64,000 bases of DNA from Candidatus Kerfeldbacteria bacterium (GTDB lineage: Bacteria > Patescibacteriota > Patescibacteriia > SBBC01 > CAIJZX01): NCBI GenBank assembly GCA_016193315.1, contig JACPSJ010000001.1, positions 219,981 through 283,980 on the forward strand, in the 5' to 3' direction. The notes under the pieces are model-generated. The model saw nothing but the letters and a program-made list of their open reading frames with translations. It was not told the DNA's origin and ran no database searches. Both the position numbers and the translations under genes were made by a program. The first letter of the stretch is position 1. Each line of letters starts with the position of its first letter. Shown here one piece after another: positions 1-64,000 of this stretch.

Positions 1-24
1 CCGGAAGATGGCCGCCGCCAGTCC

Positions 25-1428
25 GTGAAACGAGTTCTGCGAGCGATTCAACAATTCTTCCTCAACGAACGGGGCCAGCTGGTGTTTGCGGTGGCTTTGT
101 TGTTACTCATCCCCGGCGCCTTGGTGTTGAATACGCTTAGCTCGATCCAGTCGGCGCGGCGGAACATGGATATCGAACTGCAGCGCAAAGCGCTGCTGGC
201 GGAACGGGCTTTCCAAACCACCGTCCGCGATCTGCTCCGCGACCAGCCGCGGTTGCAGCAGGCGATTACTGATCTGCGCGCCTCGAGCGAGGAGGTCTGG
301 GGGGTGGACGTGCTGGTGCCACAGGGAGAACAGTTCTCGGTGCTTGCTAGCGCCGTTCCCGAGACCGCCGGCCGAACGATTACTGACCTCAACGCGGTCA
401 TCGCCTGGCACGAAGATGGAGCCATCGCCTACCAAACCGTGTCTTCCGATCGCGTCACCGTCGGGCAGGACGTCCGCCCGGGTGACCGGCAGCAACGGTT
501 CTGGGTGGTCATCAGTCCGATCAAGGACACCGCTGGGCAGAAGGTGGCCCTGGTCAGTATGAAATTTTCCTCGCAGGTGGTCGACGATCTGGTGGCCGCC
601 AGCATCGTCCGCGCCGTCTTCATTCTCTTCCTCAGCATTATCGTAGTGGTCCTGCTGCTGGCTTTGAACTCCAAACTATTCCAATACACCGTCCTCTTCC
701 GGAAACTGAAGGAAGTGGACCAAATGAAGGATGAGTTCATTTCCGTAGCCTCGCATGAATTACGGACGCCCATCACCGGCATTCGCGGCTATCTGGAGAT
801 GGTGCTCGACGGGAGTTTGGGTCCGGTGACCGAGCAGGTCAGAAAACCGTTGCAGGTTGTCAACCAGAGCGCCGAACGGTTGGGCGTACTGGTCGAAGAC
901 CTACTCAATGTGTCGCGAATTGAGCAGGGACGTCTGGATCTAGTCCTGACCGAGGTCAACCCATGGCCGGTCGTGCAGGAGGTCATCGCCGAACTGATAC
1001 CAATGGCCAGGGAGAAAAACTTGCCGCTTACGTACCAGGGTCCACCGCAGCTGCCAACCTTGAAGGTCAATCGAGATCGACTGAAACAAGTGCTCGTCAA
1101 CTTGGTTGGCAATGCGGTGAAGTACACCGCCAAGGGGAGCGTTTCCGTCCAGACTGAACAGCGCGAACAAGAACTTCGGCTCCGGATCGCCGATACCGGC
1201 ATCGGCATGAGTCCATCGGAAATGGAACGACTGTTCACGAAGTTCTATCGCATCCGCAACGACAAAACCCAAGAAATCAGCGGCACCGGCCTCGGTCTGT
1301 GGATCACGAAGCAGATCGTGGAGAAGATGAATGGGACGATTGAGGTCGAAAGCATTGAGGGTGTTGGGTCGCAGTTCATTGTCACCTTCCCGCTGGCGAT
1401 GCCGGGGAAAGTAAAACAGCAGAAGTAA
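25..1428 (+). CDS. Sensor histidine kinase (HisKA + HATPase_c) with N-terminal TM segment. The gene may extend upstream of the window, since there is no in-frame stop before the first start at 25.
   Basis: H-box SHELRTPITGIRGYLEMV; G2-box GTGLGLWITKQIVEKMNGTIEV; hydrophobic N-terminus and a second TM around residue 195. Confidence 0.85.
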   Translation: MKRVLRAIQQFFLNERGQLVFAVALLLLIPGALVLNTLSSIQSARRNMDIELQRKALLAERAFQTTVRDLLRDQPRLQQAITDLRASSEEVWGVDVLVPQGEQFSVLASAVPETAGRTITDLNAVIAWHEDGAIAYQTVSSDRVTVGQDVRPGDRQQRFWVVISPIKDTAGQKVALVSMKFSSQVVDDLVAASIVRAVFILFLSIIVVVLLLALNSKLFQYTVLFRKLKEVDQMKDEFISVASHELRTPITGIRGYLEMVLDGSLGPVTEQVRKPLQVVNQSAERLGVLVEDLLNVSRIEQGRLDLVLTEVNPWPVVQEVIAELIPMAREKNLPLTYQGPPQLPTLKVNRDRLKQVLVNLVGNAVKYTAKGSVSVQTEQREQELRLRIADTGIGMSPSEMERLFTKFYRIRNDKTQEISGTGLGLWITKQIVEKMNGTIEVESIEGVGSQFIVTFPLAMPGKVKQQK

Positions 1429-1577
1429 GTTCCGATCGCTCAGGATTCCTTTGGACTGGAGCCTTACCAGTGGTGTTGGATAACCGGATTTCTTCCCCGC
1501 CAAAAAAATGCTGCCTCGCCCTGAAGCCAATCGAGTATAGCTTGACTTGAGTCGGGGTTCTGGTAAGCTCGAAACGC

Positions 1578-2423
1578 TTGTTGTTCCCGCTCCTTCTCTC
1601 AATCTGCGGAGGGATGATGCTCAGCCAAGCATTTCGACGGTTGTTCCCCAGGCCGGCACCGATTATCGGCATGATCCACGTGTTCGAAGGCCCACCTGAA
1701 AAGCAGGAAGCTCTGGCAATCAGGGATCTGGCGATGATGGAGCATTCCGTCGACGGAGTCATTGTCGAGAATTATGGCTGGGGCGGCCAGGATTCGCTCC
1801 GGGCTACCGACCTGGCTCGTGACCGACTGCTTGGCCTGGCGCGGGCGGTGGCCGCGAGGGCCGACAGCTCGGGAGTGCGGGTCGGCGTGAATCTGCTGCC
1901 GAACGACTTCGAATACGCCCTCGACCTCACTCACCAGGCCGGGGCCAGCTTCGTCCAGCTCGATCACGTCACCGGGCAGTTCGTCGGAGACGAATCAGTC
2001 GATCCCACCAAGTACCGGCAGCATCGCCGGGCGCATCCCGGCATCGTAGTTCTCGGCGGCGTTCACCCGAAGTATTACCAGCTCCGGAATCCGAATACGC
2101 CGATTGGCCAATCAGCGCGTGTGGCGATGGAACTCTGCGACGCGATCGTCGTGACCGGTACGGCGACTGGCCAAGAAACCAGCCTCGACGATCTTCGGGC
2201 CGTTCGGTCAGCCGTGGGAGATTTTCCAATCTTAGTCGGCAGCGGATTGAACATCGATAACCTGCGTGAGCAGCTCGTGGTGGCTGACGGCGCCATTGTC
2301 GGTAGCGCTTTCAAGCCTGGCGGTGTCCAGCCAGGTTCACTGCTCAACCTGGCCAACATCACGGAATTCATGGCGGCGGTTAGAACGGTTCGTGCCGCTT
2401 CGTCCCCACCACGCGGCAGCTGA
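1578..2423 (+). CDS. BtpA/SgcQ family TIM-barrel protein
   Basis: The N-terminal region (IIGMIHVFEG ... DGVIVENYGWGG) resembles BtpA family proteins. Possible starts are TTG at 1578 or ATG at 1614. Confidence 0.65.
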   Translation: MLFPLLLSICGGMMLSQAFRRLFPRPAPIIGMIHVFEGPPEKQEALAIRDLAMMEHSVDGVIVENYGWGGQDSLRATDLARDRLLGLARAVAARADSSGVRVGVNLLPNDFEYALDLTHQAGASFVQLDHVTGQFVGDESVDPTKYRQHRRAHPGIVVLGGVHPKYYQLRNPNTPIGQSARVAMELCDAIVVTGTATGQETSLDDLRAVRSAVGDFPILVGSGLNIDNLREQLVVADGAIVGSAFKPGGVQPGSLLNLANITEFMAAVRTVRAASSPPRGS

Positions 2424-2509
2424 GATTCTCCGCCGCTTTTTTTATCGCTTGCCTCGGCGGCCCATCTGAGCTAGCCTGTGACCAGACTCTTATAGCGGAG
2501 GAATATGAT

Positions 2510-3187
2510 ATGGAACTGATCAGCACTTTTCCCGACCCCGAATACTTGGGTCGGCTAGCCCGGCACCTGAAGGACAAGATTGAACAACACCAGCAGGGCC
2601 AACCGCTCGAACAGCTGCTGATGAGTTGCAGCGCGGCCATGAACTGGATCGCCGATTTCCTGACCGATCCCAATGTCCGGTGGACCAAGCAGGAACTCCG
2701 GGTAGATGACTTGTGGCTGACCGGCACGAATCCGACTTGGAACGCCATCATCATCGATCGGTGTAAGCGTTCGCCGGCAGAGCTACGGGCCATACTCAGA
2801 TCCGATCCGCAAACCGCCGCCCTATTCGCCGAAGCAGAGTTTGACGAACTGCCGATCTTGGTGCGGGTCGATGACGGTAAGTACAAGGTGCTCGACGGCA
2901 TGCACCGGGTTATCGCCGCCATCCGCGATGGACGCGAATCGGTGACTGCTTTCGTCGCTCGGCTCGATGGTCAGCCACGGCCACAGTGCGAGCCGCATGT
3001 GGTCTATGATTTGCTGCGGGCCTACCACCGCGGCATCAATCGTGATCGCCAAGCACTCGTAGTAGCTCTCCGCTTTCTGCGCCACGCCTACGCCAACGTC
3101 GACCGGCTCCTTCGCGAACGCTTCTCCAAAGCCTGGGTTCCCGACGACGAGATGCAGGCCATCATCGCCGAGGCGTTGCAGGAGTAG
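2510..3187 (+). CDS. Hypothetical protein with a ParB/Srx-like nuclease-fold motif
   Basis: ILVRVDDGKYKVLDGMHRVIAAIRDGRESVTAFVA resembles the ParB-like N-terminal domain core (DGxHR). Confidence 0.35.
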   Translation: MELISTFPDPEYLGRLARHLKDKIEQHQQGQPLEQLLMSCSAAMNWIADFLTDPNVRWTKQELRVDDLWLTGTNPTWNAIIIDRCKRSPAELRAILRSDPQTAALFAEAEFDELPILVRVDDGKYKVLDGMHRVIAAIRDGRESVTAFVARLDGQPRPQCEPHVVYDLLRAYHRGINRDRQALVVALRFLRHAYANVDRLLRERFSKAWVPDDEMQAIIAEALQE

Positions 3188-3217
3188 AACATTCGCTCAC
3201 CATGGCAGCTGAAGACA

Positions 3218-4207
3218 TCAGCTGTTTTTCTTTTGGTGGCGGTTGCGGCCGTGATGTTTTTGGTAAATCTCTCGCAACCGTGGATTGGTAATGTGTGTGT
3301 AGATTTGTGTGGTTTGGATGGAAGCATGACCCAACATCGCCTGGACGCTGCGGATATCGGCACCGCCCATCAGTAGATCGGTGGCAAATGAATGGCGTAA
3401 GGTGTGCGGCGTTACTCGTTTCGTTATGCCGGCGGCCTTGGCATAGTGGTCGACCAGGCGCTGAACTGACCGGGCGGTCAGCGGTCGAAGATCGGCTGAT
3501 CGGCGACCAGCCCGGTCGTGTCGAACAAAGAGCCAGGGCGCCATGTCCCGACGTCGCTGCACGTATGCAGCCAGCGATTGCTTGGCCGCGGGTGACAGAA
3601 AGACAATCCGCAACTTATCACCTTTGCCACGAACCGTGAATTCATCTTTTTTGAGGTTGACCTGATCGCGCTTCAGTCCAACGAGTTCGGACACTCGTAA
3701 GCCTGAGGAAAAGAGAAGTTCGAGAATGGCCCGATCGCGCAGGGAAACAATGGACGAACTGCCGCCAGCGGCTGGCGCGCCAAGAAATCGCTCCAAATCA
3801 TCGCCCTCGAGAAAACTGACTTGCCGCTCGCCGGTCCTGGCCAGCTCGATTTTCTCCGCGGCCAATGTCCGGACATCGTTCTTGGCCAGGTATTTCAAGA
3901 ACGAACGCAAGGCGATGAGATAGTAATTCTGGGTCGATTTTTTGAGCGGTTGGCCGCGACGGTTCGTTTGGCGGTTGAGCCATAGCCGGAAATCGCGGAC
4001 GTCATCGAGGGTTATCCGACCGGGGGCAGTTAACTTCGTGACCGTCAGGAACGTAGACAAGTAGTGTTCATAGTTCCGGCGGGTGAGGAGACTCTTATTT
4101 TTCTCGACTTCGATGTACGTCAGGAAACGTTTTGTCCAGCGCTCCAACTCATTCACCGGGGTGTGGGGCATGAAATCATTGTACGACACTTTGCCTATAC
4201 CATTCAA
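3218..4207 (-). CDS. Tyrosine site-specific recombinase (XerC/XerD-like)
   Basis: C-terminal catalytic region HTLRHSFATDLLMGGADIRSVQAMLGHASIQTTQIYTH (the R..H..R..Y tetrad context); lower GC than the surroundings. Confidence 0.85.
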   Translation of the reverse strand: MNGIGKVSYNDFMPHTPVNELERWTKRFLTYIEVEKNKSLLTRRNYEHYLSTFLTVTKLTAPGRITLDDVRDFRLWLNRQTNRRGQPLKKSTQNYYLIALRSFLKYLAKNDVRTLAAEKIELARTGERQVSFLEGDDLERFLGAPAAGGSSSIVSLRDRAILELLFSSGLRVSELVGLKRDQVNLKKDEFTVRGKGDKLRIVFLSPAAKQSLAAYVQRRRDMAPWLFVRHDRAGRRSADLRPLTARSVQRLVDHYAKAAGITKRVTPHTLRHSFATDLLMGGADIRSVQAMLGHASIQTTQIYTHITNPRLREIYQKHHGRNRHQKKNS

Positions 4208-4222
4208 TGGTATACTTTGATC

Positions 4223-5152
4223 ATGGAAGAAACATACACTTCAGTTGCTCGTGAAGTGGTTGAGCGACTTGTCGTGAAAAGGGATAAACGTCTTGGCCAT
4301 GAGTCAATCAAACCCCTACTGCTCGTTCTCGGTGGCAGCATGCGCGGTCCGTACGGTGCTGGCGCCATTCACGCACTCTTCGACTTCGGCCTGGGCAAGG
4401 TATTCGAAACAGTCGTCGGGATCTCAACCGGTGCGGCAATTGGCGCTTACTTTTTAGCCGGTTCAGAAGAACAAATTCGTCTCGGTAGCTCACTCTATTT
4501 TGAAGAGTGTACCACCTCTCTTTTTTTTAATCCTTGGCGCTGGCGCAAGAAGGTTGATATTGACTGGCTGATTGAGGGGATCAAACACGGGCCTAAACGC
4601 CTTGACGTTGCGGCGATTCAAAAAAACCCAACCCAGTTCTTCGTTGCAGCGATTACGCGTCGCGGTCGACAAGAGTTGATTGACGCGAAGACAGCTTCAC
4701 CAGACATACTGACCGCTATCAGGGCTTCGATGGCCGTGCCGGGATTTTACGGACAGTGGGTTACCGTGAACGGCCAGCAGTATTGTGACGGCGGATTCAA
4801 CGATCCGTTTCCTCTCGGCAACGTTATCGACCGTTTTCATCCAACGGATATCTTGATTATCCCGAATCAGTCGTATGATGTTGCAGTCGGATATCGTCCC
4901 TCTTTGAGCGATGCCATCGCGGCTTTGATGGCGCTTCCTCAACTGGGGGCATTAAAGGCTGGAGAGATCTTTCGACGGAAAATGAAATTTCGAAAGGTGA
5001 TGGAATCATTGCCGAGTATCAAATCGGCGCGAATCTCTGTGTTATGGCCGCCGGCCTTGGGGCTTCACGAGGCTTCAAGAAATTCCACTATGCTACGTTC
5101 GGCATATAAACAGTCTCGAATGACTGCTAGCAAATTTCTCCATGGCGCGTAG
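4223..5152 (+). CDS. Patatin-like phospholipase
   Basis: Oxyanion motif GGSMRGPYGAG and nucleophile elbow GISTGA (GxSxG). The ORF-track start at 4064 overlaps xerC on the opposite strand, so an internal ATG at 4223 was chosen. About 49% GC. Confidence 0.75.
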   Translation: MEETYTSVAREVVERLVVKRDKRLGHESIKPLLLVLGGSMRGPYGAGAIHALFDFGLGKVFETVVGISTGAAIGAYFLAGSEEQIRLGSSLYFEECTTSLFFNPWRWRKKVDIDWLIEGIKHGPKRLDVAAIQKNPTQFFVAAITRRGRQELIDAKTASPDILTAIRASMAVPGFYGQWVTVNGQQYCDGGFNDPFPLGNVIDRFHPTDILIIPNQSYDVAVGYRPSLSDAIAALMALPQLGALKAGEIFRRKMKFRKVMESLPSIKSARISVLWPPALGLHEASRNSTMLRSAYKQSRMTASKFLHGA

Positions 5153-5197
5153 GAATTGCTGTGCTGGTCATACGTTCACTGACTCACTCGCCAGTTC

Positions 5198-5875
5198 ATG
5201 ATGACCCCCAAACAACGCTTGTGGTTGTCGGCCGGGCTGTTCACCGCTATCATCGGCGGCCTAGTGCTGGTTATCGTATTTTCTCCGCTTCGGCCGCTGC
5301 TGACATCACCGGAAAAATTGCGCGACGGTGTTCGACAGTTTGGTCTTTTGTCTCCGGCCATCAGCATCAGTCTGGAAGTGATGCAGGTGATTATCGCGCC
5401 CATCCCCGGGCAAGCCATCGACATCGCCAATGGCTATCTCTTCGGCTGGCCAGGCGTCTTCGTTTCGCTCGGCGGGATCGGTCTCGGTTCGACCTTAGCC
5501 ATCGGTCTGGCCCGCCGCTTTGGCCGGCCATTGGTTGAAGTCCTCATCACCCCGAAAGGTCTAGCTAGCATCCGGCCGTATGTGCGGCGCCGTAGCCAGT
5601 TGTTCTTTTTCATCCTTTTTCTCCTGCCCGGCACGCCGGATGATCTGCTGTGCTTTGCCATCGGCTTATCGTCGATCCCGTTCGGCCGAAGCGTTCTGAT
5701 CGCCCTGCTCGGTCGGGCGCCGGGCATTACCGCCGCCGTCTTATTCGGGGCCACCGGTAGCCGGTTAAACCCGCTTGCCTTCACCGGCATTGCGATCGCT
5801 GTTTCATTGCTGGCCGGGTGGCTGATCTGGCGCTCGCCGTTGGGAGAGAAGTTACAGCCTACCAAATCGCGCTGA
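5198..5875 (+). CDS. DedA/VTT-domain (TVP38/TMEM64-like) membrane protein
   Basis: Multi-TM protein with the LLPGTPDDLLCFAIGLS...GRAPG motif typical of the SNARE-associated/DedA family. Confidence 0.7.
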   Translation: MMTPKQRLWLSAGLFTAIIGGLVLVIVFSPLRPLLTSPEKLRDGVRQFGLLSPAISISLEVMQVIIAPIPGQAIDIANGYLFGWPGVFVSLGGIGLGSTLAIGLARRFGRPLVEVLITPKGLASIRPYVRRRSQLFFFILFLLPGTPDDLLCFAIGLSSIPFGRSVLIALLGRAPGITAAVLFGATGSRLNPLAFTGIAIAVSLLAGWLIWRSPLGEKLQPTKSR

Positions 5876-5992
5876 CCCAGCAACACTTTTGCCCCCCACC
5901 AATTTCCTGATCCTCTATTTCGGCGTAGAGTACATCGAGATCAGCGGCGCTTACGCGCCGCCAAGAAGATGACTGGCAAAAGTGGTGCTGGG

Positions 5993-6021
5993 TTGACATC
6001 CCTCGACGCCTCTGGTAAAAT
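5993..6021 (+). promoter_or_regulatory. Sigma70-like promoter upstream of rpsO
   Basis: TTGACA (5993-5998), a 17-nt spacer, then TAAAAT (6016-6021). A roughly 115-nt leader precedes the rpsO ATG at 6137. Confidence 0.5.
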
Positions 6022-6136
6022 CAGCACGTCTCAATAACCTAGGATCGGTATCTCGGATCGGCCGCCGGGGACACCAATTCCCGGACTTGCGGTACCAGCC
6101 GCAGACCCATCTTGGATACCGTCGCCGGAGCAATCC

Positions 6137-6421
6137 ATGCCACTGTCGAAGGAAGCCAAAGACAAGATCATCAAGAAATACAAACTCCATGAGTCCGATA
6201 CCGGTTCGAGTGAGGTCCAAATCGCCATCCTGACGGCCGAGATCGACCAACTGACCGCTCATCTTCAGACGCACAAGAAAGATTTCTCTTCGCGTCGCGG
6301 GCTGCTGAAGAAAGTCGGACAGCGTCATCACCTCCTCCGTTACCTCCGGCGAGAGAACCAGTCGGCCTTTGAGGACTTGATCAAGAAGTTGAAATTAAAA
6401 GTCGGTGACGAATCCCCATGA
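6137..6421 (+). CDS. rpsO: 30S ribosomal protein S15
   Basis: [53 protein letters not shown] is the canonical S15 sequence. Confidence 0.92.
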
Positions 6422-7029
6422 AGACCACCGATCAACGAGTGGGCGTGTTCGTCGACGTCGCCAACATGTACTACTCGGCCAAGAATATTCACGGGACGCG
6501 CGTCAATTTCGGAAAAATCCTTGAGGAAGCGTCGGATAATCGCCGCCTCGTCCGGGCCATCGCCTACGTTATTCGGGCCGACACACCGGAAGAGCAGAAG
6601 TTCTTCGACGCCCTGGGTAAGCAGGGGTTTGAAGTGAAGATGAAGGACCTCCAAGTCTTCCCGGGTGGGGCCAAGAAAGGTGATTGGGATGTCGGCATCA
6701 CTATTGATGCCATTCGCATGGCCGACCGTCTCGACACCATCGTCCTGGTGGCTGGTGATGGCGACTATGTGCCGCTGGTCCGCTACCTACAAGAAGCGAA
6801 GGGCTGTCGTGTCGAGGTGATGGCCTTTCAAGAATCAACGGCCATGAAGCTGCGCGAAGCGGCCGATGCTTTTGTTGATTTGTCGAGCGATAAGAAAAAA
6901 TATCTGCTGCCGATCCGGACCGGAATCCGTCCCCAGTTGTCGTCGATCCCGCGGCCGCGAATTTTCCCCGGCCGATCACGAGCACCGAATCCACCGTCGG
7001 CGATACCGCCGGCTGATGGCCAGACCTAA
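6418..7029 (+). CDS. NYN-domain (LabA-like, PIN-fold) putative RNase
   Basis: [15 protein letters not shown] ... [13 protein letters not shown] ... RVEVMAF is the NYN signature. Its start overlaps the rpsO stop (ATGA). Confidence 0.7.
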
Positions 7030-7032
7030 AGC

Positions 7033-7773
7033 ATGGACTCCGCTGGCTCGGGACCAGAATTACGCCTGGAACACTTGCGGCCCGCCGAACTCTTGCCAGT
7101 TGGCCGCTTTGATGCCGAGACGGCCGCCCGCCTGGCCTACCAAGAGCGCGGTTCAATCGGACTGACGATCCATCAAATGTTCGTCGAGGCTGATCAGCAA
7201 CCCTATGATTGGACGCCGCATGAGGACGATCATTTTTCGGTTGAGCGGTTTGGGACCGACGCTGAGGCCTACCGCGCTTTTTGGGAAAACATCCTGGCTC
7301 AGCTTAAAGGGAGCGAAGCGGTCCAGCACTTTCGCCAAAAAAAAGGCAACCTCGACTCGAAGCAAGAGATGGCCGGGGTGTTTCACGCCTTTGAACGATC
7401 GGTCGTGCGGGCCCTTGATCGCGTGCCGCTCAACGACCAGCAGCGAGCTAAATTCCGAGCGGTGTGGTCAGAACGTGATTTCGTCTTGCCGGCCATGGCC
7501 GTGGAGATGGCCGATCAATACGCGCGCGCCAAAGCCGCTGGTCGGGACTATGACGAGGACGGCGAACGCGCCGATCAGTTCGTCCCCCAGCACCATCCGT
7601 TCTTGAAGTTTGTCATCGGGAACCCCAGGATTCGGCCGCTTGATTACTGGGACTCGAAGGAGGCCCGCGCCTACCTTCGGCGCTACGGAGCGCTTGAGGC
7701 ATCGGCCACAGCTAGGCAGCAGCTGAAAAGCGACTTGGGTAGCTTGCGCGATATCAATCGCCAGGCCGCCTGA
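7033..7773 (+). CDS. Hypothetical protein
   Basis: Long ORF in the same orientation between NYN and pnp; no recognisable motif. Confidence 0.4.
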   Translation: MDSAGSGPELRLEHLRPAELLPVGRFDAETAARLAYQERGSIGLTIHQMFVEADQQPYDWTPHEDDHFSVERFGTDAEAYRAFWENILAQLKGSEAVQHFRQKKGNLDSKQEMAGVFHAFERSVVRALDRVPLNDQQRAKFRAVWSERDFVLPAMAVEMADQYARAKAAGRDYDEDGERADQFVPQHHPFLKFVIGNPRIRPLDYWDSKEARAYLRRYGALEASATARQQLKSDLGSLRDINRQAA

Positions 7774-7881
7774 GTTGCCGTTCAGATCGTGAACGGCTGA
7801 TTCAATCATTGGGCGATGGTGGTCGGACAGGCAGGCTGTTGAAGCAGTCTGAAGTCCGGCGGCCATCCGAAAGGAATATCT

Positions 7882-10015
7882 ATGGAACCTAAACGGTTCT
7901 CCATCGACATCGGTGGTCGTGAATTGTCCCTCGAGACCGGCCAGCTGGCTGGTCAAGCCAATGGTGCGGTCACCGTTCGCTATGGTGAGACGGTGGTTTT
8001 GGCCACCGCCACGATGAGCAAAAAACTGCGGGAAGGGATCGATTTCTTCCCGCTGCTGGTCGATTACGAAGAGCGGCTCTACGCCGCCGGCAAGATCAAG
8101 GGTTCACGCTTCATTAAGCGCGAGGGCCGAGCCAGCGACGACGCGATCTTAACGGCCCGCCTGGTCGATCGCTCGATTCGCCCACTGTTTGATCAAGCCA
8201 TGCGAAATGACATCCAGGTGGTGATTACCGTTCTGTCGTGGGACCAGGAAAACGACGCCGATGTGCTGGCCCTGATCGGCGCTTCCACGGCGCTGATGAT
8301 CTCAAATATTCCGTGGGCCGGTCCGATCGGCGCCATTCGGGTCGGTCGGATCAACGGCGAATGGGCGCTCAACCCGACCTATGCGGCGCGGGACAAGAGC
8401 GATCTCGACATGGTCTTGGCCGCCAAGCGTGACGAGCACATGATGATTGAGGCCAGCGCTGGCGAAATCGACGAAGCGGTCGTTCTTGAAGGGCTGGAAT
8501 TCGCCCATAAGCACATTCGTCAGGTCATCGACCTGATCGAACAGGTGACCGCCGCGGTCGGACAACCGAAGCTGGCGATCGATACCAACGTCCTGTCGCC
8601 AGAAGAGCAGGCGGCCCGGGAAAAGCTAAAAACTAAGGTGCTGACTTTCTCCAATGGCAAATTACGGCAGATCTGGAAAACCAAGGACAAGCTGGAGCGT
8701 GAAGAAGCGATTACTAAGTTGACGGAAGAGCTTGATCAAGTCCTCAAGGCGGACAATGAGGTCAGTAAAGAGCAGCGGCTGGACGGCAAACACTTGCTCG
8801 AACAGCACCTCGATGACGAGGCGAGGCAGATGGTGTTAGATGAGGGAGTCCGGGTCGACGGCCGGAAACTCGATGAAATCCGCCCGCTGTCGGCCATCGT
8901 CGGTCTGGTGCCGCGGACGCATGGATCCGGTCTCTTTCAGCGCGGTGAAACGCAAGTCCTGTCACTCGTAACGCTGGGCTCGCCGGGTGATGAGCAATTG
9001 CAAGACACGATGGAGCTGACCGGCAAGAAACGCTACATGCACCATTATAACTTTCCCGGCTTTTCGACTGGCGAGGTGGCGCCGATTCGGAGCCCAGGCC
9101 GGCGCGAGATCGGCCACGGCGCCCTAGCCGAAAAAGCGCTATTGCCAGTGCTGCCAGCCAAAGAACAATTCCCCTATACCATTCGGGTGGTGTCCGAGGT
9201 CCTATCGTCGAACGGTTCGACGTCGCAAGCGTCAGTCTGCGGCTCAAGCTTAGCCTTGATGGATGCCGGTGTACCGAGCCGCACGCATGTAGCCGGTATC
9301 GCCATGGGCCTGATCAGCGATCAGACCAGTCCCCGTCCGCATCTCGGCCGAAGCCCTGGCCGGAGCCAAGAAAGCACGGGCCCAGATTCTGGAAGTGATG
9401 GCCCAAGCGATCGCCACGCCACGACCGGAATTGTCGAAATACGCGCCGCGCATTATTGCCATCAAGATCGATCCGGAGAAAATCCGCGACGTCATCGGCC
9501 GCGGCGGTGAAACGATCAATGAGATCATCGACGAGTGCGGCGGTCCGGATGTGATGAAGATCGACATCGAGCAGGACGGGACGGTCTATATCACCTCGAC
9601 CAAAGCCGACATGGCTCAGAAGGCCAAGACTTGGATTGAGAATTTGGTCAAAGACCTGCAGGTCGGTGAGGTTTACGAAGGGACGGTGACCGAGATAATC
9701 CGCGACCGGATGCGTGGTAATGAGATCGGGGCTATTGTCGAGGTCCTACCCGGCAAGGATGGGATGGTCCACATTTCCAACATCTCCCACACCCACATCC
9801 CGAACGTCTCAGACGTCCTGAAGATCGGCGATAAAGTCAAAGTAAAAGTAATGGAAGTCGACAAGGAACGCGGCCGCGTCAGCTTATCGATGAAGGCGCT
9901 GCAGCCAGGACCAGAAGGCGCCTTCGGCCTGGAACAGCCCCGCCAACGCCCGGGCGGATTCCGCGGCGACCGCGGACACCGCGACCGCGGCCCGAGGCAT
10001 CGGACTCGATTCTAA
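7882..10015 (+). pseudogene. pnp: Polynucleotide phosphorylase (PNPase), disrupted in this sequence. Frame 1 covers 7882 to about 9349 and frame 2 runs from about 9314 to 10015. About 35 aa spanning the conserved catalytic motif of the second RNase PH domain is absent.
   Basis: The N-terminal RNase PH domains are intact through AGIAMGLIS...HLG in frame 1. Frame 2 then resumes at ...EALAGAKKARAQILEVMAQAI, followed by the KH domain (IIAIKIDPEKIRDVIGRGGETINEI) and S1 domain (VGEVYEGTVTEII...GRVSLSMKA). The DMDFKVAGT segment is not found in any frame. Confidence 0.8.
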
Positions 10016-10154
10016 CCACCATCGTATGTTTCGCGGCCCCGACTCTGTCGGGGCCGCCGTATTTGATGGCCCGGCTGACAGTTGTTTGGTCGTTTGGTAT
10101 ACTTTTCTTCGGTTCGTTCGTTATCGGTCCGGGGCTCATCCGTGGAGGTTCTAG

Positions 10155-10580
10155 ATGCCAGATCGCGATCCTACGCCGGCGCCAGCCGGTCACCTCGATC
10201 CGCCAGGCCGCGGACCCACCATCGGCCTAGCGATGCTAGACCAGCCAGCACCGCGCCAGCCGCCTGGCTTGGCCGACCGCTTTGGCCATGCCGCACTACT
10301 GACGTGGCGACGACTCATCCACCGGCAGCCTCAACCGCGGGTTCATGAAGTGCGGCCGGCGGTGGTCGAAGCACTGACCGCGCATGGGTCATTGTCCTCC
10401 GTCGAGTTGGCCTTACGCTCGTGCCGCTACTTCGAGGCCGAAGCCGAAGCCGCGGTGATTGGTCTGATCGCTGAAGGTCGAGTGGTGGTGGCGTATGAAG
10501 ACATGCGGCCTGGAGGATCATTGCCCCCGCGGCACGACTGTCCGGTTCGACTCAAGACGCTGTTCGACCCGGCCACCTAG
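10155..10580 (+). CDS. Hypothetical small protein (weak call)
   Basis: An ORF ending at a perfect 26-bp palindrome plus terminator. The Ala/Pro/Arg-rich composition could be a GC artefact. Confidence 0.25.
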   Translation: MPDRDPTPAPAGHLDPPGRGPTIGLAMLDQPAPRQPPGLADRFGHAALLTWRRLIHRQPQPRVHEVRPAVVEALTAHGSLSSVELALRSCRYFEAEAEAAVIGLIAEGRVVVAYEDMRPGGSLPPRHDCPVRLKTLFDPAT

Positions 10581-10637
10581 CTCAGGCTTAAGCCTGAGCT
10601 AGGCCTCAGCCTTCGCCCAGCCGAAGGCTGCTTTTCT
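10577..10637 (+). terminator. Tandem hairpins: a perfect palindrome CTAGCTCAGGCTTAAGCCTGAGCTAG, then CAGCCTTCG-N6-CGAAGGCTG followed by CTTTTCT
   Basis: Stem-loops followed by a U-tract, read directly from the sequence. Confidence 0.5.
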
Positions 10638-10912
10638 AACGTTTGCCGGTCTCTAGACTGTGCCGGGAGTCGGGAAATAATGTGCTGCAGAAGCCCTGGC
10701 GCTTGGGGGATGAGACTTGTTTGACCACCCCCGCATCACGCCTGGGGGGTGAAAAAATGGAAATTTCCTAGGCGCGAATCTCGCGAACAACATCTTGACA
10801 TTGGCGGCCATCATGCTAAGGTGGCCGCGTTTCGTTTACCCGTTCCTTCAATCCCCGCACCTGACCGGCGTGGTCGGTCAGTACGAGGCTCCGCCCAAGG
10901 AGGTGAAACGTC

Positions 10913-11491
10913 GTGCCCAATGCACGGTCGAGCGAAAACCGTTCGTGGCTGCTGGCCTTCAGCCTGCAGACCGCCGTGGTGATTCTCGAATGTTGGAGCG
11001 CCGGCCGGACCGGCAGTCGGGCCTTGTGGAGCGACTTTGCGCACAACGCCAACGACGTTTTACTCCTCATCCTGACTGCCTTGCCGACCTGGCAGCGCGG
11101 GTGGCGCCAGCCATCGCTGTGGGTCAACATCATCTCGCTTGAGCTGAGTGGGCTGGGAGCCGTGCTGTTCGGCTATCGCGCTCTCCACCAAGTAGGGTCG
11201 CCGGTCGACTACGAACATGCTTGGCCGGTGGCCGTCGTCAGCCTGGTGGCCAATCTGACCATCTACGGCATCGTTCGACCATATCGGCACCACCCGCACG
11301 TCCAGGTTTTCGGTTGGCACCAACTGTGGGATGTGGCGGCCGCGCTCAGTGCCGCCATTCTGCTTGGGGCTGGCTCAGCCCGGCCAACACTGCCCCTCGA
11401 TGCCATCGCCACCATCACCATCGGCTGCGCCATGATTCTCCACTGGCCGGTCACCAAGCTCTTTGAGCGAAACAATAACCACCCCCACTGA
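10913..11491 (+). CDS. Cation diffusion facilitator-like membrane protein, transmembrane domain only
   Basis: SDFAHNANDVLLLILTAL, a His-rich loop (HHPH) and LWDVAAALSAAILLG resemble CDF TM helices. The C-terminal cytoplasmic domain is missing. Confidence 0.35.
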   Translation: MPNARSSENRSWLLAFSLQTAVVILECWSAGRTGSRALWSDFAHNANDVLLLILTALPTWQRGWRQPSLWVNIISLELSGLGAVLFGYRALHQVGSPVDYEHAWPVAVVSLVANLTIYGIVRPYRHHPHVQVFGWHQLWDVAAALSAAILLGAGSARPTLPLDAIATITIGCAMILHWPVTKLFERNNNHPH

Positions 11492-11520
11492 CGAGCGCCA
11501 CGCTCGTTTTTCTTTTTCCG
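11491..11520 (+). terminator. Rho-independent terminator ACGAGCG-CCA-CGCTCGT followed by TTTTTCTTTTT
   Basis: Hairpin plus T-tract immediately after the stop at 11491. Confidence 0.55.
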
Positions 11521-11622
11521 GTCCGTCCGGTACACTTCCCACATGACCCCGTTAGAGCGTCCGTTTCAGGCCTCATCGAACTTCGGGCTTAAATGTCTTC
11601 GAATAAATAGCGTTCTAACGGT

Positions 11623-12297
11623 ATGATTATTACCATTTCCGGGTTGCCGGGATCAGGCAAGGGGACGGTCGGCCGGCTGCTGGCTCGCCAGCTAGGGTAT
11701 CGGTATTACTCAATTGGTGATCTGCGCCGCGCCATGGCTCGGGAGCGCGGTTTAACTCTCGAGGAGCTCAACACGCTGGGAGAACGCCAGCCATTCACTG
11801 ACCGCCAAGTTGATCGATGGCAAGCTACACTCGGTCGGACACGGGACAATCTCATCGTTGAAGGCCGGACATCGTTTTATTTCATCCCTCATTCGGTCAA
11901 GGTTTTTCTCAGCGTCAGTCGGCGTGAAGCAGGTCGGCGGATCGCCAGCGACCAGAATCATCTCCGCCGGTTCGAGGCCGGTAGCCACTTCACCAACATT
12001 AAAACTGTGATGGACGCCCTCAGTCGGCGCTTCGCGAGCGACACGAGACGTTATCGAAAGTATTACAGCCTCGATATTTTTGACCGCAAACACTACGATT
12101 TGTACCTAGCGACCACCCATAAGAGTCCAAAACAGGTGGCAAATGAAATCATGATGTTTTTAGCTAAGATTAGACAAAGAAAGCATCATGTTGAGAAAAC
12201 GAGGAAAAGTTCAAAACATTCCACAAGGGTCAGGTCGAAAAATGTGGATAAAAAACGACTTAAAATGGCTAAGGTTAGAGGATATAAATATCTTTGA
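11623..12297 (+). CDS. Cytidylate kinase-like (archaeal-type cmk / AAA_18 family) with a Lys/Arg-rich C-terminal tail
   Basis: P-loop ISGLPGSGKGTVGRLLARQLGYRYYSIGDLRR. The last roughly 55 aa are strongly basic and AT-rich. Confidence 0.65.
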   Translation: MIITISGLPGSGKGTVGRLLARQLGYRYYSIGDLRRAMARERGLTLEELNTLGERQPFTDRQVDRWQATLGRTRDNLIVEGRTSFYFIPHSVKVFLSVSRREAGRRIASDQNHLRRFEAGSHFTNIKTVMDALSRRFASDTRRYRKYYSLDIFDRKHYDLYLATTHKSPKQVANEIMMFLAKIRQRKHHVEKTRKSSKHSTRVRSKNVDKKRLKMAKVRGYKYL

Positions 12298-12339
12298 CAA
12301 AGACCTTTTTTCTTGCTATACTTGACCCTGTATTGATTT

Positions 12340-12742
12340 TTCACAAGATACTTGCCAGATAGTCAAGAAAGCAGCATAGCTGTCCTGAGCCCCCGACTTG
12401 GCGGGACGTAAGGAACTCCGTTCGGACAGATGGCTGTGTTCCCTTCTCGACTATCCGTTGGTGACCGAGCACCGACTTCATGAAACAAAAATTAAAGAGG
12501 TGGGTTCGGGTGACGAGTGATATCGGCCCGGATTGCACCGGAAGGACGGTCGAGAAGCGCTCTCTGACAGCTCGGTATCCATAGAGCACTGGATATACAG
12601 CATCATGCTGTGCGGTGCGGATTTCTGCCCCCGACAGTTCGGCGGTAGAAATCCGCGCCTGCACGGCTGGCGATATATCCCCCAGGCCAGACAGGCCACA
12701 TAACTTTTGTAATATGGGCCGCTCGTCTGGCCTTTCTTTATT
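12340..12742 (+). ncRNA. Unassigned, highly structured roughly 400-nt non-coding region (candidate structured RNA; strand tentative)
   Basis: No credible ORF on either strand. Perfect 10-bp stem GCGGATTTCT/AGAAATCCGC (12617-12656). A plus-strand terminator-like stem GGCCAGAC...GTCTGGCC is followed by TTTCTTTATT (12686-12742). It contains CCAGUGC, CAGAGAGC and two GUCGGGGGC motifs. Confidence 0.3.
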
Positions 12743-12763
12743 AAGAACGATATGTAATAATCA

Positions 12764-13162
12764 ATGTGGGAAACCATGCATTTCCGCCTCGTCATATCCA
12801 CCGTTCTGGCTATCGTGGTCCTAGCCGCTGGCTTAGTGTATTGGCAAACTCGAACTACCACCCCCACTACGACGTCGACGACGAACCGGACCGCCAGTGA
12901 CGAATACCAACCAGACGTGGCCGCCCTATCTCCGGTCAGCCAAGCGGTAATTGAGTTTGAAGCTGAAGATGCCGTGGTCGAACAGTTTGATGGCACGCTG
13001 GCCGACCTGGCCAGCGATGAGACAAGCGCCTCGACCGACACCGCTTCCCTTGATGCGGATCTCGAGTCTTTGTCGACGCTCGAAGGCATGGTCGCTGGAC
13101 AGGCGGACGATGACAACACCCTTGACGAATCTCTGGCCGCGACCGCCGACCTTGGCAACTAA
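12764..13162 (+). CDS. Small secreted or anchored acidic protein
   Basis: N-terminal hydrophobic segment, a Thr-rich linker and an acidic Asp/Glu-rich tail. The overlapping minus-strand ORF 12478-13158 was judged spurious. Confidence 0.35.
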   Translation: MWETMHFRLVISTVLAIVVLAAGLVYWQTRTTTPTTTSTTNRTASDEYQPDVAALSPVSQAVIEFEAEDAVVEQFDGTLADLASDETSASTDTASLDADLESLSTLEGMVAGQADDDNTLDESLAATADLGN

Positions 13163-13174
13163 GTAGGGAAACCT

Positions 13175-13963
13175 ATGCCTCGTTATCTTCTCACCACTGC
13201 CGTCCTCAGCCTGGGGCTGCTGTTGACTGCGATCATAACCCAAGCTCAAGGCACCAACGGCAATTTTAACCGGCCCGGCCTAAGCAACGACTGGCAGACC
13301 GCTATTGATGAACTCCGTAACGCGCGGCAGAACTTCCGCACCACCCGCCAGGAGGCCGCTCGCAACCTAGCCAACCGGGCCGTCAACGCTAGGCAGGAAT
13401 TACTCGCCCGGCGCTTCGAGCATCGGCAGGCGGCCATGCTCCGCCTGCTTGATGTCTACACCAGACATCTGGAGCGAACCAAAGATCGGGTCAACCGGAT
13501 GCCGATCATTTCTGATGAGGAGAAGGCCAACGCGGTGAGCAAGATTGACGAAGCCCTGGTGGCCGTGGCCGGCCTGCACAGCCAAGTCGAAGACGCCAGC
13601 GATGACGAGACCCTGAAATCGCTGATCCCGACCATTCGGGAACAGGTCCGCAACTACCATACTATCGTTCGGGGCATTGTTCGGTCGATTCACGCTTCAC
13701 GCATCAGTGCCTTTCTCGACCAGGCGAATGATCGGACCACGGATTTAGGTGCACGACTCGATGCACTGAAAGCCGCCGGCCACGATGTCAGCGCCTTGGA
13801 AACGAAGTTGACCGAAGCAGAGGACAAGCTGGCTCAAGCCGAAACGCAGCGGGCGAATGGTGAATACCGGCTGGCCATCCAATCCCTGAAAGATGTTTAC
13901 CAGCTGCTCCGTCAAGTCCTGCCAGGGATCAACGAGATAGGCGCCGGCGGCGCTACCGAATAG
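13175..13963 (+). CDS. Secreted coiled-coil protein
   Basis: Signal peptide MPRYLLTTAVLSLGLLLTAIITQAQG, then helical heptad-like sequence. Confidence 0.45.
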   Translation: MPRYLLTTAVLSLGLLLTAIITQAQGTNGNFNRPGLSNDWQTAIDELRNARQNFRTTRQEAARNLANRAVNARQELLARRFEHRQAAMLRLLDVYTRHLERTKDRVNRMPIISDEEKANAVSKIDEALVAVAGLHSQVEDASDDETLKSLIPTIREQVRNYHTIVRGIVRSIHASRISAFLDQANDRTTDLGARLDALKAAGHDVSALETKLTEAEDKLAQAETQRANGEYRLAIQSLKDVYQLLRQVLPGINEIGAGGATE

Positions 13964-13980
13964 GGTTTCCGGTCGCGGCC

Positions 13981-14421
13981 ATGAACCAGGGTGGCCGAGG
14001 ACGTATACAAGCCATAGTCCTGTGTTTGCTATTGTTGATCGCTGATCGCTGGTTGAAGCAACTCGCCTTAGCCGGCCGAAGTTTGACCATCGGTCCTTTG
14101 GACTTTGAGCTCTTCGCTAACCACTCGTTGGTTTTTAGCCTACCGTTTCCCGCCGCCGCCATCTTGACGCTGATGGTGGTGGCGACTATGGTGGTAGCGA
14201 TGCTCGTCGTCCGGTCGTGGCCCCGGGCGGGCTGGCCCTGGTTTGGATCGATGCTGATGCTCAGCGGAGCGACCAGCAACCTCGTTGACCGGCTAGGCCA
14301 CGGGTTTGTCATCGATTGGGGGTACCTCGGTCCGTGGTGGCCGGTTTTCAACCTCAGCGATGTCATGGTTGTGGTCGGTTTGGGGATCTACCTTTGGCCG
14401 CCTCCATTGACGTCCCGGTAG
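13981..14421 (+). CDS. lspA: Lipoprotein signal peptidase II
   Basis: SNLVDRL ... FVIDWGYLG ... FNLSDVMVVVG are conserved LspA motifs; 4 TM segments. Confidence 0.75.
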   Translation: MNQGGRGRIQAIVLCLLLLIADRWLKQLALAGRSLTIGPLDFELFANHSLVFSLPFPAAAILTLMVVATMVVAMLVVRSWPRAGWPWFGSMLMLSGATSNLVDRLGHGFVIDWGYLGPWWPVFNLSDVMVVVGLGIYLWPPPLTSR

Positions 14422-14471
14422 AGTCTTGCTAGGATTGGCGTGCCTGGTGGCTCGGCAGTCGCGCCGCCAAC

Positions 14472-15989
14472 TTGGTGTTGGCGATTTTTCCTATGCCTGC
14501 CACCATCCACAGCGCCGCCGTTTTCGGTCTCGAAGCGCGGCTGGTAACCGTTGAGGTCGATCTCCACTCCGGCCTACCAAAAATTATTGTCGTCGGGTTG
14601 CCCGACACTATCGTTCAAGAAGCCGGCGAGCGGATTCGTTCAGCCATCAAGAACGCCGGTTTTCGTTTTCCTTACGGTCGTGTCACCATCAACCTCTCGC
14701 CAGCCGACTGGCGGAAAGAGGGGTCGGGTTTTGACTTGCCAGTAGCGCTGGCGGTGTTGATGGCCAGTGGTCAACTACCGGATGCCTTTCAAGGTCTCAT
14801 TGTTGTCGGCCAGCTCGGTTTGACTAGCCAGGTCCGAGCAACGATTGGGGTGCTGGCGATGGCCACGTTGGCTCGTCGGCTCGGCCGCCCGCTCGTGGTG
14901 CCAGAAGACAACGCGGCCGAGGCGGCCCTCATCCGGGGCTTAACAGTCATCCCAGCCAACAATCTTCTGAGTCTGTCAGGCATCGTTCTTTCCCACCGAC
15001 CATGGCCGCGGTGGCGGACGGCAGCGGCCCGCCGGGCGCCGGTTCCGCACTGGGGGTACTGGCCGAGCATCATCGGCCAGCAGCAAGCCAAACGAGCGAT
15101 GGTTATCGCTGCCGCCGGGCACCACAACGTTCTGCTGATCGGCCCGCCGGGGGCCGGCAAGACACTCCTGGCGCACGCCACGGCCGAACTCTTGCCACCG
15201 CTGTCCGAACCCGAAGCCATTGAAGTGACGACCATCTACAGCGTGGCCAATCAACTGACGACCGGCGGCTTGATCACGCGACGGCCGTTTCGTCAGCCTC
15301 ACCACACGGCCTCGGTGGCCTCACTGGTCGGGGGCGGTCGATCGCCGAAACCTGGTGAGCTGTCACTGGCGCACCACGGGATTCTTTTCCTTGATGAGTT
15401 TCCAGAGTTCACCCGGGCGCACATTGAAGCGCTCCGCCAGCCATTGGAAGACGGTACGGTCACGGTCAGTAGGGTAGCCGGCAGCTTGGAGTTCCCAGCC
15501 GCCTGTTTGCTGATCGCGGCCATGAATCCTTGCCCCTGCGGTTGGCGGCATACCAGTGGACGTCAGTGCCGCTGCACGAACAGTCAGATTCAGCGCTACC
15601 AACGCCGTCTGTCTGGGCCGGTCCTCGATCGTTTCGATCTGTTCGTGCCGGTGCCGCCGGTGCCAGCGTCAGCGACCACCGCCCAAGCCAACGACGACCC
15701 ACGTCCGCTGGTAGTCGCGGCCCGCCAACGCCAACGCCAGCGGTATCAAGATGAACGGGTGACGAATAGTCGCATCCGCGGACGGCTCCTGACGGCCGCC
15801 GGTGTTCTCAGCCCGGCCGAACAAACGTTGCTTCAGCAGGCGATGGAAAGACTGCAGTTTTCCATGCGCGCCCACCAGCGGATTTTGCGAGTGGCGCGTA
15901 CCATTGCTGACTTAGCTGGCGCCGAGTGGATCGGCCGCGATCACTTGGCCGAAGCGCTGCACTATCGGCCACCGCCCTTGCTTGGCTAG
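14472..15989 (+). CDS. comM: YifB/ComM family Mg-chelatase-like AAA+ ATPase
   Basis: Walker A GPPGAGKTLLA, Walker B ILFLDEFPEF and the C-terminal CPCG/ChlI-like domain. Confidence 0.9.
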   Translation: MVLAIFPMPATIHSAAVFGLEARLVTVEVDLHSGLPKIIVVGLPDTIVQEAGERIRSAIKNAGFRFPYGRVTINLSPADWRKEGSGFDLPVALAVLMASGQLPDAFQGLIVVGQLGLTSQVRATIGVLAMATLARRLGRPLVVPEDNAAEAALIRGLTVIPANNLLSLSGIVLSHRPWPRWRTAAARRAPVPHWGYWPSIIGQQQAKRAMVIAAAGHHNVLLIGPPGAGKTLLAHATAELLPPLSEPEAIEVTTIYSVANQLTTGGLITRRPFRQPHHTASVASLVGGGRSPKPGELSLAHHGILFLDEFPEFTRAHIEALRQPLEDGTVTVSRVAGSLEFPAACLLIAAMNPCPCGWRHTSGRQCRCTNSQIQRYQRRLSGPVLDRFDLFVPVPPVPASATTAQANDDPRPLVVAARQRQRQRYQDERVTNSRIRGRLLTAAGVLSPAEQTLLQQAMERLQFSMRAHQRILRVARTIADLAGAEWIGRDHLAEALHYRPPPLLG

Positions 15990-17134
15990 AAGAAGGACAG
16001 CGGGTTCAGTGGTACACCGCGGGAACGGATTTCAAAATGGACGTGGGTGCCGGAACATCGTCCGGTACAACCCTGCATGGCAATGGTCTGTCCCTGGCTC
16101 ACTCGCTGGCCAGGACTAACAAAGACCTTGCTATCGTGAGAGTAGAGTGTCGAGTAGCCATTGCCGTGGTCGATGATGACGTGGAGACCGTAGCCGTTCC
16201 GACTGTAGGCAGCATACGTGACGGTGCCGCTGGCGGCCGCGTAGATGGGCGTGGTAGTCTCGCCATCGATGTCAATGCCGGTATGCCAGCGCCCGCGGAA
16301 GTACTGATTGATTCGGTGGCCGACCGTCGGCCAGATAAAGCGCGCGCCGCTGGCCGGCGCCGATGGCGGTGGGTTGTCAGACCGCGAGAAAACGCCAGCC
16401 AAGAACGTTCGCTGTGGCGGGGGAGCCGGCGGGGCCGGTGGTTCACCGCCGGGAATAATGATCTCTTGGCCGACTTCAATAGCTTCGGCCAATGGCACGT
16501 TGTTGGTCGCCAAGATTTCATCCTCGCGACCCTGGTAGCGGCTGGCGATGCTGCTGACCGTGTCTCCACTCTTGACGGTATAGAGGTAGCCGCTGACCGA
16601 AGGGATTTTCAGTACTTGGCCGGGCTTGATGAAATCAGTATCGCTCAAACCGTTAGCCCATAGAACGGTTCGACTGGAAATGCCAAATTGCTCGGCAATG
16701 GTACTGACCGTGTCGCCACCCTCGACGGTGTAGGTTTCTACGGTCCGCCGTTCGGTTACGACTTGACTGGCTCCGCCCACGGCCGGCGCGGCGTCAGACG
16801 TTGGGTTAGCCACGGTGCTGTCTGCGACGGGCGCTGAAACGAACAACTCCGGTCCGCCGACCGCGGCCAGGGCGACGTTGGACCGGCCGGTCTGGCCGGC
16901 GCCCGTTTCAACAATCAATTCGCTGTCGCCCTGGAAAAAGGAGTTCCACGGTGCGCCTTGCCCGATTTCATCCGGCCGGACCGTCCGGGCCAGCAGGTTA
17001 GTGGTCAAGCCAAAAATGCCCAAGGCGATTAGTCCCAAGTGGACGGCGTAGCGGTAGGAAAACTGGGTGACCGAGCGAATGCCAGCCAGCCGCGGGTGGA
17101 ATTTGATTTTCTGCTTGATCCGTACGTAGCGCAT
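15986..17134 (-). CDS. LysM-domain M23 family peptidoglycan endopeptidase with a signal-anchor
   Basis: Two LysM modules (YTVEGGDTVSTIAEQFGI and YTVKSGDTVSSIASRY) and M23 motifs (HTGIDIDG and GTHVHFEIR). The ORF-track start at 17485 would leave only 15 nt to leuS, so an internal Met was chosen. Confidence 0.8.
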   Translation of the reverse strand: MRYVRIKQKIKFHPRLAGIRSVTQFSYRYAVHLGLIALGIFGLTTNLLARTVRPDEIGQGAPWNSFFQGDSELIVETGAGQTGRSNVALAAVGGPELFVSAPVADSTVANPTSDAAPAVGGASQVVTERRTVETYTVEGGDTVSTIAEQFGISSRTVLWANGLSDTDFIKPGQVLKIPSVSGYLYTVKSGDTVSSIASRYQGREDEILATNNVPLAEAIEVGQEIIIPGGEPPAPPAPPPQRTFLAGVFSRSDNPPPSAPASGARFIWPTVGHRINQYFRGRWHTGIDIDGETTTPIYAAASGTVTYAAYSRNGYGLHVIIDHGNGYSTLYSHDSKVFVSPGQRVSQGQTIAMQGCTGRCSGTHVHFEIRSRGVPLNPLSFF

Positions 17135-17500
17135 GTAGAAGGGCAGCAGCAGTAGACGAAACACCCCGCGGCTGATCCAGCCGAGGGGCTTGAGCAGGGT
17201 TACCCGCAGGAGCAGGAGTAAACCCTTACCGGTCGCGGCCAGTCCACGGAGGACGTGGATGGCCAGGCGAACGATGGTTTGTTTGATCAGGATACTAATA
17301 GAGACTCCGTTCCACCCTATCGTCACCTTCCCCGGATCGCAACGAAACCACCATCCCAAGGCGTGGCGATAGGACTTAGTGTCGCCGAAATAGTGGGAGT
17401 GATAATACCAACTTGACCCAGACGTGTCAACGAAGATCTCCACAACTCGGCAATGTTTGTTTCGAAAACTTGTTACCTTAGCCAAAGGTTGGTACCCTGA

Positions 17501-20500
17501 ATGTCTATGGCTGCGTCAAAATACGACCATCAGGCAATCGAAAAGAAATGGCAGCAAAGCTGGGTGGAAGCGGGCGTATTTCGCCCACCTCTCCCCACCG
17601 GCGCTTCGCGCCACCCCCCCTCAACCCCCGCTGCTGCGGAGAGGGGAGGACGTTCTACGTACGTCCTCGACATGTTCCCCTACCCTTCGGCTGACGGACT
17701 GCACGTCGGCCACCCAGAAGGGTACACGGCCACGGATATCGTCAGTCGATATTTACGGATGAAAGGCATGACCGTGCTCCACCCAATGGGCTGGGATGCC
17801 TTCGGCCTTCCTACTGAGAACGCCGCGATCCAAAAAAAGATTCATCCCCGGATCGTGACCGAACAAAACGTCAAGAATTTCAAACGGCAAATTATGTCGC
17901 TTGGCTTTTCGTATGACTGGGGCCGTGAACTCAACACCACCGACCCGAAATACTACAAATGGACGCAGTGGATATTCCTGCAGCTGTTCAAAAAAGGGTT
18001 GGCCTACGAAGCGGAGTTACCGATTTGGTGGTGTCCGAAAGACAAAACTGGCTTGGCCAATGAAGAAGTGGTGGGCGGAGTCTGCGACCGGTGCGGGACG
18101 AAAGTCGAGCGGAAAATGCTGCGGCAGTGGGTCTTGAGAATTACTGCGTACGCCGAACGTCTGCTCAAAGGCTTGGATAAACTCAATTGGCCGGAGAACA
18201 TTAAGGCGCTGCAGCGGAATTGGATTGGGAAGAGCCAGGGGGCAGAGGTAGTGTTTGGGATAAAAACTCCGAGTGCGAAAAAGCCCCAACTTTTTATTAG
18301 CACGAAAAATCCAGCCAAGAAAAAGAGATATGTTCATATGTTTGCGCCGCTGGGGGTCGACATTGTTACCACTGATGATCTTGGAAAGTCTGTCACTGAT
18401 GTAGAAGTTGAGGAGGGAGAAGATATAAAAGAAAATGCCTTAAAGAAAGCACAGATTTTTCATCAAGCAACCGGCTTGCCGACGCTCGCTATTGATGAGG
18501 GCTTGATTATTGATACTTTTCCGGCCAACCAACAACCGGGCTCGCACGTTCGTCGTATCCCTGGCTTTTCTGGGCGCCCGACTGATGAAGATATGTCGAC
18601 GTATTACATCAATGAAGTGGTTAAACACGGAGGTGAAAGTCTGGTCCACTGGGAACACGCAATCGCTTATGTCGATGAATTCGGCGCGAAGGAGACACAG
18701 ATCAAGGTTACATCCAGTAAGATCGTAGCCACGAAAAGTAAAAAAGTAAAAGACGGATACCCCCTCGATTCACTTCTTATTGATTTGAAAACAGGAAAAT
18801 ACCGTTCCGAATTGACCCCCAAAGAAGATGAAGCTGCAATTCAGCCACTCACAGATGCACTAACCAGATTTGTCTCCGGGGCTTTATCAAAAAGCTCACA
18901 AGTCACGGTATTCACCACTCGTCCGGACACGCTCTTTGGCGCGACGTACCTGGTCTTGTCGCCAGAACACCCGCTGGTTGATGTGATTACCACTCCCGAA
19001 AAGAAGCCCGCTGTTGAGAAGTACAAGAAAGAGGTGGCCAGCAAGTCGGATCTTGAACGGACGGCGCTTGAAAAGGAAAAGACCGGCGTGTTCACGGGCG
19101 CGTACGCGATCAATCCGGTCAACAACGAAAAAATCCCAGTCTGGATCGCGGATTACGTTTTGATGTCGTATGGCACCGGCGCAATTATGGCTGTGCCGGC
19201 GCATGATGAGCGTGACTACGAATTTGCGAAGAAACACGAATTACCAATTCGGGAAGTTATTATTCCGTACCGCTATTACAAACCCAATCCGCCGCGGCCG
19301 GGGAAGAAAACGGTGGAACGAAGGAACATTCACCCCATCGTCAAGAACCCGAGAACCGGAAAGTTTTTGGCTCTTCGTTGGACAAAGCATCCATGGGTCA
19401 CGTTCCCGATGGGCGGCATCGACGGCAATGAAGACATCGTCAAAGCGGCCGAACGAGAAGTAGCCGAGGAAACGGGCTACACTGATCTGAAGTTTGAACG
19501 AGTCTTGGGCGGTCAGGTGAAGGCGGAATATTTTGCCGCTCACAAAAACGAAAACCGCGTAGCTTACACGCAGGCGGTAGTGTTTTCATTGCGCAGCGAG
19601 AAGAGAATTCCGGTTCCGGAGCATGAGCTGAAAGAACACGAAGTCATTTGGCTCGACCCCAAAGAACTCAATTCGCAGGTGATGGTTCATGCCGAACTTG
19701 ACGTCTGGCTCCATCGCTTAGCCAGAGATGAGCATGCATACACGGGCGAAGGAGCGCTGATTAACTCCGGTCAGTTCGACGGACTGACGAGCGAAGATGG
19801 GCGGAAGAAAATCGTGGAATGGCTTAAGACGCAAGGCAAAGCCAAACCAAAGGTGAATTATAAACTCCGCGACTGGGTGTTTTCGCGGCAGCGGTACTGG
19901 GGCGAACCGATTCCGCTGGTGCACTGCGAAAATTGTGCGAATATTGTCCAATCTACGAATTATACTCTCCATTTCTCTGATCGCGAGATTTGGGGAGATT
20001 TGTTGAGTGGCAAGAAAACGATTGAAACTCGGGCCCTTAACCCCGAAGAGCCCGAGCGGTATTTCGGCAATATCAAACCTGGACACGCTACACCCGAGTC
20101 GTACATCAAAGGCATCTTCAAGCCGACCGGCGAAGTCGCATACTTTCGCGTCAAAAGCGTAAGAATCTACAAATCGCTGCGAAAACTCTTTGTCGATAAG
20201 AAAGTTCACGCAAAGATTTGGCCCGATCGGACATTCAAGACCTTGGAAGAATTGCGCCAATCACATGACGAACTGACGCCTGGCAATGCCGCCAAGATCG
20301 ATAAGAACGGTCTGATTGCCTTTGAAATCAAGCACGTGTTACCTGGCATCATCCCACTCAAGGAAGATGAATTGCCGCTCGAACTCCCGGACGTTGAAAG
20401 ATACGAACCGACTGGGATTGGCGAATCACCGTTGGCCGCGATTAACGAATGGGTCAATGTGAAGTGCCGCGTTTGCGGTCATCCGGCCAAGCGCGAAACG

Positions 20501-21421
20501 AACACCATGCCGCAGTGGGCCGGATCGTGCTGGTATTACCTTCGGTTTACTGATCCGCACAACGATACAGCCATGGCCTCGCCTGAAGCGATGAAAGTCT
20601 GGTTGCCGGTAGATCTCTATGTCGGCGGCGCAGAACACGCCGTGCTCCACCTCCTGTACGCCCGTTTCTGGCACATGGTCCTCTATGATATAGGCGCAAT
20701 TCCGAAGGAGGTCGGCGGCGAGCCGTTCCTGAAATTGAAGAATCAAGGACTCATCCTCGGCCCGGACGGCGAAAAAATGTCCAAGTCGCGCGGGAATGTC
20801 ATCAACCCCGACGACATCGTGGCCAAGTACGGCGCCGATACCTTGCGGATGTACGAAATGTTCATGGGGCCGTTTGAAGATGCCAAACCATGGGATACAA
20901 ATGGGATTGTCGGGGTGCGGCGGTTTTTGGATAAGGTTTGGCGGGCGGCTGAACGTCTTGATAATTCGAAACCAAATGATCGGTGGCATAAGTATGCGAA
21001 TATGATTACTCGAGGCATTGAAGAGTTCAGGTTTAATACTTGTGTCAGCGATCTTATGAAGTGGGTGAATGAATGGGGCGCGAAGTCGGTGTCTAAGGAG
21101 GAAATTGAAGTGTTTTTGAAAGTCTTGTCACCATTCGCGCCGCATATGGCCGAAGAACTTTGGCAACAACTCGGACATGAAACAATGTTGGTTCAGGAAT
21201 CTTGGCCTGAGTTCGATCCAGATCTTCTGCGCGATGACACCGTTACAATTGCCGTACAGGTGAATGGAAAACATCGCGGGAATGTTATCGTTCCAACCGG
21301 CTCGAATGAGTCCGTCGTTCGCGAAGCGGCGCAAGCGGAAGCGAATGTGAAGAAGTATTTAACGAGCGAGCCTAAGAAAGTGATTTTTGTGAAGGATAGG
21401 CTGATTAATTTTGTAGTATAG
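17501..21421 (+). CDS. leuS: Leucyl-tRNA synthetase, 1306 aa, with three inserted accessory domains
   Basis: Class I motifs: HVGHPEGY (HIGH), TTRPDTLFGATY (editing domain), AVPAHDERDYEFA and KMSKS (EKMSKSRGNV). Insert 1 (about 18262-18900) resembles Ham1/ITPase: VDIVTTDDLG, LAIDEGLIID and PGSHVRRIPGFSG. Insert 2 (about 19264-19738) has the Nudix box GGIDGNEDIVKAAEREVAEETGY. Insert 3 (about 19948-20362) has the ASCH signature GKKTIETR (GxKxxExR). Confidence 0.9.
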   Translation: MSMAASKYDHQAIEKKWQQSWVEAGVFRPPLPTGASRHPPSTPAAAERGGRSTYVLDMFPYPSADGLHVGHPEGYTATDIVSRYLRMKGMTVLHPMGWDAFGLPTENAAIQKKIHPRIVTEQNVKNFKRQIMSLGFSYDWGRELNTTDPKYYKWTQWIFLQLFKKGLAYEAELPIWWCPKDKTGLANEEVVGGVCDRCGTKVERKMLRQWVLRITAYAERLLKGLDKLNWPENIKALQRNWIGKSQGAEVVFGIKTPSAKKPQLFISTKNPAKKKRYVHMFAPLGVDIVTTDDLGKSVTDVEVEEGEDIKENALKKAQIFHQATGLPTLAIDEGLIIDTFPANQQPGSHVRRIPGFSGRPTDEDMSTYYINEVVKHGGESLVHWEHAIAYVDEFGAKETQIKVTSSKIVATKSKKVKDGYPLDSLLIDLKTGKYRSELTPKEDEAAIQPLTDALTRFVSGALSKSSQVTVFTTRPDTLFGATYLVLSPEHPLVDVITTPEKKPAVEKYKKEVASKSDLERTALEKEKTGVFTGAYAINPVNNEKIPVWIADYVLMSYGTGAIMAVPAHDERDYEFAKKHELPIREVIIPYRYYKPNPPRPGKKTVERRNIHPIVKNPRTGKFLALRWTKHPWVTFPMGGIDGNEDIVKAAEREVAEETGYTDLKFERVLGGQVKAEYFAAHKNENRVAYTQAVVFSLRSEKRIPVPEHELKEHEVIWLDPKELNSQVMVHAELDVWLHRLARDEHAYTGEGALINSGQFDGLTSEDGRKKIVEWLKTQGKAKPKVNYKLRDWVFSRQRYWGEPIPLVHCENCANIVQSTNYTLHFSDREIWGDLLSGKKTIETRALNPEEPERYFGNIKPGHATPESYIKGIFKPTGEVAYFRVKSVRIYKSLRKLFVDKKVHAKIWPDRTFKTLEELRQSHDELTPGNAAKIDKNGLIAFEIKHVLPGIIPLKEDELPLELPDVERYEPTGIGESPLAAINEWVNVKCRVCGHPAKRETNTMPQWAGSCWYYLRFTDPHNDTAMASPEAMKVWLPVDLYVGGAEHAVLHLLYARFWHMVLYDIGAIPKEVGGEPFLKLKNQGLILGPDGEKMSKSRGNVINPDDIVAKYGADTLRMYEMFMGPFEDAKPWDTNGIVGVRRFLDKVWRAAERLDNSKPNDRWHKYANMITRGIEEFRFNTCVSDLMKWVNEWGAKSVSKEEIEVFLKVLSPFAPHMAEELWQQLGHETMLVQESWPEFDPDLLRDDTVTIAVQVNGKHRGNVIVPTGSNESVVREAAQAEANVKKYLTSEPKKVIFVKDRLINFVV

Positions 21422-21431
21422 ACTCTCTACT

Positions 21432-22385
21432 TTGCAACCCCTTGATAGAATTGATTACACGGGCGATATAAAGACATTACTTCAGAAGGTTTGTGGCTCA
21501 TTTGACATTGGCTTACTGCAAAAATATTCGTTGATAGAGACGGGTTACGAAGACTGCAATATTATCCTTGAAACAAAAGAAGGTAAGTTTTTATGTAAGA
21601 TTTTTTCAAAGAAAAGAACGCCAGCAGATGTTCAAAGGTACTCTGAAATAATGAAAAAAGTAGTTGAGGCTGGAGTGCGCCACCCTGAACTTCAAAAAAC
21701 TGAAAATCATCAAGTACTTTTTAGCCACAAAGCCCCAGCGCTTGTTTTGATGCGGTTTATCGAGGGCGAGACATTCCTCGAACTGGATCGACCACCGAAC
21801 AACTCTGAACGCAAGGACGTATTACAACAGGCGGCTATCATCAACGCCATTGATTTCACCCCACCGTACTTATTTGACTCTTGGGCCATCCCACATATTC
21901 ATACAATGTTTGATAAGGTCAAGAAGTATATTCAACCGGCGGACCGGCTACTGGTAAAACAAGCCATGGATCGATACGATGCTATCCCGGTCGCAAGCTT
22001 GCCCAAATGTTTCGTGCATGGTGATTTTACCAAGGCGAACATTCTCAAAGGGAACGACGGAAAGATTTATATTCTTGATTTCTCGGTCGCGAATCGATAC
22101 CCACGAATTCAAGAGTTAGCGGTCATCGCCGCCAATCTCATGTTTGAGAAGGGCAAGGATGGCTCGTTACCATCGACGTGTACGTCCCTTGCGACTGAAT
22201 ACAATTCATTCTTGCCGCTCACAAAAGACGAAATTGAGCATCTTTACCCCTATGCACTGGCCGGAGTGGCGATGGAATTTATGGGTGCTCATCAGGAGAA
22301 GTTTATCAACGGCAATGACACGGAAGAGACAAACTACTGGATGCATCTAGGTCGATCAGGTCTCAAGCAAGCACTAGGAAAATGA
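21432..22385 (+). CDS. Aminoglycoside/choline-kinase (APH/ChoK) family phosphotransferase
   Basis: Catalytic loop VHGDFTKANIL and metal-binding YILDFSVAN; about 42% GC. Confidence 0.7.
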   Translation: MQPLDRIDYTGDIKTLLQKVCGSFDIGLLQKYSLIETGYEDCNIILETKEGKFLCKIFSKKRTPADVQRYSEIMKKVVEAGVRHPELQKTENHQVLFSHKAPALVLMRFIEGETFLELDRPPNNSERKDVLQQAAIINAIDFTPPYLFDSWAIPHIHTMFDKVKKYIQPADRLLVKQAMDRYDAIPVASLPKCFVHGDFTKANILKGNDGKIYILDFSVANRYPRIQELAVIAANLMFEKGKDGSLPSTCTSLATEYNSFLPLTKDEIEHLYPYALAGVAMEFMGAHQEKFINGNDTEETNYWMHLGRSGLKQALGK

Positions 22386-22435
22386 TTTTCGTGGAGGATA
22401 ATCCGATTTGTATTTACCCTCAATGGATTTTCCGC

Positions 22436-22464
22436 TTGACTTCACCTTGGCAAGAGGATAGTAT
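22436..22464 (+). promoter_or_regulatory. Sigma70-like promoter TTGACT-17-TAGTAT, followed by two short GC hairpins in the 5-prime UTR
   Basis: TTGACT at 22436-41 and TAGTAT at 22459-64; hairpins GGTGGCGGACCACC and CCGCACCACGTCGGGTGCGG. Confidence 0.45.
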
Positions 22465-22506
22465 GGTCCTAACAAATTCTGGTGGCGGACCACCGCACCA
22501 CGTCGG

Positions 22507-22977
22507 GTGCGGGGCAAGATAACTATCTCTATGCGCCAAGAGCGTATTTCGACTAGGAAAAACATGAAAAAGTCGCTCCGGACCCTCGTTGAGGAAGGGT
22601 TTGGAAAAATAGGCATTCTTGAGAGCAAAGTGAACGGAGGGTTTGGGCGGGTCGCCAATCTCGAGAAAACGGTCAAGAAACTTGCGGCAACCATGCAGCA
22701 AGGCTTTCAGCGCATCGACCAACGCATGGACCGAGGCTTCATAAAAGTTCATGAGGATCACGAAGAATTGGCCAAGATGGTCAAGCAAGGGTTTGATGAT
22801 ATGGACGAACGGATCGACCAACGATTCAGTCATGTCGACCAACGGTTTGACACGGTCGATGCTGAAATTGGAGCAATCAATCGGCGGTTGGCTCAAGCCG
22901 TCTACCAAAACGAATTCGTGGCTCTTGAATCCCGGGTCACGACGTTGGAACGGCGGACGGGACTTTCGAAAAAGTAA
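22507..22977 (+). CDS. Hypothetical coiled-coil protein with internal short repeats (QGF.RIDQR.DRGF)
   Basis: Repeated Q-G-F/D-Q-R units; an alternative start is at 22564 (MKKSL). Confidence 0.4.
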   Translation: MRGKITISMRQERISTRKNMKKSLRTLVEEGFGKIGILESKVNGGFGRVANLEKTVKKLAATMQQGFQRIDQRMDRGFIKVHEDHEELAKMVKQGFDDMDERIDQRFSHVDQRFDTVDAEIGAINRRLAQAVYQNEFVALESRVTTLERRTGLSKK

Positions 22978-23015
22978 AAAAGCACCAAGACTGGCGCCAT
23001 CAAACGCTTTTTTGT

Positions 23016-23672
23016 TTGATTGAAATACGGTACAATCGGTGTGTGGTTGTTAGCAATAAAGCAAAATACATTCGGTCCGGTGAAGTTATTCTCTTTCCCA
23101 CCGAATCCTTCTACGCCCTTGGCGCGGACGCCACGAACGGGCGGGCGGTGAAAAAAATCTTTCGACTTAAGAGCCGTGCAAGAGGAAAACCGATCGCCGT
23201 CATGTGTGGCAGTTGGCGGCAAATAAAACAATACTTTGTCATGAACAAAACTGAGCGACAGTTCGCCCGTCAAAACTGGCCCGGGCCGGTGACGTTGTTA
23301 CTGAAACCAAGACGGCAGGTTGCGGCCGCGGCCTTGGCCCCGGTTGTCTCCTCACCCACCCTCTCCTCAGCGAGGAGAGGAAGTGGTGGAGGCCAAGGCC
23401 GCGGCCGGCACATTAGAATTGGCGTCCGTATTCCGGCCCACGCGCGAGCGAGAAAGCTCGCGCTGTCTGTGGGCGCGCCCATCACCGCCACCAGCGCTAA
23501 TCGGACAGGCAGACCGCCGACGAAATCCGCCGCTGCCGTCCGGCGAGCTTTTCCTGGTATGATGATTATGCCGGGGCGGTGCGGACGGCAGCGGCGGCCA
23601 TCGACCGTCATCGAAATTCGGCATGGTCAGATTGTCGTCTTGCGCCCGGGGGCACTGACATTGTCACCATGA
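23016..23672 (+). CDS. tsaC: L-threonylcarbamoyladenylate synthase (YrdC/Sua5 domain) carrying an in-frame palindromic insertion
   Basis: ILFPTESFYALGADATNGRAVKKIFRLKSRARGKPIAV and the C-terminal IRIGVRIPAH...TSANRTGRPP are YrdC motifs. The low-complexity segment AAAALAPVVSSPTLSSARRGSGGGQGRGR is encoded by an 86-bp inverted repeat. Confidence 0.7.
   Translation: MIEIRYNRCVVVSNKAKYIRSGEVILFPTESFYALGADATNGRAVKKIFRLKSRARGKPIAVMCGSWRQIKQYFVMNKTERQFARQNWPGPVTLLLKPRRQVAAAALAPVVSSPTLSSARRGSGGGQGRGRHIRIGVRIPAHARARKLALSVGAPITATSANRTGRPPTKSAAAVRRAFPGMMIMPGRCGRQRRPSTVIEIRHGQIVVLRPGALTLSP
23323..23408. repeat. 86-bp near-perfect palindromic element inserted in frame in tsaC
   Basis: Arms GCGGCCGCGGCCTTGGCC / GGCCAAGGCCGCGGCC (16/16 complementary) and an inner CTCTCCTC-AGC-GAGGAGAG. 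Confidence 0.55.
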
Positions 23673-23829
23673 TCCCGTTGGAAGTTTCCTTCTCCGACCG
23701 TCAGCAGTGTATCACGAACCAGCGCTTGGCTGGCTCTGCTTCTCACGGGATGATCCCGTCAGAGGGCTAACGAAGAAAGGAATTCGAATGCAAATTTTCC
23801 CGCTCGGTCCGCAATAACGCTCTCACGGG

Positions 23830-24984
23830 ATGATCCACTTTCCCCACCACTTTCCGCATTACTTCAAACAAAAGCTCAGTCTGCCGCTGGAAGAGCTGTA
23901 CTTGACGGCGGCGATGATGGATTTCGCCTCGGCGGCGATCACGCTCTTCGAGCCGATTTACCTCTGGACGCTCGGCTACCGGATTCCGCAGATCATGCTG
24001 TTTTACTTCATGGTCTACGGGGCGTACTATTTTCTCCTGCCGCTGGGCGGCAAGTTCGTGGCTCGAGTCGGACCTCAGCAGTCGATCTCGCTGTCCACCA
24101 TTTGGCTGGTGGCCTACATTGCCGCCTTGGTCGGCATCGCTTCAAATGGGGCGCTCTTTTTTGTGGCCCCCTTGCTGTTTGCTTTACAGAAGACTTTCTA
24201 CTGGCCAGCTTACCATTTCGAATTCATGCGGTTCTCGGTGCGGCAGGAGCGGGGGAGCGAGTTCTCGGGCTTGTGGACGGTGACAACGATGATGTATGTC
24301 CTGGGGCCGATCGTGGCCGGCGTGATCATCAAGTTCTTCGGTTTTCCGCCACTCTTCATCGGCGCGGCTGTAATCATCCTTTTTTCGAGCGCCCCCTTGT
24401 TTCACACGCCGCCGGCGCCGAAACGTGAAACGTATTCATACTGGCAGAGTTTCCTGTTGCCCTGGCGGCAACGTTACCGCCGCAGCACGGCCGGCTACCT
24501 CGGCACCGGCGAGGAGCTGATTGGCCTGACCGTGTGGCCGATCTTCATCCTGCTCATCTATGGCAACGTACTCAGTCTAGGACTATTGGTCGGGGCGAGC
24601 GCCCTGCTCACCTCAATCGCCACCCTGGCGGCCGGTAAGTGGGCTGATCGAAGCCAGAAGAAACGAATGCTATCAACCAGCAGCTTGATTCAGGCCGGGC
24701 TGTGGCTAGTGCGCCTCTTTGTTCGACATCCAGCCAGCGCCTTTGCCGTCGACACCGCTGGCCGCTCGATCCACAACGCCGTCTTTGTCAGCCAGTCAGC
24801 CATCACCTATGACCGAGCGCATCAGGATGACTACTCCTGGCATGGGGTCTACTATGAACAAGGATACGCCCTGGGCAAGTCCCTCATGGCGGCGGTGATC
24901 ATGATCCTGGCCAGTCTAATCGAGCCGTTTCAAGCCTCGTTTGTCATGGCCGCGCTGTTCAGCTTGTTCTATACGCTGTTCTAA
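23830..24984 (+). CDS. Polytopic membrane transporter, MFS-like
   Basis: About 12 predicted hydrophobic helices; no specific family motif confirmed. Confidence 0.45.
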   Translation: MIHFPHHFPHYFKQKLSLPLEELYLTAAMMDFASAAITLFEPIYLWTLGYRIPQIMLFYFMVYGAYYFLLPLGGKFVARVGPQQSISLSTIWLVAYIAALVGIASNGALFFVAPLLFALQKTFYWPAYHFEFMRFSVRQERGSEFSGLWTVTTMMYVLGPIVAGVIIKFFGFPPLFIGAAVIILFSSAPLFHTPPAPKRETYSYWQSFLLPWRQRYRRSTAGYLGTGEELIGLTVWPIFILLIYGNVLSLGLLVGASALLTSIATLAAGKWADRSQKKRMLSTSSLIQAGLWLVRLFVRHPASAFAVDTAGRSIHNAVFVSQSAITYDRAHQDDYSWHGVYYEQGYALGKSLMAAVIMILASLIEPFQASFVMAALFSLFYTLF

Positions 24985-25086
24985 TCCCGTTCGATGACTC
25001 GATGATCGTCCCAGGATGGCCCGGTCAGAGCGCCCACCTTCGAAGTCATGCGTTTTTCAAACCGCGGAACACAATGCCAGTAGCGC

Positions 25087-25911
25087 TTGAACGGAGTGAA
25101 TAGAGCCGAGGTCAAGCGACTGATCCGACACATCGGACTCCGTCCAGCGCGGGCCGCGGGGCAGCATTTCTTGCTCGACGATACGGTGGCCGAGGCCATG
25201 GTCGAAGCCGCTGGTGTCAAGCTGACGGACACGATTTTGGAAATCGGGCCGGGCCTGGGCGCGCTGACCACAAAACTGCTCGACCGTGGAGCCACGGTCA
25301 TGGCCGTTGAACTTGATCGCCGATTAGCTGGTTTCTTGCGACAGCGCTTCGCTGACCGGCCGCGCCTGACCATCATTCACCAAGACATTTTCCAAGTCAA
25401 CATTCCGCGCCTGTTCGATCAGCGACCATACAAAGTGGTGGCTAACCTGCCCTACGGCGCTACGTCGCTGGTCCTCCGTAACTTTCTATCGCTACCACCG
25501 CTCCCCTCGACCATGACCGTCATGGTCCAAAAGGAGGTGGCCCACAGAATGATCGCCCGGCCCGGCAGAATGAGCCAGTTGGGCGTGATGGTCCAATACT
25601 ACAGCCAGCCGCGGGTGTTGTTCGACGTGCCGCGGGCCAGTTTTTTCCCGGTCCCAGAAGTTGTTTCCACCGTGGTCCAATGCGCTGCGATTCGGCCGCG
25701 CGACACCACGGAGAGCGGCCAGCTCTTCCGCTTGACGAAAGCAGCGTTCGCGTCCAAACGGAAACAACTCCACAATGCGCTGCGGTCGATGGTCAAAGAT
25801 TCAGACCCGGATCTCCCGGCCGAACTGTTCCGACTGGGGATAAATCCTCAACTCCGTCCGCAAGATCTTAGCGTTGAAGATTGGCGAAGAATGGCTAAAA
25901 TGTTATTTTGA
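25087..25911 (+). CDS. rsmA: 16S rRNA (adenine1518/1519-N6)-dimethyltransferase
   Basis: GQHFLLD, the SAM motif ILEIGPGLGALT, and VVANLPYGATS. Confidence 0.9.
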   Translation: MNGVNRAEVKRLIRHIGLRPARAAGQHFLLDDTVAEAMVEAAGVKLTDTILEIGPGLGALTTKLLDRGATVMAVELDRRLAGFLRQRFADRPRLTIIHQDIFQVNIPRLFDQRPYKVVANLPYGATSLVLRNFLSLPPLPSTMTVMVQKEVAHRMIARPGRMSQLGVMVQYYSQPRVLFDVPRASFFPVPEVVSTVVQCAAIRPRDTTESGQLFRLTKAAFASKRKQLHNALRSMVKDSDPDLPAELFRLGINPQLRPQDLSVEDWRRMAKMLF

Positions 25912-26079
25912 CGTAGGGGCAAATCTGTGCTATAGTAAAAGCATATTTTTCGTTCCTCCGCCGATCGTTTCCACCGTCTTTTATCACCACAATTGGGCGC
26001 TCCTACTAGGGGGCCAACCGAATCAGCCGTCAAGAGAAGATTGTGTCTCCGGAGCAGCAGGTCTGAATAAACGCTTTTC

Positions 26080-26814
26080 ATGTTCGAAAACGACAAGTCG
26101 AAAGTCCGCCGGCCGGGGGTGGTCGATCGGCTGATCGATTTCCTCTCCGGTTCCGCCCCCGCCGCCTCGCTGGAAGGGCACCGGGCGTATCGGCTAGCGT
26201 TTTTTTTCGGCCTCCTTGGCCTGGGGTTAGGAGCTTGGCTCATCCGGCAAACCATTACGAGTCTTGGTCAGCAGCCTGTACCGTCGGTGACCAATGAGCA
26301 AACGCCGGTGGCCAAGCTGGCCGAGCTCAAAACGAAAGATACGGATGAGGACGGGTTATCCGACTTCGATGAACTCTACGGTAGCAAGACCAGCCCCTAC
26401 CTCCGCGATTCCGACAGCGACGGCGTGGCCGACGGGGACGAGCTGAGGCAAGGAACTGATCCGAACTGTCCCTCCGGAAAAGCGTGTGCCGGCATTGTCG
26501 GCGGGGGTCCAACCACCGACAGCGGCGGCCAACTGACGCCCGAGTTTCTTCGCCAAGCCCTTCGCGATTCCGGGGTGGCGCAGAACACGCTCGAGGGCCT
26601 GTCCGACGATCAATTACTCGGTCTCTACCAACAGGTCGTTCAGGGGGCCACGAACACCAATGCCTTGGCCAGCATCACGCTCGATGATCTCAAGAAACTG
26701 TCAGGCGACGAAGTGCGCCAGCTGCTCCAGGACAGCGGTATCAGTAGCGAGGAGTTGAGTAAACTCGATGACGCGACATTAAAAAAAATCTTTCAGCAAG
26801 CACTCGAGCAGTGA
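26080..26814 (+). CDS. Membrane-anchored protein with TSP3-like acidic Ca-binding repeats; first gene of the giant locus
   Basis: TM anchor AYRLAFFFGLLGLGLGAWLI, then DTDEDGLSDFDELYG...DSDSDGVADGDELRQGTDPNC. Its stop overlaps the next start (GTGA). Confidence 0.45.
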   Translation: MFENDKSKVRRPGVVDRLIDFLSGSAPAASLEGHRAYRLAFFFGLLGLGLGAWLIRQTITSLGQQPVPSVTNEQTPVAKLAELKTKDTDEDGLSDFDELYGSKTSPYLRDSDSDGVADGDELRQGTDPNCPSGKACAGIVGGGPTTDSGGQLTPEFLRQALRDSGVAQNTLEGLSDDQLLGLYQQVVQGATNTNALASITLDDLKKLSGDEVRQLLQDSGISSEELSKLDDATLKKIFQQALEQ

Positions 26815-29800
26815 ACGTCCAACATCCTAACCCGCGCCGCTTTCCGACCAGCCGTTTCCTGGCCGCACTGCTCGCCTTCCTGACGGTGGTGGTGGTGTTC
26901 CGCACCTTCCAGCCACGGCCGGCGGAAGCCATTCTGGGCGTTGGCGACGTATCCGTCACGGTCGGAGATATTCCGCGGATTATCTTCCAATTCGTCGACG
27001 CCGCCCGCAAGCGGGTAGGCGCGATCCTGAAGGTCGCCGGCGACATTGCCTTCAAGAACACGCTGGAGATCTACAATGCCAAGATCGCGCAAGAGATCCT
27101 GACACAAATCAGTACCGCCGGCCCGGGCCAGAAACCGCTGTTCCTGACGAATCCGAAAACTTTTTTCCGTGACGTGGCCAATTCGGCGGCCGGAGATTTC
27201 ATTGACGAATTCACCCGGGGATTGACCGGCGAACGGGGGCCGGGGACGGCCTTCAGCTCCGCCCGCCAGCGCTTCATTATTTCACGGATCTTGCGGATCG
27301 GAGTCGGCAGCCCGGTTGAACAGTGCCGCGATAGTTGTCGGTCCACCTATAGCGTCGGGAACATCGACCTGGCGGGAGTCAAAGAATACTCCGATGAGGA
27401 ATTCCGGCAGCTGACCCAGGCCAGTTTTCGGAATGAGTTTGAATGGCGGATTGTTAATGTCCAGCGGCGGATTGACACGGTGACAAAACCAGCCATCGAC
27501 CATCAGGAGAGCGAAATCGTCTGCCGTGACGTGGCGTTACCAGCCGGACCGCCGCTGCCGGGACAAAACTACCTGCCGTGGCAAATTCAGCTCGGTGCCT
27601 GCGGCGAGGCGGTGCCGCCGCCGGAGTGTACAACGGCTCCGCAAGAATGTTTGAACCGCCAGCAGGAGGCCATCAATACGGAACGAGCCTCGGCCCAACA
27701 GCTGACCAACCAGTGTCTGCGGGATTGTCAGAGTGGATTGGCCGGTCTGGCCTCGGACGCCATCAACCAGGCTACAGCCACCGACATCTTCAACGCCACC
27801 ATCGAGTTAGATACTCGTCAAGCGACTCGCGCCATTACCCAAGAATTGTCGCGCGACAACAGCGATATTGGCAAGACGCTCTACTCTTTTGCTCAGTTGT
27901 ACGATACGGTTCAGGAACAAATCACGGCCGCCAAGACCGAGTTGGAAGCCGGGGCCAAGCCCCGCACGTCGAAAGTCAGCGAGGTGGTGCTGGTGCCGAA
28001 GGAAGCCAACCAACAAAGCCTCTTCACCGCCCTGGTTGGCGGCGACGACGCCAAGAAGATTTACACCGGCACCACGGCCGCCGATATTATCAAGGGCGTG
28101 GCCGCTTTCATTAATAGCCCGCTGTTCAAGGTGCTGACCTTGTATTTTAAGCACCAGTGCGGACTCAACACCGAAGCCTGCCGCGGGCCGTCGCAGCCGA
28201 CCTCGACACTCGGGCAGCTGCTCTTCGGCTCCGGCGGGCCAACCGGCCTGGCCGGGGCCCGGCTGCAATTCTCGACCGTTGGTCAAACCAAGTTCCTGAC
28301 CGGTGACCCCGGCCGGAACGAAGTCGACATCCCCAATGAGTTGGCGTCGGCCGGACTGATTGACGCCCAATTTCGGAACGCGATCGAGGACCGTCTGACG
28401 GTTCAAGAAGCACTGGACAAAGGGACGCTCGACCCGCGGAAGACTTTTGGGTTTGACCGTAACGGCGTTCAGCCGCGCGACGGCTATCCGTTCCGCGCTC
28501 TCCAGTACCTGCGAAAGTACCGCGTCGTCCCGGTCGGCTGGGAACTGGCCGCCAACTTCAGCTTACAATTCGATCCCCGCGACCTCAGTTTCGGTTTTCT
28601 GACTAAGCAGTTCAACCTCTGCGGCCAGGACGAGACTCACCGAGTCTGTACGAATGACCCCAATACGAGCTGTCAGGCGGACGATGACTGCAGCGGCAAC
28701 CGCTGCGGCGCCAGCCCGTACTGCGGCCTGGTTGATCCGAACTGGGTGCTCAAAGCGCCGCAGACGTACTGCCGCCGGCAAGGTGCCGGCGAGGAAATCA
28801 TCACCAAGGAATTCGTCTGCGATGAGAATAATATCCGGTCCATCGACGGAGTAGTCATCAACCCAGCATTCCAAGACGCCGGTCCGGACGGCATTCCCAC
28901 TACCCCTGACGATCAAGACAATAATCCACCCAACTGCGTCAAGGACGAACTCCGGAATGTCCACCCCGACCTCGGTCGTTGGGTCGTCAGCCGAAACACC
29001 AACACCTGCGCCGATACCCAGTCGTGCATCGCTGAGAACGACGACGGCACGTGTATTGCTTTCGGCTATTGCGTCCAGGAACGCCAGCAATTCCGCTTCG
29101 ACGGCACCCAGTGCGACGCCGAGTTCGCCAGCTGCACCACCTATACCGACGATCAAGGACAACCAGCGTCGTACCTGGCCAGCACGCTTGACTTCCGCAA
29201 CTGCAACGCCGACGTGGCCGGCTGCCAGTGGTATTGTCAAAACTACGACGCCGAAGCGCAACGCTGGACCTGCGGCGAGCCGCCCGGCAACGATGATCCC
29301 AGCGTCGTCAATGACATCATTCGTTTCACCAGCAACGTTCAAGCCTGCAACCAAAGCCAGGCCGGCTGTCGGCAATTTGTCCGGACCTCGAACGGATCGA
29401 ACCTGCTGCCCAACGGCGGCTTTGAAATTTTCTCCGGCGCCGAGCTCGACAGCGGGTTGGTAGCCAACTATGACAGTTGGAACAAAATTGGCGGGATCGG
29501 AACGTTTCCGGTTTCGGCCAGCGACCCGGATGTCACATCAAGTAACCGGGCGGCTATCAAGTTGACGGGGGGTGCGGGCGATGAACTTAGCGCGACCATC
29601 GATACCGGCTATGCTCTCTACGAGCGATCGTTTTCGGCCTCCATTCGGGCCCGGGCCGATTCAAGTTGCACCGCCAGCCTGGAAATGGACACCGACGTGG
29701 TCAGCTCGGGACAAGTGGTAACGATCGGCCCGAGCTGGGCGACTCAGGCGTTGTCAATCGTCATCCCAGAGGAGGAGAGGGTTCGTTCGTTTAGCAATGC

Positions 29801-32396
29801 GTTAACATTTACCATCAAGGTCGAAGGCTGCGGCGGCGCCAACCTAGTAGTCGACAGTGCCCAGCTGGAAGAAAGCGGCCTAACCCAATTCAAAGACTAC
29901 GGCCAGATCAACGCCGTCTACCTTAACGGGACGCGGCGCTCATGTACCACCGCCGATGTCGGCTGCGAATCGTACACGCCGCTGGCTGGCGGATCGGCCA
30001 TCACGGCTCAAGTCCGCAACAGCAACCGTTGTACTGAAGACAAGGTTGGTTGCGCGACCTACACGCTTGAACCGCTGCCTGGTCCCATTCCGCGACCGGG
30101 CGGATCGGTCAACATCATCGCGCCAAAAGGCCAGTCCTGCTCCGCCAGCAACGTTGGTTGCGAAGAGTATACTAATCTCGACGAAGTCGCCCGGGGCGGG
30201 GAAGGGAAAGAATACTATCAGTCGGTCAAACAGTGCGTCCGACCTAAATCCGGCGATCCTAGCCAGGCCACCTACTACACTTGGGTCGGCGATGCTGCTC
30301 GTGGCTTTATCCTGCGGAGCCACACGCTCCTGAAATCGAACATCGACGCCAGCCCCTGTACCCACCCCACGGTTGGCGCGCCGCGGGACGAACCGGTTTG
30401 CGACGATGCCGGCCGGGTCGATACCTCGGCTATCTGTAATGCCGATACCTTATCCAGCAATCCAGACTGCGCCGAATTCTACGATTCGTCTTTCAGCGTC
30501 TACTACCGGCTACGCTCGCTAACCGTTTCGGTAACCGACGATTGTCATCCGTATCGGAACAGCGTTGATCAGACCGACGCCGATCCAGGTAACGACGACA
30601 ACATCTACTTCCTGGCGCCCAAGGAAAACGTGGCTTGCCCGGCCACCGCCGCTGGTTGTCGAGCCTATACCGGCAATGCCGGACGGTCGACGAGAACTAT
30701 CTTCAGCGATACCTATGAGAGCGGCACGACCGCCAACTGGGTTGGCGGGCTGCCGGTGACCGAATCAACTAGCCTCGGCGGGCACTCGATGCATATTCCA
30801 TTGCCTGGAGGAGCGCCACGTGCGGCGGCCTACACCGACACCGACGTGCTGCCGGGGAAACTGGCCGACGGCAAGAACTACGTGGTCACCTTCTGGGCGG
30901 CGGCGGCCAACAGCGCCAGCCACCTGGCGACGATCAAAGCCAGTTTCGGCTCCGTTACCGGTAGGTCCTATAACGAAGATCAAATATTCGGCAGCGGGCA
31001 GCTTCGCTGGAATGAGAGTATTACCCCGGCTGGGCCGGAGTGGCAGCGCTACACCCTCGGTCCGCTGCAGCTGATTGGCAACACCGCTCGGCTCGGCATT
31101 ACGGTCACGGGTGGCGAGGCCTACGTTGATAACGTCACCTTGACTGAGATCAACGACAGTCTCTATCTCGTCAGCTCAACCGTGCCGCTCTGTGAGGCGG
31201 CTGATGTTGGTTGCGCCGCCTACCGCGATCGGGCCGGCGCCCGACACTATCTCAAATCCTTCACCCGTCTCTGCGCCGAGCAGGTCGTCGGTTGCGAAGC
31301 GATGGTTGACACCCAAAACAGCAGCACCCCGTTTGCCCAAGTGGTGAAGAACGAATTGACACCGGAGGACGCGGTGGTGACCGCGGTAAATAACCGCGCC
31401 GCCTACTGTCCGGCGGCCACTAAGGGTTGCCAGGCGCTCGGTAAACCGACCTACACGAACGACCGAGTCATCACCGGCTACCAGACGGTCTACCTCAAGA
31501 ACGACCCCGATCAGCATGCCCGCGACTTGTGTCTGAACGAAGAGTTATTCTGCCGGGCCTATACTACCGCCAGCGGATCGGCCGCCTTCTTCAAAGACCC
31601 AGCCCACCAAACCTGCGAGTTTCGATCGAACGCCAGCGATGTCGGCGGCCAGTGGTACGTCAGCGGCACCAACATCTTTTGCCCGACGATTACCCCGCCA
31701 TTGTCCGGTCGCCCGCTCGGCCCATCGTGCAGCCCCACCTGTGAGACTACCCCTGACTCGCTCCGGGCTGGCAAAGCCTGCGTTCGGGACGTCGACTGTC
31801 CGAAGGATGGCGGCGGGAATGTCCGCTGTCTAGGCGATGCCAGCAAAGTCGGCAAGATCAAAGATAGCGGCGGTAACTTCGTCTTCGGGCAGTGTGCCAG
31901 TGACACCGACTGCGATCCGGTCACTGGTAACAAATGCCGCTACTTGGCGGGCCTCTGTCCGGACGAACAAAACGGCTGCAATGAGTATCGCGATCCGACC
32001 GATCCGGCTGGCTGTCGGAGCGAGTGTCCGTTGATTCAGGTCGGTGGCAGCCCGCTCTACGTTGACGCCACGTGCGCGACCACCCGCTGCTCCTACCAAT
32101 GTCTCGGCGGGACGTGCGAAGGAGGTCCGGATGACGGGCTGGCTTGCGGTAGCGACGCGGAGTGTAATGTTCATTCCGGCAACTGTCAGGCCAGTGAACA
32201 GTGTGGCCCGGGCGGGCAGTGTCTCGGCAGCAACGGCCTGACCACCACCGGTATCCCCGGCTGCCGCCCCTACTATTACCTCCGGCAGACGGTGGAGACC
32301 AATGCCGTTGATTGCAACGGCCAAGTCAACCTGGAAACTCGCTGCCGACCATTCAATGACACGTCGAAACCGATCCTTAACGTGCGTGGTGGATAA
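26811..32396 (+). CDS. Giant secreted cysteine-rich repeat protein (1861 aa)
   Basis: N-terminal signal-anchor; recurring VGC[AE]xYT/GCxAY motif (ADVGCESYTPLAG, DKVGCATYTLEP, SNVGCEEYTNLDE, AAGCRAYTGNAG, ADVGCAAYRDRAG, VVGCEAMVDTQ, TKGCQALGKPTY); very Cys-rich C-terminal quarter. Confidence 0.7.
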   Translation: MNVQHPNPRRFPTSRFLAALLAFLTVVVVFRTFQPRPAEAILGVGDVSVTVGDIPRIIFQFVDAARKRVGAILKVAGDIAFKNTLEIYNAKIAQEILTQISTAGPGQKPLFLTNPKTFFRDVANSAAGDFIDEFTRGLTGERGPGTAFSSARQRFIISRILRIGVGSPVEQCRDSCRSTYSVGNIDLAGVKEYSDEEFRQLTQASFRNEFEWRIVNVQRRIDTVTKPAIDHQESEIVCRDVALPAGPPLPGQNYLPWQIQLGACGEAVPPPECTTAPQECLNRQQEAINTERASAQQLTNQCLRDCQSGLAGLASDAINQATATDIFNATIELDTRQATRAITQELSRDNSDIGKTLYSFAQLYDTVQEQITAAKTELEAGAKPRTSKVSEVVLVPKEANQQSLFTALVGGDDAKKIYTGTTAADIIKGVAAFINSPLFKVLTLYFKHQCGLNTEACRGPSQPTSTLGQLLFGSGGPTGLAGARLQFSTVGQTKFLTGDPGRNEVDIPNELASAGLIDAQFRNAIEDRLTVQEALDKGTLDPRKTFGFDRNGVQPRDGYPFRALQYLRKYRVVPVGWELAANFSLQFDPRDLSFGFLTKQFNLCGQDETHRVCTNDPNTSCQADDDCSGNRCGASPYCGLVDPNWVLKAPQTYCRRQGAGEEIITKEFVCDENNIRSIDGVVINPAFQDAGPDGIPTTPDDQDNNPPNCVKDELRNVHPDLGRWVVSRNTNTCADTQSCIAENDDGTCIAFGYCVQERQQFRFDGTQCDAEFASCTTYTDDQGQPASYLASTLDFRNCNADVAGCQWYCQNYDAEAQRWTCGEPPGNDDPSVVNDIIRFTSNVQACNQSQAGCRQFVRTSNGSNLLPNGGFEIFSGAELDSGLVANYDSWNKIGGIGTFPVSASDPDVTSSNRAAIKLTGGAGDELSATIDTGYALYERSFSASIRARADSSCTASLEMDTDVVSSGQVVTIGPSWATQALSIVIPEEERVRSFSNALTFTIKVEGCGGANLVVDSAQLEESGLTQFKDYGQINAVYLNGTRRSCTTADVGCESYTPLAGGSAITAQVRNSNRCTEDKVGCATYTLEPLPGPIPRPGGSVNIIAPKGQSCSASNVGCEEYTNLDEVARGGEGKEYYQSVKQCVRPKSGDPSQATYYTWVGDAARGFILRSHTLLKSNIDASPCTHPTVGAPRDEPVCDDAGRVDTSAICNADTLSSNPDCAEFYDSSFSVYYRLRSLTVSVTDDCHPYRNSVDQTDADPGNDDNIYFLAPKENVACPATAAGCRAYTGNAGRSTRTIFSDTYESGTTANWVGGLPVTESTSLGGHSMHIPLPGGAPRAAAYTDTDVLPGKLADGKNYVVTFWAAAANSASHLATIKASFGSVTGRSYNEDQIFGSGQLRWNESITPAGPEWQRYTLGPLQLIGNTARLGITVTGGEAYVDNVTLTEINDSLYLVSSTVPLCEAADVGCAAYRDRAGARHYLKSFTRLCAEQVVGCEAMVDTQNSSTPFAQVVKNELTPEDAVVTAVNNRAAYCPAATKGCQALGKPTYTNDRVITGYQTVYLKNDPDQHARDLCLNEELFCRAYTTASGSAAFFKDPAHQTCEFRSNASDVGGQWYVSGTNIFCPTITPPLSGRPLGPSCSPTCETTPDSLRAGKACVRDVDCPKDGGGNVRCLGDASKVGKIKDSGGNFVFGQCASDTDCDPVTGNKCRYLAGLCPDEQNGCNEYRDPTDPAGCRSECPLIQVGGSPLYVDATCATTRCSYQCLGGTCEGGPDDGLACGSDAECNVHSGNCQASEQCGPGGQCLGSNGLTTTGIPGCRPYYYLRQTVETNAVDCNGQVNLETRCRPFNDTSKPILNVRGG

Positions 32397-32398
32397 CG

Positions 32399-35300
32399 AT
32401 GTCATCTCATCGCCAATCAATCATTACTTCTGCCTCCACATGGTCACTCGTCCTCGGCCTGGCGACGTGGCTGGTGGCGGTTATGGCCCCGAAACCGGTC
32501 TCCGGCCAAGCGGCCTGCAGATCGAACCCGGATTGTGCCGCGACCGACCAAGCCTGCGTCTCTCGCTTCTGTGAGGACAATTTCAACTTGACCTTTTCTC
32601 CGACCACGGTCACGGCCAGCGGTTATTCTCAAGGCGTCGGATCGGATTCAATCGGCAACTTCATCCTTTACCATTGTCTCGGCGGTAAGTCCATTTGCAG
32701 TGCCCAACCGACGACGAACACTGCCTTTTGGACGAAACGGACCGGCGCCGACAGCTATTCAGTGACGCGTTCGAACCTCCGCCCGAGCCGAACTTACAGT
32801 ACGACCTACATTGGCGAAGTGAACACTGTGCGTACCGACTACGAAGCCCGACAGGTGACCACCCTGCCTGGCTACCAACCGACGGCCACGGTCAGCGGCA
32901 TTACCGAAAACAGCGCTACAGTTTCGTGGACGACCAGATTCCTTAGTGACAGCACGATTTGGTATGGGCTGACGGAACCAGACGTCAGCGTTGAACAAAC
33001 GGTTGTGTCCCCCGAAGTGTTCACTGACGTCGACGCCTTGTCGAGCGGTGAAGCCTGGGCCGTCACAAGTTCCGGTCGGGCATTCCGTCGCAACACCAGC
33101 GGGGCCTGGTCCGAGGCTCTCACCGGCGAAGGATATTTCGATTCGGTCAGCGTGTTTGATGCCCAACACATTTGGTTGGGCGCCAACGCCGGAAAGGTGC
33201 TCTACACGACGGATGGCGGCTCGAGCTGGGTCCGCACCACCTTTGGTGCCCCGTCCGACGATATTTTTGACCTCTACGCCCCGACCGCGACGACCGCCTG
33301 GGCAGTCAGCCGGAACAAGAAAATTAGCCTGCTCGATCAGGCGGTTGATCCCAATAATTGGCAATTGAAATACACCGCCACTTTTACCATGAGCGATATT
33401 TATTCATTGGACAACAAGGAAATCTGGGCGGTCGGTTCGGGCGGGAGAATAGTCACCAGTCGAGACGGCGGCGCGACGTGGTCGGAAACGTTGGTCACCA
33501 GTTCGGGCGCCTCGCTGGGCACGATCACCACCGTTGATGGTCGGACGCTGTGGGTGGGTGGCAGCACCGGCAGTATTTACCGGTCTAACGACAGTGGCGT
33601 GTCGTGGTCCCCGATCGCTACCGGGTCGGTTACGGCGATCGATGAACTAACCCCCATCAATACGCTCGCCATCTGGTTTACACAATCCGACCGTCTCGGA
33701 TATTACGACGCGACCGGCGCCCCCAGTTTCACCTTCTACACCCAAGCCCGGGCAGATCTCGGTAGCCCGCTGACTGAGTTGGGCCAGATTAACGGGGGGC
33801 AAATGTTCCTCGCCAGCGACAACGGGAGGCTAGGTTTGTTCCGACAAGCAGGCTCCGTCCATACGGATCTGCCGCTGGTCACCAACCACTCCCACACCTT
33901 TCCCCCCGGCAGTCTCGTCCCCGGGACAGACTACTTTTTCTCGGTCATCTCTAGCGACGGCAACATCAGTGCCGGGGCGTTCGGGACATTCCGGACACTC
34001 GAGCCCGATCCGGTTCCGCCGGACATTAGTTTTGCCCCCGACCCACCCGCCTATACGAACGTCAGCCCGCTGACCGTCAGCGGCACGGCGACCGATAATA
34101 TCAGCCTGCAGTCGGTCACGGTGACGAACAATGGCGCGCCCCAGGTAGTGACCACCGCTCCGCCGCTGCCCGGACCCGCTTCGACGTCCTGGTCTTCGAC
34201 TAAGGGGCTGAACGTCGGCAGCAATCCGTTCAAGGCCACGGCCACCGACAGTTCAGGCAACACCAAGACAGTCACGGCCACCGTGTTCTATGATCCCAAT
34301 CCACCGGTCGTGGCCATCACCAACCCGTCGGATGGGGCGGTCGTGGCGACCAGCACCATTACTATCGACGGCACGGCCAATGATGACGACTGGGTCGACA
34401 GTATGGAATACGTGCTCAACGGGGGCCCGCGGAAACCGCTGACCATTACGCCTGGGGCGGGCGTCAATTGGTCTGACAATGCCGGCCCGCTAACGCCGGG
34501 GGCGAACACGCTAACCGTGTACGCCAAAGATCGGGCCGGCAACGAAGGCTCACAGACGGTGAACTTCGAGTATCGCGAACCAACCTTCACCCTCAGCGCC
34601 GATCCGATTGCGGCGGCTGGTAATGCCGGCGACGTCTTCACCTTTTCCATCACCGCCACCTCGGTTGACGGCTTTGCCGATGGAGTCACCTTCTCAGTCA
34701 GCGGCGAGCCGGCCGGCAGCAGCGTCACTTTCGCGCCTAATCCGCTCTTGGTGCCGGCTGGCGGGTCGGACAGCTCGACTATGACCATGACCACCAACCC
34801 GGCTACGACGGGCACTTTCGACATCACCATCACTGGCACGAGCGGGCCGAAAACGGCTACCACTTCGGTGAGCCTCAAACTCAGAACTCCTCCCGACTTC
34901 ACGCTGTCAGCCATTCCGGTTATCCAAAACATCGTCGCCGGAAATCCAACCAGTTACCAGATCACGGCCAATTCGAACGTGTCTTTCAATGACACCGTCA
35001 CCTTCAGCGTCAGCGGCTTACCGGCTCTGGCCACGAGTGGGTTCAGTCCGGGCTCACTGACGTTGCCGCCGAGCAGCAGCGGTACCACCGACCTGACGGT
35101 GACGACACAACCGGCGACGCCGGACGGCAGCTACACACTGACGATCACCGGCACCAGTCCCGGCCTAACCCGGACGGTCAATGTAACGCTGAATATCAGC
35201 GCGCCGCCCGACTTTAGCCTGACTGTAGTGCCGGCCGGGCAGACTGTAACCGCTGGCGGCTCGACCTCCTACAACGGCACCGTCAAAGCGCTCAACGGTT

Positions 35301-36499
35301 TTGCCGAGCCGGTCAACGTCACCGCCACCATTAATCCGCCGACGCCAGAAGTAACCTTGAGCATTGCGCCCAATCGTTTTACGCCGACGCCCGGCGGCAC
35401 TAGCTTTATCGCCAATGTCCAAACTACGGGCGCGACACCCAGCGATACCTACGCCATTACGGTCAAGGTCGAGAATGACGCCGCCACGATCAGTCACACC
35501 GTTGACGTCAGCCTCCAGGTTGACGCCGACGTCACGCCGCCGATCATTACCAATATTTCGGCCACGCCGAATTGGGACAGCGTCCGGGTCACGTGGGAGA
35601 CGAACGAACTGGCCGACTCGGAACTGGCCATCTACGCCGATGCCGGCCTTGGCACCTTAGTCGGCATCGTCAGCGATGCTGGCTACTGCCTGAGTGGCTG
35701 TCACGACCTCTTCTACACGCCCCTCAACCCCACCACCACCTACTACTTTACCGTTACCTCGGCCGATCAAGCCGTACCGACCCCGAATTCGACTACCCGC
35801 ACCAAGGAAGATGACGGCGTCACACCCTTACAGTTTACCACCCTCGACGAACCAGATAGCATGCCGCCCAGCGTCGTCATCGACGAGCCGGCTGACGGCG
35901 ATATCCTTAGTGGTTCAGCCACCATTCGCGGCACGGCTACTGACAACAAGAATGTTACCCAAGTCCGAGTCACCATCGCGCCAGTGGGTGATCCGGACAG
36001 CTTTGTCCTCGATCAGAACTTACTCTGTGCCGGGGCCAGTTGCTCGTTCAACACGATCTGGAATACCACGGCGGTGCCAAACGACAGCTACCTCATCACG
36101 GCGGTCGCGCGGGACACGGCCGGCAATTTGTCGACGCCCACCAGCATTTCCGTGGCGGTGGAGAATGACTTTACCCCACCGTTGCTCACCTGCGACGTCA
36201 CCCCCACACCGACACCAACCGGTGGCGAGGTTGACTGCGGCGGCGGGCAGTGTTGGGAAGCCGTCATCACCTGGTGCACCGATGACCCCAGCACCAGCGA
36301 AGTTGATTTCGGTACCAGCGTTTCTTGTGGCGGCGGCGTGTGCACGTACCCGCTTGGTCAGCGTTATGACGATCTGGCGCCAGCTGACCCCTCTCCCATT
36401 TACACCAATCACCGCGTCACCCTCCGACGACTCGACGCCAACCAACTCTACCACTACCGCATCACCAGCTGTAATGAAGGGGGATTCTGCACACACTAA
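32399..36499 (+). CDS. Giant secreted protein (1366 aa) with a BNR/Asp-box beta-propeller, tandem Ig-like repeats and an FN3-like domain
   Basis: Signal peptide; Asp-box motifs TTDGGSSWV, SRDGGATWS and SNDSGVSWS; roughly 95-aa tandem repeats beginning PDF[TS]L[ST] with conserved NGF..V.FS.SG.P; an FN3-like segment TPNWDSVRVTWETNELADSELAIYAD. Confidence 0.7.
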   Translation: MSSHRQSIITSASTWSLVLGLATWLVAVMAPKPVSGQAACRSNPDCAATDQACVSRFCEDNFNLTFSPTTVTASGYSQGVGSDSIGNFILYHCLGGKSICSAQPTTNTAFWTKRTGADSYSVTRSNLRPSRTYSTTYIGEVNTVRTDYEARQVTTLPGYQPTATVSGITENSATVSWTTRFLSDSTIWYGLTEPDVSVEQTVVSPEVFTDVDALSSGEAWAVTSSGRAFRRNTSGAWSEALTGEGYFDSVSVFDAQHIWLGANAGKVLYTTDGGSSWVRTTFGAPSDDIFDLYAPTATTAWAVSRNKKISLLDQAVDPNNWQLKYTATFTMSDIYSLDNKEIWAVGSGGRIVTSRDGGATWSETLVTSSGASLGTITTVDGRTLWVGGSTGSIYRSNDSGVSWSPIATGSVTAIDELTPINTLAIWFTQSDRLGYYDATGAPSFTFYTQARADLGSPLTELGQINGGQMFLASDNGRLGLFRQAGSVHTDLPLVTNHSHTFPPGSLVPGTDYFFSVISSDGNISAGAFGTFRTLEPDPVPPDISFAPDPPAYTNVSPLTVSGTATDNISLQSVTVTNNGAPQVVTTAPPLPGPASTSWSSTKGLNVGSNPFKATATDSSGNTKTVTATVFYDPNPPVVAITNPSDGAVVATSTITIDGTANDDDWVDSMEYVLNGGPRKPLTITPGAGVNWSDNAGPLTPGANTLTVYAKDRAGNEGSQTVNFEYREPTFTLSADPIAAAGNAGDVFTFSITATSVDGFADGVTFSVSGEPAGSSVTFAPNPLLVPAGGSDSSTMTMTTNPATTGTFDITITGTSGPKTATTSVSLKLRTPPDFTLSAIPVIQNIVAGNPTSYQITANSNVSFNDTVTFSVSGLPALATSGFSPGSLTLPPSSSGTTDLTVTTQPATPDGSYTLTITGTSPGLTRTVNVTLNISAPPDFSLTVVPAGQTVTAGGSTSYNGTVKALNGFAEPVNVTATINPPTPEVTLSIAPNRFTPTPGGTSFIANVQTTGATPSDTYAITVKVENDAATISHTVDVSLQVDADVTPPIITNISATPNWDSVRVTWETNELADSELAIYADAGLGTLVGIVSDAGYCLSGCHDLFYTPLNPTTTYYFTVTSADQAVPTPNSTTRTKEDDGVTPLQFTTLDEPDSMPPSVVIDEPADGDILSGSATIRGTATDNKNVTQVRVTIAPVGDPDSFVLDQNLLCAGASCSFNTIWNTTAVPNDSYLITAVARDTAGNLSTPTSISVAVENDFTPPLLTCDVTPTPTPTGGEVDCGGGQCWEAVITWCTDDPSTSEVDFGTSVSCGGGVCTYPLGQRYDDLAPADPSPIYTNHRVTLRRLDANQLYHYRITSCNEGGFCTH

Positions 36500-36500
36500 G

Positions 36501-39500
36501 ATGCTAACCCGACCGGCCATCTTCAAACACTCAACTCGGCCATGGCCCTTACTGCTGGCCATGTTGGTGTTGGTGGCAAGTCTGGTGGGGGAGCGCGCGG
36601 CGGTTGAAGCCCAGGGCGAACGACCGCCGCGCGTGATCTCGGTCACAACCGCGGTCACGGCTAACTCCGCGACCATCACCTTCACCACCGATGTCGAAGC
36701 CGAGGCGCGGATCCGTTATGGCCAGTCGGCGGCCTATGACCTGGAGTTCCCGATCGGTGGCACGTTTGTGGCCGCCGTAGCCGGCGAGTTCACCAAACAG
36801 CTGTCCCTGGCCGGGCTGAATCCGGGCACCACCTATCATTTCACCATTGAAACCAGGCGGGTTGGCAGCACCGACACCGCCTCCACCCCGGATCGAACAT
36901 TCACCACCGCCTCGGGCGCCGGCGGCGGGGCGGCGTTGACGATCAATGATATCGGTATGGATTGTATTGGCGCCAATTGTCGCCTAAGTTTCTCCACCAG
37001 CGTCGACGCCAATGTCCAGGTGCGGTGGGACACTTCGCCGCACGGATCTTTCTCGGACTATGTCCTTGGCGCGGCCGGGGAACCAGCCGGATTCTACTCC
37101 GCCGCACTCCGTTCTCTCGACTTGACCGGTCTGGCGCTCGGGACCACCTACCACTACATGATGCAAGGCACTGACCGCGGCGGCAGCACCTTTCTGACCG
37201 GCGACCTAACATTCACCACTGGCGCCGACGGCGATGACCGGACCTTCAGCACCGGCGCCTGTGCCGACGGTACGCCGATCGGCGGCTGTTCACGCGATGG
37301 CGGCTACTGCGAACCTGGCGGCGTGCTGGTCTACCGCTGCGACTCGATCTGCGGTTTCACTTGCCCGGTCGACCAAACGTGCAATGACAGCGGTCTATGT
37401 CTCGTTGACCCGCCGTTGACCGGTTCGCCCAACCAGTGCAACAACTCAAACTGCTACACCGAGAGCGGGGTGTTCAAAGCCATCGCCCCAGCCGGCTGTT
37501 TCCGCAGTTGGCCCCGCTGTAACGCCAACACCATCCTGAAAGTTCGGAAGGATCGGTCCTGCAACCTGTGGTTGAGCTGTGAAACGAGCCTCCAAACGCA
37601 ACCGAGCTCGTCCGCCCCGGCGGAAAACCTGTGCCTGTCCCTGGCCGCCTGCAACAGCCTGGGTCCGAACGGGCAGTGCAACCGCTTCCTGCCGTCGGGG
37701 CAATGCTCGAACAACCCGCTTCGTTTCTGTTCGACGGATGCTGATTGCGAGGCCGGCGGCAGCTGCAACGCCGTGCCGGCTGACGAACCGACGCGCTCGT
37801 TGCAAGACCTTCAATTTAGCACCCCAGACCAGATCTCCCAGATCGCCAATCTGTCCGGCAACGTCATCGCCGGCCTGGACTGGGATCAAGTGGCCGACGT
37901 GCCGGTTATTCGGGGCAACCTCCCGTGGCAGCTGATGCGGCAAATCGGCGGTGTGACGCAGGCCAAGAACGGCGACCTCGAATACCAGCCGCCGAACCCC
38001 GACCCTTGGATCTCCGCGCCGCCAGGCGAAGCACCGGTCGCCAAACTGGTCGTCGAATTCGAAGACCAGGACACCAGCCCCAACCATGTCCTCAAAGTCG
38101 ATCCGGCCAAAGATCCGGACACCGACAAGTATCTTCCGTTCTCCGGCGCGGCGACCGGCGAGTTCTCCGCCGCCCCGGGCGAATACTACTTTGCCGAAGC
38201 GCGGGTCCGGGCCGATGCCGGCAGCCCGCAACTCCGTTTCCAATTCGGCTATGAAGGGTATACGAAGTTTGTCGGCAACGATGACCCATTCGTCGCCTCC
38301 GCCGCCTGGCAGCGGGTGACCATCGGCCCGGTCAAGGGCTTGCGCGGGCAAACTCGCTTCGCCGTCGTTTGCCGCGATGAAGAAAAATGCGGCCCGTTCT
38401 GGATCGACGATGTCCAGATCAAGCCGGTGCTGCAGGTCAATACCACTCCCAGCTACGTCACCCCGACGTGCCGACTTTACCCCAAAGAGGATTCCCCCGC
38501 CTGTGACTATGTCGACAAGGATGGGGTACAGTATAGCGGTTGGCAAGGCTACTGCTTGGAACATGATTCGGTCACCGGCACCTGCCTGTCATGGTGGCCG
38601 GCGGACCTAATCAAGGGTCAAAGCAACATTTTCGGCTCCGAGACGCAGGCCGGTTATGACGGGCGATCCCCATTGTACCTCTGTCTCGAGGCGGCGGGCA
38701 ATAATCGCGGCGTCGTCGGGGAAGCGGGCACCCAGCCGTACGTCGTGGGCAAGGCGAATTACAACGTCGGCCGCGATTTTGAAGCTTTTTGTGGCGGGAC
38801 TCGCGGAGTTCAGTATACCATCGGTCAATGCTGTACCACTTGCATCGATGGCGCGCAGCGTGGCCTTGATCGTATCACCAAGGTGGACGCCAGCGGGCCC
38901 GAACTCAATCTTCATGAGGATGAGATTACCAAGGTCGTTTGGGTGCCGCAGCCGGTGCCAGGGGAAGACGTCAGGCTCAATCCAGGATTTGAAATCATCA
39001 ACAACGATAAGTTCAGATTTTCGTCGCGGGCGCTGCCGGCCGCCGAGGCGGACTACTGGGCTCACCATTACCGAGTTTGGCGCGATACCCCGCCCTACGA
39101 TTACCCTGACGAAGTGCAGGAGTCGGCGAATTATATCATCTGGCGGTGGGAGACCGATCCGGCTGAATGTCGAACGCACACTAACGGCAACTGCGTGACG
39201 GCCAGACTGTTCTTTGACAAGAACACGCGCGAGTTTAAGAAATACCATTTGATCGTGGACGATCAGACGGATGGCGGGGATGAGGAAATGCTGTATCGCG
39301 TTTACTTCTACACCCGGGAATCATGCCGGGCCGTGGCCCAAGTCGTCGACCCGGATGGCAACAGCGAGGTTTTCGCCGAGCGCGTCAAATCGAATTTCAT
39401 CGTGCCCGACCTCAACTACGGCTTGATCTCGGACCTGACGCCATTCGGCGGCGTCTTGCCCCCCAGCGAAGCCGGCGCCGAACCGGAAACATGGCCTCTC

Positions 39501-40433
39501 CTGCCGGTCGAATTCGTCAATACTACCGCCTTCGAATTCGGTCAAGCCCGCGGCGGCAGCCCCTACGCCTGCAACGGGAATTGCCAGGCGGTGATCTGCT
39601 CGGCGAACCACGGATTCAGTTGTCTCAAACCCGACGGCACCGCGGACGCCGCCGCGGTCAATCGGTGCCAAACGGTGCTCGATGTTGACGGTGACGGCCT
39701 GCCCGACGGGCAGTGCACTGGCGTCATCCCGCCGATCGCCAGTGCCCGCGGCCGGCAATCAGTCGGCGCCCATGACCCGACCGGAGTTGATCCGGACCTT
39801 GATCGAAACTACTTCGCCCAAGAGCGTATCCGCCGGCTGTTTGTTCGATCGTTGGGCGTTTGGCGATGGGAGAATAATAAGTATGTCCTTCAGCCCGGGC
39901 CAGGCTGGGAGCCGCCGGACGAACTATGTCCGGTCGATCCGGATGTACCCAGCCGGCGACGACGGCCAAGCTACCCCACTGATTACTGTGCCGTGCCGCC
40001 CGAAGCTGACAACGCGCAGTTCCTGAGCGGCACCAGCAAGCTGGCGACCATCACCGGCGGCAGCGGGGTGGTCGGCATTAAGTTCAACACCGCCGCCGAC
40101 GCCGAACAGGTACCGCTCAAGCAGATCATCATCGACTGGGGCGACACGCAAGATACGATTGCCTTCCCCTTCGCGCCGCGTAACGATCCGTCGAAGCCAC
40201 ACATCGTCAGCCACGTCTACATCGCCAACCCGGGCAATCCGGCCTGCCGTGGCGGCGCGGGCGGTCGCGTCTCCTGCGAATTCCGCATCAAGATCCAGGT
40301 TGAAGACAACTGGGGGTGGTGCAACGATGCCACGGCTGGCACCAAGTGCCACCGGACCATTGACGCGCGCACCGGCCGCTTCGACTCGAGCACCTGGTAC
40401 GATACGGACTTAACGGTGCGGGTCGAATCATGA
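36501..40433 (+). CDS. Giant secreted protein (1311 aa) with N-terminal FN3-like domains and a Cys-rich body
   Basis: Signal peptide MLTRPAIFKHSTRPWPLLLAMLVLVASLVG. Two FN3/PAP-N-like domains (GTTYHFTIETRR and GTTYHYMMQGTDRGG), then many Cys. The ORF-track 5-prime extension to 35694 overlaps the previous gene and was rejected. Confidence 0.65.
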   Translation: MLTRPAIFKHSTRPWPLLLAMLVLVASLVGERAAVEAQGERPPRVISVTTAVTANSATITFTTDVEAEARIRYGQSAAYDLEFPIGGTFVAAVAGEFTKQLSLAGLNPGTTYHFTIETRRVGSTDTASTPDRTFTTASGAGGGAALTINDIGMDCIGANCRLSFSTSVDANVQVRWDTSPHGSFSDYVLGAAGEPAGFYSAALRSLDLTGLALGTTYHYMMQGTDRGGSTFLTGDLTFTTGADGDDRTFSTGACADGTPIGGCSRDGGYCEPGGVLVYRCDSICGFTCPVDQTCNDSGLCLVDPPLTGSPNQCNNSNCYTESGVFKAIAPAGCFRSWPRCNANTILKVRKDRSCNLWLSCETSLQTQPSSSAPAENLCLSLAACNSLGPNGQCNRFLPSGQCSNNPLRFCSTDADCEAGGSCNAVPADEPTRSLQDLQFSTPDQISQIANLSGNVIAGLDWDQVADVPVIRGNLPWQLMRQIGGVTQAKNGDLEYQPPNPDPWISAPPGEAPVAKLVVEFEDQDTSPNHVLKVDPAKDPDTDKYLPFSGAATGEFSAAPGEYYFAEARVRADAGSPQLRFQFGYEGYTKFVGNDDPFVASAAWQRVTIGPVKGLRGQTRFAVVCRDEEKCGPFWIDDVQIKPVLQVNTTPSYVTPTCRLYPKEDSPACDYVDKDGVQYSGWQGYCLEHDSVTGTCLSWWPADLIKGQSNIFGSETQAGYDGRSPLYLCLEAAGNNRGVVGEAGTQPYVVGKANYNVGRDFEAFCGGTRGVQYTIGQCCTTCIDGAQRGLDRITKVDASGPELNLHEDEITKVVWVPQPVPGEDVRLNPGFEIINNDKFRFSSRALPAAEADYWAHHYRVWRDTPPYDYPDEVQESANYIIWRWETDPAECRTHTNGNCVTARLFFDKNTREFKKYHLIVDDQTDGGDEEMLYRVYFYTRESCRAVAQVVDPDGNSEVFAERVKSNFIVPDLNYGLISDLTPFGGVLPPSEAGAEPETWPLLPVEFVNTTAFEFGQARGGSPYACNGNCQAVICSANHGFSCLKPDGTADAAAVNRCQTVLDVDGDGLPDGQCTGVIPPIASARGRQSVGAHDPTGVDPDLDRNYFAQERIRRLFVRSLGVWRWENNKYVLQPGPGWEPPDELCPVDPDVPSRRRRPSYPTDYCAVPPEADNAQFLSGTSKLATITGGSGVVGIKFNTAADAEQVPLKQIIIDWGDTQDTIAFPFAPRNDPSKPHIVSHVYIANPGNPACRGGAGGRVSCEFRIKIQVEDNWGWCNDATAGTKCHRTIDARTGRFDSSTWYDTDLTVRVES

Positions 40434-43333
40434 TGACCGAGCGCCTGAAGCGCCATTTCCAGCGCCACGGCCGGAGCTATCTGGCTGGCTTAATCGTGGC
40501 CGTGGTCGTCGGTGGCGTTCTCCTCGCCGGCCAGGCCATGGCCCAGACGAGTGGCGGTATTTCCGGCGGCGCGGTCAAGCCGGCGACCTTCATCCAGAAG
40601 CTCTATGCCTTCCTGGGCGACATCGTCCTCGTCATCCTGCAGTTCGTGGCCAACCTGACGGCCATGGCGATTCACGTCATCATCATCGTTTCGCAGTACA
40701 ATCACTTCATTGACGTGCCGGTCGTCAAAACCGGCTGGACCATCGTCCGCGACATCACCAACATGTTCTTTATTATCGCCCTCTTGGTCATCGCGGCCGG
40801 GACGATTTTGCGGATCGAGAACTACCGTTACAACCGCCTGCTGGCGCGGGTGATCGTGATGGCTTTCCTGGTTAACTTCTCGCGCCTGATCGCCGGCTTT
40901 TTCATCCAGTCGGCCCAAGTGGTGATGCTGACTTTTGTCAACGCCTACAAAGACGCCTTCTTCGGTAATTTCGCCCATCTCTTCGGGCTTGATTCGGTCT
41001 TACGCTTTGCCAGCGAACCAGGTCCGGTGGTTGAGCGGGTCGTCGATTTCGGCATTATTCTAATTAGTCTCTTGGCCGGGTTGGCCCTGTTGGTGGTCTC
41101 CCTGGTGGTCTCCCTGGCCATCGCCATCATCCTGGCCATTCGCATTATCGCTCTCTGGATCTTGGTCATCTTTTCCCCGTTGGCGTATGCGCTGCGGATT
41201 CTGCCGAACACCGAAGGATTTTCCCGGCGTTGGTGGTCGGAGTTTGGGAAATACGTCACCGTTGGTCCGGTCATGGCCTTTATGCTGTGGCTATCCTTGG
41301 CGATTATCGTTTCCACCGGCGCGACTGCCGAACTCAGCGAACAGACGAGCGTCAAGGATCTAGCCAAACAATACGCCGGCGAAAACGTCAGCGGCAGCAG
41401 CCAGCCGTTTGTCAACGAACTGCTGTCGCTTGAGAACCTGACTTCCTTCCTGATCGGCATCATCTTCTTGGTCATGGGCTTGAGTTACGCGACGCAGCTC
41501 GGCGGCGCAGCTGGGCGGTTCGCCGGTTCGGCCACCACCGCCGCCACCGGCGCCGCGCTCGGCGCTTCGGGCGTGGCCTGGATGCGCGACCGGACCGTGG
41601 CGCCGGTCCAAGGGTGGTTACGCAATCGCCAAGCCGCGGCCCGCGCCCGGGTTGAGGAACGGACGCAAACGCTTGAGGCGGCCGGTGATCGGCTGCGGAC
41701 GGCCTTCCCCGGCGCCGGCGCCGAACGGTCGCGGGCCGCGGCCGCTGCCTACGAGCGGCAACGGACAGCCAGGCGGATTGCCGAGCGCGGTTATGAAGAT
41801 CGGAGCCACGATGAGTTGATGACTGAGTTTCAACATGGCCGCGGTCGCGGCCGGGTGGCAGCGATGGAGGTCCTGCGACGTCGCGGCGAGATCAACTTGA
41901 CGGATCCAAACCAGAACGCTGCCTTAAATCAAGTCCTGGCCTCGGGCCGGATGCCGCCAGGAGAACGGCGCAAGATCCGTCAAGAAATATTACAGGCCAA
42001 CGTCGGCAATATGGCTGATCCGGACGTGCGGGCGCGCTTGGCCGCGGCTGGTGATCGGGATGAACAAATCGTCCTGGCTCAGGAACTAGAGCGCCGTAAG
42101 GCCCTGAACGCCGAAAACGCCGGCGACCAGGCAATCATCAATGGACTGCGGGGGAATCTGGCCGAGGTTCCGGCCCGGCTGAAAGAATTCGATGACTCGT
42201 TGAAACGGAATAACCCGCGGATGGCCCTCGAGACGATCTATGAAGGCTTCACCAGGGGGGCGGCAAACGTTGACCAGCTGCTCAATGATATCCAGCAAGG
42301 GACGTATAACGCCGCCAATCTCAACGTCCGCGATGTGGCCACTATGACCCGGAGCCTTCGCAACGTCAGCGGCCTGGGTCGTGATGAGGCCCAAAGTTAC
42401 GTGGGCAACCAGATTCTGACGAACGCCCGGTCAAAAGAGGAATATGACCGCATCATGAACAGCATGCAGAGCGACACCCGCGACATTGCCCATAACGACC
42501 TCCAGGTGGCCGCGGCCATCCCGGCTGAACGACGGCGCTGGTTGGCTGACCAGGCCTACTTGGGCGAGGCCTACGCTGGCAATGATGCGGCCGCTGATTT
42601 CTATGTCCGCAACAATAGCGATAAGGTGCTCGAGAACCTGAAGAAGGAACGTATCTCGCGGCGGACCTGGCAAACCGACGCCATTGTCGAGTCGATAACG
42701 AATCAGGATCGCATCGGTATTAACGACCTGGCCGAGGCGGTCAGGAACACCCCGGCCGTTCGCAATCACGCCTCAGCCACGTTCAACCGTATCAGTCACC
42801 GGATCAATACCACGGCCACGGCCAACACCAACGACGCGACCCAGGAAGGTCGGCGACAAAATAAACTCCGGCGTTCGTTTGTGGCCGTCTCTGGCGGCGG
42901 AGATGTCAATGACCTCATGATGGGCCCGGTGCTCGGAGCGCCAGGCGCGCAAATCAGTTCGCTCCAAGCAGCTTTCCGAATGGGTGGTGCGGCTACGACC
43001 GCCGCTTTCACCACTGCCCGCCAGGGGCTTGAACGCACCATCGCCACGGTCGGTAACCGTCTGAACCGGCTGGATTTTGCTCGCTTGCATACCACGCCCC
43101 AAGGGCAAGTCATTGAGCGGGCGGTGGTGGAAAACTTAAAGGTTTCTCATTTGGCGGAAATCGATGAACGAAATCCTGGCTTAGCTCAAAACATCGTCCA
43201 ACAAATTCGTACCACGGCCGCGCTGCCCGCCGGCACCACCTACGCCGGTCGGCCGCTGACTGGTGACGACATCGACCGACTCAATGGCACGCTGAACCGG
43301 ATCCGCCGCAGCGATCGTTTGTCCTATCTCTAA
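40430..43333 (+). CDS. VirB6/TrbL-like polytopic membrane protein with a roughly 570-aa hydrophilic C-terminal extension
   Basis: Signal peptide plus 5-6 TM helices in the first roughly 400 aa, with a TrbL/VirB6-like topology. The start overlaps the upstream stop (ATGA). The Arg-rich, helical C-terminus has no assignable domain. Confidence 0.45.
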   Translation: MMTERLKRHFQRHGRSYLAGLIVAVVVGGVLLAGQAMAQTSGGISGGAVKPATFIQKLYAFLGDIVLVILQFVANLTAMAIHVIIIVSQYNHFIDVPVVKTGWTIVRDITNMFFIIALLVIAAGTILRIENYRYNRLLARVIVMAFLVNFSRLIAGFFIQSAQVVMLTFVNAYKDAFFGNFAHLFGLDSVLRFASEPGPVVERVVDFGIILISLLAGLALLVVSLVVSLAIAIILAIRIIALWILVIFSPLAYALRILPNTEGFSRRWWSEFGKYVTVGPVMAFMLWLSLAIIVSTGATAELSEQTSVKDLAKQYAGENVSGSSQPFVNELLSLENLTSFLIGIIFLVMGLSYATQLGGAAGRFAGSATTAATGAALGASGVAWMRDRTVAPVQGWLRNRQAAARARVEERTQTLEAAGDRLRTAFPGAGAERSRAAAAAYERQRTARRIAERGYEDRSHDELMTEFQHGRGRGRVAAMEVLRRRGEINLTDPNQNAALNQVLASGRMPPGERRKIRQEILQANVGNMADPDVRARLAAAGDRDEQIVLAQELERRKALNAENAGDQAIINGLRGNLAEVPARLKEFDDSLKRNNPRMALETIYEGFTRGAANVDQLLNDIQQGTYNAANLNVRDVATMTRSLRNVSGLGRDEAQSYVGNQILTNARSKEEYDRIMNSMQSDTRDIAHNDLQVAAAIPAERRRWLADQAYLGEAYAGNDAAADFYVRNNSDKVLENLKKERISRRTWQTDAIVESITNQDRIGINDLAEAVRNTPAVRNHASATFNRISHRINTTATANTNDATQEGRRQNKLRRSFVAVSGGGDVNDLMMGPVLGAPGAQISSLQAAFRMGGAATTAAFTTARQGLERTIATVGNRLNRLDFARLHTTPQGQVIERAVVENLKVSHLAEIDERNPGLAQNIVQQIRTTAALPAGTTYAGRPLTGDDIDRLNGTLNRIRRSDRLSYL

Positions 43334-43344
43334 ACTACTCCCAC

Positions 43345-44040
43345 ATGCCGGAACCGACCAATCCATTCGCCCAGCTCCCGAGTTTGATGCAGCAAGTGCT
43401 CAATCACGAAGAGAATATTGACGTCAACATGGCCATCGAACAATCAAACGGACTGACCGCCAAACAAGGCGATCAGATGATGGGCGTCATCCGCAAAATC
43501 ATCCTCAAGGTTATGAAGCCGGCCGAGCTCGTGGCGACCATCAAGCAAGATATCGTACTCGACGACGACCGGGCGAAAAAGCTGGCCCTCGATCTGCTCG
43601 GTCGGCGCTTTTTGCCGATGGAATGGTACATCGGCAAGGTCCAGCCACTGATTCACGAGCTCGGCGGCAACGTGGCCGAGTACCTGGCCGAGGTCAAAAA
43701 ACTTTATCCCGAAGTCTACGCCCCAGCCCAGGCCCCGACCACAGTCCCCTCACCAACCGACACCGAACATCCGCTGCTCCGTGATTTCGATCAGCGGGTC
43801 AGCAGCCTGAAGGGCAAAGGTGAGATATTACTGCGCCTCACCGGCTTGTCGAGTCAGGTCGAAGAAGCCGTCAAGGCTGAACAGCTAGAGCCTGATGCCG
43901 GTGAGCGGATGATGCAGGAACTCGACGCCATGAGCTACGCCGTCAACACCCAGGATCTTAATCCATTCGAGATCAACTCGCTGAAGCGAAAGTTGCGACG
44001 GATACTCAGCCAGCTGTCAGCGACCGCCCCGCCAGGATGA
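43345..44040 (+). CDS. Hypothetical soluble protein in the T4SS-like locus
   Basis: ORF in operon context; no motif. Confidence 0.35.
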   Translation: MPEPTNPFAQLPSLMQQVLNHEENIDVNMAIEQSNGLTAKQGDQMMGVIRKIILKVMKPAELVATIKQDIVLDDDRAKKLALDLLGRRFLPMEWYIGKVQPLIHELGGNVAEYLAEVKKLYPEVYAPAQAPTTVPSPTDTEHPLLRDFDQRVSSLKGKGEILLRLTGLSSQVEEAVKAEQLEPDAGERMMQELDAMSYAVNTQDLNPFEINSLKRKLRRILSQLSATAPPG

Positions 44041-44369
44041 GGATTGCGGTCAGCCGTCCGACCCAGCGGCCAAGCGTGGTTCTGCGTCGCGCCGGTTATA
44101 GCGAGTTCCACGACCGTCAGGCCAATCAGGTGTCGTACGTCCGCCGATTAGGAACGTATTACTACCCGCGTTTCCACCTGTACGTCGTTGATAGCGGGCA
44201 GGATCTGCAACTGAATCTTCACCTTGATCAGAAGCAGCCATCCTACGGCGTCGGTCACCAGCACAGTGGGGAGTATGACGGTTGGCAAATCGAGGCCGAG
44301 GCTGAACGGTTAAAACAATTTTTTCAACCCCTCCCGGATCAAAAGCACCCGACTACAGTACCCACTTGA
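44037..44369 (+). CDS. Hypothetical small protein
   Basis: ATGA overlap with the upstream gene. Confidence 0.3.
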   Translation: MRIAVSRPTQRPSVVLRRAGYSEFHDRQANQVSYVRRLGTYYYPRFHLYVVDSGQDLQLNLHLDQKQPSYGVGHQHSGEYDGWQIEAEAERLKQFFQPLPDQKHPTTVPT

Positions 44370-44399
44370 GAGCCGCGCAGATCAGGACCGGGTCACACG

Positions 44400-46094
44400 T
44401 TGCGAGTCGGGCCGATTTATGCCATAATTTCGTTACCGAAACAAATCTCAATGCCTGACATTTGGCAGCAATTCCATCAGCTCCCGCGGGCGATCCGCGA
44501 CACCGTAGCCTCCCCGCAGGCGCTGGCGGCCGTTGAACGACTGGAAAACCAGTACCCCCAACTTGATGCGGCGAACTTGATCATGCGGGTGATGACGAAA
44601 GAGGTGGCGATCCAGAACCTCGTCGATACCATTGCCTCCGAGGGTCGCCTCGGTTCAGAAGCCGCCGCATCGGTGGCCGACACTCTCCAGCGCGAGGTTT
44701 TTGGCGGTGTCCACGACTACCTTGGACTTGACCAACCAACCGAGGTCAAACCGTCACCCCGCCGGCCAGGATTTCGTCAAACAACATCGCCACCAGCCGC
44801 CGGGACCCAGCCGCCGGCGCAGCCAGCTGACTCTCCAGCCCCACCTCGACCTCCCCCGGTTCCGCCGGCACCGGCCGCACCATTCGCCATCCCGCCACCA
44901 CGCGTTCCACCCGCGCGCCAGGCGGCCACCGACTCTGTCGGTGGAGGAAAGCTGGAGCGCCCAGCCTCCGGTGCGGGGTTCCGCCCCACCCAGTATGTGG
45001 GAGAACCTCCAACTCCTCTTGGCGGGGCTCCACCGCCGGTGGTTGCCCCACCACCAGCGTCTGTCCCCGCGGTTGGTCCAGCCACCGTGACTCCACCCTC
45101 CGTGGCGACCCCCGCTCCGTCCGCTCAGCCCCAACCACCAGTTGGTCCAGTGGCGCCAACACAGGCTTATTCAGAGGAAGACGCACAGGAAATCGAGCGG
45201 CATGCGCAACGGCTGAAATCAATTCAGGCCAGCGCGGCCAGCCTCGATTTTGATGACGCTGCCCGAGCGGTTATAGCCCAGCACCAACTCGCCTTCGCCG
45301 GCGACTTGCTGCCGAAGCGAGCCTTGGCCATATTCAAAGCCCGGCTGAAAGACATACGCAACTCTGACGACACGCAAGTCATCCTGACTCGCGATCCAAA
45401 GGTCGGCGGCTTAGGACTGGATCCCGATTTGGCGGCTAATGTGGTCGCCAGTCTCGACGAGCTGAGCGGACAGTTGAAATCACGCGGTATGGTCCGTCCG
45501 CCCGCCCCCCCCAGTCCACCCCCGCCGCCGATCGTGCCGCGGGCCGAGTCACCGCGGCCGACTCCCCGTCCGCCGATCCGCCCGCTGCCAATCGAACCGG
45601 TTCAGGCCGCTCCGGCCGTGACGGCCGCCGTCCCGACCGGACCACCCGAAATCAAGCCGCCGTCGCCGAATGTTCCCATTCGGCCCACGGCCCCGGCCGG
45701 GCCAGCGATGGTCCAACGCCGTCGGGTGATCGATCGACCGACCGTGGCCGACGTCACGAAACCATCACGCACCTACGGGCCGGCGGAAGAAATGCGCAGT
45801 TTGACGGTCGCTGATTTCCGCCGTCTCGGCCAAGGAGCCAATGATTCGGCCGCCCACCTGCTCGGCAAATTTCAGCATTTGCAACAAGAGTCATTCCGTT
45901 TGTGGAGCGAGGCCCTGGCCGGCTGGCGTCAGAGCGAAATTCATCAGCTGTACTTGGCCATGGGCCGTCAAAGTCTCGACGAGAACATCCCCATCCGCGA
46001 AGTGGTTCAACGTCGGGCTCGGAATAACCAGCCCTATCTGTCGGAACATGAGTTTACCGCCCTGGCCGACCTCAACCGCCAGTTGCAGCCGTAG
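44400..46094 (+). CDS. Proline-rich low-complexity protein
   Basis: Extended PPxP/PAP runs (PPRPPPVPPAPAAPFAIPPPRVPP; PPAPPSPPPPPIVP) between an N-terminal helical domain and a C-terminal domain. Confidence 0.4.
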   Translation: MRVGPIYAIISLPKQISMPDIWQQFHQLPRAIRDTVASPQALAAVERLENQYPQLDAANLIMRVMTKEVAIQNLVDTIASEGRLGSEAAASVADTLQREVFGGVHDYLGLDQPTEVKPSPRRPGFRQTTSPPAAGTQPPAQPADSPAPPRPPPVPPAPAAPFAIPPPRVPPARQAATDSVGGGKLERPASGAGFRPTQYVGEPPTPLGGAPPPVVAPPPASVPAVGPATVTPPSVATPAPSAQPQPPVGPVAPTQAYSEEDAQEIERHAQRLKSIQASAASLDFDDAARAVIAQHQLAFAGDLLPKRALAIFKARLKDIRNSDDTQVILTRDPKVGGLGLDPDLAANVVASLDELSGQLKSRGMVRPPAPPSPPPPPIVPRAESPRPTPRPPIRPLPIEPVQAAPAVTAAVPTGPPEIKPPSPNVPIRPTAPAGPAMVQRRRVIDRPTVADVTKPSRTYGPAEEMRSLTVADFRRLGQGANDSAAHLLGKFQHLQQESFRLWSEALAGWRQSEIHQLYLAMGRQSLDENIPIREVVQRRARNNQPYLSEHEFTALADLNRQLQP

Positions 46095-46140
46095 CCGCGC
46101 CCCTCGGTTCTTTAGTCTTTAACTCTAAATCTCCAACGGG

Positions 46141-46626
46141 ATGGCCCAGCAATTCATCGTTCCCCAGTTCATCGAGGTCGAGGACAAAATCATTGGTCCG
46201 ATTACCGTCCGCCAATTCGTTATTATCTTAGCCGGCACGGCGCTGATCGTTGGCTCGTATCAGCTGTTGGTCAAACTGGCCAATCAAAGCGGCGCATTTT
46301 TGTTCTCCGCTTTCGGCATTCTGGTGGCCATGGTGGCCTTCGCCTTCGTCAAAGTCAACGGCCGTCCGTTCCACACCTTTCTCCTCAACGTCCTCCAGCA
46401 TCTCAAGAATCCCCGGATGCGCCTGTGGAACAACCAAATCGGCGAACGGCTCCAGTATCGCCGGGAACCTCCGCCGCCGTCGCCGATTCCGACTAAGCGA
46501 CCGCTCAGCAGCACCAAGTTGGCTCAACTGGCTCTACTGGTTGATACCGGCGGCGCTTACCACGAAGATGAAGAACTCCTCTACTGGGGGCAGGCGCTGC
46601 CAAATCAGGTGAGCCGGCGCCGATAA
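46141..46626 (+). CDS. Small two-TM membrane protein, VirB3/PrgI-like by position and topology
   Basis: Two hydrophobic helices (VRQFVIILAGTALIVGSYQLL and FLFSAFGILVAMVAFAFV), located just upstream of VirB4. Confidence 0.4.
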   Translation: MAQQFIVPQFIEVEDKIIGPITVRQFVIILAGTALIVGSYQLLVKLANQSGAFLFSAFGILVAMVAFAFVKVNGRPFHTFLLNVLQHLKNPRMRLWNNQIGERLQYRREPPPPSPIPTKRPLSSTKLAQLALLVDTGGAYHEDEELLYWGQALPNQVSRRR

Positions 46627-46636
46627 CGCTGACCGC

Positions 46637-47365
46637 TTGTCCATGGCCATAACCAAAACAAAGGAGAAGACCCGGCGGGCTAAGGCCGCCATCCCCACCC
46701 AGCAATACCTAGATATTCTGGAGATTCGTGACGATACCGTCGTCCTGCGCGACGGGACATTGCGCGCGGTGCTCCTCGTCTCGTCGATCAACTTCTCGCT
46801 CAAGTCCGAAGAGGAGCAAAACGCCGTCATCCAGGCCTACACCGAGTTCCTCAATACCATTGACTTCCCACTCCAAATCGTTATCCAATCGCGCCGACTC
46901 GACATCGATCACTACCTGGCTGAGCTCGAGCAGCTGGAAAAGCAGCAAACCAATGAGCTCCTACAGTTGCAAACCCGGGACTACCGCCAGTTCGTGGCCG
47001 AACTGGTACAGATTGCCGACATCATGACCAAACGCTTTTATGTGGTCGTCCCGTATTCACCAAAAGTCGACCGCCCGGCTCGTTTCTTCCGCCGCCTCTT
47101 CGACGTCTTCTCTCCGACGGCCACGATCCACCTCAAACAGAAACAATTCGAGACCTTCCGCCAGGAACTATTCAAGCGCGTCGACAACACCACCAACGCG
47201 CTCGACGCGGCCGGTTTGAAGTCGATCGTGGTCGACACCCAAAGTTTGATTGAGTTGTACTACAATTCATACAATCCCGAAACCGCTCGCCAACAGAAAC
47301 TCCAGGCCGTCGATAAAGTGTCGCTCGAGGACGTTTCGAGTATTAAGGAGGACGAACGTCCGTAA
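46637..47365 (+). CDS. Hypothetical protein resembling a VirB4/TrbE N-terminal (CagE_TrbE_VirB-like) domain
   Basis: The pattern IPTQQYLDILEIRDDTVVLRDGTLRAVLLVSSINFSLKSEEEQNAVIQAYTEFLNTIDFPLQIVIQS resembles the N-terminal entry region of VirB4-family ATPases. Confidence 0.3.
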   Translation: MSMAITKTKEKTRRAKAAIPTQQYLDILEIRDDTVVLRDGTLRAVLLVSSINFSLKSEEEQNAVIQAYTEFLNTIDFPLQIVIQSRRLDIDHYLAELEQLEKQQTNELLQLQTRDYRQFVAELVQIADIMTKRFYVVVPYSPKVDRPARFFRRLFDVFSPTATIHLKQKQFETFRQELFKRVDNTTNALDAAGLKSIVVDTQSLIELYYNSYNPETARQQKLQAVDKVSLEDVSSIKEDERP

Positions 47366-47429
47366 CGATTGGTGTTGCCGTTTCCCATGATTACCCCCCT
47401 TCATTCTTACTTGATGAATCTCTAACCGG

Positions 47430-49355
47430 ATGCCAGACATCAATCTCTCGAGCCCGAAAGTTTTTCGCCCCGAACCGGTGGCGTCGGTCCGCGGCGAGCA
47501 ACCGCGGCCGTCCGACGAGCGGGCGCTGATTGAGGCCGAACGGATCTATCGCCGCGGCGTAGTCACTGTCCGCGACCTGATTGCGCCGGCGGCCCTGAAA
47601 GTCGATCCGACGGCCCTGATCCTCAATGGCAAGTACGTCCGCACGCTGTTCGTCATCACCTACCCGCGATACATCTCGGTCGGCTGGTTTGCCCCGATCA
47701 TCAATTTCAACGCCCCGCTCGACGTCGCCATGTTCTTCTATCCCATCCAGTCCGACATCATCCTCAAGCAGTTGAAGAACAAAGTCGGCGCCCTCGAAGC
47801 CCAGCTGTCGGCCGATATCCAAAAGGGCGCGCCCCGTGATCCGATGCGTGAAACCGCGCTGCGCGATATTGAGAAGCTGCGGGACGACTTGACGCAAGGG
47901 ACCGAGAAATTCTTCCAGTTTGCCCTCTACGTGACGCTCTACGCCGACAAGCTCGAACAGCTGAACGAAATGACCAGCAAGATCGAGTCACATTTCGGCT
48001 CGCGCCTGGTCTATTCCAAGCGGGCCTTCTTTCAAACCGAGCAGGGTTTCACCTCGACCTTGCCGATCGGCCTCGACCAGCTCCAAGTGACGTTCAACAT
48101 GAATTCGTCGCCGATCGCCTCCAGCTTCCCGTTCGTCTCGGCCGACTTGTCGAGCGATAGCGGCGTGCTGTACGGCATTAATCGGCACAATAATTCGCTC
48201 ATCCTGTTCGACCGCTTCTCGCTCCAGAACGCTAACTATACGGTTTTCGCCAGCGCCGGCGCTGGCAAGTCATACGCGGTGAAATTGGAGATTATCCGCA
48301 GCATGATGTTCGGTACCGAGATCATCGTCATCGACCCGGAACACGAATACAAGTATTTGTCCGACGCGGTCGGCGGCACCTACATCAACGTCTCGCTCAA
48401 CTCGGAGAGCAAGATCAACCCCTTTGACTTGCCGAAGCCGATCAGCGGCGAGGAAACGACGTCGGACATCATCCGCTCGGCGGTCATCACGCTCAAGTCG
48501 GTGTTCCGCCTGATGCTCGGCGATCTGACCCACGAAGAGGATTCGATCCTCGATCGGGCCCTGCTCGAGACGTACGCCAAGAAAGACATCACTCCGGACG
48601 CCGATCTGCAGAACGTCGAAGTGCCGGTGATGTCCGACTTCGAAGATGTTCTCGGCGGCATGACTGGGGCCGAACGCATGGCTGAACGGCTGAAAAAATA
48701 CACCCAGGGCACGTTCGCCGGCCTGTTCAACAGCCCGACGAACATCGAGCTCAATAATCAGCTGGTCGTCTTCTCGGTCCGCGATCTGGAAGACGAGCTG
48801 CGGCCGATCGGCATCTCCATCATCATCAGCTACATCTGGAACGTTGCCCGCTCGAGCCTGAAGAAGCGGTTGCTGATTATTGACGAGGCCTGGTGGCTAA
48901 TGCAACACGAAGATTCGGCCAAGTTCATCTACGGCCTGGTCAAGCGCTCGCGAAAATACTACCTCGGAGTGACGACTATTACCCAGGACGTCAACGACTT
49001 CTTGCTCTCACCATACGGCCAAGCGATCATCAATAACTCGGCCTTGACGCTACTGATGAAGCAGTCGCCGGCGGCCATCGACATTGTCAGCAAGACCTTT
49101 CTCCTGACCCAGCAGGAACGTTATTTGCTGCTCGAAGCCGGCGTGGGCGAAGGGATTTTCTTCGCCGGCCCGAAGCACGCCGCCATCAAGGTCGTCGCCT
49201 CCTACGGCGAACACCAAATCGTGACCACCAATCCGGCCGAGCTGCTGGAGATTGAACGAGCCAAGAAGGAGTTCGAGCAATCAGTCGCCTCTGGCACCGC
49301 CACCAATGTCGGCTCGGCCATCGCCGACGTCCGTGAGTTAGAAACAGTGACCTAA
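47430..49355 (+). CDS. VirB4/TrbE/TraC-family type IV secretion ATPase
   Basis: Gram-positive-type VirB4 N-terminal motif KYVRTLFVITYPRYISVGWFAPIINF, Walker A SAGAGKSY and Walker B LLIIDEAWWLM (DEAW). Confidence 0.85.
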   Translation: MPDINLSSPKVFRPEPVASVRGEQPRPSDERALIEAERIYRRGVVTVRDLIAPAALKVDPTALILNGKYVRTLFVITYPRYISVGWFAPIINFNAPLDVAMFFYPIQSDIILKQLKNKVGALEAQLSADIQKGAPRDPMRETALRDIEKLRDDLTQGTEKFFQFALYVTLYADKLEQLNEMTSKIESHFGSRLVYSKRAFFQTEQGFTSTLPIGLDQLQVTFNMNSSPIASSFPFVSADLSSDSGVLYGINRHNNSLILFDRFSLQNANYTVFASAGAGKSYAVKLEIIRSMMFGTEIIVIDPEHEYKYLSDAVGGTYINVSLNSESKINPFDLPKPISGEETTSDIIRSAVITLKSVFRLMLGDLTHEEDSILDRALLETYAKKDITPDADLQNVEVPVMSDFEDVLGGMTGAERMAERLKKYTQGTFAGLFNSPTNIELNNQLVVFSVRDLEDELRPIGISIIISYIWNVARSSLKKRLLIIDEAWWLMQHEDSAKFIYGLVKRSRKYYLGVTTITQDVNDFLLSPYGQAIINNSALTLLMKQSPAAIDIVSKTFLLTQQERYLLLEAGVGEGIFFAGPKHAAIKVVASYGEHQIVTTNPAELLEIERAKKEFEQSVASGTATNVGSAIADVRELETVT

Positions 49356-49366
49356 CATACATCCCT

Positions 49367-49936
49367 ATGCCCCGTCGACTGCTCATCATCTTGATCGCCT
49401 TGGCGGCCCTGATCATCCCGGTGCTGATCGTCTTGATTGCGGTCGATCGCAGCCCGCAGCTCCAAAATACGGTCCTCAAGTTGTCGAACACCAACCAGGC
49501 AGCCAGTAATACCAATGCCCCGGCGGCGAATGGCAACACCAACGCGGCCACGCCCGAAACCGCCGAAGCCACCGCCATCCGTTTCGTGGCCCGGAACTTC
49601 ACTGAAACGTACGGCAGCGGCACGAACCAGAACGATTACGTCCACCTAACGGCCGCGAAATCATGGGGGACAAAAAGTTTCAACGATTTTCTCGATCGCT
49701 CGGCCGCCCAGCAGCGTTTGACCACCGCCACGCAGCCGTTCCACGGGATCGTCACCAAAGCGCTAGTCTTGACCATCAGCCAACAGTCCTCCCAAACCGC
49801 TTCGTTGACCGTCAGCACCCAGCGGAAGGAAACGATCGATCAAAAGACCGAAGTCTACTACCAAGATTTGTATCTTGATCTAGTTAAGGAGGGTGATGAT
49901 TGGAAGGTAAACGCCGCCTCGTGGTCTCCCCGTTAG
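49367..49936 (+). CDS. Bitopic protein with an N-terminal TM and NTF2-like periplasmic domain, VirB8-like (tentative)
   Basis: TM LLIILIALAALIIPVLIVLIAV, an Asn/Ala-rich linker, and a roughly 120-aa globular domain ending WKVNAASWSP. Confidence 0.3.
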   Translation: MPRRLLIILIALAALIIPVLIVLIAVDRSPQLQNTVLKLSNTNQAASNTNAPAANGNTNAATPETAEATAIRFVARNFTETYGSGTNQNDYVHLTAAKSWGTKSFNDFLDRSAAQQRLTTATQPFHGIVTKALVLTISQQSSQTASLTVSTQRKETIDQKTEVYYQDLYLDLVKEGDDWKVNAASWSPR

Positions 49937-49948
49937 ACTATTCGGACC

Positions 49949-50494
49949 ATGGCCATCGCTGAACAAGAATACCTGGAGGACCCCGAAGATCAGCGCCAAG
50001 CTGAACGTGCCCTTGAACAGCAGCGTTTGTCCGCGCAACGACAGGAACGGGTCAGCCAAGCCCAACCCCGACGTCAGGCGGTTCCGAGCCAGGCTCGAGC
50101 CGCGGCCGAAGCAGCCGAAGGGGCGGCTGAGTTAGCCACGCGGCAGGCCAGACTACGGGCCTGGCAACTGTGGCAGGAGGGGGCGGAAGATGCGGCCATC
50201 GCCTTTGAGGATTTCATGCTCTTCACCGGTCCCTGGGCGACTGGGCTCTATGCCTTCCGGCTCGTTTTCGGCACCCTGCTTCACGTTCCGGGAGTGCCCG
50301 GCTATTCCTGGGCCGAAGGCATCTACCGGACGCCGAAGATTCTGTGGATTATTCTTGTCACGACGGCCATCTACAGCGCTTTGTTCCTGGTGGCCTACTT
50401 CATTTTCCACCCAACTGAAATCATCGTTTTTGGCGTCAACACAGCGTCCGGGTTTTTCTTTGACGTCATCAAGTATTTTAGTCTCGGCACATGA
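49949..50494 (+). CDS. Membrane protein with a charged coiled-coil N-terminus and two C-terminal TM helices
   Basis: QRQ/ER-rich N-terminus; TM segments IILVTTAIYSALFLVAYFIF. Confidence 0.35.
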   Translation: MAIAEQEYLEDPEDQRQAERALEQQRLSAQRQERVSQAQPRRQAVPSQARAAAEAAEGAAELATRQARLRAWQLWQEGAEDAAIAFEDFMLFTGPWATGLYAFRLVFGTLLHVPGVPGYSWAEGIYRTPKILWIILVTTAIYSALFLVAYFIFHPTEIIVFGVNTASGFFFDVIKYFSLGT

Positions 50495-51573
50495 AACTGC
50501 GGTTTCTTATTGTAATGCTGGCCATCGTGGCCGCCCTGTCCGGCCCGGTGATCGCGCAATCGAGCGATACCTCGACGAGCAAGCCGATCGAATTCACGCC
50601 GGAAGTGGAATTGCCGGGCATATTCAGCGGCAAGCAAACCGTCGATCGGAATTTTATCGGCACCTATCTGCGGGCGATTTACGTCTATTTCATCTGGGCG
50701 GTCGGCGCGATGGCCACGGTGATGATCGTCTACGGCGGGATCAAGTGGGTGGCCGCGGCGGGCAACCCCGGCCGCATCCAAGACGCCCGCGACGTCATTA
50801 ACAACGCCATCATCGGCATTATTATTGCCTTAACCTCGGTTGTCCTGCTCAACCTCATCAGCCCGCGGTTTACGATTTTCAGCCTGCCGGATTTGCAGCC
50901 GGTCGAGGCCAAACCTTTTCTCGGGAAGTATAATGCCGCTTACGACTGCTACGAGGAGATCGCTTGTCCCAAGAACTATACTCAAACCCTCGGCGGCCAG
51001 TGTGGATCAGGTGGAGTCTGGGCACATGTCAACCCCGGTCAAATTCCTTGTGGTACCAGGAATGGTGTCTATGCCATTTGCTGCCGGAGGAACGACGGCT
51101 CCGAATGCCGCGGCTATACTTCAGTCAATGGGCGGCAAACATACAGTGGGGAATGCTTCAACGTGACCTCAACTCCGTCTTACACCATCGCCTGCCAAGA
51201 CAGTACTCCGTGCGGACAGGTGAATGGGCGTGATTCGTGTCGGGGCATCTATTGCGGCGCCGACCAAGTCTGCTACCTCAAAGCTCAAACGAGCGGAGTC
51301 TGTATCAACCCTGGCGCTCCTGGAGCCAGCACACGGTATACCTTCACTGGGCTTGAGTGCGGCTCGGGCACAGGTACCATGTTCTTCACCAACGGCATTG
51401 ACTGTGGGCGGCACGCCTCGGGCGAGTTCGAAGGCAGCCCGATCACTGTTTGGGGCACCAAGTCCAGTTGTCCAGCTGGGCAATACTGTAAGGTGCAGCC
51501 GCCGGCCAAGGGTGCAGGCAGTGAGTGTGTGGTTGTTCAGGGAACCGTTTGCTCTCCACTCAATGTTCTTTAA
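50491..51573 (+). CDS. Pilin-like (VirB2/TrbC-like topology) module fused to a roughly 230-aa cysteine-rich extracellular domain
   Basis: Signal peptide, then two hydrophobic helices (YLRAIYVYFIWAVGAMATVMIVYGGIKWVAAAGNPGRIQDARDVINNAIIGIIIALTSVVLLNLISPR), then more than 25 Cys. ATGA overlap with the upstream gene. Confidence 0.5.
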   Translation: MKLRFLIVMLAIVAALSGPVIAQSSDTSTSKPIEFTPEVELPGIFSGKQTVDRNFIGTYLRAIYVYFIWAVGAMATVMIVYGGIKWVAAAGNPGRIQDARDVINNAIIGIIIALTSVVLLNLISPRFTIFSLPDLQPVEAKPFLGKYNAAYDCYEEIACPKNYTQTLGGQCGSGGVWAHVNPGQIPCGTRNGVYAICCRRNDGSECRGYTSVNGRQTYSGECFNVTSTPSYTIACQDSTPCGQVNGRDSCRGIYCGADQVCYLKAQTSGVCINPGAPGASTRYTFTGLECGSGTGTMFFTNGIDCGRHASGEFEGSPITVWGTKSSCPAGQYCKVQPPAKGAGSECVVVQGTVCSPLNVL

Positions 51574-51582
51574 GACTCGGTT

Positions 51583-52827
51583 ATGACCCCCACCCTCCGC
51601 CGCATACTCCTGATCGCCGCTTTCGTCCTCGTGACCCTGGCGTTCTTCTACGTCATTTACCTCGTGTTCTTCAAGCCGACGCCGATTGTGCCGGTCAACA
51701 ATGGAGTGGGGAACGTCAACGGCTTGCCGACGGTTGGCAACGGCAACGTCAATCGGGTCGGCTTGCCGAACGCTAATGCCCTGCCAATCGTCAATGCCGT
51801 ACCCCCTGGCCAGCAGCCTTCCAACGTGGCTGAAGGCGGGCTGACCATCACCGACACGGTCGTGCCCGGGGCGTCGAGCGATCTGACCGTCGGCGGCAAA
51901 GGCTTGCGGTTCTACGACCGCGACCGCGGGCAGTTTTACGAACTCAGTCCGGACGGCACGACCAAGACGCTCTTGACGGACGACGTCTATCGCAGCGTCA
52001 GCGATATCGATTGGTCGCCCAACGGGCAACAAGCCATCCTGTCCTTTCCCGATAACTCAAAGGTGCTCTATGACTTCGAAGCCAAAAAGCAAACCACCCT
52101 GCCTCGTGAACTCAACGATTTCTTCTTCTCACCGCAATCGGACCAGATCGTCTCCAAGTTTTTGAACCCGACCAACGCCGACGATCAGTGGCTGCTGGTC
52201 AGTCGACCGGACGGGTCGCAGTCGGAAACGGTCGAGCACCTGGGGGAAAACGCCAGCCGCGTGACGACCGCCTGGTCGCCGAATAACCAAATCATCGCCA
52301 CCTACCGAAGGTCGACGACCGGAGAGCTATCGGAAATCATTTTTTTGGGCGCCAAGGGCGAGAATTTCCGTTCCGCCACCATCGAGGGCAAAGGGTTCAC
52401 GCCGCTCTGGTCACCGGATGGTCGCCGCCTGCTGTACAGTGCCTACAGCCCGAATACGAATGACAATCCCCACCTCTACATCATGGACGGTTCGCCGGAC
52501 AGTCTGGGCACAAACCTGGTCGATCTTGGCCTCGATACCACCGCTGACAAATGCGCCTTCTCGCAAAGCGCCTACACGATCTACTGCGCCGTGCCGTATT
52601 ACTTGAACGCCGGTTCCGGGCCGCAGCCGGAGCTGTCGGCCGGGGTGCCCGACAACATTTACCGTGTTGATCTGCTCAGCGGCTCAGCCGAAATTATTGC
52701 TCGGCCGGTGGATCGGAACGGCAACCAGCGCTTCAGCGCCGCGAACCTGCGATTGTCTCCCCGAGAAGATCTGCTGTATTTCGTTGACGCCGCGACCGGA
52801 ACGATTCAGAAAATTCAACTCCGCTAG
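51583..52827 (+). CDS. N-terminally anchored TolB-like (PD40/WD40-type) beta-propeller protein
   Basis: TM ILLIAAFVLVTLAFFYVIYLVFF and repeated WSP[ND]G motifs (WSPNGQQAILSF, WSPNNQIIATY, WSPDGRRLLYSA). Confidence 0.5.
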   Translation: MTPTLRRILLIAAFVLVTLAFFYVIYLVFFKPTPIVPVNNGVGNVNGLPTVGNGNVNRVGLPNANALPIVNAVPPGQQPSNVAEGGLTITDTVVPGASSDLTVGGKGLRFYDRDRGQFYELSPDGTTKTLLTDDVYRSVSDIDWSPNGQQAILSFPDNSKVLYDFEAKKQTTLPRELNDFFFSPQSDQIVSKFLNPTNADDQWLLVSRPDGSQSETVEHLGENASRVTTAWSPNNQIIATYRRSTTGELSEIIFLGAKGENFRSATIEGKGFTPLWSPDGRRLLYSAYSPNTNDNPHLYIMDGSPDSLGTNLVDLGLDTTADKCAFSQSAYTIYCAVPYYLNAGSGPQPELSAGVPDNIYRVDLLSGSAEIIARPVDRNGNQRFSAANLRLSPREDLLYFVDAATGTIQKIQLR

Positions 52828-52829
52828 CG

Positions 52830-53756
52830 ATGGGTCGCTGGCTGATCGTCCTGTGGCTGGCCGGTTGGGCGACCGGGGTGACCGCTCAGTCCGACATACC
52901 GCTCGTTCCCGAACCAAAAGCCATTGATTTCAAGCCGGAGGTGCCGCTGCCGACATTTGCCGGCGGACCGATCAGCGCCGCCACCTTTGCCGAGTACATC
53001 CGCGCGGTGTTTGTGGCTTTTGTCTGGATCGTCGGTATTCTAGCCGTGGTGATGGTCGTCTACGGCGGGGTCAAGTGGGTGGCCGCCGCCGGCAATCCCG
53101 GGCGGATCACCGACGCGCGGGAAACAGTCAACAGCGCCATCATCGGGCTGATCATTGCCTTGGTATCAGTCGTGCTGCTCAACCTGATCAGCCCCCGCCT
53201 GACCCAATTTCCCGGTCTGACCCTGTTGTCGGTCAAAGGAACGCCCTTAGAATTTGACAACGTCGTCGGCATCCACGGCGAAGGCCAAGCTGGGCAGGCG
53301 TGCAACTTGCATACCGACAAATCCTGCCAGCTATTCAATGTGACGATGAGCTGGCCGGTTAGTAACGTCACGGAGCGCGGGATTAGCAGCCCGATCGGGC
53401 CCCGGCGGGTCGTGGGCGCAGCCAGCGCCTCGTCCTGCCACCCGGGCACCGATTTTAAGACCGATCGTCAAACCGGCAAAGAAGTTCGAGCCATGCACAG
53501 CGGAACGATTCGTCTCGATCCCAGGCGGCCGTGTAATGAAGCGGCACTGTTTGTGGACGGCGATGGGTTCTCCACGCGCTACGTTCACATCTCCAGTGTG
53601 GCGGTGCGGGAAGGTCAAAAGGTCCGCCCGGGTGATCTAATCGGTTACAGTGGCGGCGACCCCAAAGTGGCCGGCAACTGCAGTTCCGCGCCGCACCTGC
53701 ACGTCGAGCTCTACATTCTCAACCGGCTGGCTGATGTCGCGGCCTGTATTGACTAG
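52830..53756 (+). CDS. Pilin-like module, paralogous to 50491-51573, fused to an M23 (LytM) peptidase domain
   Basis: N-module about 80% identical to the paralog (VYGGVKWVAAAGNPGRITDARETVNSAIIGLIIALVSVVLLNLISPR). M23 motifs CHPGTDFKTD (HxxxD) and SAPHLHVELY (HxH). Confidence 0.6.
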   Translation: MGRWLIVLWLAGWATGVTAQSDIPLVPEPKAIDFKPEVPLPTFAGGPISAATFAEYIRAVFVAFVWIVGILAVVMVVYGGVKWVAAAGNPGRITDARETVNSAIIGLIIALVSVVLLNLISPRLTQFPGLTLLSVKGTPLEFDNVVGIHGEGQAGQACNLHTDKSCQLFNVTMSWPVSNVTERGISSPIGPRRVVGAASASSCHPGTDFKTDRQTGKEVRAMHSGTIRLDPRRPCNEAALFVDGDGFSTRYVHISSVAVREGQKVRPGDLIGYSGGDPKVAGNCSSAPHLHVELYILNRLADVAACID

Positions 53757-53917
53757 AACTCATTTCAAAACCTCATTTTGGCTGCCAGGCCCGGTTTCGG
53801 GCTGCGGCTGGCGGCTCGGGCTCAGTGTATCTCCAATACATTTCACCCTCCGCCGCAGCGCCTCGCCCGCGAAACCGACCATTTCACCATGAAAGCAGGT
53901 TTTGAAATGAGTTCTAG
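53753..53917. repeat. 165-bp element bounded by perfect 21-bp inverted repeats, placed exactly between two convergent stop codons
   Basis: CTAGAACTCATTTCAAAACCT (53753-53773) and AGGTTTTGAAATGAGTTCTAG (53897-53917) are perfect reverse complements. Both arms include the TAG of the adjacent gene (52830-53756 on the plus strand; recG on the minus strand). The interior has the GCCCGGTTTCGGGC hairpin and direct repeats. Confidence 0.55.
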
Positions 53918-53919
53918 GC

Positions 53920-55989
53920 CTATTCGCGGTGGAAGGCGAGACCATGATGGTCGGAGTTCGGAATCAACTGTGGGACAAGGCCCGAACGGTGGGCGATGAT
54001 ATCGCGCGCGGCCAGGCGCGCCGCCTCCATCAGCGCCGTGTCTAGCAAGGTGGCCAACTGCCAATCCGGCAGCCCGGACTGGCGTAACCCGTAAAGGTCG
54101 CCGCCGCCGCGCAGCTCAAGATCTAATTCGGCCAAGCGATAGCCGTCGTCGATCTTAGCTACCCGATGCAAACGATCGAGCATGGCTTCACTTGTCTGGT
54201 CGGTGACGAGAAAACAGCGACTCGGTCGAGAGCCGCGTCCGACCCGGCCGCGAAGTTGATGGAGCTGGGCCAACCCGAATCGTTCCGCCCCTTCGATGAT
54301 CATCAGCGTCGCGTTGGGGACGTCAATGCCGACCTCAATGACCGTGGTGCTGACCAGGAGGTCAAGCTGGTGTTGTCGAAACCGTTGCAGGATCTGGAGA
54401 CGCTCGTTGGCCGGCAATGATCCGTGGAGTAGGCCGATCCGCAGTTTCGGCCAGGCGGCGGTCAGCCGTTCGGCCTCGCTGGTGGCGGCTCGGACTCCGA
54501 GCGCATCCGATTCGACGATCAGGGGAGTAATGACGAAGACCTGCTCACCGCGGCCGACGGTTTCCGTGGTCACTCGATCGACCTGGGCTCGACCAGCCGG
54601 TCCGATGACCGTGGTCGGGATCGGCTGGCGACCAACCGGTTTGTGTCGGAGCGCGGAAATGCTGAGCTGACCGGTTAAAAACAAAGCCAGCGTTCGGGGG
54701 ATGGGCGTGGCGGTCAGACTGAGGAAGTGCGGCATTGGCTGGCCGGCGGCAATTTGCCGTTCCAGAAGTTGTTGACGCTGCTGAACCCCAAACCGCTGCT
54801 GTTCGTCAATGATCACCAAGCCGAGACGGTGCCAGCCAACAGTTTCCGCTAGCAGGGCGTGGGTGGCGACGACGAGATTGATGGTGCCGGACTGCAATCG
54901 CGCGGTGAAATCCGACCGACTGATCGGGCCACGCTGGCCGGCGAGGCGCAGCCCGCTGCTTGACAGGAACCCAACGCTCGCGTGTTCAGCCGGCAACAAC
55001 GTGCTCAGGGTTTGCCAATGCTGTTCAGCCAGCACCACCGTCGGCGCCAGCCAGGCGACCTGCCAGCCGCCAAGAACGGCGTTGAAGGCGGCCATCGCCG
55101 CCACCAAGGTTTTCCCCGAGCCGACGTCGCCTTGGAGCAGTCGGGCCATCGGTTCGGTCCGCTGCAGGTCCTGAAGTATTTGCCAGGCCGCTAAACGCTG
55201 GTCATGGGTGAGGGGAAACGGCAATTGGCGGACAAAGGCCCGGATGTCTGCCTGGCGGAAGGGAATGGTTGGCGCGGGGTGGCGCTGGCTGAGCGTCGCC
55301 GCATGCTGCCAGCGCAGCTGCCAGGCCAGGAGCTCATCGAATTTCAAACGGCGAACCGCCGCCGCGGCGGCTTCGGGCGAGGTGGGAAAATGAATTTGCC
55401 TGAGCGCCTCGGCTCGCTCGCTCAAGTCAAGTGACTGGCGTATGTCAGCCGGCAGCGTCTCCGGCACCAGGCTGATGAGGGCTACGGCCTGCTTCATCAC
55501 CCGGCGGATTTGCCATTGCGATAGCCCAGCTGTCGACGGGTAGACTGGTACCAGTTTCTCGTGGCTGGGATTAGCGGTCGGTCGTTCGTAGAACGGGTTT
55601 TGGAGTTGGAGTTTGCCTTGCTTGGTCCGGCTGACGCGACCGGATAAATACAACCACTGCCCGATTTTGAACCAGGTCGCTAAGTACGGCTGGTTGAACC
55701 AGACCACGGCCAGCCGCCCGCCGGTACGGTCGGTGACCACGGCTTCAGTCACGTTCATCCGCCGGCGCCAAGCCGGTCTGGCCTTGATCGAACTGATTTG
55801 CCCGACCACCGTCACTTCCTGGCCGACGGTCAGCCGGTCAATGCTCACCCGCTGGCGAAAATCCTGGTGGCGGATTGGAAAATGAAACAGGGCATCTTGC
55901 AGAGTGGTTAAACCCAAGGACGTGAATTTCTCGGCGATCTCTGGACGGACGCCGCGCAATGACTTGATTGGTGTCAGGAGCGAGGGCAT
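53920..55989 (-). CDS. recG: ATP-dependent DNA helicase RecG
   Basis: Wedge domain, helicase motif I DVGSGKTLVA, motif II IIDEQQRFGV, motif VI QLRGRVGRG and the C-terminal TRG region. The start was chosen at MPSLLTPIKSL. Confidence 0.9.
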   Translation of the reverse strand: MPSLLTPIKSLRGVRPEIAEKFTSLGLTTLQDALFHFPIRHQDFRQRVSIDRLTVGQEVTVVGQISSIKARPAWRRRMNVTEAVVTDRTGGRLAVVWFNQPYLATWFKIGQWLYLSGRVSRTKQGKLQLQNPFYERPTANPSHEKLVPVYPSTAGLSQWQIRRVMKQAVALISLVPETLPADIRQSLDLSERAEALRQIHFPTSPEAAAAAVRRLKFDELLAWQLRWQHAATLSQRHPAPTIPFRQADIRAFVRQLPFPLTHDQRLAAWQILQDLQRTEPMARLLQGDVGSGKTLVAAMAAFNAVLGGWQVAWLAPTVVLAEQHWQTLSTLLPAEHASVGFLSSSGLRLAGQRGPISRSDFTARLQSGTINLVVATHALLAETVGWHRLGLVIIDEQQRFGVQQRQQLLERQIAAGQPMPHFLSLTATPIPRTLALFLTGQLSISALRHKPVGRQPIPTTVIGPAGRAQVDRVTTETVGRGEQVFVITPLIVESDALGVRAATSEAERLTAAWPKLRIGLLHGSLPANERLQILQRFRQHQLDLLVSTTVIEVGIDVPNATLMIIEGAERFGLAQLHQLRGRVGRGSRPSRCFLVTDQTSEAMLDRLHRVAKIDDGYRLAELDLELRGGGDLYGLRQSGLPDWQLATLLDTALMEAARLAARDIIAHRSGLVPQLIPNSDHHGLAFHRE

Positions 55990-56135
55990 ACCTGTATTGT
56001 AGCAAAAGCACCGCGAAAGACCCTGCCTCAACCTTGTTTTTTTGGTCGACTTCTGGTACAATAGCGCGGTTAGAATTACGGTCTGACCCCCGCGGAGTAT
56101 CAGGAGTAGCATTAGTGGTCAGAATCATGACTCAC

Positions 56136-56170
56136 GCGCCCGTAGCTCAGTCCGGATAGAGCATCACCCC
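56136..56170 (+). other. tRNA 5-prime fragment (acceptor + D-arm), D-arm identical to the downstream tRNA-Arg. Its acceptor is perfectly complementary to a 3-prime fragment at 56411-56448.
   Basis: GCGCCCG-TA-GCTCAGTCCGGATAGAGC-A-TCACC...; no complementary anticodon-stem partner is found nearby. Confidence 0.4.
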
Positions 56171-56287
56171 GTAATGACTCGTCAAGACAAGCTTGACTCG
56201 TCCACGGGGCACGGCTTGCGGACCCCGTACAACCTCGCTACGTTCAGTCTACGGGGCCAGGCGGAAGAAGACCCTTTTTCGCTGAGC

Positions 56288-56362
56288 GTCCCTATAGCTC
56301 AGTCCGGATAGAGCGTCAGCTTGCGGAGCTGAAGGTCGCAGGTTCAAATCCTGCTGGGGACG
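56288..56362 (+). tRNA. tRNA-Arg-like, anticodon read as GCG; embedded in a 13-bp leader/trailer extension of the acceptor stem
   Basis: GTCCCTA TA GCTC AGTCCGGAT AGAGC G TCAGC TTGCGGA GCTGA AGGTC GCAGG TTCAAAT CCTGC TGGGGAC G. Flanks TTTTTCGCTGAGC / GCTCAGCGAAAAA are complementary. Confidence 0.8.
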
Positions 56363-56410
56363 CTCAGCGAAAAAAGAGGCAGGCTTGTCCCGTGGATTCT
56401 AGCGGAGCGA

Positions 56411-56448
56411 GGATCTATAGGGGATTCAAATCCTGTCGGGCGCGCCAG
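56411..56448 (+). other. tRNA 3-prime fragment (T-loop-like TTCAAAT + acceptor CGGGCGC + G + CCA), complementary to the 5-prime fragment at 56136
   Basis: CGGGCGC is the exact complement of GCGCCCG; the T-stem pairing is imperfect. Confidence 0.35.
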
Positions 56449-56449
56449 G

Positions 56450-56476
56450 GAAGGGTGGCCGAGTGGGTTGCGGCGG
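56450..56476 (+). other. tRNA-Ser-type 5-prime fragment (acceptor GGAAGGG + class II D-arm), followed by long GC hairpins
   Basis: GGAAGGG TG GCC GAGTGGGTTGC GGC, similar to the 5-prime end of tRNA-Ser(GCT); its 3-prime partner is at 56748-56810. Confidence 0.4.
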
Positions 56477-56622
56477 GGTGCGAACGCAAAGCAAATGAAC
56501 TGCTTCATTTGCGTCCCGCCGCAACGGGCGCGGCCATGTTCCGGAGGAACGAACGCGCCCAGGAAGAAAAATTTGGATTGAACCGGCGACCTTAAAAAAC
56601 GATCAACCGAGCAGCTCCTGGC

Positions 56623-56712
56623 GGAGAGGTGGCCGAGTGGCTGAAGGCAGCGGTTTGCTAAACCGTTATATGGTCAAAAGCCGTATCGTGGGTTCGAATC
56701 CCACCCTCTCCG
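56623..56712 (+). tRNA. tRNA-Ser(GCT), CCA encoded, flanked by 11-12-bp leader/trailer complementarity
   Basis: GGAGAGG TG GCC GAGTGGCTGAA GGC A GCGGT TTGCTAA ACCGT [long variable arm] GTGGG TTCGAAT CCCAC CCTCTCC G CCA. Confidence 0.85.
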
Positions 56713-56747
56713 CCAGGAGCTGGTGGATAATACTGAATGTATTAGGG

Positions 56748-56810
56748 ACGGTTTGCTAAACCTTGGTGCCGCAAGGCGCCTCGTGGGTTCGAATCCCACC
56801 CCTTCCGCCA
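56748..56810 (+). other. tRNA-Ser(GCT)-like 3-prime portion (anticodon arm ACGGT-TTGCTAA-ACCTT, variable arm, T-arm, acceptor CCCTTCC-G-CCA), complementary to the 5-prime fragment at 56450
   Basis: CCCTTCC is the exact complement of GGAAGGG. A further truncated copy, GAATCCCACCCCTTCCGCCA, lies at 56964-56983. Confidence 0.4.
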
Positions 56811-57098
56811 CGACCAACGAAGGTGAGGAGTGGCGACCTGTGCGCCGAAGGGCGCACGCGGAATGCGGCGGGATTCGAAGGGTTGGAGCGAGCTAGTCGC
56901 GTCGGGCGCGACGCGGCGAGCGATCGACGAGCCGCCGGTGGCGGGTCGTCGCAACCCAGGAAAGAATCCCACCCCTTCCGCCAGTTCGTATGTAGCGCGG
57001 AGCCGCGCGATAGTGGTTGGATCGGGCAGCCTTGTCCCGCCGATGGCGGAGAGTTGGCTGAGTGGTTTAAGGCGGCGGTCTCGTCACCGCACCGGAGC

Positions 57099-57185
57099 GG
57101 AGGGGTGGCTGAGTGGTCGAAAGCGACGGTCTTGAAAACCGTTAGACCTTCACGGGTCTCGTGAGTTCGAATCTCACCCCCTCCG
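57099..57185 (+). tRNA. tRNA-Ser(TGA)
   Basis: GGAGGGG TG GCT GAGTGGTCGAAA GCG A CGGT(C) CTTGAAA ACCG [variable arm GACCTTCACGGGTC] GTGAG TTCGAAT CTCAC CCCCTCC G. A degenerate 5-prime partial copy lies immediately upstream (57044-57098). Confidence 0.85.
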
Positions 57186-57520
57186 CCCTGGTGCGGGATC
57201 CCGTCTATTTTCTTTGATATTATAGGGGCGGGAAAAACCGCTAAACCTGCAAAGGTTTCGTAGGTTCGAATCCTAACGCCTCCGCTCCCGTCATGAGTCT
57301 TGTCCCTCAGAGCCGGATCCGGCTTCGCCGTAAAAACCGTCAGTCATGAAAAGGTCTCGTGGGTTCTCCGCCTCCGTTCTCCCTGCAACATCGGGCGGAT
57401 CCGCCGCAGCTTAAAAAAAAAGCGGAGGCGGAGAATCTCACCCCTCTGCTTTGTTCGCGGATCCCGCTAACCTTTGATTCTCTAAAATAAGAAGCGGGGA
57501 AAACCGTAAAAACATACAGG
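57186..57520. repeat. Degenerate tRNA-derived repeat region with GGATCC-centred GC palindromes
   Basis: Repeated tRNA 3-prime-end-like pieces (GGTTCGAATCCTAACGCCTCCGC, GGGTTCTCCGCCTCCG, GAATCTCACCCCTCT). Palindromes GCGGGATCCCG, GCCGGATCCGGC, GGGCGGATCCGCC and GCGGATCCCGC. 10-bp inverted repeat TCCGCCTCCG/CGGAGGCGGA. Confidence 0.4.
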
Positions 57521-57682
57521 GACAACTGAACTACTAATCCCTTTTTCCACAATTTATAAATCGAATGTCTAAGATCCCAGATGACCACGAAGCGAGTCCT
57601 TCGGGACAACCGCCTCCGCAAAAAACTGGCGTTGTGCGTCACGAAATCGATGCGAGAGATGTCAACCTAGTTTGACGGCTCG

Positions 57683-58591
57683 ATGACCAGAATTGTGGTG
57701 ACGCAGAATCTTGGCCTTAGTCTCGATCAGGTTGGGCGCTTGAGAAAATTAGGCCAAGTTAAGACTTACGATCGTCTGGCCAAGTCGCCGGAGGAGTGGT
57801 TGAAACGTTGCGCCGGCGCGGACATTATTTGTACCGGGAAATTTGGGCTGCGCGACAAAATTTACGAACTCCAGAACGTCTTTATAGCGGTCCCGTTCGT
57901 TGGCGTCGGGTGGATAGACCAAGAAAAAATCAAACAACGCAACATCAAAGTCGCGAACGCACCCGGGAGCAACAAGGACGCCGTGGCTGAATGGATAACA
58001 TACATGATACTCAGTCTTTTCAGGCGGTTCCCGGTATTTGTCAATGCGAAGAAGCGGCAATGGGGCGACATTCCAGACGCCACGAGCAGCCTAACCGGCA
58101 AAACGGTAACGATTCTTGGACGGGGGAATATCGGCACTCGGGTCGGCAAGCTCTGCCAAGTCTTCGACATGGACGTGAAGTACTTTACCCGGGGAGAAAA
58201 TCTCTACCACGTCATTCGTGACGCTGATGTCGTTGTCGACTGCCTTAGTCTTAACCCCAGCACCAGGGGGCTGCTTGATAGAGAATTCTTCCAGCACATG
58301 AAGCGCGGCGCCTTTTTCATCACCCCCACCGGTAAAGAAATTTGGGATGTAGACGCATTATTTGAGGCCTTGGATAAGGGCCCCCTCAAGGGCGCGGCGA
58401 CTGATGCTGGGAGCGTGCAAGTGGGCAATATCGAGGACGATTTCTACCAGCGGCTGCTCAGCCATCCTAAGTTATTGGTTACACCGCACATCGCGTACAA
58501 TACGGACATCACCAACCGGGTTGGCGGCGACATGATGATCAGCAATATTAGGGCTTGGCTAAATGGCAAACCCACTAACCTATACACATAG
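57683..58591 (+). CDS. D-isomer-specific 2-hydroxyacid dehydrogenase family (NAD-binding)
   Basis: Rossmann motif ILGRGNIGTRVG, catalytic region including HIAYNT; about 50% GC. Confidence 0.8.
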   Translation: MTRIVVTQNLGLSLDQVGRLRKLGQVKTYDRLAKSPEEWLKRCAGADIICTGKFGLRDKIYELQNVFIAVPFVGVGWIDQEKIKQRNIKVANAPGSNKDAVAEWITYMILSLFRRFPVFVNAKKRQWGDIPDATSSLTGKTVTILGRGNIGTRVGKLCQVFDMDVKYFTRGENLYHVIRDADVVVDCLSLNPSTRGLLDREFFQHMKRGAFFITPTGKEIWDVDALFEALDKGPLKGAATDAGSVQVGNIEDDFYQRLLSHPKLLVTPHIAYNTDITNRVGGDMMISNIRAWLNGKPTNLYT

Positions 58592-58622
58592 TCGTTTTTG
58601 ACATCGACTCGCATCGATCGAA

Positions 58623-59144
58623 ATGGCGAAGTCAGTTCTCGTAACCGGCATTTCTGGCTCAGGTAAGTCATCTATTTGCCACGAACTCCTCAGGCGTGGC
58701 TTCTCGGCCATGAGCTTGGATGCTGTGCCGGGCCTGTGTTACGCCCGGGACAGAACCACCGGACGAATCATTCATCAACCACGCAATGACTTGGTGTCTG
58801 TCATGCAGCGGGACTGGATTTGCGATCGAGGGCGTCTACAGAAACTGATTGGCCAGACTCTGCGGGACCCAACTTTCTATTGCGGAATCGCTTCCAACAT
58901 GAATGAACTTCTGTCACTGTTTGACCAAGTATTCTTGCTGGTCGCCAGCCCAAAAACCATTCGACTTCGATTAGCGATGCGAACCAATAATGATTTTGGT
59001 CATGATCCGGCAGTTCAAGATTGGATTGTCGGCTGGAAAGATTCATGGGAAGGTCAAGTCCAGAAGAACGGGGCGGTTAGCACCAATGCCGATCGGCCGG
59101 TTGATCGAGTCGCGGATGAAATTATTCAAAACAGCAAGCCGTGA
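58623..59144 (+). CDS. P-loop NTPase/kinase (AAA_33-like)
   Basis: Walker A VTGISGSGKSS. Confidence 0.5.
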   Translation: MAKSVLVTGISGSGKSSICHELLRRGFSAMSLDAVPGLCYARDRTTGRIIHQPRNDLVSVMQRDWICDRGRLQKLIGQTLRDPTFYCGIASNMNELLSLFDQVFLLVASPKTIRLRLAMRTNNDFGHDPAVQDWIVGWKDSWEGQVQKNGAVSTNADRPVDRVADEIIQNSKP

Positions 59145-59264
59145 GCCGACGCACCGATAATACACAACCAGGCCAGTTTAGGGCCGTGATGTTGTTTTGA
59201 ACGGGAGGTTTCATCAGCGGCCGAAAGCCATCGACAACAGTCTCCCAGGGCGTCGAGCTTCCGG

Positions 59265-59783
59265 TTGGTGGGGCCTGTATGCTATCATGCTGTCATGCCC
59301 GACCCCCACCCCCGCGGCGACATCCTGATGAGCTGGACGTTTCCGGAGTTCGACCAGCACCAACGCAGTCGCGCCTGGTACTTGTGGTTCATGGCGGCCG
59401 TTATCGCCTTCTTGGGCTACGCCATCTGGGCGGCTAATTACACCTTTGCCTTTATCATTTTCTTGGCCGCCTTCATTCTGGTTGTCCGCTTGCGTCGTCG
59501 ACCCCTGCCGGTGACGGTAGCCATTCGCGAAGAGGGAATTGAGGTCGGCCAGCGTTTTTGGACGTGGCGCGAGCTGAAAGAGTATTGGATCATCTACCGT
59601 CCGCCGGAAACAAGAAAGCTGTACCTCGAGTTCAAAGGCGCCTTTCGCCCGGCGCTTGACATCTCGCTCGAGACTCAGAACCCGCTCAAGATCCGACAAG
59701 TACTAAATGAGTTCCTGCTCGAGAACACCAAGCGCGAAGAAGAGCCAGTCAGCGACCAATGGTCGCGGGCCCTGAAAATCTAG
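59265..59783 (+). CDS. Hypothetical membrane protein
   Basis: Two TM helices (WYLWFMAAVIAFLGYAIWAANYTFAFIIFLAAFILVV). Confidence 0.35.
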   Translation: MVGPVCYHAVMPDPHPRGDILMSWTFPEFDQHQRSRAWYLWFMAAVIAFLGYAIWAANYTFAFIIFLAAFILVVRLRRRPLPVTVAIREEGIEVGQRFWTWRELKEYWIIYRPPETRKLYLEFKGAFRPALDISLETQNPLKIRQVLNEFLLENTKREEEPVSDQWSRALKI

Positions 59784-59791
59784 ACGGGCGT

Positions 59792-60430
59792 TCAGCCTTT
59801 CGCTAAGGCGCAGGCGAAAACATACCGCGCGCCGCGCCGGCGCAAGGCTTGGGCACAGGCGGTCATGGTCGCGCCGGTGGTGATGACATCGTCAACCAGC
59901 AGCCAGGTGTCGGTCGGTAGCTCGGCCACGGCCGTGAAAGCATCGGCCACGTTCTTCTGACGTTCATCGGCCGACAGGGCGGTTTGGGTCTCGGTGTCTC
60001 TCGTGCGTCGCAAAACCGGCACCAGCGGGCGACCGGTTATCTTTCCAACCGCTCGGGCGATGAGTTCGGACTGGTTAAAACCGCGGGCTCGCTGCCGGCG
60101 CGGATGGAGCGGCACCGGCACGATGGTGCTTGTTTTTGGTAACCTCGCCAAGTCCGATTCGAGCGGTCGGAGCAGCTCGCCAAGCAGTTCTTCGGCCGCC
60201 GTCCAGTTCGAGTACTTAAGACGTTGAATGAATGCTTTGAGCGGCGGGCAATCGTAGCCGGCTCGAATGTAGACCGACTGGCAGCCGACCAGTTTGACGG
60301 CCTCGACCGTCGGCGCCATTGCCAGCTGCTGATGTGCCGCTTGACACAACCACTGTCCCTCATGGGAACAATGAACGCACAGCGGTGGGAGTAGCCAGTT
60401 CATGAGTTGGTTGGGGAGGCTGGTTAACAT
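59792..60430 (-). CDS. comFC: ComF-family phosphoribosyltransferase-domain protein
   Basis: N-terminal Cys cluster (CVHCSHEGQWLCQ) and the PRTase motif LLVDDVITTGATM. Confidence 0.75.
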   Translation of the reverse strand: MLTSLPNQLMNWLLPPLCVHCSHEGQWLCQAAHQQLAMAPTVEAVKLVGCQSVYIRAGYDCPPLKAFIQRLKYSNWTAAEELLGELLRPLESDLARLPKTSTIVPVPLHPRRQRARGFNQSELIARAVGKITGRPLVPVLRRTRDTETQTALSADERQKNVADAFTAVAELPTDTWLLVDDVITTGATMTACAQALRRRGARYVFACALAKG

Positions 60431-60490
60431 AAAAGAGAGTCGCCTGACCTCGAGTCAGGTGGAGTAGAGTCCGGCCAAGCCTGGCAATAT

Positions 60491-63076
60491 CTACGCTGCC
60501 CGTCGAGTTTGTTTCTCGATCACGACGGCTTTGTTCTTTACCCCAATCCGGACCGCCTGTCCATTCTTGACCCGGCCGTCAAGCAACATCCCGGCCAGAG
60601 GAGTTTCCACTTGTTCCTGGATGATGCGACTGATCGCGCGGGCCCCGTAATCAGGACTGAAACCAAGCTCGGCGATCTTAGCCCGCGCTTGGGCTGTCAG
60701 TTTCAAGCGGATGGCCTGTTCATCAAGCCGGCGCTGGAGATCAGCTATTTGCAGTTCAACGATCCGTTCAACGGCCGCCTGATCGAGCGGTCGGTAGACG
60801 ACAATCTTGTCGATGCGGTTCAAGAATTCCGGTCGGAAGGTGCGGTCGACTTCAGCCAGCACCCGCTCCTTCAGTTGTTCATAACGCTGTTTCAATTCTT
60901 GTCGCTGGCCATGATCGCGAGCTTCAAAGCCGATTGACTGCGCTTGGTTGAAGCTCTGCAAACCGATGTTCGAGGTCATGATGATGATGGCGTTCTTGAA
61001 ATTGATGGTCTTGCCGACGGCGTCGGTGAGGTGACCTTCGTCAAGCACTTGGAGCAGGAGGTTGAACAGATCGGGGTGGGCTTTTTCGATTTCATCGAAC
61101 AGCACTACCGCGTACGGTTTCCGCTTGACGGCGTCGGTTAGCTTAGCTCCCTCTTTGTAGCCGACGTAACCGGCCGGGGCGCCGATCAGCTTGCTGATGT
61201 TGAAACTTTCTTGAAACTCGGACATGTCGATCCGGATCAAAGCGCTGTCGTCTTCGAACACCGTCCGGGCGATGACCTTGGCGGTTTCGGTTTTGCCAAC
61301 CCCCGACGGGCCGAGGAAAAGGAACGAACCGATCGGCCGGTTGGGGTTGCTCAAGCCGACCCGCGAGCGGCGAATGGAATTGGCGATCATGCGAATGGCG
61401 TCGTCTTGGCCGACGATCCGTTGCTTGAGCAGATCTTCTAGGTGGAGCAAGCGGTCGCGCTCGGCCTTGACTAAGTCGTGCAACGGCACGCCGGTCATCC
61501 GGGCCACCACTTCCGCCACCTCACGCTGACCGATGGCGCCGATGAAGGTCAGCGGTTGCTTTGCTTCGCGCTCGCGGAACTTGGCCAACTTGTGCTGAAT
61601 CGCCAACTCTTGGTTTTTCAGCTGCAGCGCCTGATCGAACTGCTCTTGCTGGACCGCCTGGTGTTTGCGCTGGCGGAGCTGATCGAGATCTTTCTCCAGG
61701 GCCCGAAGATGACGGAACGCGGCCGATCCGCCGCGGCCGACCTTGACTTTTGAGGCCGCTTCGTCAATCAGGTCGATGGCTTTATCGGGCAGGAAACGAT
61801 CTTGGATGTACCGCACGGACAGCCGCACCGACGCCTCCAACGCCTCATCATTGACGCGAACGGCGTGGAACTGTTCATAGTTGGCTTTGATGCCCCGCAG
61901 GATCTGCAGCGTTTCCTCGGCGCTCGGTTCGTTAACCACAATCGGCTGGAAGCGGCGTTCCAGGGCCGGGTCGGATTCGACGTGCTTCTTATATTCTTCG
62001 AGCGTGGTGGCGCCGATGGCACGGATCTGACCTTTGGCCAGCGCCGGCTTCAATAGGTTGGCGGCGTCCATCGACCCGGAGGCCGAACCAGCGCCGATGA
62101 TGGTATGCAGCTCGTCGATGAAGAGAATGATGTTCGGGTCGGCTTTGATTTCCTCGACGATTTGCTTCAGCCGCGATTCGAATTCGCCGCGGTAAATGGT
62201 CCCGGCCACCACCAGCCCGAGGTCCAGGGCCAGCACCCGCTTGCGCAGCAGCGTTTCCGGCACCTGCTCCTGAATGATTCGCTTGGCCAAGCCCTCGACG
62301 ATGGCCGTCTTGCCCACCCCCGGATCGCCGATCAGGACCGGGTTGCTCTTCGTCCGCCGGCTGAGGATGTGGATCAGTCGGTCGATTTCGGCCTGGCGGC
62401 CAATGACCGGATCGATAGATTTTTGAACCACCTCATCGGTCAAATCGGTGGTGAAGAAATCAAGGGCCGGCGTTTTGTCGCCGCGCGGGCGGCCCGGAGC
62501 CGAGGGCACGGCCACGGTTTCTTCGGCGCCGGCCTTGGCCTGGTCGAAGAAGCTAGAGATGTCGGGAAAACGGGTGGTGTTTTTCAGCACCATCAACAAC
62601 TGTCGTCGGGCCTCCCGGACATTCAGTTGATTCTCTTTCATGATTTGTTCGAGCGTCGGATCGCCGATCTCCAGCAAACCCCAGAACAGGTGTTCGGTGC
62701 CGACGTATTTGTGGTGGTAATTGGCGGCCACCAGCACGGATTTTTCCAGCGCCCGCTTGGCCGGTAGAGAAAACTTCAATTCGTCGGCCCGTAGGTTGAG
62801 CCCCGGCTTGAGGACCGGCTCGTTACGCAGACTGATTAGGTCGCGCAGGGTATCGAGCTTGATGCCGCTCTTGCGGAGAATCTCGTAGGCCACACCGCCC
62901 TTAGTCTCAGCCAATCCGAACAGCAGATGTTCCGGATTAATGTAGCGATTCTTTAATTCGACGCTCAACTCAGCCGCGAAGTTAATGGCACTCCGTAGAT
63001 GGGTGGTGAACTTTTGGAGTATTTCCGGCTTTAGATCGTCCATGGAGTGGCGGAGATTAGGCTGTAGTGTAGCCAC
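60491..63076 (-). CDS. clpC: ATP-dependent Clp protease ATP-binding subunit ClpC (class I Clp/Hsp100)
   Basis: Two Clp_N repeats; AAA-1 Walker A GDPGVGKT; a short UVR-like middle domain; AAA-2 GPSGVGKT; sensor motifs. The M-domain is too short for ClpB. Confidence 0.9.
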
Positions 63077-63234
63077 TCTTGAAGGACGTTGTCAATAACG
63101 TGCCGGAGGACAAGATAGTCTTCGCGCTGCGCTTCACCTCCGGCCAGCCGTTAACCTAAACCCGAAATCCTAAATCCTGGACTGACTGGTACCGTCCGTC
63201 GCCATCGATGAAGCGCGTCGTCGACTGATCGACG

Positions 63235-64000
63235 CTACGAATCAACACCCCCCATTGCCCGCAGCGCCGCCACTCGTTCCGGAATCGGCGGGTGAGTCGA
63301 GAATAACTTGGCCAGGCCGCGGACGCTCGGACCGAACGGATTGCTGATAAAGAGGTGGGCGGTGGCGTTGTTAGCGCGGCTCAGCGGCTCGGTCGTCTGG
63401 GCAATTTTCTCCAACGCCCGGGCCAAGCCTTCTGGATATCGTGTCAGCAAGGCGCCGGCGGCGTCAGCCAGGAACTCCCTGCGCCGGGACACGGCGAACT
63501 GGAGGAGTCGGGCAATGATCGGTGCTAGGATTAGCAGGACTAGGCCGATCAGAAGCAGTATGGCCTGAACCTGACCAGCGGAACGATTTCCGCCGCGACG
63601 ACCGCCGCCGAGCCAGCGGGTCCGCCAGAACAGGTCGCCGAACATGATGATGATGCCGACCAAGACGGTAACCAGGGTCATGAAGCGGATATCGAGGTTC
63701 CGGACGTGCGACAACTCGTGGGCCAGCACCCCTTCGAGTTCTTCGTTCTCGAGTCGCTCGACTGCACCAGTCGTGACGGCCACCGAGGCATGCTTCAGAT
63801 CTCGTCCAGTAGCAAAGGCGTTGATCTGCGGGCTATCGATCAGGTAGATCTGCGGCACCGGCAGGCCAGCGGTGATGGATAGGTTCTCGACCATTCGCCA
63901 CAGATAGGGATTGTCCTGACGGTCGATCGGCCCGTGGGCCCCGCTAGTGACCAAGGCCAGCCGGTCCCCGCCAAAGTAGCCACCGACGGCCATGCCGACG
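63235..64000 (-). CDS. htpX: HtpX-like M48 zinc metalloprotease; the N-terminus probably lies beyond the window end
   Basis: HELSHVRNLD (HExxH), a downstream EFLADAAGA glutamate ligand, and two C-terminal TM helices. Confidence 0.8.
   Translation of the reverse strand, partial: VGMAVGGYFGGDRLALVTSGAHGPIDRQDNPYLWRMVENLSITAGLPVPQIYLIDSPQINAFATGRDLKHASVAVTTGAVERLENEELEGVLAHELSHVRNLDIRFMTLVTVLVGIIIMFGDLFWRTRWLGGGRRGGNRSAGQVQAILLLIGLVLLILAPIIARLLQFAVSRRREFLADAAGALLTRYPEGLARALEKIAQTTEPLSRANNATAHLFISNPFGPSVRGLAKLFSTHPPIPERVAALRAMGGVDS

Follow-up and report, generated by a model that had tools for sequence, protein, structure and literature searches.

Embedded Ham1-like, Nudix and ASCH domains at modular insertion sites in a bacterial leucyl-tRNA synthetase

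Eukaryotic aminoacyl-tRNA synthetases (aaRSs) carry appended domains (GST, WHEP, EMAPII and others), most of which are terminal, non-catalytic interaction modules. An isoleucyl-tRNA synthetase with an embedded GNAT domain has already been catalogued by NCBI (NCBIfam NF040702, ileS_w_GNAT), and here likewise a class Ia synthetase and an unrelated enzyme domain share one polypeptide. The leucyl-tRNA synthetase (LeuRS) described below resembles the eukaryotic enzymes in having accreted domains that would add functions beyond aminoacylation, but it is bacterial, its additional domains are internal, catalytic hydrolase domains, and their occupancy varies combinatorially. It differs from the NF040702 proteins in its host enzyme and in carrying hydrolases instead of an acetyltransferase, and it scores only 56 bits against that model's cut-off of 1999.

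The gene is a complete leuS reading frame with an ATG start at 17501..21421 (stop codon included) of the window, the 64-kb stretch of DNA that was analysed, and encodes 1306 amino acids; it and all features given below are on the + strand. The initial annotation had reported this frame, and every peptide that it quoted was found in the translation. Its identification of the product as a LeuRS with collinear hallmark motifs was borne out: the whole product matched TIGR00396 (leuS_bact) at 1008.4 bits, above the equivalog cut-off of 548.4 for a bacterial leucine--tRNA ligase, and Pfam detected the LeuRS editing domain, tRNA-synt_1 and Anticodon_1. Alignment with the Thermus thermophilus (Tt) enzyme (PDB 1H3N/2BYT) gave five collinear blocks (against 1H3N), with the HIGH motif, ZN-1, CP1, the second zinc knuckle, KMSKS and the anticodon-binding/C-terminal domains in the same order. 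The query differs in having 496 extra residues in three enzyme domains, which form the gaps separating blocks 1-4, and in having no counterpart, between blocks 4 and 5, of Tt residues 580-636. Without the inserted residues the core is about 810 aa long, and insert-free relatives are 790-820 aa.

The first block (aa 1-257, 17501..18271) comprises the N-terminal part of the catalytic domain, the ZN-1 region and the first strand of the editing domain; it aligns with Tt 2-239 and contains the HIGH motif as HVGH (aa 68-71, nt 17702-17713). The central part of the CP1 editing domain (aa 464-588, 18890..19264; PF13603, E 1.4e-65) aligns with Tt 239-363 and holds the T-rich motif TTRPDT (aa 472-477) and AHDERD (aa 567-572). 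Residues 744-813 (19730..19939; Tt 374-443) complete the editing domain and lead back into the catalytic core; they end in HCENC, where C809/C812 make up the first CxxC pair of the second zinc knuckle. The second CxxC (C989/C992) lies in the second half of the catalytic core (aa 949-1160, 20345..20980), which aligns with Tt 443-579, picks up again at Tt 637 and carries KMSKS (aa 1092-1096, nt 20774-20788). The remaining residues (aa 1161-1306, 20981..21418; PF08264 at aa 1161-1272) form the anticodon-binding and C-terminal domain and align with the C-terminus of Tt LeuRS. Invariant in a 69-sequence LeuRS alignment were H68, V69, G70, H71, T472, T473, R474, D476, T477, H568, D569, R571, D572, C809 and K1092-S1096. 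At the level of sequence, the LeuRS core was thus shown to retain all the hallmarks needed for aminoacylation and editing, and it looks functional, judging by the TIGR00396 score and the invariant HVGH, KMSKS, TTRPDT and HD.RD. The host is probably a member of the Patescibacteria (CPR) and the gene its working leucyl-tRNA synthetase.

The initial annotation had placed three in-frame inserts, Ham1-like, Nudix and ASCH, at named points in this core. Pfam, the 1H3N alignment and a fold search agreed: all three domains were detected by profile or fold searches, the first two lying within the editing domain, CP1, and the third within the second zinc knuckle.

Insert 1 (aa 258-463, 18272..18889), inserted at Tt 239, is a divergent Ham1/ITPase-family domain. 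PF01725 (Ham1p_like) matched aa 265-444 with 45.1 bits (E 1.3e-11) in the whole protein, above the gathering cut-off of 22.5, and with 50.1 bits (E 4e-13) when the insert was searched alone. The insert matched RdgB (1K7K) at E 1.2e-6, and a profile search against the PDB reached E 2e-12. The N-terminal half is common to the insert and the RdgB/ITPA proteins (PF01725; PDB 1K7K, 3TQU): the phosphate/Mg-binding residues (T-x-N-x-x-K, ENA..K and the catalytic Asp) are present, and T268, N270, K273, N312, A313, K316 and D332 are invariant in six Ham1-like members, four embedded and two free-standing. D332 aligns with RdgB D69, and the D69A entry 2PYU shows that the two are equivalent. In RdgB/HAM1 proteins, base recognition involves the motifs FGYDP and SHR. 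These C-terminal motifs are absent from the inserts and from their free-standing relatives as well. In the alignment, insert 1 has DGYPLD and QPL in their places, and it reached 34.4 bits against the TIGR00042 RdgB/HAM1 equivalog cut-off of 145.35. On both grounds insert 1 was rejected as an RdgB orthologue and assigned to a divergent subfamily of the Ham1 superfamily. The missing motifs, the score far below the equivalog cut-off and the weakest model confidence of the three inserts make the activity of this domain uncertain. The gene for one free-standing relative, P0121, directly adjoins a gene for an Fpg/Nei glycosylase, which was counted as a hint to the substrate.

Insert 2 (aa 589-743, 19265..19729), which replaces Tt 364-373, is a Nudix hydrolase domain (PF00293: 44.9 bits, E 1.5e-11 in the whole protein, gathering cut-off 21.1; 49 bits, E 8e-13 for the insert alone). 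Its Nudix box, GGIDGNEDIVKAAEREVAEETGY (aa 638-660, nt 19412-19480), agrees with the consensus G-x5-E-x7-R-E-U-x-E-E-x-G-U through G638, E644, R652, E653, V654, A655, E656, E657, T658, G659 and Y660. Box residues G1, G2, E7, R15, E16, E19, E20 and G22 are kept in 36-37 of 37 embedded Nudix copies that are 27-76% identical to the query copy; K45 and R49 are conserved too, as is a downstream motif, [YF][FY]A.HK..NR. All 37 copies have an aromatic residue 17 positions past the box, and such a residue may mark ApnA hydrolases. The best matches fall in the ApnA-hydrolase/decapping group, with which the insert has the canonical box in common: AvrM14 (8DP8/8DP9), lupin Ap4A hydrolase (1F3Y), DIPP and Dcp2 were the best solved matches to the profile, and RppH (5YGU) was the best single-sequence match. 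The similarity to the solved structures is weak (E 1e-9 to 1e-5), however, and the embedded family has the [YF][FY]A.HK..NR motif of its own. In the Nudix superfamily, sequence similarity predicts substrate poorly.

Insert 3 (aa 814-948, 19940..20344) is a GKER-type ASCH domain at Tt 443, where it follows directly on the C809/C812 pair of the second zinc knuckle. It falls below the gathering cut-off of PF04266 (19.4-19.7 bits against 21.2), and 4 of 26 members of its family match that model at E <= 0.01; the fold search nevertheless recovered the ASCH beta-barrel, which confirmed the assignment. The G, K, E and R of GxKxxExR, here GKKTIETR (aa 837-844, nt 20009-20032), are invariant in 26 copies, 39-66% identical to that of the query. 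The initial annotation counted this domain as nucleotide-sanitising, but the ASCH relatives that have been characterised act as N4-acetylcytidine amidohydrolases and as erasers of ac4C in tRNA, and in the GKER-type proteins the Lys and Glu form a dyad essential for ac4C removal from tRNA (preprint 10.64898/2026.02.27.708502). In contrast to the free-standing ASCH proteins (PH0355 2Z0T, YqfB 9KYF, EF3133 1T62, 3S9X and the GKER-type erasers), the query copy is embedded in a synthetase, and its family is set apart by the low Pfam score, a longer invariant motif, RALNPEEP.RYFG, and an additional helical segment.

Across divergent copies, the conservation of the Nudix box, the ASCH GKER residues and the Ham1 residues makes the catalytic residues of the inserts look selected. 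If the inserts were instead pseudoenzymes, serving as additional tRNA-binding or structural elements (the ASCH domain, for example, as a PUA-like RNA-binding fold) that offset the absence of the Tt 580-636 stretch in this LeuRS lineage, a full Nudix box and an ASCH Lys/Glu dyad that are invariant or nearly so would not be expected. In 120 of 121 LeuRS sequences the region corresponding to Tt 580-636 consists of 9 residues, and as relatives without inserts lack the stretch equally, inserts are not needed to make up for its loss. A purely non-catalytic role is accordingly considered unlikely.

The architecture might also be an artefact, either a chimeric misassembly or a pseudogene broken by unrelated sequence. 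The metagenome-type source of the sequence and the atypical GC3 of the Ham1 insert (42% against 62% for the core) would fit such an origin, but it is effectively refuted. The frame is open throughout its 1306 codons, and the identical 1306-aa product was called in a second assembly (Logan SRR12113425). A syntenic orthologue, P0003 (59% identity across 97% of the query), has the same architecture, with Ham1, NUDIX and an ASCH insert at site 3, in the gene order ComM / LysM-M23 / LeuRS / Sua5 / MFS, and its Ham1 insert is equally low in GC3. The chimerism that the initial annotation raised as a possible refutation is excluded by these two proteins. In dozens of relatives inserts sit at precisely these residues, and no repeats flank the insert boundaries. 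The AF2 model of residues 1-1200 is confident for host and inserts jointly (mean pLDDT 85.5, pTM 0.76; Nudix 95-98, ASCH 87-97, and Ham1 lowest at about 72).

Base composition had been taken as a sign that all three inserts, being lower in GC than the core, were acquired. Inserts 1 (45.0%) and 3 (47.2%) are indeed lower than the core (52.9%), but insert 2 (53.1%) is not; GC3 is 42%, 56% and 61% for inserts 1, 3 and 2, the last as in the core (62%), and within the core itself the C-terminal domain is low as well (46%). The argument for acquisition is valid for the Ham1 insert only.

The closest relative from the homology search is 72% identical to the query. Among 121 LeuRS sequences Nudix was found, at site 2 only, in 37, the ASCH family at site 3 in 29 and a Ham1-like domain at site 1 in four, figures that are inflated because the set consists of the best matches (120 of them) to an insert-bearing query. 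Ser_hydrolase was seen at all three sites in this set. A given domain type is not tied to one site: alpha/beta-hydrolase occurs at any of the three, ASCH at either the first or the third, and Ham1 at either the first or a fourth. Occupancy also differs between sister LeuRSs. Among the insert-bearing relatives, P0001 has NUDIX and ASCH domains of the same families and at the same sites as the query. The same three LeuRS sites were shown to be insertion hot spots, which relatives fill in varying combinations from Nudix, ASCH, Ham1 and Ser_hydrolase. P0135 (MCK5490653.1, Candidatus Paceibacterota), for which the nr annotation reads simply 'RdgB/HAM1 family pyrophosphatase', is a LeuRS with the same trio as the query, but its Ham1 domain is canonical (E 3e-58) and lies at the different, fourth site. 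In LeuRS the trio was put together on at least two occasions, in different geometries. As close relatives miss one or more inserts, these are accessory and dispensable for aminoacylation itself, and this, together with their independence of position, speaks against a tight geometric link with a single LeuRS active site.

The ASCH family was also surveyed for hosts, using the best 150 representatives from a profile search. Of these, 110 were no longer than 200 aa and 26 exceeded 400 aa; all of the latter were aaRSs except P0151, a 410-aa ASCH-Ser_hydrolase fusion. The aaRS hosts included LeuRS, ValRS, other class Ia enzymes, AlaRS and a class IIb enzyme, and the multidomain proteins scanned that were not aaRSs numbered two, a NUDIX-ASCH and the ASCH-Ser_hydrolase fusion. 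In other synthetases the same ASCH family is accompanied by members of the hot-spot repertoire and by histidine phosphatase and guanylate kinase domains. The last two have no obvious tRNA substrate, and they were counted against a scaffolding role for the synthetase.

Neutral or economy-driven hitch-hiking is a tentative but serious reading of these data: the inserts would be housekeeping enzymes of nucleotide-pool sanitation and salvage that were captured by an essential and constitutively expressed gene, in loops that tolerate insertion, and that act on free small molecules just like their free-standing counterparts, with no tie to leucylation or tRNA. Free-standing relatives exist for the Ham1 (P0121, P0122) and Nudix (P0123-P0127) domains at 37-46% identity, as do the many short ASCH proteins, and the variable placement, unequal occupancy among sisters and presence of guanylate kinase and histidine phosphatase are all as this would have it. 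Divergence of insert and core is weakly coupled (Spearman 0.16 for Nudix, 0.48 for ASCH), and decayed site-3 remnants of 78 aa without the GKER motif are found in P0020, P0021 and P0026. On the other hand, the ASCH profile search was unbiased, and all multidomain hosts examined but two were aaRSs, from at least four families and both classes; random capture by essential genes should have reached other hosts. The repeated construction of the trio in LeuRS, with different geometry, also speaks against it.

An entirely speculative and improbable alternative is immunity in situ, in which the embedded hydrolases would detoxify, at the target, inhibitors or toxin products directed against the synthetase or its tRNA, such as aminoacyl-adenylate-mimic antibiotics or aminoacyl-tRNA N-acetylated by GNAT toxins. 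The patchy, fast-turnover distribution is like that of conflict systems, the repertoire has suitable chemistries (amidohydrolase, esterase, pyrophosphatase), and the NF040702 synthetases, to which the query is a weak, far sub-threshold match, contain an N-acetyltransferase. PADLOC, however, gave no matches for the LeuRS protein or its neighbours, and no toxin or antibiotic gene lies beside leuS in the window or at the orthologous locus.

The preferred explanation, to which we assign a probability of about one half, is that the synthetase holds three independently folding accessory hydrolases and supplies them with its substrates and by-products. As a scaffold it would deliver these to the tethered enzymes as follows. 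For the ASCH domain, the prediction is that it binds synthetase-held tRNA and strips N4-acetyl or related N-acyl groups from it. Predicted substrates of the Nudix domain are dinucleoside polyphosphates such as Ap4A, which is known to arise as a by-product when aminoacyl-adenylates are made, or else RNA 5' ends of a cap-like kind. Non-canonical NTPs close to the ATP-consuming active site would be hydrolysed by the Ham1-like domain. These activities might couple aminoacylation to NTP or RNA quality control, as the initial annotation suggested. Counted in favour of the scaffold are the confirmed architecture, the core that looks functional, the conserved catalytic residues, the modular hot spots, the specificity of the ASCH hosts, the recurrence of the trio and the hints to substrates.

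The initial annotation regarded the arrangement as undescribed. It is not singular, being, in the relatives examined, one combination of a modular system whose ASCH family extends to other aaRS families; the query is rather one case of what is apparently an undescribed habit, in which CPR bacteria load their tRNA synthetases with a common kit of small hydrolases.

The open reading frame at 17501 to 21421 on the forward strand encodes a protein of 1306 residues, in whose translation all the peptides quoted in the initial annotation were found. It was identified as a leucyl-tRNA synthetase (LeuRS) by the NCBIfam model TIGR00396, with 1008 bits against a cut-off of 548, and Pfam detected the LeuRS editing domain (E = 1.4e-65) together with the class I catalytic and anticodon-binding domains. 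Alignment with the LeuRS of T. thermophilus (PDB 1H3N) gave five collinear blocks, bearing out the collinearity claimed for the synthetase motifs. Three insertions specific to the query separate the first four blocks. Insert 1 (residues 258–463) lies at Thermus residue 239, where the CP1 editing domain begins, with the GAEV.F strand before it and TTRPDT after it; insert 2 (residues 589–743) replaces Thermus residues 364–373, late in the editing domain; and insert 3 (residues 814–948), at Thermus residue 443, directly follows the first CxxC of the second zinc knuckle. In the fourth gap the reverse applies: Thermus residues 580–636 are missing from the query and from nearly all its close relatives. 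Without the 496 inserted residues the protein has about 810, the size of insert-free relatives. The motifs HVGH (68–71), KMSKS (1092–1096), TTRPDT (472–477) and HD.RD (568–572) are all invariant in a 69-sequence alignment, so that the synthetase and the editing site both look intact. Just ahead of the HIGH motif, residues 28–52 (17582–17656 in the window) form a Pro/Ala/Gly-rich stretch, PPLPTGASRHPPSTPAAAERGGRS, that exceeds its counterpart in most relatives by about 15 residues; with a modelled pLDDT below 50, it is probably a disordered expansion of an N-terminal loop.

The inserts had been described, in order, as Ham1-like, Nudix and ASCH domains. Pfam supported the first assignment, scoring insert 1 at 45–50 bits for Ham1 (threshold 22.5), and E. 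coli RdgB was matched directly with E = 1.2e-6 and as the family profile 3TQU with E = 2e-12. The T-x-N-x-x-K and ENA..K motifs and an aspartate (D332) that aligns with D69 of RdgB are kept, and the T, N, K, NA..K and D residues are invariant in all six family members. The C-terminal FGYDP and SHR motifs are absent from insert 1 in the alignment to RdgB and the family members, and its score of 34 bits lies far below the RdgB equivalog cut-off of 145. It is nearest to two free-standing proteins, each about 200 residues long, which have 38–41% identity and the same motif pattern. From these comparisons it was concluded that insert 1 belongs to a divergent Ham1 subfamily; it is plausibly still a nucleotide pyrophosphatase. 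The gene of one of the two free-standing relatives, P0121, directly adjoins an Fpg/Nei DNA-glycosylase gene in locus L081 (1–8090; NCBI GCA_016294905.1), where its start is the last base of the glycosylase gene, position 4001 being common to both. The pair lies downstream of a YefM/YoeB toxin–antitoxin pair, with an M23 peptidase gene nearby.

Insert 2 is a Nudix domain (Pfam NUDIX, 45–49 bits, threshold 21.1), with a textbook Nudix box at residues 638–660. The residues of this box are kept in 36–37 of the 37 embedded copies, which are just 27–76% identical to the query copy, and a family-specific motif downstream, [YF][FY]A.HK..NR, is also conserved. The best solved relatives of the family were the effector AvrM14, the lupin Ap4A hydrolase, DIPP and Dcp2 in profile searches and RppH in a single-sequence search, a weak hint that the substrates may be dinucleoside polyphosphates or RNA ends of a cap-like kind. 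For insert 3 the sequence searches (Pfam and PDB profiles) were sub-threshold or marginal, so the ASCH assignment, for which sequence alone was insufficient, had to be decided by fold, which confirmed it. The G, K, E and R of its octapeptide (GKKTIETR in the query) do not vary among 26 copies, nor does an extended RALNP block. Alignments thus show the predicted catalytic signatures of the three inserts to be under purifying selection.

A misassembled gene or a pseudogene was ruled out on several grounds. A separate assembly (Logan SRR12113425) has, on a contig of 33 kb, an identical product of 1306 residues with the same neighbours, and a homologue from a different NCBI assembly, P0003, aligns with 97% of the query at 59% identity and has all three inserts. 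The order of genes around both is shared: a ComM-like ATPase, a LysM/M23 peptidase on the opposite strand, LeuRS, Sua5/YrdC and an MFS transporter. A structural model of residues 1–1200 was coherent (mean pLDDT 85.5, pTM 0.76), with pLDDT values of 95–98 for the Nudix domain, 87–97 for the ASCH domain, mostly above 85 for the core and about 72 for the Ham1 insert, which was covered by only four sequences in the alignment used by the model. At the insert boundaries no direct or inverted repeats were found, just short chance-like matches. Insertion of the mobile-element type was rejected as well, on the lack of boundary repeats and of any intein or homing-endonuclease domain in the Pfam results.

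The initial annotation had also taken low GC content as a sign that the inserts were acquired. This held for the Ham1 insert, which is clearly atypical (45.0% GC and 42% GC3, against 52.9% and 62% for the core). It failed for the Nudix insert, whose GC3 of 61% is indistinguishable from that of the core, and was weak for the ASCH insert, which is intermediate at 56%; the C-terminal domain of the core is itself GC-poor (46%). The Ham1 insert of P0003 has a similarly low GC3 of 43%, with approximate alignment boundaries, and the free-standing P0121 is GC-rich (GC3 74%). The signal fits a separate history of the Ham1 insert and gives neither the date nor the source of an acquisition.

The window as a whole has 58% GC; the leuS neighbourhood (16000–24000) is lower, at 50–54%, and most other 4-kb blocks are at about 60%. 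The gene following leuS (21432–22385) encodes an APH-type kinase-like protein and has 36–47% GC at its start; a patatin gene takes its place in the orthologous locus L082. Elsewhere ClpB, RecG, a TraG-like ATPase and giant proteins of the Ig/fn3 type are encoded. Such gene content, along with the three tRNAs, is consistent with a genome of the Patescibacteria kind, an assignment for which the named LeuRS relatives are the chief ground. Four giant ORFs follow one another on the forward strand (26811–43333; 1861, 1366, 1579 and 967 residues). Two are without any Pfam match; in the others Pfam detects Ig-like, fn3 and BNR-type domains alone, so they are probably surface proteins. As listed, the ORFs at 32399–36499 and 35694–40433 share about 800 nt, so that the second probably begins further downstream than given. 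Rfam and tRNA scans of the window found three tRNAs only, far from leuS, in a forward-strand cluster at 56288–57188 (Arg(GCG), Ser(GCT) and Ser(TGA)), and no tRNA-Leu. No second leuS or other synthetase gene was found within the 64 kb.

Insert lengths were mapped at the three sites in the query and its 120 best-scoring homologues, and the inserts were clustered. The sites are hot spots, occupied in varying combinations. Since the homologues were ranked by score against an insert-bearing query, the frequencies are inflated: including the query, 37 of 121 sequences have one Nudix family, at site 2 only, 29 have the ASCH family, at site 3 only, and four have the Ham1-like family, at site 1 only. 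A fourth family, of Ser_hydrolase-type alpha/beta-hydrolases (PF06821), occurs at all three sites (10 copies at site 1, 3 at site 2 and 7 at site 3), and its copies cluster according to site. Rarer inserts include a different ASCH domain at site 1 and, at site 2, a different Nudix domain and a 126-residue domain; the last, in P0058 and P0062, is a further member of the repertoire without a Pfam match (E ≤ 1). At site 3 of P0020, P0021 and P0026 a 78-residue insert clusters with the ASCH family and lacks its GxKxxExR motif (EEQTINNAV for GKKTIETRAL), and is probably a decayed ASCH remnant. Where a source gives the organism, the insert-bearing homologues come from Kerfeldbacteria, Buchananbacteria, Paceibacterota and the ‘Patescibacteria group’, with one named just ‘bacterium’. 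P0004, a LeuRS with a Nudix domain, is 71% identical to the query.

In P0091 the ‘insert’ at site 2 duplicates part of the editing domain (SPEH...AVPAHD...FAKKF...LPIIEVLKSEVDVQKQAWT is present twice), through a tandem duplication within the gene or else through faulty assembly of that entry. An apparent ‘giant 5.7-kb LeuRS’ in a Candidatus Doudnabacteria MAG (locus L009, 5947–11729) proved to be two adjacent class I synthetase genes joined as one match: a weakly LeuRS-like ORF of 482 residues and a 941-residue LeuRS with a site-1 insert of about 183 residues. Long LeuRS genes are also present in two MAGs (L002 and L075) labelled ‘uncultured Gammaproteobacteria bacterium’, and these labels look unreliable.

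Occupancy was compared along a rough neighbour-joining tree built from the masked core, in which sister sequences are often unlike. The query, with Ham1, Nudix and ASCH, neighbours P0022, with none, and P0001, with Nudix and ASCH, neighbours P0019, also with none. Insert identity correlates weakly with core identity (Spearman 0.16 for Nudix and 0.48 for ASCH). On these two results simple vertical inheritance of the inserts was rejected. Moreover, the Ham1 insert of the query resembles the free-standing proteins more (38% identity) than it does the other embedded copies (27–33%), the cores being 62–77% identical. Taken together, these comparisons indicate that inserts have frequently been gained, lost or exchanged; tree and correlations do not cleanly tell whether the inserts were gained repeatedly or were repeatedly lost or recombined.

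A profile of the site-3 ASCH family was searched against 1.84 billion representative proteins, giving 203 members at E ≤ 1e-3. Among the best 150 of these, 110 are free-standing proteins of at most 200 residues and 26 exceed 400 residues. All but one of the 26 are aminoacyl-tRNA synthetases, the exception being P0151, an ASCH–Ser_hydrolase fusion of 410 residues. Hosts were identified by Pfam scans of 18 multidomain matches, and LeuRS fragments by BLAST. Besides LeuRS they include ValRS, recognised by its Val_tRNA-synt_C arm; other class Ia enzymes that also bear a histidine phosphatase or Ser_hydrolase domain; P0159, a class IIb enzyme of the Asp/Lys/Asn type; and P0170, a class II AlaRS of 1287 residues from Logan that also contains guanylate kinase, Ham1 and Ser_hydrolase domains and is the most heavily loaded synthetase among those examined. 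The only other multidomain proteins scanned were two fusions, a NUDIX–ASCH protein and the ASCH–Ser_hydrolase protein already mentioned. P0135, a LeuRS of 1330 residues, combines Nudix and ASCH with a canonical Ham1 domain (E = 3e-58) at a fourth site, which separates the catalytic core from the anticodon-binding domain. This trio of domain types has thus been built in LeuRS at least twice, with differing geometry. A member of the P0135 cluster present in nr, MCK5490653.1 from Candidatus Paceibacterota, bears no other name there than ‘RdgB/HAM1 family non-canonical purine NTP pyrophosphatase’, a misannotation to which the embedded domain gave rise; the insert-bearing proteins in public databases are otherwise annotated as plain LeuRS.

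The architecture is therefore solid and wider than the initial annotation supposed; its function we infer. With a probability of about one half, the protein is a functional LeuRS that also serves as a scaffold, its accessory hydrolases acting on its own tRNA and on nucleotide by-products. According to a 2026 preprint, 19 ASCH proteins, the GxKxxExR type among them, remove N4-acetylcytidine from tRNA, with Lys and Glu essential; ASCH proteins vary in nucleic acid binding and some depend on a separate tRNA-binding domain (10.64898/2026.02.27.708502). Through embedding in a synthetase an ASCH domain of this type would gain tRNA binding, and this would be the most economical explanation of the near-exclusive synthetase hosts of the family. 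The Nudix domain would act either on RNA ends that resemble caps or on dinucleoside polyphosphates; aminoacyl-adenylate chemistry yields Ap4A on the side. For the Ham1-like domain the predicted substrates are non-canonical NTPs.

It is possible, at rather less than even odds, that these are instead ordinary housekeeping enzymes caught in permissive loops of an essential gene, without functional coupling. The variable placement of the domains, the synthetases that manage without them, the free-standing counterparts of the domains and a repertoire that extends to guanylate kinase and phosphatase all fit such capture, but a host range confined almost wholly to synthetases does not. A defence system was rejected, as PADLOC gave no matches for LeuRS or either neighbour. 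Explanations by pseudoenzymes with a tRNA-binding role, by immunity or by artefact are less likely than either capture or service on a scaffold. To extend the scaffold reading to Patescibacteria synthetases of several families and both classes, as carriers of an exchangeable toolkit (ASCH deacylase, Nudix, Ham1, Ser_hydrolase esterase, histidine phosphatase and guanylate kinase) that would process the held tRNA or adenylate by-products, is a bolder reading, less likely than not to be right.

Aminoacyl-tRNA synthetases rank with the most highly conserved of all known enzymes. Members with extra domains are well known in eukaryotes. To our knowledge, the bacterial enzymes are usually held to be architecturally fixed, and domain accretion is considered a eukaryotic theme. 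NCBI model NF040702 describes an IleRS with an embedded GNAT domain and so, with the eukaryotic examples, the general kind is not new. In agreement with the initial annotation, full-text literature searches on synthetase domain insertions and fusions found no account of this LeuRS architecture, the sole relevant paper being the ASCH tRNA-eraser preprint (10.64898/2026.02.27.708502). In a 2026 survey of domain insertions the LeuRS editing domain features as insert only, never as host. What appears to be new is the presence of catalytic Ham1, Nudix, ASCH and alpha/beta-hydrolase domains inside bacterial LeuRS, two of them within the editing domain, their mix-and-match arrangement at hot spots, and the recurrence of the same repertoire over several Patescibacteria synthetase families.

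Even if the domains are hitch-hiking, they provide a natural map of insertion-tolerant loops in class I synthetases, useful in protein engineering, expose annotation errors such as the LeuRS called only RdgB/HAM1, and advise caution in the uncritical use of LeuRS lengths and alignments as phylogenetic markers in Patescibacteria. A bacterial lineage with very small genomes repeatedly sets whole catalytic domains into its synthetases at a few hot spots, and a restricted repertoire recurs in the Leu, Val/Ile-type, Ala and class IIb enzymes. Were the domains to work on tRNA bound to the synthetase or on adenylate by-products, charging would be coupled in a new way to RNA or nucleotide quality control. 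Demodification or repair of tRNA and clearance of by-products would be physically tied to charging, a form of translational quality control that we do not know from model bacteria, and the newly proposed ASCH erasers of tRNA ac4C would have a natural delivery mechanism.

Follow-up and report, generated by a model that had tools for sequence, protein, structure and literature searches.

Two essential genes of the translation apparatus, leuS and tsaC, carry in-frame palindromic DNA within the window, by which we mean the whole 64-kb stretch that was analysed (Table 1). The N-terminal 113 residues of LeuS align with 97 positions of the TIGR00396 profile, and the TIGR00057 match to TsaC consists of two stretches with the insert between them. 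TsaC is 100% identical to P0001 from Candidatus Kerfeldbacteria (an 857-kb contig), and the identical protein was found on five contigs from NCBI and Logan assemblies.

The tsaC palindrome is an 85-nt hairpin whose 17-nt arms are 100% complementary and separated by 51 nt, with an inner perfect 9-bp stem (CCTCTCCTC/GAGGAGAGG) at 23360-23380. The RNA fold of 23315-23415 reaches -67.9 kcal/mol (z = -6.4, a value reached by none of 200 shuffles). Among perfect inverted repeats of the window with loops of up to 60 nt, the longest measure 17 and 16 nt and both lie within tsaC, compared with maxima of 10–14 nt in 40 order-2 Markov simulations of the window; the 16-nt repeat (23527-23542/23582-23597) is lineage-specific and has both arms in conserved residues. 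A preliminary description of this DNA had proposed an 86-bp palindromic insert in tsaC. The hairpin is real, but its left arm is native coding sequence, and the (I/V)AAxAL pattern at this arm is conserved also in TsaC orthologues without the insert (alignment A1). Indeed, the segment from WP to GVR spans 46 amino acids here versus 23 in eight orthologues that lack the insert. The reading frame is open throughout the hairpin, as had been described. In the AlphaFold2 model of TsaC, the fold is otherwise confident (mean pLDDT 84.2, pTM 0.80), but residues 110–129 have a pLDDT below 50, and the insert is modelled as a disordered surface loop.

In leuS, the element copy falls within a stretch translated as PPLPTGASRHPPSTPAAAERGGRS (R28-T53). 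The gap from F27 to Y54 preceding YVLDMFPYPS has 26 amino acids here versus 11 in four insert-free orthologues, and the corresponding DNA interval measures 126 nt versus 81 nt in L004, L085, L088 and L089. The net insert before the MFPYPS motif comprises ~45 nt, or about 15 codons; the extra residues reported earlier are real, but fewer than the about 24 given there. The leuS palindrome is the weaker one, as had been stated: its 16-nt arms are 81% complementary, the 7-nt pair CCTCTCC (17588-17594)/GGAGAGG (17638-17644) is present, and no inverted duplication flanks the copy. RNA folding, suggested as a check, gave a strong signal for the tsaC element and only z = -2.4 for the leuS element (3 of 200 shuffles as good).

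Table 1. Positions in the window of the two host genes, the element copies and their parts.
Feature	Position	Strand	Evidence or remark
leuS (leucyl-tRNA synthetase), host of element copy 2	17501..21421	+	Pfam tRNA-synt_1, tRNA-synt_1_2, Anticodon_1
Diverged full-length element copy in leuS	17592..17651	+	all 45 positions of R1 matched, at 25.3 bits (E 2.1e-5)
leuS copy, 5' box	17592-17599	+	part of R1 match
leuS copy, hairpin 1 (GGCGC-TTC-GCGCC)	17600-17612	+	part of R1 match
leuS copy, hairpin 2, degraded	17614-17622 with 17641-17649	+	16 extra nt in loop
tsaC (L-threonylcarbamoyladenylate synthase), host of element copy 1	23016..23672	+	Pfam Sua5_yciO_yrdC, E 3.5e-42
tsaC outer stem, left arm, 17 nt	23323..23339	+	native codons A103-A108 (AAAALA), not insert
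Net in-frame tsaC insert, 69 nt, 23 codons P109-R131, read as PVVSSPTLSSARRGSGGGQGRGR	23340..23408	+	orthologue comparison
tsaC element core	23347..23380	+	direct repeat and hairpin 2 by reading; model R1 matches
tsaC outer stem, right arm (3' end of insert), codons G126-R131	23391..23407	+	exact reverse complement of native left arm

Architecture and distribution of the repeat family

Both inserts match a family of short repeats whose consensus begins with ACCACCCC and a GGCC..GGCC hairpin, followed by ACCCCTCCT and, across a loop, AGGAGGGGA. The unit of 35–50 nt starts with the C-rich 5' box ACCACCCC, followed by an optional hairpin 1 (GGCC-TTCG-GGCC), which can hold ~30 extra nt, and by hairpin 2 (CCACCCCTCCT-loop-AGGAGGGGA), the left arm of which repeats the 5' box and co-varies with it. 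We built a covariance model, R1, from 16 metagenomic copies, none of them from Kerfeldbacteria. At E <0.01 this model recognized exactly two sites in the 64-kb window, leuS 17592-17651, which is its best match there, and tsaC 23338-23390. Double-sided changes were observed at 13 of the 14 pairs of the family, 94.6% of cells are paired, and the covariation score is 0.220 versus 0.072 in shuffles (0/500 reach it). One-sided changes such as G-U account for only 3 of 1249 cells, and this near-absence of G-U pairs in the aligned copies favours a DNA palindrome over an RNA helix.

The tsaC copy lacks hairpin 1 and scores only about 20 bits with R1, in both orientations (23338-23382 on the plus strand, 19.7 bits; 23358-23390 on the minus strand, 20.2 bits; E ~6e-4 to 8e-4). 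Its core contains the direct repeat TCTCCTC at 23347-23353 and 23362-23368, and its hairpin 2 is CCTCTCCTC-agc-GAGGAGAGG. A CCTCTCC variant with the full family architecture is also present in a Doudnabacteria genome (L022:4755-4798). What connects the tsaC and leuS copies is not mainly the CCTCTCC core pointed out earlier but the family architecture, in which a 5' box rich in C is followed by hairpin 1 and then by hairpin 2 with its C-rich and G-rich arms. Searches of Rfam 15 at the gathering threshold in the window and 15 loci returned only tRNAs and Acido-Lenti-1, none at an element, and the elements of six loci had no match with E up to 5. No description of the element was found in the searchable literature.

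The exact 21-base core occurs in metagenomes in at least 91 copies on 80 loci with GC contents of 0.36–0.68. Environmental bacteria with widely differing GC contents thus have the family in abundance, and it is very common in soil and groundwater metagenomes, which agrees with the earlier proposal of a hairpin family. The further suggestion that this family is active in the present genome is not supported: the 64 kb contain only two copies, both sites are occupied in other Kerfeldbacteria, and hairpin 2 of the leuS copy is degraded. Among the matches listed, most copies are intergenic and only 2 of 91 are verifiably intragenic, while ten long open frames spanning metagenomic copies have no Pfam domain and were therefore not counted as such. 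In-frame copies were found in GluRS, between the catalytic and anticodon-binding domains (L152), and in a Wzy_C protein (L166). Among 78 control loci from unrelated named genomes (1.23 Mb), which match the TsaC alignment through the generic GxPITATSAN pattern, R1 recognized only Doudnabacteria and Nitrospirae loci; the scan with that alignment had also given two Kerfeldbacteria loci.

Copies occur in both orientations, in intergenic DNA and in unrelated genes. Inverted doublets were identified in L151 (1378-1560) and L022 (215-340), many -/+ pairs are present in L121, L147, L125 and L143, the last with as many as three doublets within 10.6 kb, and some organisms have palindromic composites of ~200 nt. 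The 64-kb window has no inverted doublet, and both of its copies are intragenic. Only seven viral contigs contain the core, so phages are no obvious reservoir. Two general roles were considered and rejected: a terminator, since TTTT follows within 12 nt downstream in only 14 of 87 copies, and a ribosome-binding site or 5'-UTR element, since only 4 of 87 precede a start codon that opens a frame of 80 codons or more.

The two sites in other Kerfeldbacteria

Both stretches are lineage-variable, in agreement with what orthologue alignment had been expected to reveal. The insert is missing from 8 of 33 TsaC orthologues of Kerfeldbacteria, scattered across the tree, and from four of the seven comparable LeuS orthologues (L090 was left out, as its called start is not alignable). 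Both window sites also carry elements in Kerfeldbacteria that are only ~50% identical in protein, and R1 recognizes them at the same tsaC and leuS sites of other Kerfeldbacteria loci with 36–61 bits. In-frame copies in this group were found in tsaC, at two sites and at the 5' end, and in leuS; tsaC site 2 is filled in most Kerfeldbacteria, and L002 has a canonical copy without P1 at the same leuS site. In L001, near-identical 45-nt copies occupy three places of one 6-kb contig. A 36-nt element distinguishes the members of the sister pair P0035/P0059; these are two alleles, ~80% identical, in one bin, whose divergence is too great for insertion ends or a target-site duplication to be defined. 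This is the closest filled/empty pair, and insertion polymorphism between near-identical genomes was not found.

All insert-bearing TsaC orthologues keep the frame and have no stop codons. The same hairpin DNA is read as GHPSxxKEG, PLLxxEG or PSxxRRG, depending on the orthologue; the frame of the hairpin varies while the ORF stays open, and the peptide is thus a passenger. Although the proteins diverge by ~50%, each of the ten tsaC site-2 inserts read as DNA forms a perfect hairpin of 8–10 bp, with compensatory differences in stem sequence between orthologues. Co-variation links the outer stems to the native codons, and other lineages have complementary outer arms of their own (17 bp in L087, 13+9 bp in L086, 12 bp in L001 and 11 bp in L004). 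In a synonymous-codon test, 7 of 12 orthologues had z values of -3.3 to -4.0, i.e., a structure more stable than the peptide requires; values went down to -4.2, with the insert-free L090 among the genes tested. At the insertion site, the insert-free tsaC genes of L090 and L089 already form hairpins of 12 and 7 bp, respectively, and those of L091 and L213 form none. The idea that the element always goes into the loop of a hairpin already present fits L090 and, weakly, L089, and fails for L091, L213 and the leuS site; we keep it as a possibility for tsaC alone.

Origin and maintenance of the hairpins

The family is new, and it is of the REP/RPE-like intragenic palindrome kind. We consider it probable that both inserts are copies of one short interspersed DNA palindrome family, selfish or neutral, of the REP/REPIN or MITE type. 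The copies would have arisen by insertion of the element, probably through single-stranded hairpins and an enzyme acting in trans, and would survive only where a surface loop tolerates 10–25 extra low-complexity residues; the element would have no role in the chemistry of either enzyme. In tsaC, it may sit at the tip of a GC-rich quasi-palindrome formed by the native codons AAxAL|G.RR, and selection or self-templated (quasi-palindrome) correction may since have preserved or created the complementarity of the arms beside the hairpin, with the perfect 17-bp outer stem as the outcome in this lineage. Mobility is what we infer here, because neither near-identical filled and empty genomes nor a target-site duplication nor a transposase was found. 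Decay is expected of neutral selfish DNA and is seen in the leuS copy, but not at tsaC site 2, where the always-perfect hairpin fits selection at least as well as neutral selfish DNA. The low R1 score of the tsaC copy and its missing hairpin 1, the 12-bp hairpin of the insert-free L090 and the presence of just two copies in the window likewise speak against the preferred explanation.

A bolder version of this reading is possible but doubtful, namely that the unit ACCACCCC-P1-CCACCCCTCCT...AGGAGGGGA represents an undescribed, phylum-crossing repeat family with its own hairpin-based spread or function, which drives concerted evolution of the flanking codons. The features that would set it apart from REPs, RPEs and MITEs are a core identical at 36–68% GC, the co-variation of the 5' box and the arm, and the lack of GTAG and CGTC. 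If true, such an element would colonise essential genes of streamlined CPR genomes, nesting in the tip of a coding hairpin that was already there, and DNA complementarity would dictate the protein sequence beside the insert.

The constancy of site 2 raises the question of whether the tsaC hairpin is a selected nucleic-acid structure, for example a site to which TsaC itself binds or an mRNA signal for processing, stability or pausing, for which the repeat family merely supplied, or happens to resemble, the hairpin module; the structure would then matter rather than be tolerated. The ten perfect site-2 hairpins with compensatory stem differences, the co-variation of the outer stems with native codons and the synonymous-codon scores, including that of the insert-free L090, all speak for such selection, and E. 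coli YrdC reportedly binds double-stranded RNA. We nevertheless regard this explanation as unlikely, given that unrelated genes and intergenic DNA contain the same element, in either orientation, that eight of the 33 Kerfeldbacteria TsaC orthologues do without any insert, that three of the four insert-free tsaC genes read as DNA have little (L089) or no hairpin (L091, L213), and that G-U pairs are nearly absent across the family. Were the tsaC hairpin selected, the finding would be a conserved structure within the tsaC gene or mRNA instead.

Local template switching, by fold-back synthesis or quasi-palindrome correction, could have made the palindromes with no mobile element involved, the inserted DNA then consisting of filler and of adjacent native sequence copied in inverted orientation. 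Indeed, the native codons directly 5' of the insertion recur, inverted and without a mismatch, as the right arm at 23391-23407, with which the insert ends, the same gene has the second lineage-specific perfect 16-nt inverted repeat, and several orthologues have their own lineage-specific outer stems. Such a process leaves unexplained a core that matches a model from unrelated organisms, the three near-identical copies on one contig of L001, and the leuS copy with no flanking inverted duplication. As the sole origin of the palindromes it is therefore distinctly unlikely; within the preferred explanation, that of a dispersed palindrome family, it probably accounts for the outer stem only.

It is highly improbable that the inserts are ordinary lineage-specific loops with a protein-level function, in which the palindrome is incidental to a Pro/Ser...Arg/Gly low-complexity peptide. 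All insert-bearing orthologues are in frame and stop-free, and the recurring peptide motifs seem conserved at first sight; however, these motifs are the same DNA in different frames, the DNA structure is more stable than the peptide calls for, the insert is disordered in the model, intergenic copies exist, and many orthologues have no insert. Finally, the chance of an assembly or amplification artefact, e.g., a fold-back chimera, is close to negligible: the source is a metagenome-assembled genome, and pnp in the same window has an apparent 125-nt deletion (at about 9321-9329) with a frameshift, so the assembly is not flawless, but the identical protein recurs on five contigs of two assembly sources, homologous inserts occupy the same codon in many independent assemblies, and the frame is preserved.

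Comparison with known palindromic elements

Rickettsia palindromic elements (RPEs) are, as far as covered by the part of the literature summarized in PMC10969869 (Ogata et al. 2000, 2002), ~100–150 bp long, with one conserved peptide per family, and confined to Rickettsia. The resemblance to RPEs noted in the preliminary description stands as far as the outcome is concerned: in both cases a small genome carries palindromic repeats in frame within housekeeping genes that are unrelated to each other, some of them tRNA-related, and the repeats are translated as an extra peptide at tolerant surface positions with the protein not destroyed. The resemblance does not extend to the element itself, which is only 35–70 nt long, has no sequence similarity to RPEs, is read in several frames, and belongs to a family that is mostly intergenic and spans several phyla. 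When TsaC, the N-terminal part of LeuS and the peptides of the inserts were compared with NCBIfam at E up to 10, only TsaC and aminoacyl-tRNA synthetase models were recognized, and no RPE model.

Protein-coding palindromes have long been presented as a peculiarity of Rickettsia, and the same outcome is seen here in two translation-apparatus genes of a CPR bacterium with a genome below 1 Mb, with an unrelated element. A family model would remove spurious ORFs (frames TTPALRATPP..GGE, GHPS..KEG and PPLL..EG) and mark insertion-tolerant loops of essential enzymes. It would also offer a tractable case for studying the spread of hairpin repeats between phyla and the way in which a DNA palindrome can dictate neighbouring amino acids. 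In size, intragenic sites and nesting, the element recalls the small dispersed repeats of cyanobacteria, which are said to include very small palindromes within genes, nested in hairpins, with function kept; the sequence and the taxa differ.

REP and REPIN sequences are short GC-rich imperfect palindromes, mostly extragenic and often arranged as inverted doublets, some of which lie inside ORFs (Di Nocera et al. 2013, PMC3733652). The present family likewise is a short multi-copy palindrome, mainly extragenic, with inverted doublets and with double-sided helix changes as in DNA palindromes. Unlike REPs, its consensus ACCACCCC...AGGAGGGGA has no GTAG or CGTC tag: CGTC occurs only in a GTCC variant of hairpin 1, and GTAG only at the outer end of 2 of ~5 composites (~200 nt) from one kind of soil contig. 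The unit also differs in comprising two hairpins and, ahead of them, a 5' box that is repeated in the left arm of hairpin 2, and, whereas REP families are normally species-specific, the 21-base core is identical across hosts of 36–68% GC. A crude screen for HUH and Tyr motifs in 388 ORFs within 700 nt of elements yielded no RAYT candidate.

Among MITEs, we considered Correia elements of Neisseria, BOX, RUP and SPRITE of pneumococcus, and Nezha of cyanobacteria (reviewed in PMC10969869). With these the family shares a non-autonomous, hairpin-forming and dispersed nature, a location in or beside genes, and palindromic units of 100–250 nt. The Kerfeldbacteria units are far shorter than typical MITEs, and neither terminal inverted repeats with a target-site duplication nor a parent IS could be assigned. 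The ~200-nt composites are long palindromes, one of which (L147) is flanked by TA..TA.

Palindromic inserts in tsaC and leuS

The outer arms of the palindrome inside the tsaC gene (23323-23339 and 23391-23407) are 17 nt each, 100% complementary and 51 nt apart, and they enclose a perfect 9-bp inner stem (CCTCTCCTC/GAGGAGAGG, 23360-23380). The folding energy of the region is -67.9 kcal/mol (z = -6.4), and the palindrome agrees fully with the preliminary description. The longest perfect inverted repeats of the 64-kb window, 17 and 16 nt, both lie inside tsaC; inverted repeats never exceeded 14 nt in 40 Markov simulations of the window. A protein of Candidatus Kerfeldbacteria (CPR/Patescibacteria), P0001, present on an 857-kb contig and four others, matches the window TsaC with 100% identity.

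Among 33 aligned Kerfeldbacteria-type TsaC proteins, IAARALG is followed directly by ARRIGVRVP in eight, in line with the proposed insertion. The remaining 25 proteins possess 12-40 extra residues at the insert position of the window (site 2), and in several of them a further insert precedes it by a few residues (site 1). The WP-to-GVR spacing is 46 residues in the window vs 23 in insert-free forms; thus, the net insert comprises 23 codons (23340-23408). It includes the right arm of the palindrome but not the left arm (AAAALA), which had been counted with it and belongs to the conserved native (I/V)AAxAL motif. The AlphaFold2 model of TsaC (mean pLDDT 84.2, pTM 0.80) is confident except for residues 1-8 and 110-129, the latter falling inside the insert.

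Taken alone, the leuS palindrome is weak: its arms reach 81% complementarity, and folding gives z = -2.4. The KKW-to-LDMF interval of leuS spans 126 nt in the window vs 81 nt in four syntenic loci (L004, L085, L088 and L089), demonstrating a real insert of about 15 codons rather than the 24 initially estimated. The same interval measures 111 nt in L002, which carries the family unit described below at this very site, and 174 nt in L091. The length of the window LeuS is explained by three extra domains nested inside it, namely Ham1p_like/ITPase (aa 265-444), NUDIX (aa 615-726) and, at ~aa 790-930, an ASCH-like segment whose Pfam E of 0.0014 misses the cut-off. Its Kerfeldbacteria orthologues include proteins of 816-817 aa without extra domains, of 945 and 1082 aa with NUDIX, of 994 aa with ASCH, and of 1265 aa with Ham1 and NUDIX.

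When 14 orthologous tsaC genes were read as DNA, every site-2 insert (10/10) proved to contain a perfect hairpin of 8-10 bp, its left arm made of pyrimidines and its right arm of purines. The stem sequences vary by lineage (CCTCTCCTC, CCTCTCCTT, CCTCTCCTCC, CCCCTCCTT, CCCCTCCT, CCCCTCCTC, CCCCCTCCT), and the hairpin is translated in differing frames as GHPSxxKEG, PLLxxEG or PSxxRRG. With the peptide fixed and synonymous codons resampled, the fold exceeds the peptide requirement in 7 of 12 orthologues (z -3.3 to -4.0). What characterises the tsaC and leuS inserts is a hairpin in the DNA rather than a motif in the protein. The reading frame is kept in all 25 insert-bearing TsaC, which argues that the ribosome would read through the insert. 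Further C-rich/G-rich hairpins in frame in Kerfeldbacteria genes include one inside leuS of L088 (8649-8719, CCCCCCCT..AGGGGGGG), a 93-nt insert of nested hairpins at the leuS N-terminal site of L091 (5212-5400), and, at tsaC site 1 of L087, an insert with a GC hairpin within the loop of the C/G hairpin.

A dispersed family of hairpin repeats

The covariance model R1 was built from 16 metagenomic copies of the element, Kerfeldbacteria excluded, and scored at every window position with filters off. Only two sites in the 64 kb reached E < 0.01, in leuS and tsaC. The family model thus matches the window best at exactly the two places first chosen by eye, and the proposal that both inserts belong to one family is upheld. 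The leuS copy has GGCGC-UUC-GCGCC as hairpin 1, and 16 extra nt loosen its hairpin 2. At the corresponding tsaC and leuS positions in other Kerfeldbacteria, R1 gives 36-61 bits; across 78 unrelated named genomes (1.23 Mb), its hits are confined to two loci of Doudnabacteria and two of Nitrospirae.

Coordinates of host genes, elements and composites (window positions unless a fetched locus is named)
Feature	Position	Strand	Description
leuS	17501-21421	+	1306 aa; Pfam tRNA-synt_1, tRNA-synt_1_2, Anticodon_1
tsaC	23016-23672	+	218 aa; Pfam Sua5_yciO_yrdC
leuS element	17592-17651		R1 25.3 bits (E 2e-5) over the whole model
tsaC element	23338-23390	either	R1 ~20 bits
Post-pnp element copies	L004 1460-1511; L085 1705-1786; L088 2043-2095 and 2580-2626		
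~200-nt composites	L147 2855-3031; L143 2070-2235, 5915-6095, 10425-10560; L125 2695-2880		

Several orthologues carry a longer unit, ACCACCCC-GGCC TTC GGCC-ACCCCTCCTT-aaaa-AAGGAGGGG. It occurs twice within one tsaC and once between genes on a single 6-kb contig (L001), and in L085 at the leuS/tsaC junction, within the called tsaC 5' end, and just after pnp. In three Kerfeldbacteria genomes, element copies follow shortly after the stop codon of pnp, a place where the window carries a GC hairpin of 11 bp unrelated to them (10033-10057). The coding sequence of the window pnp (7882-10015) is divided between two frames: the RNase_PH and PNPase domains fall in 7882-9510, KH and S1 in 9395-10015. 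The break at ~9321-9329 combines a frameshift with the absence of 44 residues (298-341) relative to an orthologue, meaning that pnp is a pseudogene or that the assembly has lost ~125 nt.

A metagenome scan with the core pattern GGCCACCCCTCCTN{3,8}AGGAGGGG matched at least 120 stretches; the 80 loci fetched from these contain 91 copies. The consensus starts with (A)ACCACCCC, followed by hairpin 1, GGCC(C)-TTCG-(G)GGCC, which can hold ~30 extra nt, and ends with ACCCCTCCT(Y)-loop-(R)AGGAGGGGA, the final A being present in 91% of copies. Host contigs among the matches listed range from 36% to 68% GC, and one also has Acido-Lenti-1 RNAs. Most copies are non-genic; verifiable in-frame copies inside real proteins account for only 2 of the 91 among the matches listed, both in opposite orientation, one in GluRS between the catalytic and anticodon-binding domains and the other in a Wzy_C protein. 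Inverted doublets are common, and some soil contigs have palindromic composites of ~200 nt, ordered as outer arm, hairpin 2, hairpin 1, 5' box and spacer, then the mirror image, so that the element is one half. The outer arm is conserved (ACGCCCGCCCGAACACGTCA...). The L147 composite has GTAG...CTAC at its outer ends and possible TA/TA flanks, and that of L125 has GTAG at the left outer end only. No Rfam family matches the element, and its core occurs in only seven viral contigs of IMG/VR.

Among 96 aligned copies, double-sided changes occur at 13 of 14 base pairs and 94.6% of cells are paired; the covariation score is 0.220, compared with 0.072 for shuffles and at most 0.062 for slid partners, in an alignment fitted to the model and thus favouring structure. 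Changes on one side only, G-U among them, are very rare (3/1249 cells), from which we infer that the element is probably a palindrome under constraint in both strands of the DNA and not a helix of RNA. The CCTCTCC variant of the window has the full architecture in a Doudnabacteria genome (L022:4755). In variants, the 5' box varies jointly with the left arm of hairpin 2, a match visible in the window tsaC copy as the direct repeat TCTCCTC (23347-23353 and 23362-23368).

Relation to known repeats and history of the inserts

The inserts had been likened to Rickettsia palindromic elements (RPEs); the likeness holds for the behaviour of the tsaC and leuS inserts, whereas in sequence and size the element differs from RPEs. 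Its behaviour also matches that of intragenic REPs as documented by Di Nocera et al. (PMC3733652; see also the review PMC10969869), but it is without the GTAG or CGTC tag typical of REPs. With REPINs and MITEs it shares inverted doublets and a mostly extragenic location. We classify the element as a new family within a known kind of repeat, whose hairpin in tsaC may serve a use beyond being tolerated.

Insert-free tsaC genes are scattered among insert-bearing ones in a neighbour-joining tree, and the nearest filled/empty pair (TsaC P0035 and P0059, alleles ~80% identical from one bin) differs by a 36-nt element without hairpin 1, so that several gains or precise losses are needed. Comparison of this pair revealed neither a recent insertion event nor a target duplication, and a crude motif screen near the elements identified no transposase; the suggested activity of the family in this genome is therefore conjectural. 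The assembly GCA_016194465.1 has two tsaC alleles at contig ends (L212 10001-10606 and L213 263-838), ~80% identical, one with the element and one without, and identical over the last ~150 nt, which points to a strain mixture or recombination breaking the assembly at tsaC.

Outer stem and second inverted repeat of tsaC

In the window, the 17 native bases in front of the insert recur, perfectly inverted, at its 3' end. Each of several other lineages shows a complementary pair of its own, formed with the local AAxAL codons (17 bp in L087, 13+9 bp in L086, 12 bp in L001 and 11 bp in L004). Among insert-free genes, L090 already has a 12-bp hairpin, GCGGCGCGCGCC-CTC-GGCGCGTGCCGC, formed by the codons for AARA, L and GACR (synonymous-codon z -4.2), L089 has a 7-bp hairpin, and L091 and L213 have none at the tsaC site. 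Hence, the element occupies the apex of a quasi-palindrome in the coding sequence, which some genes have without the element. Its arms then remain or turn complementary, which requires that a long hairpin be selected for or that quasi-palindromes undergo self-templated correction.

A second perfect inverted repeat of 16 nt in tsaC (23527-23542 and 23582-23597, CCGCCGCTGCCGTCCG / CGGACGGCAGCGGCGG), whose arms encode the conserved residues SAAAVRR and CGRQRR, is absent from 11 orthologues and is lineage-specific, suggesting a palindrome-perfecting process at work in this gene. It flanks on both sides the codons for D-F-P-G-I-L (~23549-23563), which are conserved at the nucleotide level including third positions (GATTTTCCTGGTATACT; TGGTATGAT in the window) at the equivalent place in L001, L002, L004, L005, L085, L086, L087 and L089. 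These codons can be read as a putative extended -10 element (TGnTATACT), and the site may be an internal promoter serving the downstream MFS gene.

Follow-up and report, generated by a model that had tools for sequence, protein, structure and literature searches.

Patescibacteria T4SSs are well described. An analysis of 2,474 virB4 genes from this group (Quinonero-Coronel et al. 2025, PMC12102498) identified TrsD as the commonest component and described PrgI, VirB6, pilins, and VirB1-like proteins with an M23 domain, along with recG, comF, and ksgA as neighboring genes. A VirB8 homolog was reported almost only in ABY1, VirD4 homologs were found in many Patescibacteria but usually distant from virB4, the systems were derived from monoderm conjugation systems, and adhesins such as PrgB were not detected in that survey (PMC12102498). 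In Southlakia epibionticum, the T4SS and its pilins (SEML1_0006-0019) are essential for epibiotic growth, and this saccharibacterium also needs glycan-binding adhesins (Wang et al. 2023, PMC10633639). Gram-positive T4SSs rely on adhesins as well, with PrgB of pCF10 encoded in an operon with VirB4/VirB6 genes (PMC12857230). Large Cys-rich extracellular proteins of the CPR are known from Peribacteria (PMC4736985), and giant membrane proteins from Vampirococcus (PMC8080830).

Here we analyzed a 64-kb window (the whole stretch of DNA under study) belonging to a MAG of Candidatus Kerfeldbacteria (Patescibacteria, ABY1-type lineages). Between housekeeping genes, positions 26080-53756 are filled by 16 consecutive plus-strand ORFs separated by -4 to +64 nt (Table 1), confirming the string of genes, joining giant proteins to a T4SS, that had been noticed in an earlier, sequence-only reading. 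We consider it likely that the locus is a chromosomal, non-mobile Patescibacteria T4SS preceded by a conserved giant surface-protein module. Four junctions have 4-nt start/stop overlaps (GTGA at 26811; ATGA at 40430, 44037, and 50491), not five as first counted, the original list itself naming four; three others have spacers of 1 to 2 nt (32399, 36501, and 52830). The 168-nt spacer between KsgA and g1 holds the region's top-ranked sigma70-like site, a consensus match only (10/12 positions) lying ~145 nt 5' of g1, and terminator-like matches in the region were at chance level in a consensus scan. Gap sizes, promoter-like site, and terminator scan are in line with the proposed single unit, and the 16 genes look like one tightly packed unit in their predicted layout.

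Table 1. Features of the locus and its surroundings, in window coordinates
Feature	Length (aa)	Positions	Strand	Description
Candidate operon promoter		25908..25936	+	Best sigma70-like match of region; TTGACG-17-TATAGT with TG
g1	244	26080..26814	+	One N-terminal TM segment; TSP3-like Ca-binding repeats rich in Asp; helical repeats at C terminus
g2	1861	26811..32396	+	N-terminal half of conserved giant; TM/signal anchor
g3	1366	32399..36499	+	Signal/TM, BNR/Ycf48-type propeller, Big_7/Ig-like, fn3-like domains
g4	1310	36501..40433	+	C-terminal half of conserved giant; own signal/TM; fn3 x2
g5	967	40430..43333	+	Extended VirB6/TrbL-like polytopic membrane protein
g6	231	43345..44040	+	Closer relatives only
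g7	110	44037..44369	+	Small soluble protein; close relatives only
g8	564	44400..46094	+	Proline-rich (16%); conserved member of T4SS block
g9	161	46141..46626	+	PrgI family, VirB3 equivalent; two TM segments
g10	242	46637..47365	+	TrsD/TraC-like; separate-gene homolog of VirB4 N-terminal domain
g11	641	47430..49355	+	VirB4-type ATPase
g12	189	49367..49936	+	Bitopic VirB8-like: TM helix, Asn-rich linker, NTF2-like domain
g13	181	49949..50494	+	Membrane protein; charged N-terminal half, hydrophobic C-terminal half
g14	360	50491..51573	+	Signal peptide, VirB2-like T4SS_pilin module, 230-aa Cys-rich extracellular domain
g15	414	51583..52827	+	N-terminally anchored PD40/WD40-like beta-propeller
g16	308	52830..53756	+	VirB2-like pilin module fused to M23 metallopeptidase
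recG		53920-56112		Just downstream of locus
comF-like		59792-60430		Just downstream of locus

The genes of the downstream half make up the T4SS known from Patescibacteria, which has Gram-positive (MPF-FATA) ancestry, and the VirB-like calls made earlier proved real. Profile matches identify g9 (PF12666, PrgI, 43.9 bits; cut-off 27), g11 (P-loop_TraG, 94.1 bits, and AAA_10; Walker A ASAGAGKS at aa 274 and Walker B LLIIDE at aa 481), and g10 (TraC_F_IV, 8e-4, a match to the N-terminal portion of that profile), the position of g10 being occupied in relatives by a PF26593 TraC-like protein. The single VirB4 ATPase of the earlier account is thus present as g11 but is effectively two genes, g10 and g11 (median gap between the g10-type gene and VirB4, 10.5 nt in 46 loci); a frameshift was rejected as the cause of this split because relatives show it too. 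The VirB6-like g5 is HYY50_01375 of the MAG, and homologs come exclusively from Patescibacteria. It has ~10 TM-like segments in aa 14-350 followed by a ~600-aa hydrophilic C-terminal extension. It has no Pfam match itself; its full-length homologs P0005, P0032, and P0066 match PF04610 (TrbL/VirB6) at 28-29 bits (cut-off 25.9), and a counterpart in locus L087 matches TrbL_3. A polytopic core with a large extension is shared with extended VirB6 proteins (Rickettsiales RvhB6; MPF-FA homologs of 700-900 aa), and relatives of g5 span 830-2,080 aa, but the extension here has no detectable similarity to those of the others and no Pfam match. No VirB8 match was found for g12 at the sequence level; its AF2 model, with a domain pLDDT of about 80, has CagV (3.6e-5), R388 VirB8, TcpC (3ub1), PrgL (7aed), and DotI as top Foldseek matches, and on this model g12 is a predicted VirB8-like NTF2 fold, present in 38/45 loci.

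Both pilin-module fusions proposed for the locus were recovered, g14 matching PF18895 at 34.6 bits and g16 matching T4SS_pilin at 42.1 bits and Peptidase_M23 at 56.3 bits. With the M23 motifs HxxxD (HPGTD at aa 204) and HxH (HLH at aa 289) intact, g16 is probably a cell-wall hydrolase replacing VirB1. The locus therefore matches described Patescibacteria systems in its VirB4 with separate TrsD-like protein, PrgI/VirB3, VirB6, PF18895 pilins, M23 in place of VirB1, and VirB8 homolog, as well as in its chromosomal position near ksgA, recG, and comF with no relaxase or T4CP nearby. The minimal T4SS of the earlier reading is therefore not new; this apparatus is already described and widespread in Patescibacteria (PMC12102498). 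Unlike here, no giant CBM/Cys-rich protein or TSP3-like partner has been described at the loci of that survey or of Southlakia (PMC12102498, PMC10633639), and the pilins of Southlakia form an array of six VirB2-like proteins, compared to two genes here that are both fused to extra domains.

The upstream half had been read as three separate giants, which comparison with relatives does not support. Most relatives carry one protein of 2,500-3,200 aa that is collinear with g2 and then g4: g2 aligns with the N-terminal ~1,700-2,050 aa of these single giants, and g4 aa ~320-1308 with their C-terminal third. A homolog of g3 is limited to six close loci (L004, L006, L007, L008, L036, and L073), and g3 is a lineage-specific insert between the two halves. 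Judged by collinearity, the "three giants" are one ancestral giant split into g2 and g4, plus the insert g3. Nor are all three Cys-rich, as had been stated: g2 (81 Cys, 4.4%) and g4 (3.7%) are, but g3 has only 1.3%. The parts of g2 are a helical N-region, Cys-rich repeats with 11 GCxxY-type motifs, and two CBM_4_9-like beta-sandwich regions. g2 itself has no Pfam match, and structure prediction, by AF2 for its aa 1-720, gave no PDB fold match; its homologs match PF02018 (CBM_4_9) at 26-50 bits, above the cut-off, and dockerin domains as well, so that the CBM_4_9-like (sugar-binding) assignment of g2 comes through these homologs and sequence motifs. In g4, a signal/TM segment and two fn3 domains (aa 1 to ~320) precede a Cys-rich region with a conserved block, CRLYP...GYCLE.DP...WWPVD; g4 relatives comprise 703 representative clusters at E<=1e-3, in stand-alone as well as fused forms. 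The giant homolog search gave no source-named match outside Patescibacteria-type labels, most matches being unnamed metagenome proteins, and among matches with a source name this is a seemingly Patescibacteria-specific family.

Preceding the giant, g1 was described as a TSP3-repeat anchor. TSP3-like repeats and a TM-like segment (at aa 37) are indeed present, but the TSP3_bac match (22.2 bits) falls under the Pfam cut-off of 25. A g1 homolog lies immediately 5' of the giant in 23 loci and also in L084, L085, and L087, where it has a faint TSP3_bac match; in L086 a 280-aa protein without a Pfam match takes this position. g1 may anchor the giant in the membrane or act as its partner.

To follow the association between giant and T4SS, we compared the 80 loci most similar in VirB6; because of this choice, the counts describe ABY1-type lineages only. 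In 50/58 informative species loci, the VirB6-like gene is preceded on its own strand by a g2/g4 homolog, usually at a distance of a few to tens of nucleotides (<300 nt in 22 loci; median gaps, 22 nt for giant-VirB6 and 1 nt for g4-g5). Where both flanks are visible, giant and PrgI/TrsD/VirB4 core are both present in 31 of 45 loci, and the core occurs with no giant within 10 kb in 6. Among four contigs found from distant giants, two have the full T4SS core downstream and one a probable VirB6-like neighbor, inferred from size and position; the L084 giant has no T4SS downstream. The giants are thus regularly linked to the VirB4 cluster. Operons combining adhesin and VirB4/VirB6 genes are known (PrgB, PMC12857230), which tempers the claim of an undescribed architecture, but a giant directly upstream of the T4SS channel gene in most related species appears to be an unreported link, no description of which was found in the literature searched.

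The whole neighborhood is syntenic in relatives (LysM-M23, LeuRS, MFS, KsgA, g1, giant ... ComF, RecG), and KsgA beside g1 is conserved equally. Because such order could be inherited, adjacency by itself is no proof of functional coupling. The giants could instead be independent surface proteins (general adhesins, envelope or S-layer-like, or glycan-harvesting) that sit beside the T4SS through frozen ABY1 gene order. We regard this as unlikely, even though LeuRS, MFS, and KsgA upstream and ComF and RecG downstream keep their order in distant relatives, core and giant each occur without the other as noted above, CPR bacteria in general have large Cys-rich extracellular proteins with no relation to T4SSs (PMC4736985, PMC8080830), and the essential glycan-binding adhesins of Southlakia are encoded away from its T4SS. 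Frozen order fits less well with a VirB6-like neighbor kept on the same strand at operon-like spacing in so many species, with linkage that persists despite a different gene content between VirB6 and VirB4 or where tandem ~490-aa genes (PEP-utilizers domain, L086) replace the core, with the overlap of the g4 stop and g5 start by 4 nt, or with the long KsgA-g1 spacer and its promoter-like site.

Most likely, the giant module is a Sec-exported adhesin that acts where epibiont and host touch, together with a T4SS that is not conjugative. We favor a surface location and adhesive role because of the N-terminal hydrophobic segments, the partition of Cys (none in g5-g13, the cytoplasmic and membrane parts, and 4-6% in exported g2, g4, and g14), the CBM_4_9/dockerin homologs, and the Ig/fn3/BNR domains of g3 and g4. 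Sec would export g1-g4, and a single N-terminal hydrophobic segment in each would keep them at the membrane; disulfides would stiffen them, and CBM_4_9-type, Ig/fn3, and propeller domains would project and bind host-cell glycans. The epibiont would thereby be fixed to its host where a VirB4-powered VirB6/VirB8/VirB3 translocon acts together with its conduit of pilins and the M23 enzyme that hydrolyzes the wall, and the machine would move proteins or other macromolecules between cells, not conjugative DNA. Alternatively, the T4SS itself could export the giants as substrates or effectors, in which case they would not be structural or adhesive partners; this seems very improbable. Effector genes often adjoin their secretion system, and the locus shows no other candidate substrate; yet g1-g4 each have an N-terminal signal/anchor typical of Sec export, the many Cys imply oxidative folding outside the cell, and the giant family is conserved and vertically inherited whereas effectors are variable. 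Nor is a T4SS known to pass a multi-domain protein of 2,500-3,200 aa.

On pCF10, PrgA/PrgB/PrgC are encoded upstream of PrgH-PrgL. There, as here, a monoderm-type T4SS (VirB6, VirB3, VirB4, a VirB8-like protein, and a wall hydrolase) is encoded with large surface proteins; those of pCF10 bind partner-cell polymers, and we propose the same functional logic here. The giant's role would be the counterpart of PrgB-type adhesins, which Gram-positive conjugative T4SSs use instead of pili. The giants are 2-3 times the size of the pCF10 adhesins, to which they have no sequence relationship; they also differ in being rich in Cys and anchored at the N terminus, and domain and motif searches found no LPxTG sorting signal or polymer-adhesin (PAD) domain in them; the locus differs in having pilins, lacking a relaxase and T4CP, and being chromosomal and not mobile. 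CPR Cys-rich giants resemble the giants here in size, signal/anchor, and high Cys content, and attachment has been proposed as their role, but those of Peribacteria and Vampirococcus are not linked to a T4SS. Functional precedent comes from Southlakia, where T4SS and glycan-binding adhesins are both needed (PMC10633639), and from adhesin-reliant Gram-positive T4SSs (PMC12857230).

A DNA-transfer machine (conjugation-like export, or uptake linked to the competence and recombination genes close by), with T4CP and relaxase encoded elsewhere and the giants as mating-pair adhesins, is in our view improbable. Ancestry in monoderm conjugation systems (PMC12102498), the service of PrgB-type adhesins in conjugation, and comF-like and recG genes just downstream, as at other ABY1 loci, would all suit it. 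As the sequence-only reading had noted, there is no relaxase or VirD4-type protein in the window among locus ORFs and outside gene-like ORFs of at least 150 aa, and the locus and its direct neighbors include no integrase, relaxase, T4CP, or oriT-associated gene. That 64 kb hold no coupling protein says little, because patescibacterial VirD4 homologs are mostly far from virB4 (PMC12102498). A non-conjugative role agrees with PMC12102498 and PMC10633639. Relaxases were found in only 103 Patescibacteria genomes, and in Southlakia the T4SS is essential but comEC and a distant t4cp homolog are not. The locus, moreover, sits among housekeeping genes and is vertically conserved. Overall, the VirB-like calls, tight packing, and giant-VirB4 linkage first proposed have held and the non-conjugative role agrees with published work, but the apparatus is not new and the three giants were not borne out.

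The remaining genes vary in conservation. The Pro-rich protein reported earlier is g8, which lacks TM segments and Cys and is found in 42/45 loci, always just 5' of PrgI (median gap, 3 nt). g6 has no TM segment, Cys, or family match, and g7 was rejected as a VirB3-like gene, the PrgI family match belonging to g9. g13 is recognizable in only 3/45 loci. The T4SS_pilin modules of g14 and g16 are 53% identical, and the 230-aa domain of g14 has 20 Cys. Between them, g15 has the PD40 repeats (25.7 bits) of the TolB-like propeller originally proposed but was rejected as a TolB ortholog (26.6 bits, where TIGR02800 has a cut-off of 343); in L003, a 416-aa beta-propeller protein with faint Pfam matches likewise stands right after the pilin gene.

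The locus consists of sixteen consecutive plus-strand ORFs (g1 to g16, numbered in order), seen both in an ORF listing and by direct inspection, with the gaps between them running from -4 to +64 nt. Three junctions have spacers of 1 to 2 nt and four carry start/stop overlaps; the fifth overlap claimed in the sequence-only reading was a miscount of that reading's own list. The 168 nt that separate ksgA from g1 contain the region's best sigma70-like match, and terminator-like hairpins are as frequent as chance would predict. Spacing and the promoter and terminator scan are compatible with, rather than proof of, transcription of g1 to g16 as one unit. Upstream of the locus lie genes for LysM-M23, leucyl-tRNA synthetase (LeuRS), APH, Sua5, MFS and KsgA proteins, and downstream lie RecG, three tRNAs, a ComF-like PRTase and ClpC. 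The VirB6-like g5 has the same sequence as HYY50_01375, encoded on an 857-kb contig of a Candidatus Kerfeldbacteria MAG, and its named relatives are labelled Patescibacteria or Kerfeld-, Uhr-, Falkow-, Magasanik-, Veblen- or Buchananbacteria. In GTDB, the groups from Kerfeld- to Buchananbacteria belong to class ABY1.

Coordinates of the locus, its signals and neighboring features (window positions unless a related contig is named)
Feature	Position	Strand	Basis
Locus, g1 to g16	26080-53756	+	ORF listing, direct inspection
Best sigma70-like match, TTGACG-17-TATAGT with extended TG	25908-25936	+	consensus match, ksgA/g1 spacer
GTGA start/stop overlap, 4 nt	26811	+	direct inspection
ATGA start/stop overlaps, 4 nt	40430, 44037, 50491	+	direct inspection
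Run without cysteine, g5 to g13	40430-50494	+
Pilin-M23 fusion, g16	52830-53756	+
Tyrosine recombinase	3218-4207	-
Polynucleotide phosphorylase, first ORF	7882-9510	+
Polynucleotide phosphorylase, second ORF	9395-10015	+
LysM-M23 peptidase	15986-17485	-
Leucyl-tRNA synthetase	17501-21421	+
Gene string with PF00391 genes, contig L086	23684-29078
Region of the most distant giant homologue, contig L084	9165-16639

Most of the secretion-system calls made from the sequence alone were upheld by family searches. The VirB4 ATPase is g11 (P-loop_TraG, 94.1 bits; AAA_10, 41 bits), with intact Walker A (ASAGAGKS at aa 274) and Walker B (LLIIDE at aa 481) motifs, and from gene content and taxonomy we infer that it sits inside the Patescibacteria VirB4 clade. 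The VirB3-like protein is g9, a small membrane protein near VirB4 with two TM-like segments and a PrgI match (PF12666) of 43.9 bits against a cut-off of 27. The protein called VirB6/TrbL-like, g5, has no Pfam match of its own; in the corresponding TM region its full-length homologues (E<=1e-180) exceed the PF04610 cut-off (28 to 29 bits versus 25.9), and a relative matches TrbL_3. Membership of g5 in the VirB6/TrbL family is thus predicted by transitive homology, and its approximately 10 TM-like segments, followed by a hydrophilic extension of about 600 aa, make it an "extended VirB6" as PMC12857230 uses the term. Two pilin-module fusions had also been proposed, and both g14 (34.6 bits) and g16 (42.1 bits) pass the cut-off of 26.6 for the VirB2-like pilin family PF18895. 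Their pilin modules, 53% identical to each other, are joined to a 20-Cys domain in g14; in g16 the fusion partner is an M23 peptidase whose HxxxD and HxH motifs are intact.

The remaining components called for more caution. The VirB8-like call for g12 was recovered by fold search: an AF2 model built from a shallow 10-sequence alignment shows an NTF2-like domain joined by a linker to a TM helix (mean pLDDT 68, about 80 in the domain), and its best Foldseek PDB matches are CagV, R388 VirB8, TcpC, PrgL and DotI (4e-5 to 3e-3). No PDB profile match was obtained for the sequence, nor any VirB8 Pfam match in 39 family members. Because generic NTF2 enzymes also match this moderate-confidence model, fold and context suggest, rather than prove, a VirB8-like protein. 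The presumed TolB-like protein, g15, is indeed a propeller (PD40) and not a TolB orthologue, scoring 26.6 bits against a TIGR02800 cut-off of 343, with no tol/pal genes around it. Directly before VirB4, g10 gives a weak match (TraC_F_IV, 8e-4) to the N-terminal part of TraC/VirB4. We rejected a frameshifted VirB4 as the explanation for g10 and g11, because counterparts of g10 (220 to 280 aa) precede VirB4 in 41 to 46 relatives (41 of 45 loci), where they match the TraC-like family PF26593; the pair of 242-aa and 641-aa ORFs recurs at a median spacing of 10 nt. This arrangement fits the separate TrsD-like protein that PMC12102498 describes from Patescibacteria, and by homology we assign g10 to it. 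No family assignment was obtained for g6, g7, g8 (16% Pro) or g13, and NCBIfam provided no informative name for g2 or for g4 to g8. Overall, the locus is almost certainly a Patescibacteria T4SS.

As the sequence-only reading had claimed, neither a relaxase nor a type IV coupling protein (VirD4/TcpA) was found among the gene-like ORFs of at least 150 aa scanned in the window, and the same scan found no adjacent integrase. Within the window, the locus does not show the features that mark an ICE or plasmid T4SS (relaxase and coupling protein, integrase or mobile-element borders). A role in DNA transfer or DNA uptake, with coupling protein and relaxase encoded elsewhere, is the second likeliest of the rival explanations considered here. 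A mobile-element origin of the locus was rejected, since its flanks are housekeeping genes and its synteny is vertical. A tyrosine recombinase gene (Phage_integrase and SAM-like N domains) lies 22 kb upstream, adjoining a patatin-like phospholipase gene and with no visible tie to the T4SS locus; it is probably a Xer-type housekeeping recombinase. Two M23 peptidases, the LysM-M23 protein and g16, bracket the region, and the former keeps its position in two related contigs (L084 and L086).

The machinery of g5 to g16 is already known. A survey of 2,474 patescibacterial virB4 loci (Quinonero-Coronel et al. 2025, PMC12102498) describes essentially the same inventory, with M23-type wall hydrolases, VirB8 homologues almost confined to ABY1, ABY1 loci near recG, comF and ksgA, and relaxases absent; it also states explicitly that no adhesins were detected. 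An equivalent cluster and its pilins are essential to the epibiotic growth of a saccharibacterium (Wang et al. 2023, PMC10633639). The secretion half is therefore not new.

The "three giant proteins" of the sequence-only reading did not survive as separate entities. In most of the best 80 loci examined, a single protein of 2,500 to 3,200 aa is collinear with g2 (residues ~16 to 1856) and then g4 (residues ~320 to 1308), whereas the three-gene form with a homologue of g3 occurs in only six close loci. Consequently, sequence comparison identifies g2 and g4 as the putative halves of one ancestral giant that underwent fission and received a variable gene between them, and not as independent adhesins. 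Paralogy of g2 and g4 was rejected, as BLASTP gave a single weak match at the edge of the carbohydrate-binding module (CBM; E = 0.004). Searching the C-terminal region of g4 by phmmer against 1.84 billion cluster representatives yielded 703 relatives, among them stand-alone (1,300 to 2,000 aa) and fused (2,400 to 3,600 aa) forms. The slot between the halves is itself variable, holding a beta-helix protein in loci L003 and L008 and an 834-aa protein of no assigned kind in L010.

Each of g1 to g4 has one N-terminal hydrophobic segment, g1 being a TSP3-like protein. The insert g3 combines a BNR/Ycf48-type propeller with Ig and fn3 domains, and g4 begins with fn3 domains. No Pfam match was obtained for g2, with CBM_4_9 (PF02018) absent at E<=0.01; homologues 46 to 55% identical to it pass the PF02018 cut-off of 25.9 at the equivalent position (P0123, 26.3 bits; P0136, 35.2 bits), as do the fused giants (39 to 50 bits), which have dockerin modules too. 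Cysteine content showed a very sharp compartment-specific bias: there are 81 cysteines in g2, 49 in g4 and 18 in g3, and the exported g2, g4 and g14 contain 3.7 to 5.6%, versus none in the 3,286 aa of the nine consecutive proteins g5 to g13. Such a partition is expected of oxidised extracellular versus cytoplasmic or membrane proteins. Large Cys-rich surface proteins are known from CPR bacteria (PMC4736985, PMC8080830), and adhesin genes inside T4SS operons are known from Gram-positive plasmids. Unlike the PrgB and antigen I/II adhesins of Gram-positive bacteria, which combine a C-terminal LPxTG with a polymer adhesin domain, g1 to g4 have neither a C-terminal LPxTG (the sole LPxSG-like match lies inside g4, at aa 545) nor any adhesin-domain Pfam match, so that the likeness to PrgB-type adhesins is one of proposed role only.

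To place the giant relative to the T4SS, we used an alignment of the VirB6-like protein to scan one genome per species, which gave more than 530 positive stretches, and examined the best 80 loci by phmmer. Upstream sequence of 9 kb or more was available at 58 species loci; in 50 of these the VirB6-like gene is preceded, on its own strand, by a homologue of g2/g4, and in 22 the gap between giant and VirB6 is under 300 nt. Where both flanks were informative (45 loci), 31 carry giant and core, 7 only the giant within reach, 6 only the core and 1 neither. The genes are spaced as in an operon, with medians of 17 nt from g1 to the giant, 22 nt from the giant to VirB6 and 1 nt from g4 to g5. Look-ups that started from four distant giants gave two contigs with the order KsgA, TSP3 protein, giant, VirB6, PrgI, TrsD, VirB4; one (L086) with a giant, a 1,060-aa protein that is probably VirB6-like by size and position, and then PEP-utilizer-domain genes; and one (L084) with a giant and no T4SS downstream. 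Giant and VirB4 cluster are thus linked in most loci and in two of the four contigs reached from distant giants, contrary to the prospect, raised at the outset, that they might never be.

The likeliest rival explanation is that this adjacency is coincidental synteny. In these look-ups the order of LeuRS, MFS and KsgA upstream and of ComF and RecG downstream is conserved as well, and because the whole neighborhood is frozen, adjacency by itself argues for function less strongly than it might seem to at first. A real coupling is favored by the shared strand and tight spacing, including the 4-nt overlap with virB6 here, and by persistence of the giant/VirB6 pair where genes further downstream differ. 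By analogy, biological logic would favor it too: monoderm T4SS need adhesins, and for an epibiont, adhesins that bind glycans are required as well as a T4SS. On balance, we think that the giant probably works together with the T4SS. That the giants are instead T4SS substrates is unlikely, ranking last among the rivals, because their N-termini are Sec-type.

If giant and T4SS do cooperate, g1 to g4 would be exported by Sec, anchored at their N-termini and stiffened by disulfides, and their CBM, Ig/fn3 and propeller domains could bind host surface glycans. Binding would bring the VirB4/TrsD/PrgI/VirB6/VirB8 translocon to the point of host contact, along with a pilin-based conduit and the pilin-tethered M23 hydrolase, and macromolecules might be transferred there. 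A stronger version, which we regard as doubtful, is that the giant (g2 and g4), with g1, is built into the ABY1 T4SS as an extracellular component and docks on the extended VirB6. The giant would then be the wall-spanning, host-contacting end of the machine, filling the role taken elsewhere by the outer-membrane core complex or PrgB-type adhesins; the T4SS would have a new kind of outer or contact module, and the variable insert (g3 or its equivalents) would set host specificity.

In the literature searched, whose coverage was incomplete, we found no report that connects a giant to the T4SS in Patescibacteria, ABY1 or Kerfeldbacteria. Two things appear in no paper searched and are apparently new: the closely spaced arrangement, found class-wide, of a TSP3-like protein with a CBM/dockerin giant and an extended VirB6, and the fission-plus-insertion history of the giant in this genome. 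The Patescibacteria T4SS has been reported as the first T4SS found to be indispensable to the survival of its own bacterium, and the giant/VirB6 pair offers a useful, testable lead on how this mechanistically obscure system contacts the host, not a new class of machine. A disulfide-rich giant with predicted glycan binding, encoded beside the channel gene in hundreds of ABY1 species, is a concrete candidate for the host-contact part, and host range might be determined by the hypervariable slot that separates its halves. For annotation, the giants are better described as fission and insertion in one gene family than as three independent adhesins.

Two of the related contigs differ downstream of the giant. 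In L086, the probable VirB6-like gene is followed by a gene of ~445 aa and three tandem ~490-aa PF00391 (PEP-utilizers) proteins, standing where PrgI, TrsD and VirB4 would follow; a run of ~440- to 550-aa ORFs, similar in size, follows the VirB6-like gene in L012, L015, L016, L026 and L029. In L084, which carries the most distant giant homologue (2212 aa), the order KsgA, TSP3 protein, giant is kept, with NDK, radical SAM and ABC genes and no VirB6 or T4SS gene within 10 kb downstream of the giant. It is a natural example of a giant uncoupled from the T4SS.

The neighboring genes gave further observations. The polynucleotide phosphorylase is encoded by two overlapping ORFs in different frames, the first with two RNase_PH domains and a PNPase domain and the second with KH and S1; its homologue in L084 is one 741-aa protein, and the split may be real or may reflect a frameshift or a fault in assembly. 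Many MAG records among L004 to L083 are titled "uncultured Gammaproteobacteria bacterium," and their gene content and homologues are patescibacterial, which suggests that these submissions were mislabeled systematically. The LeuRS (1306 aa) has Ham1 (ITPase-like, aa 265 to 444) and NUDIX (aa 615 to 726) domains inserted around its editing domain, and GC drops to 0.48 to 0.50 over 18 to 22 kb, in the LeuRS region. Such insertions vary among ABY1 lineages, as the LeuRS of relatives is either plain (765 and 816 aa) or carries an alpha/beta-hydrolase insert (1046 aa).
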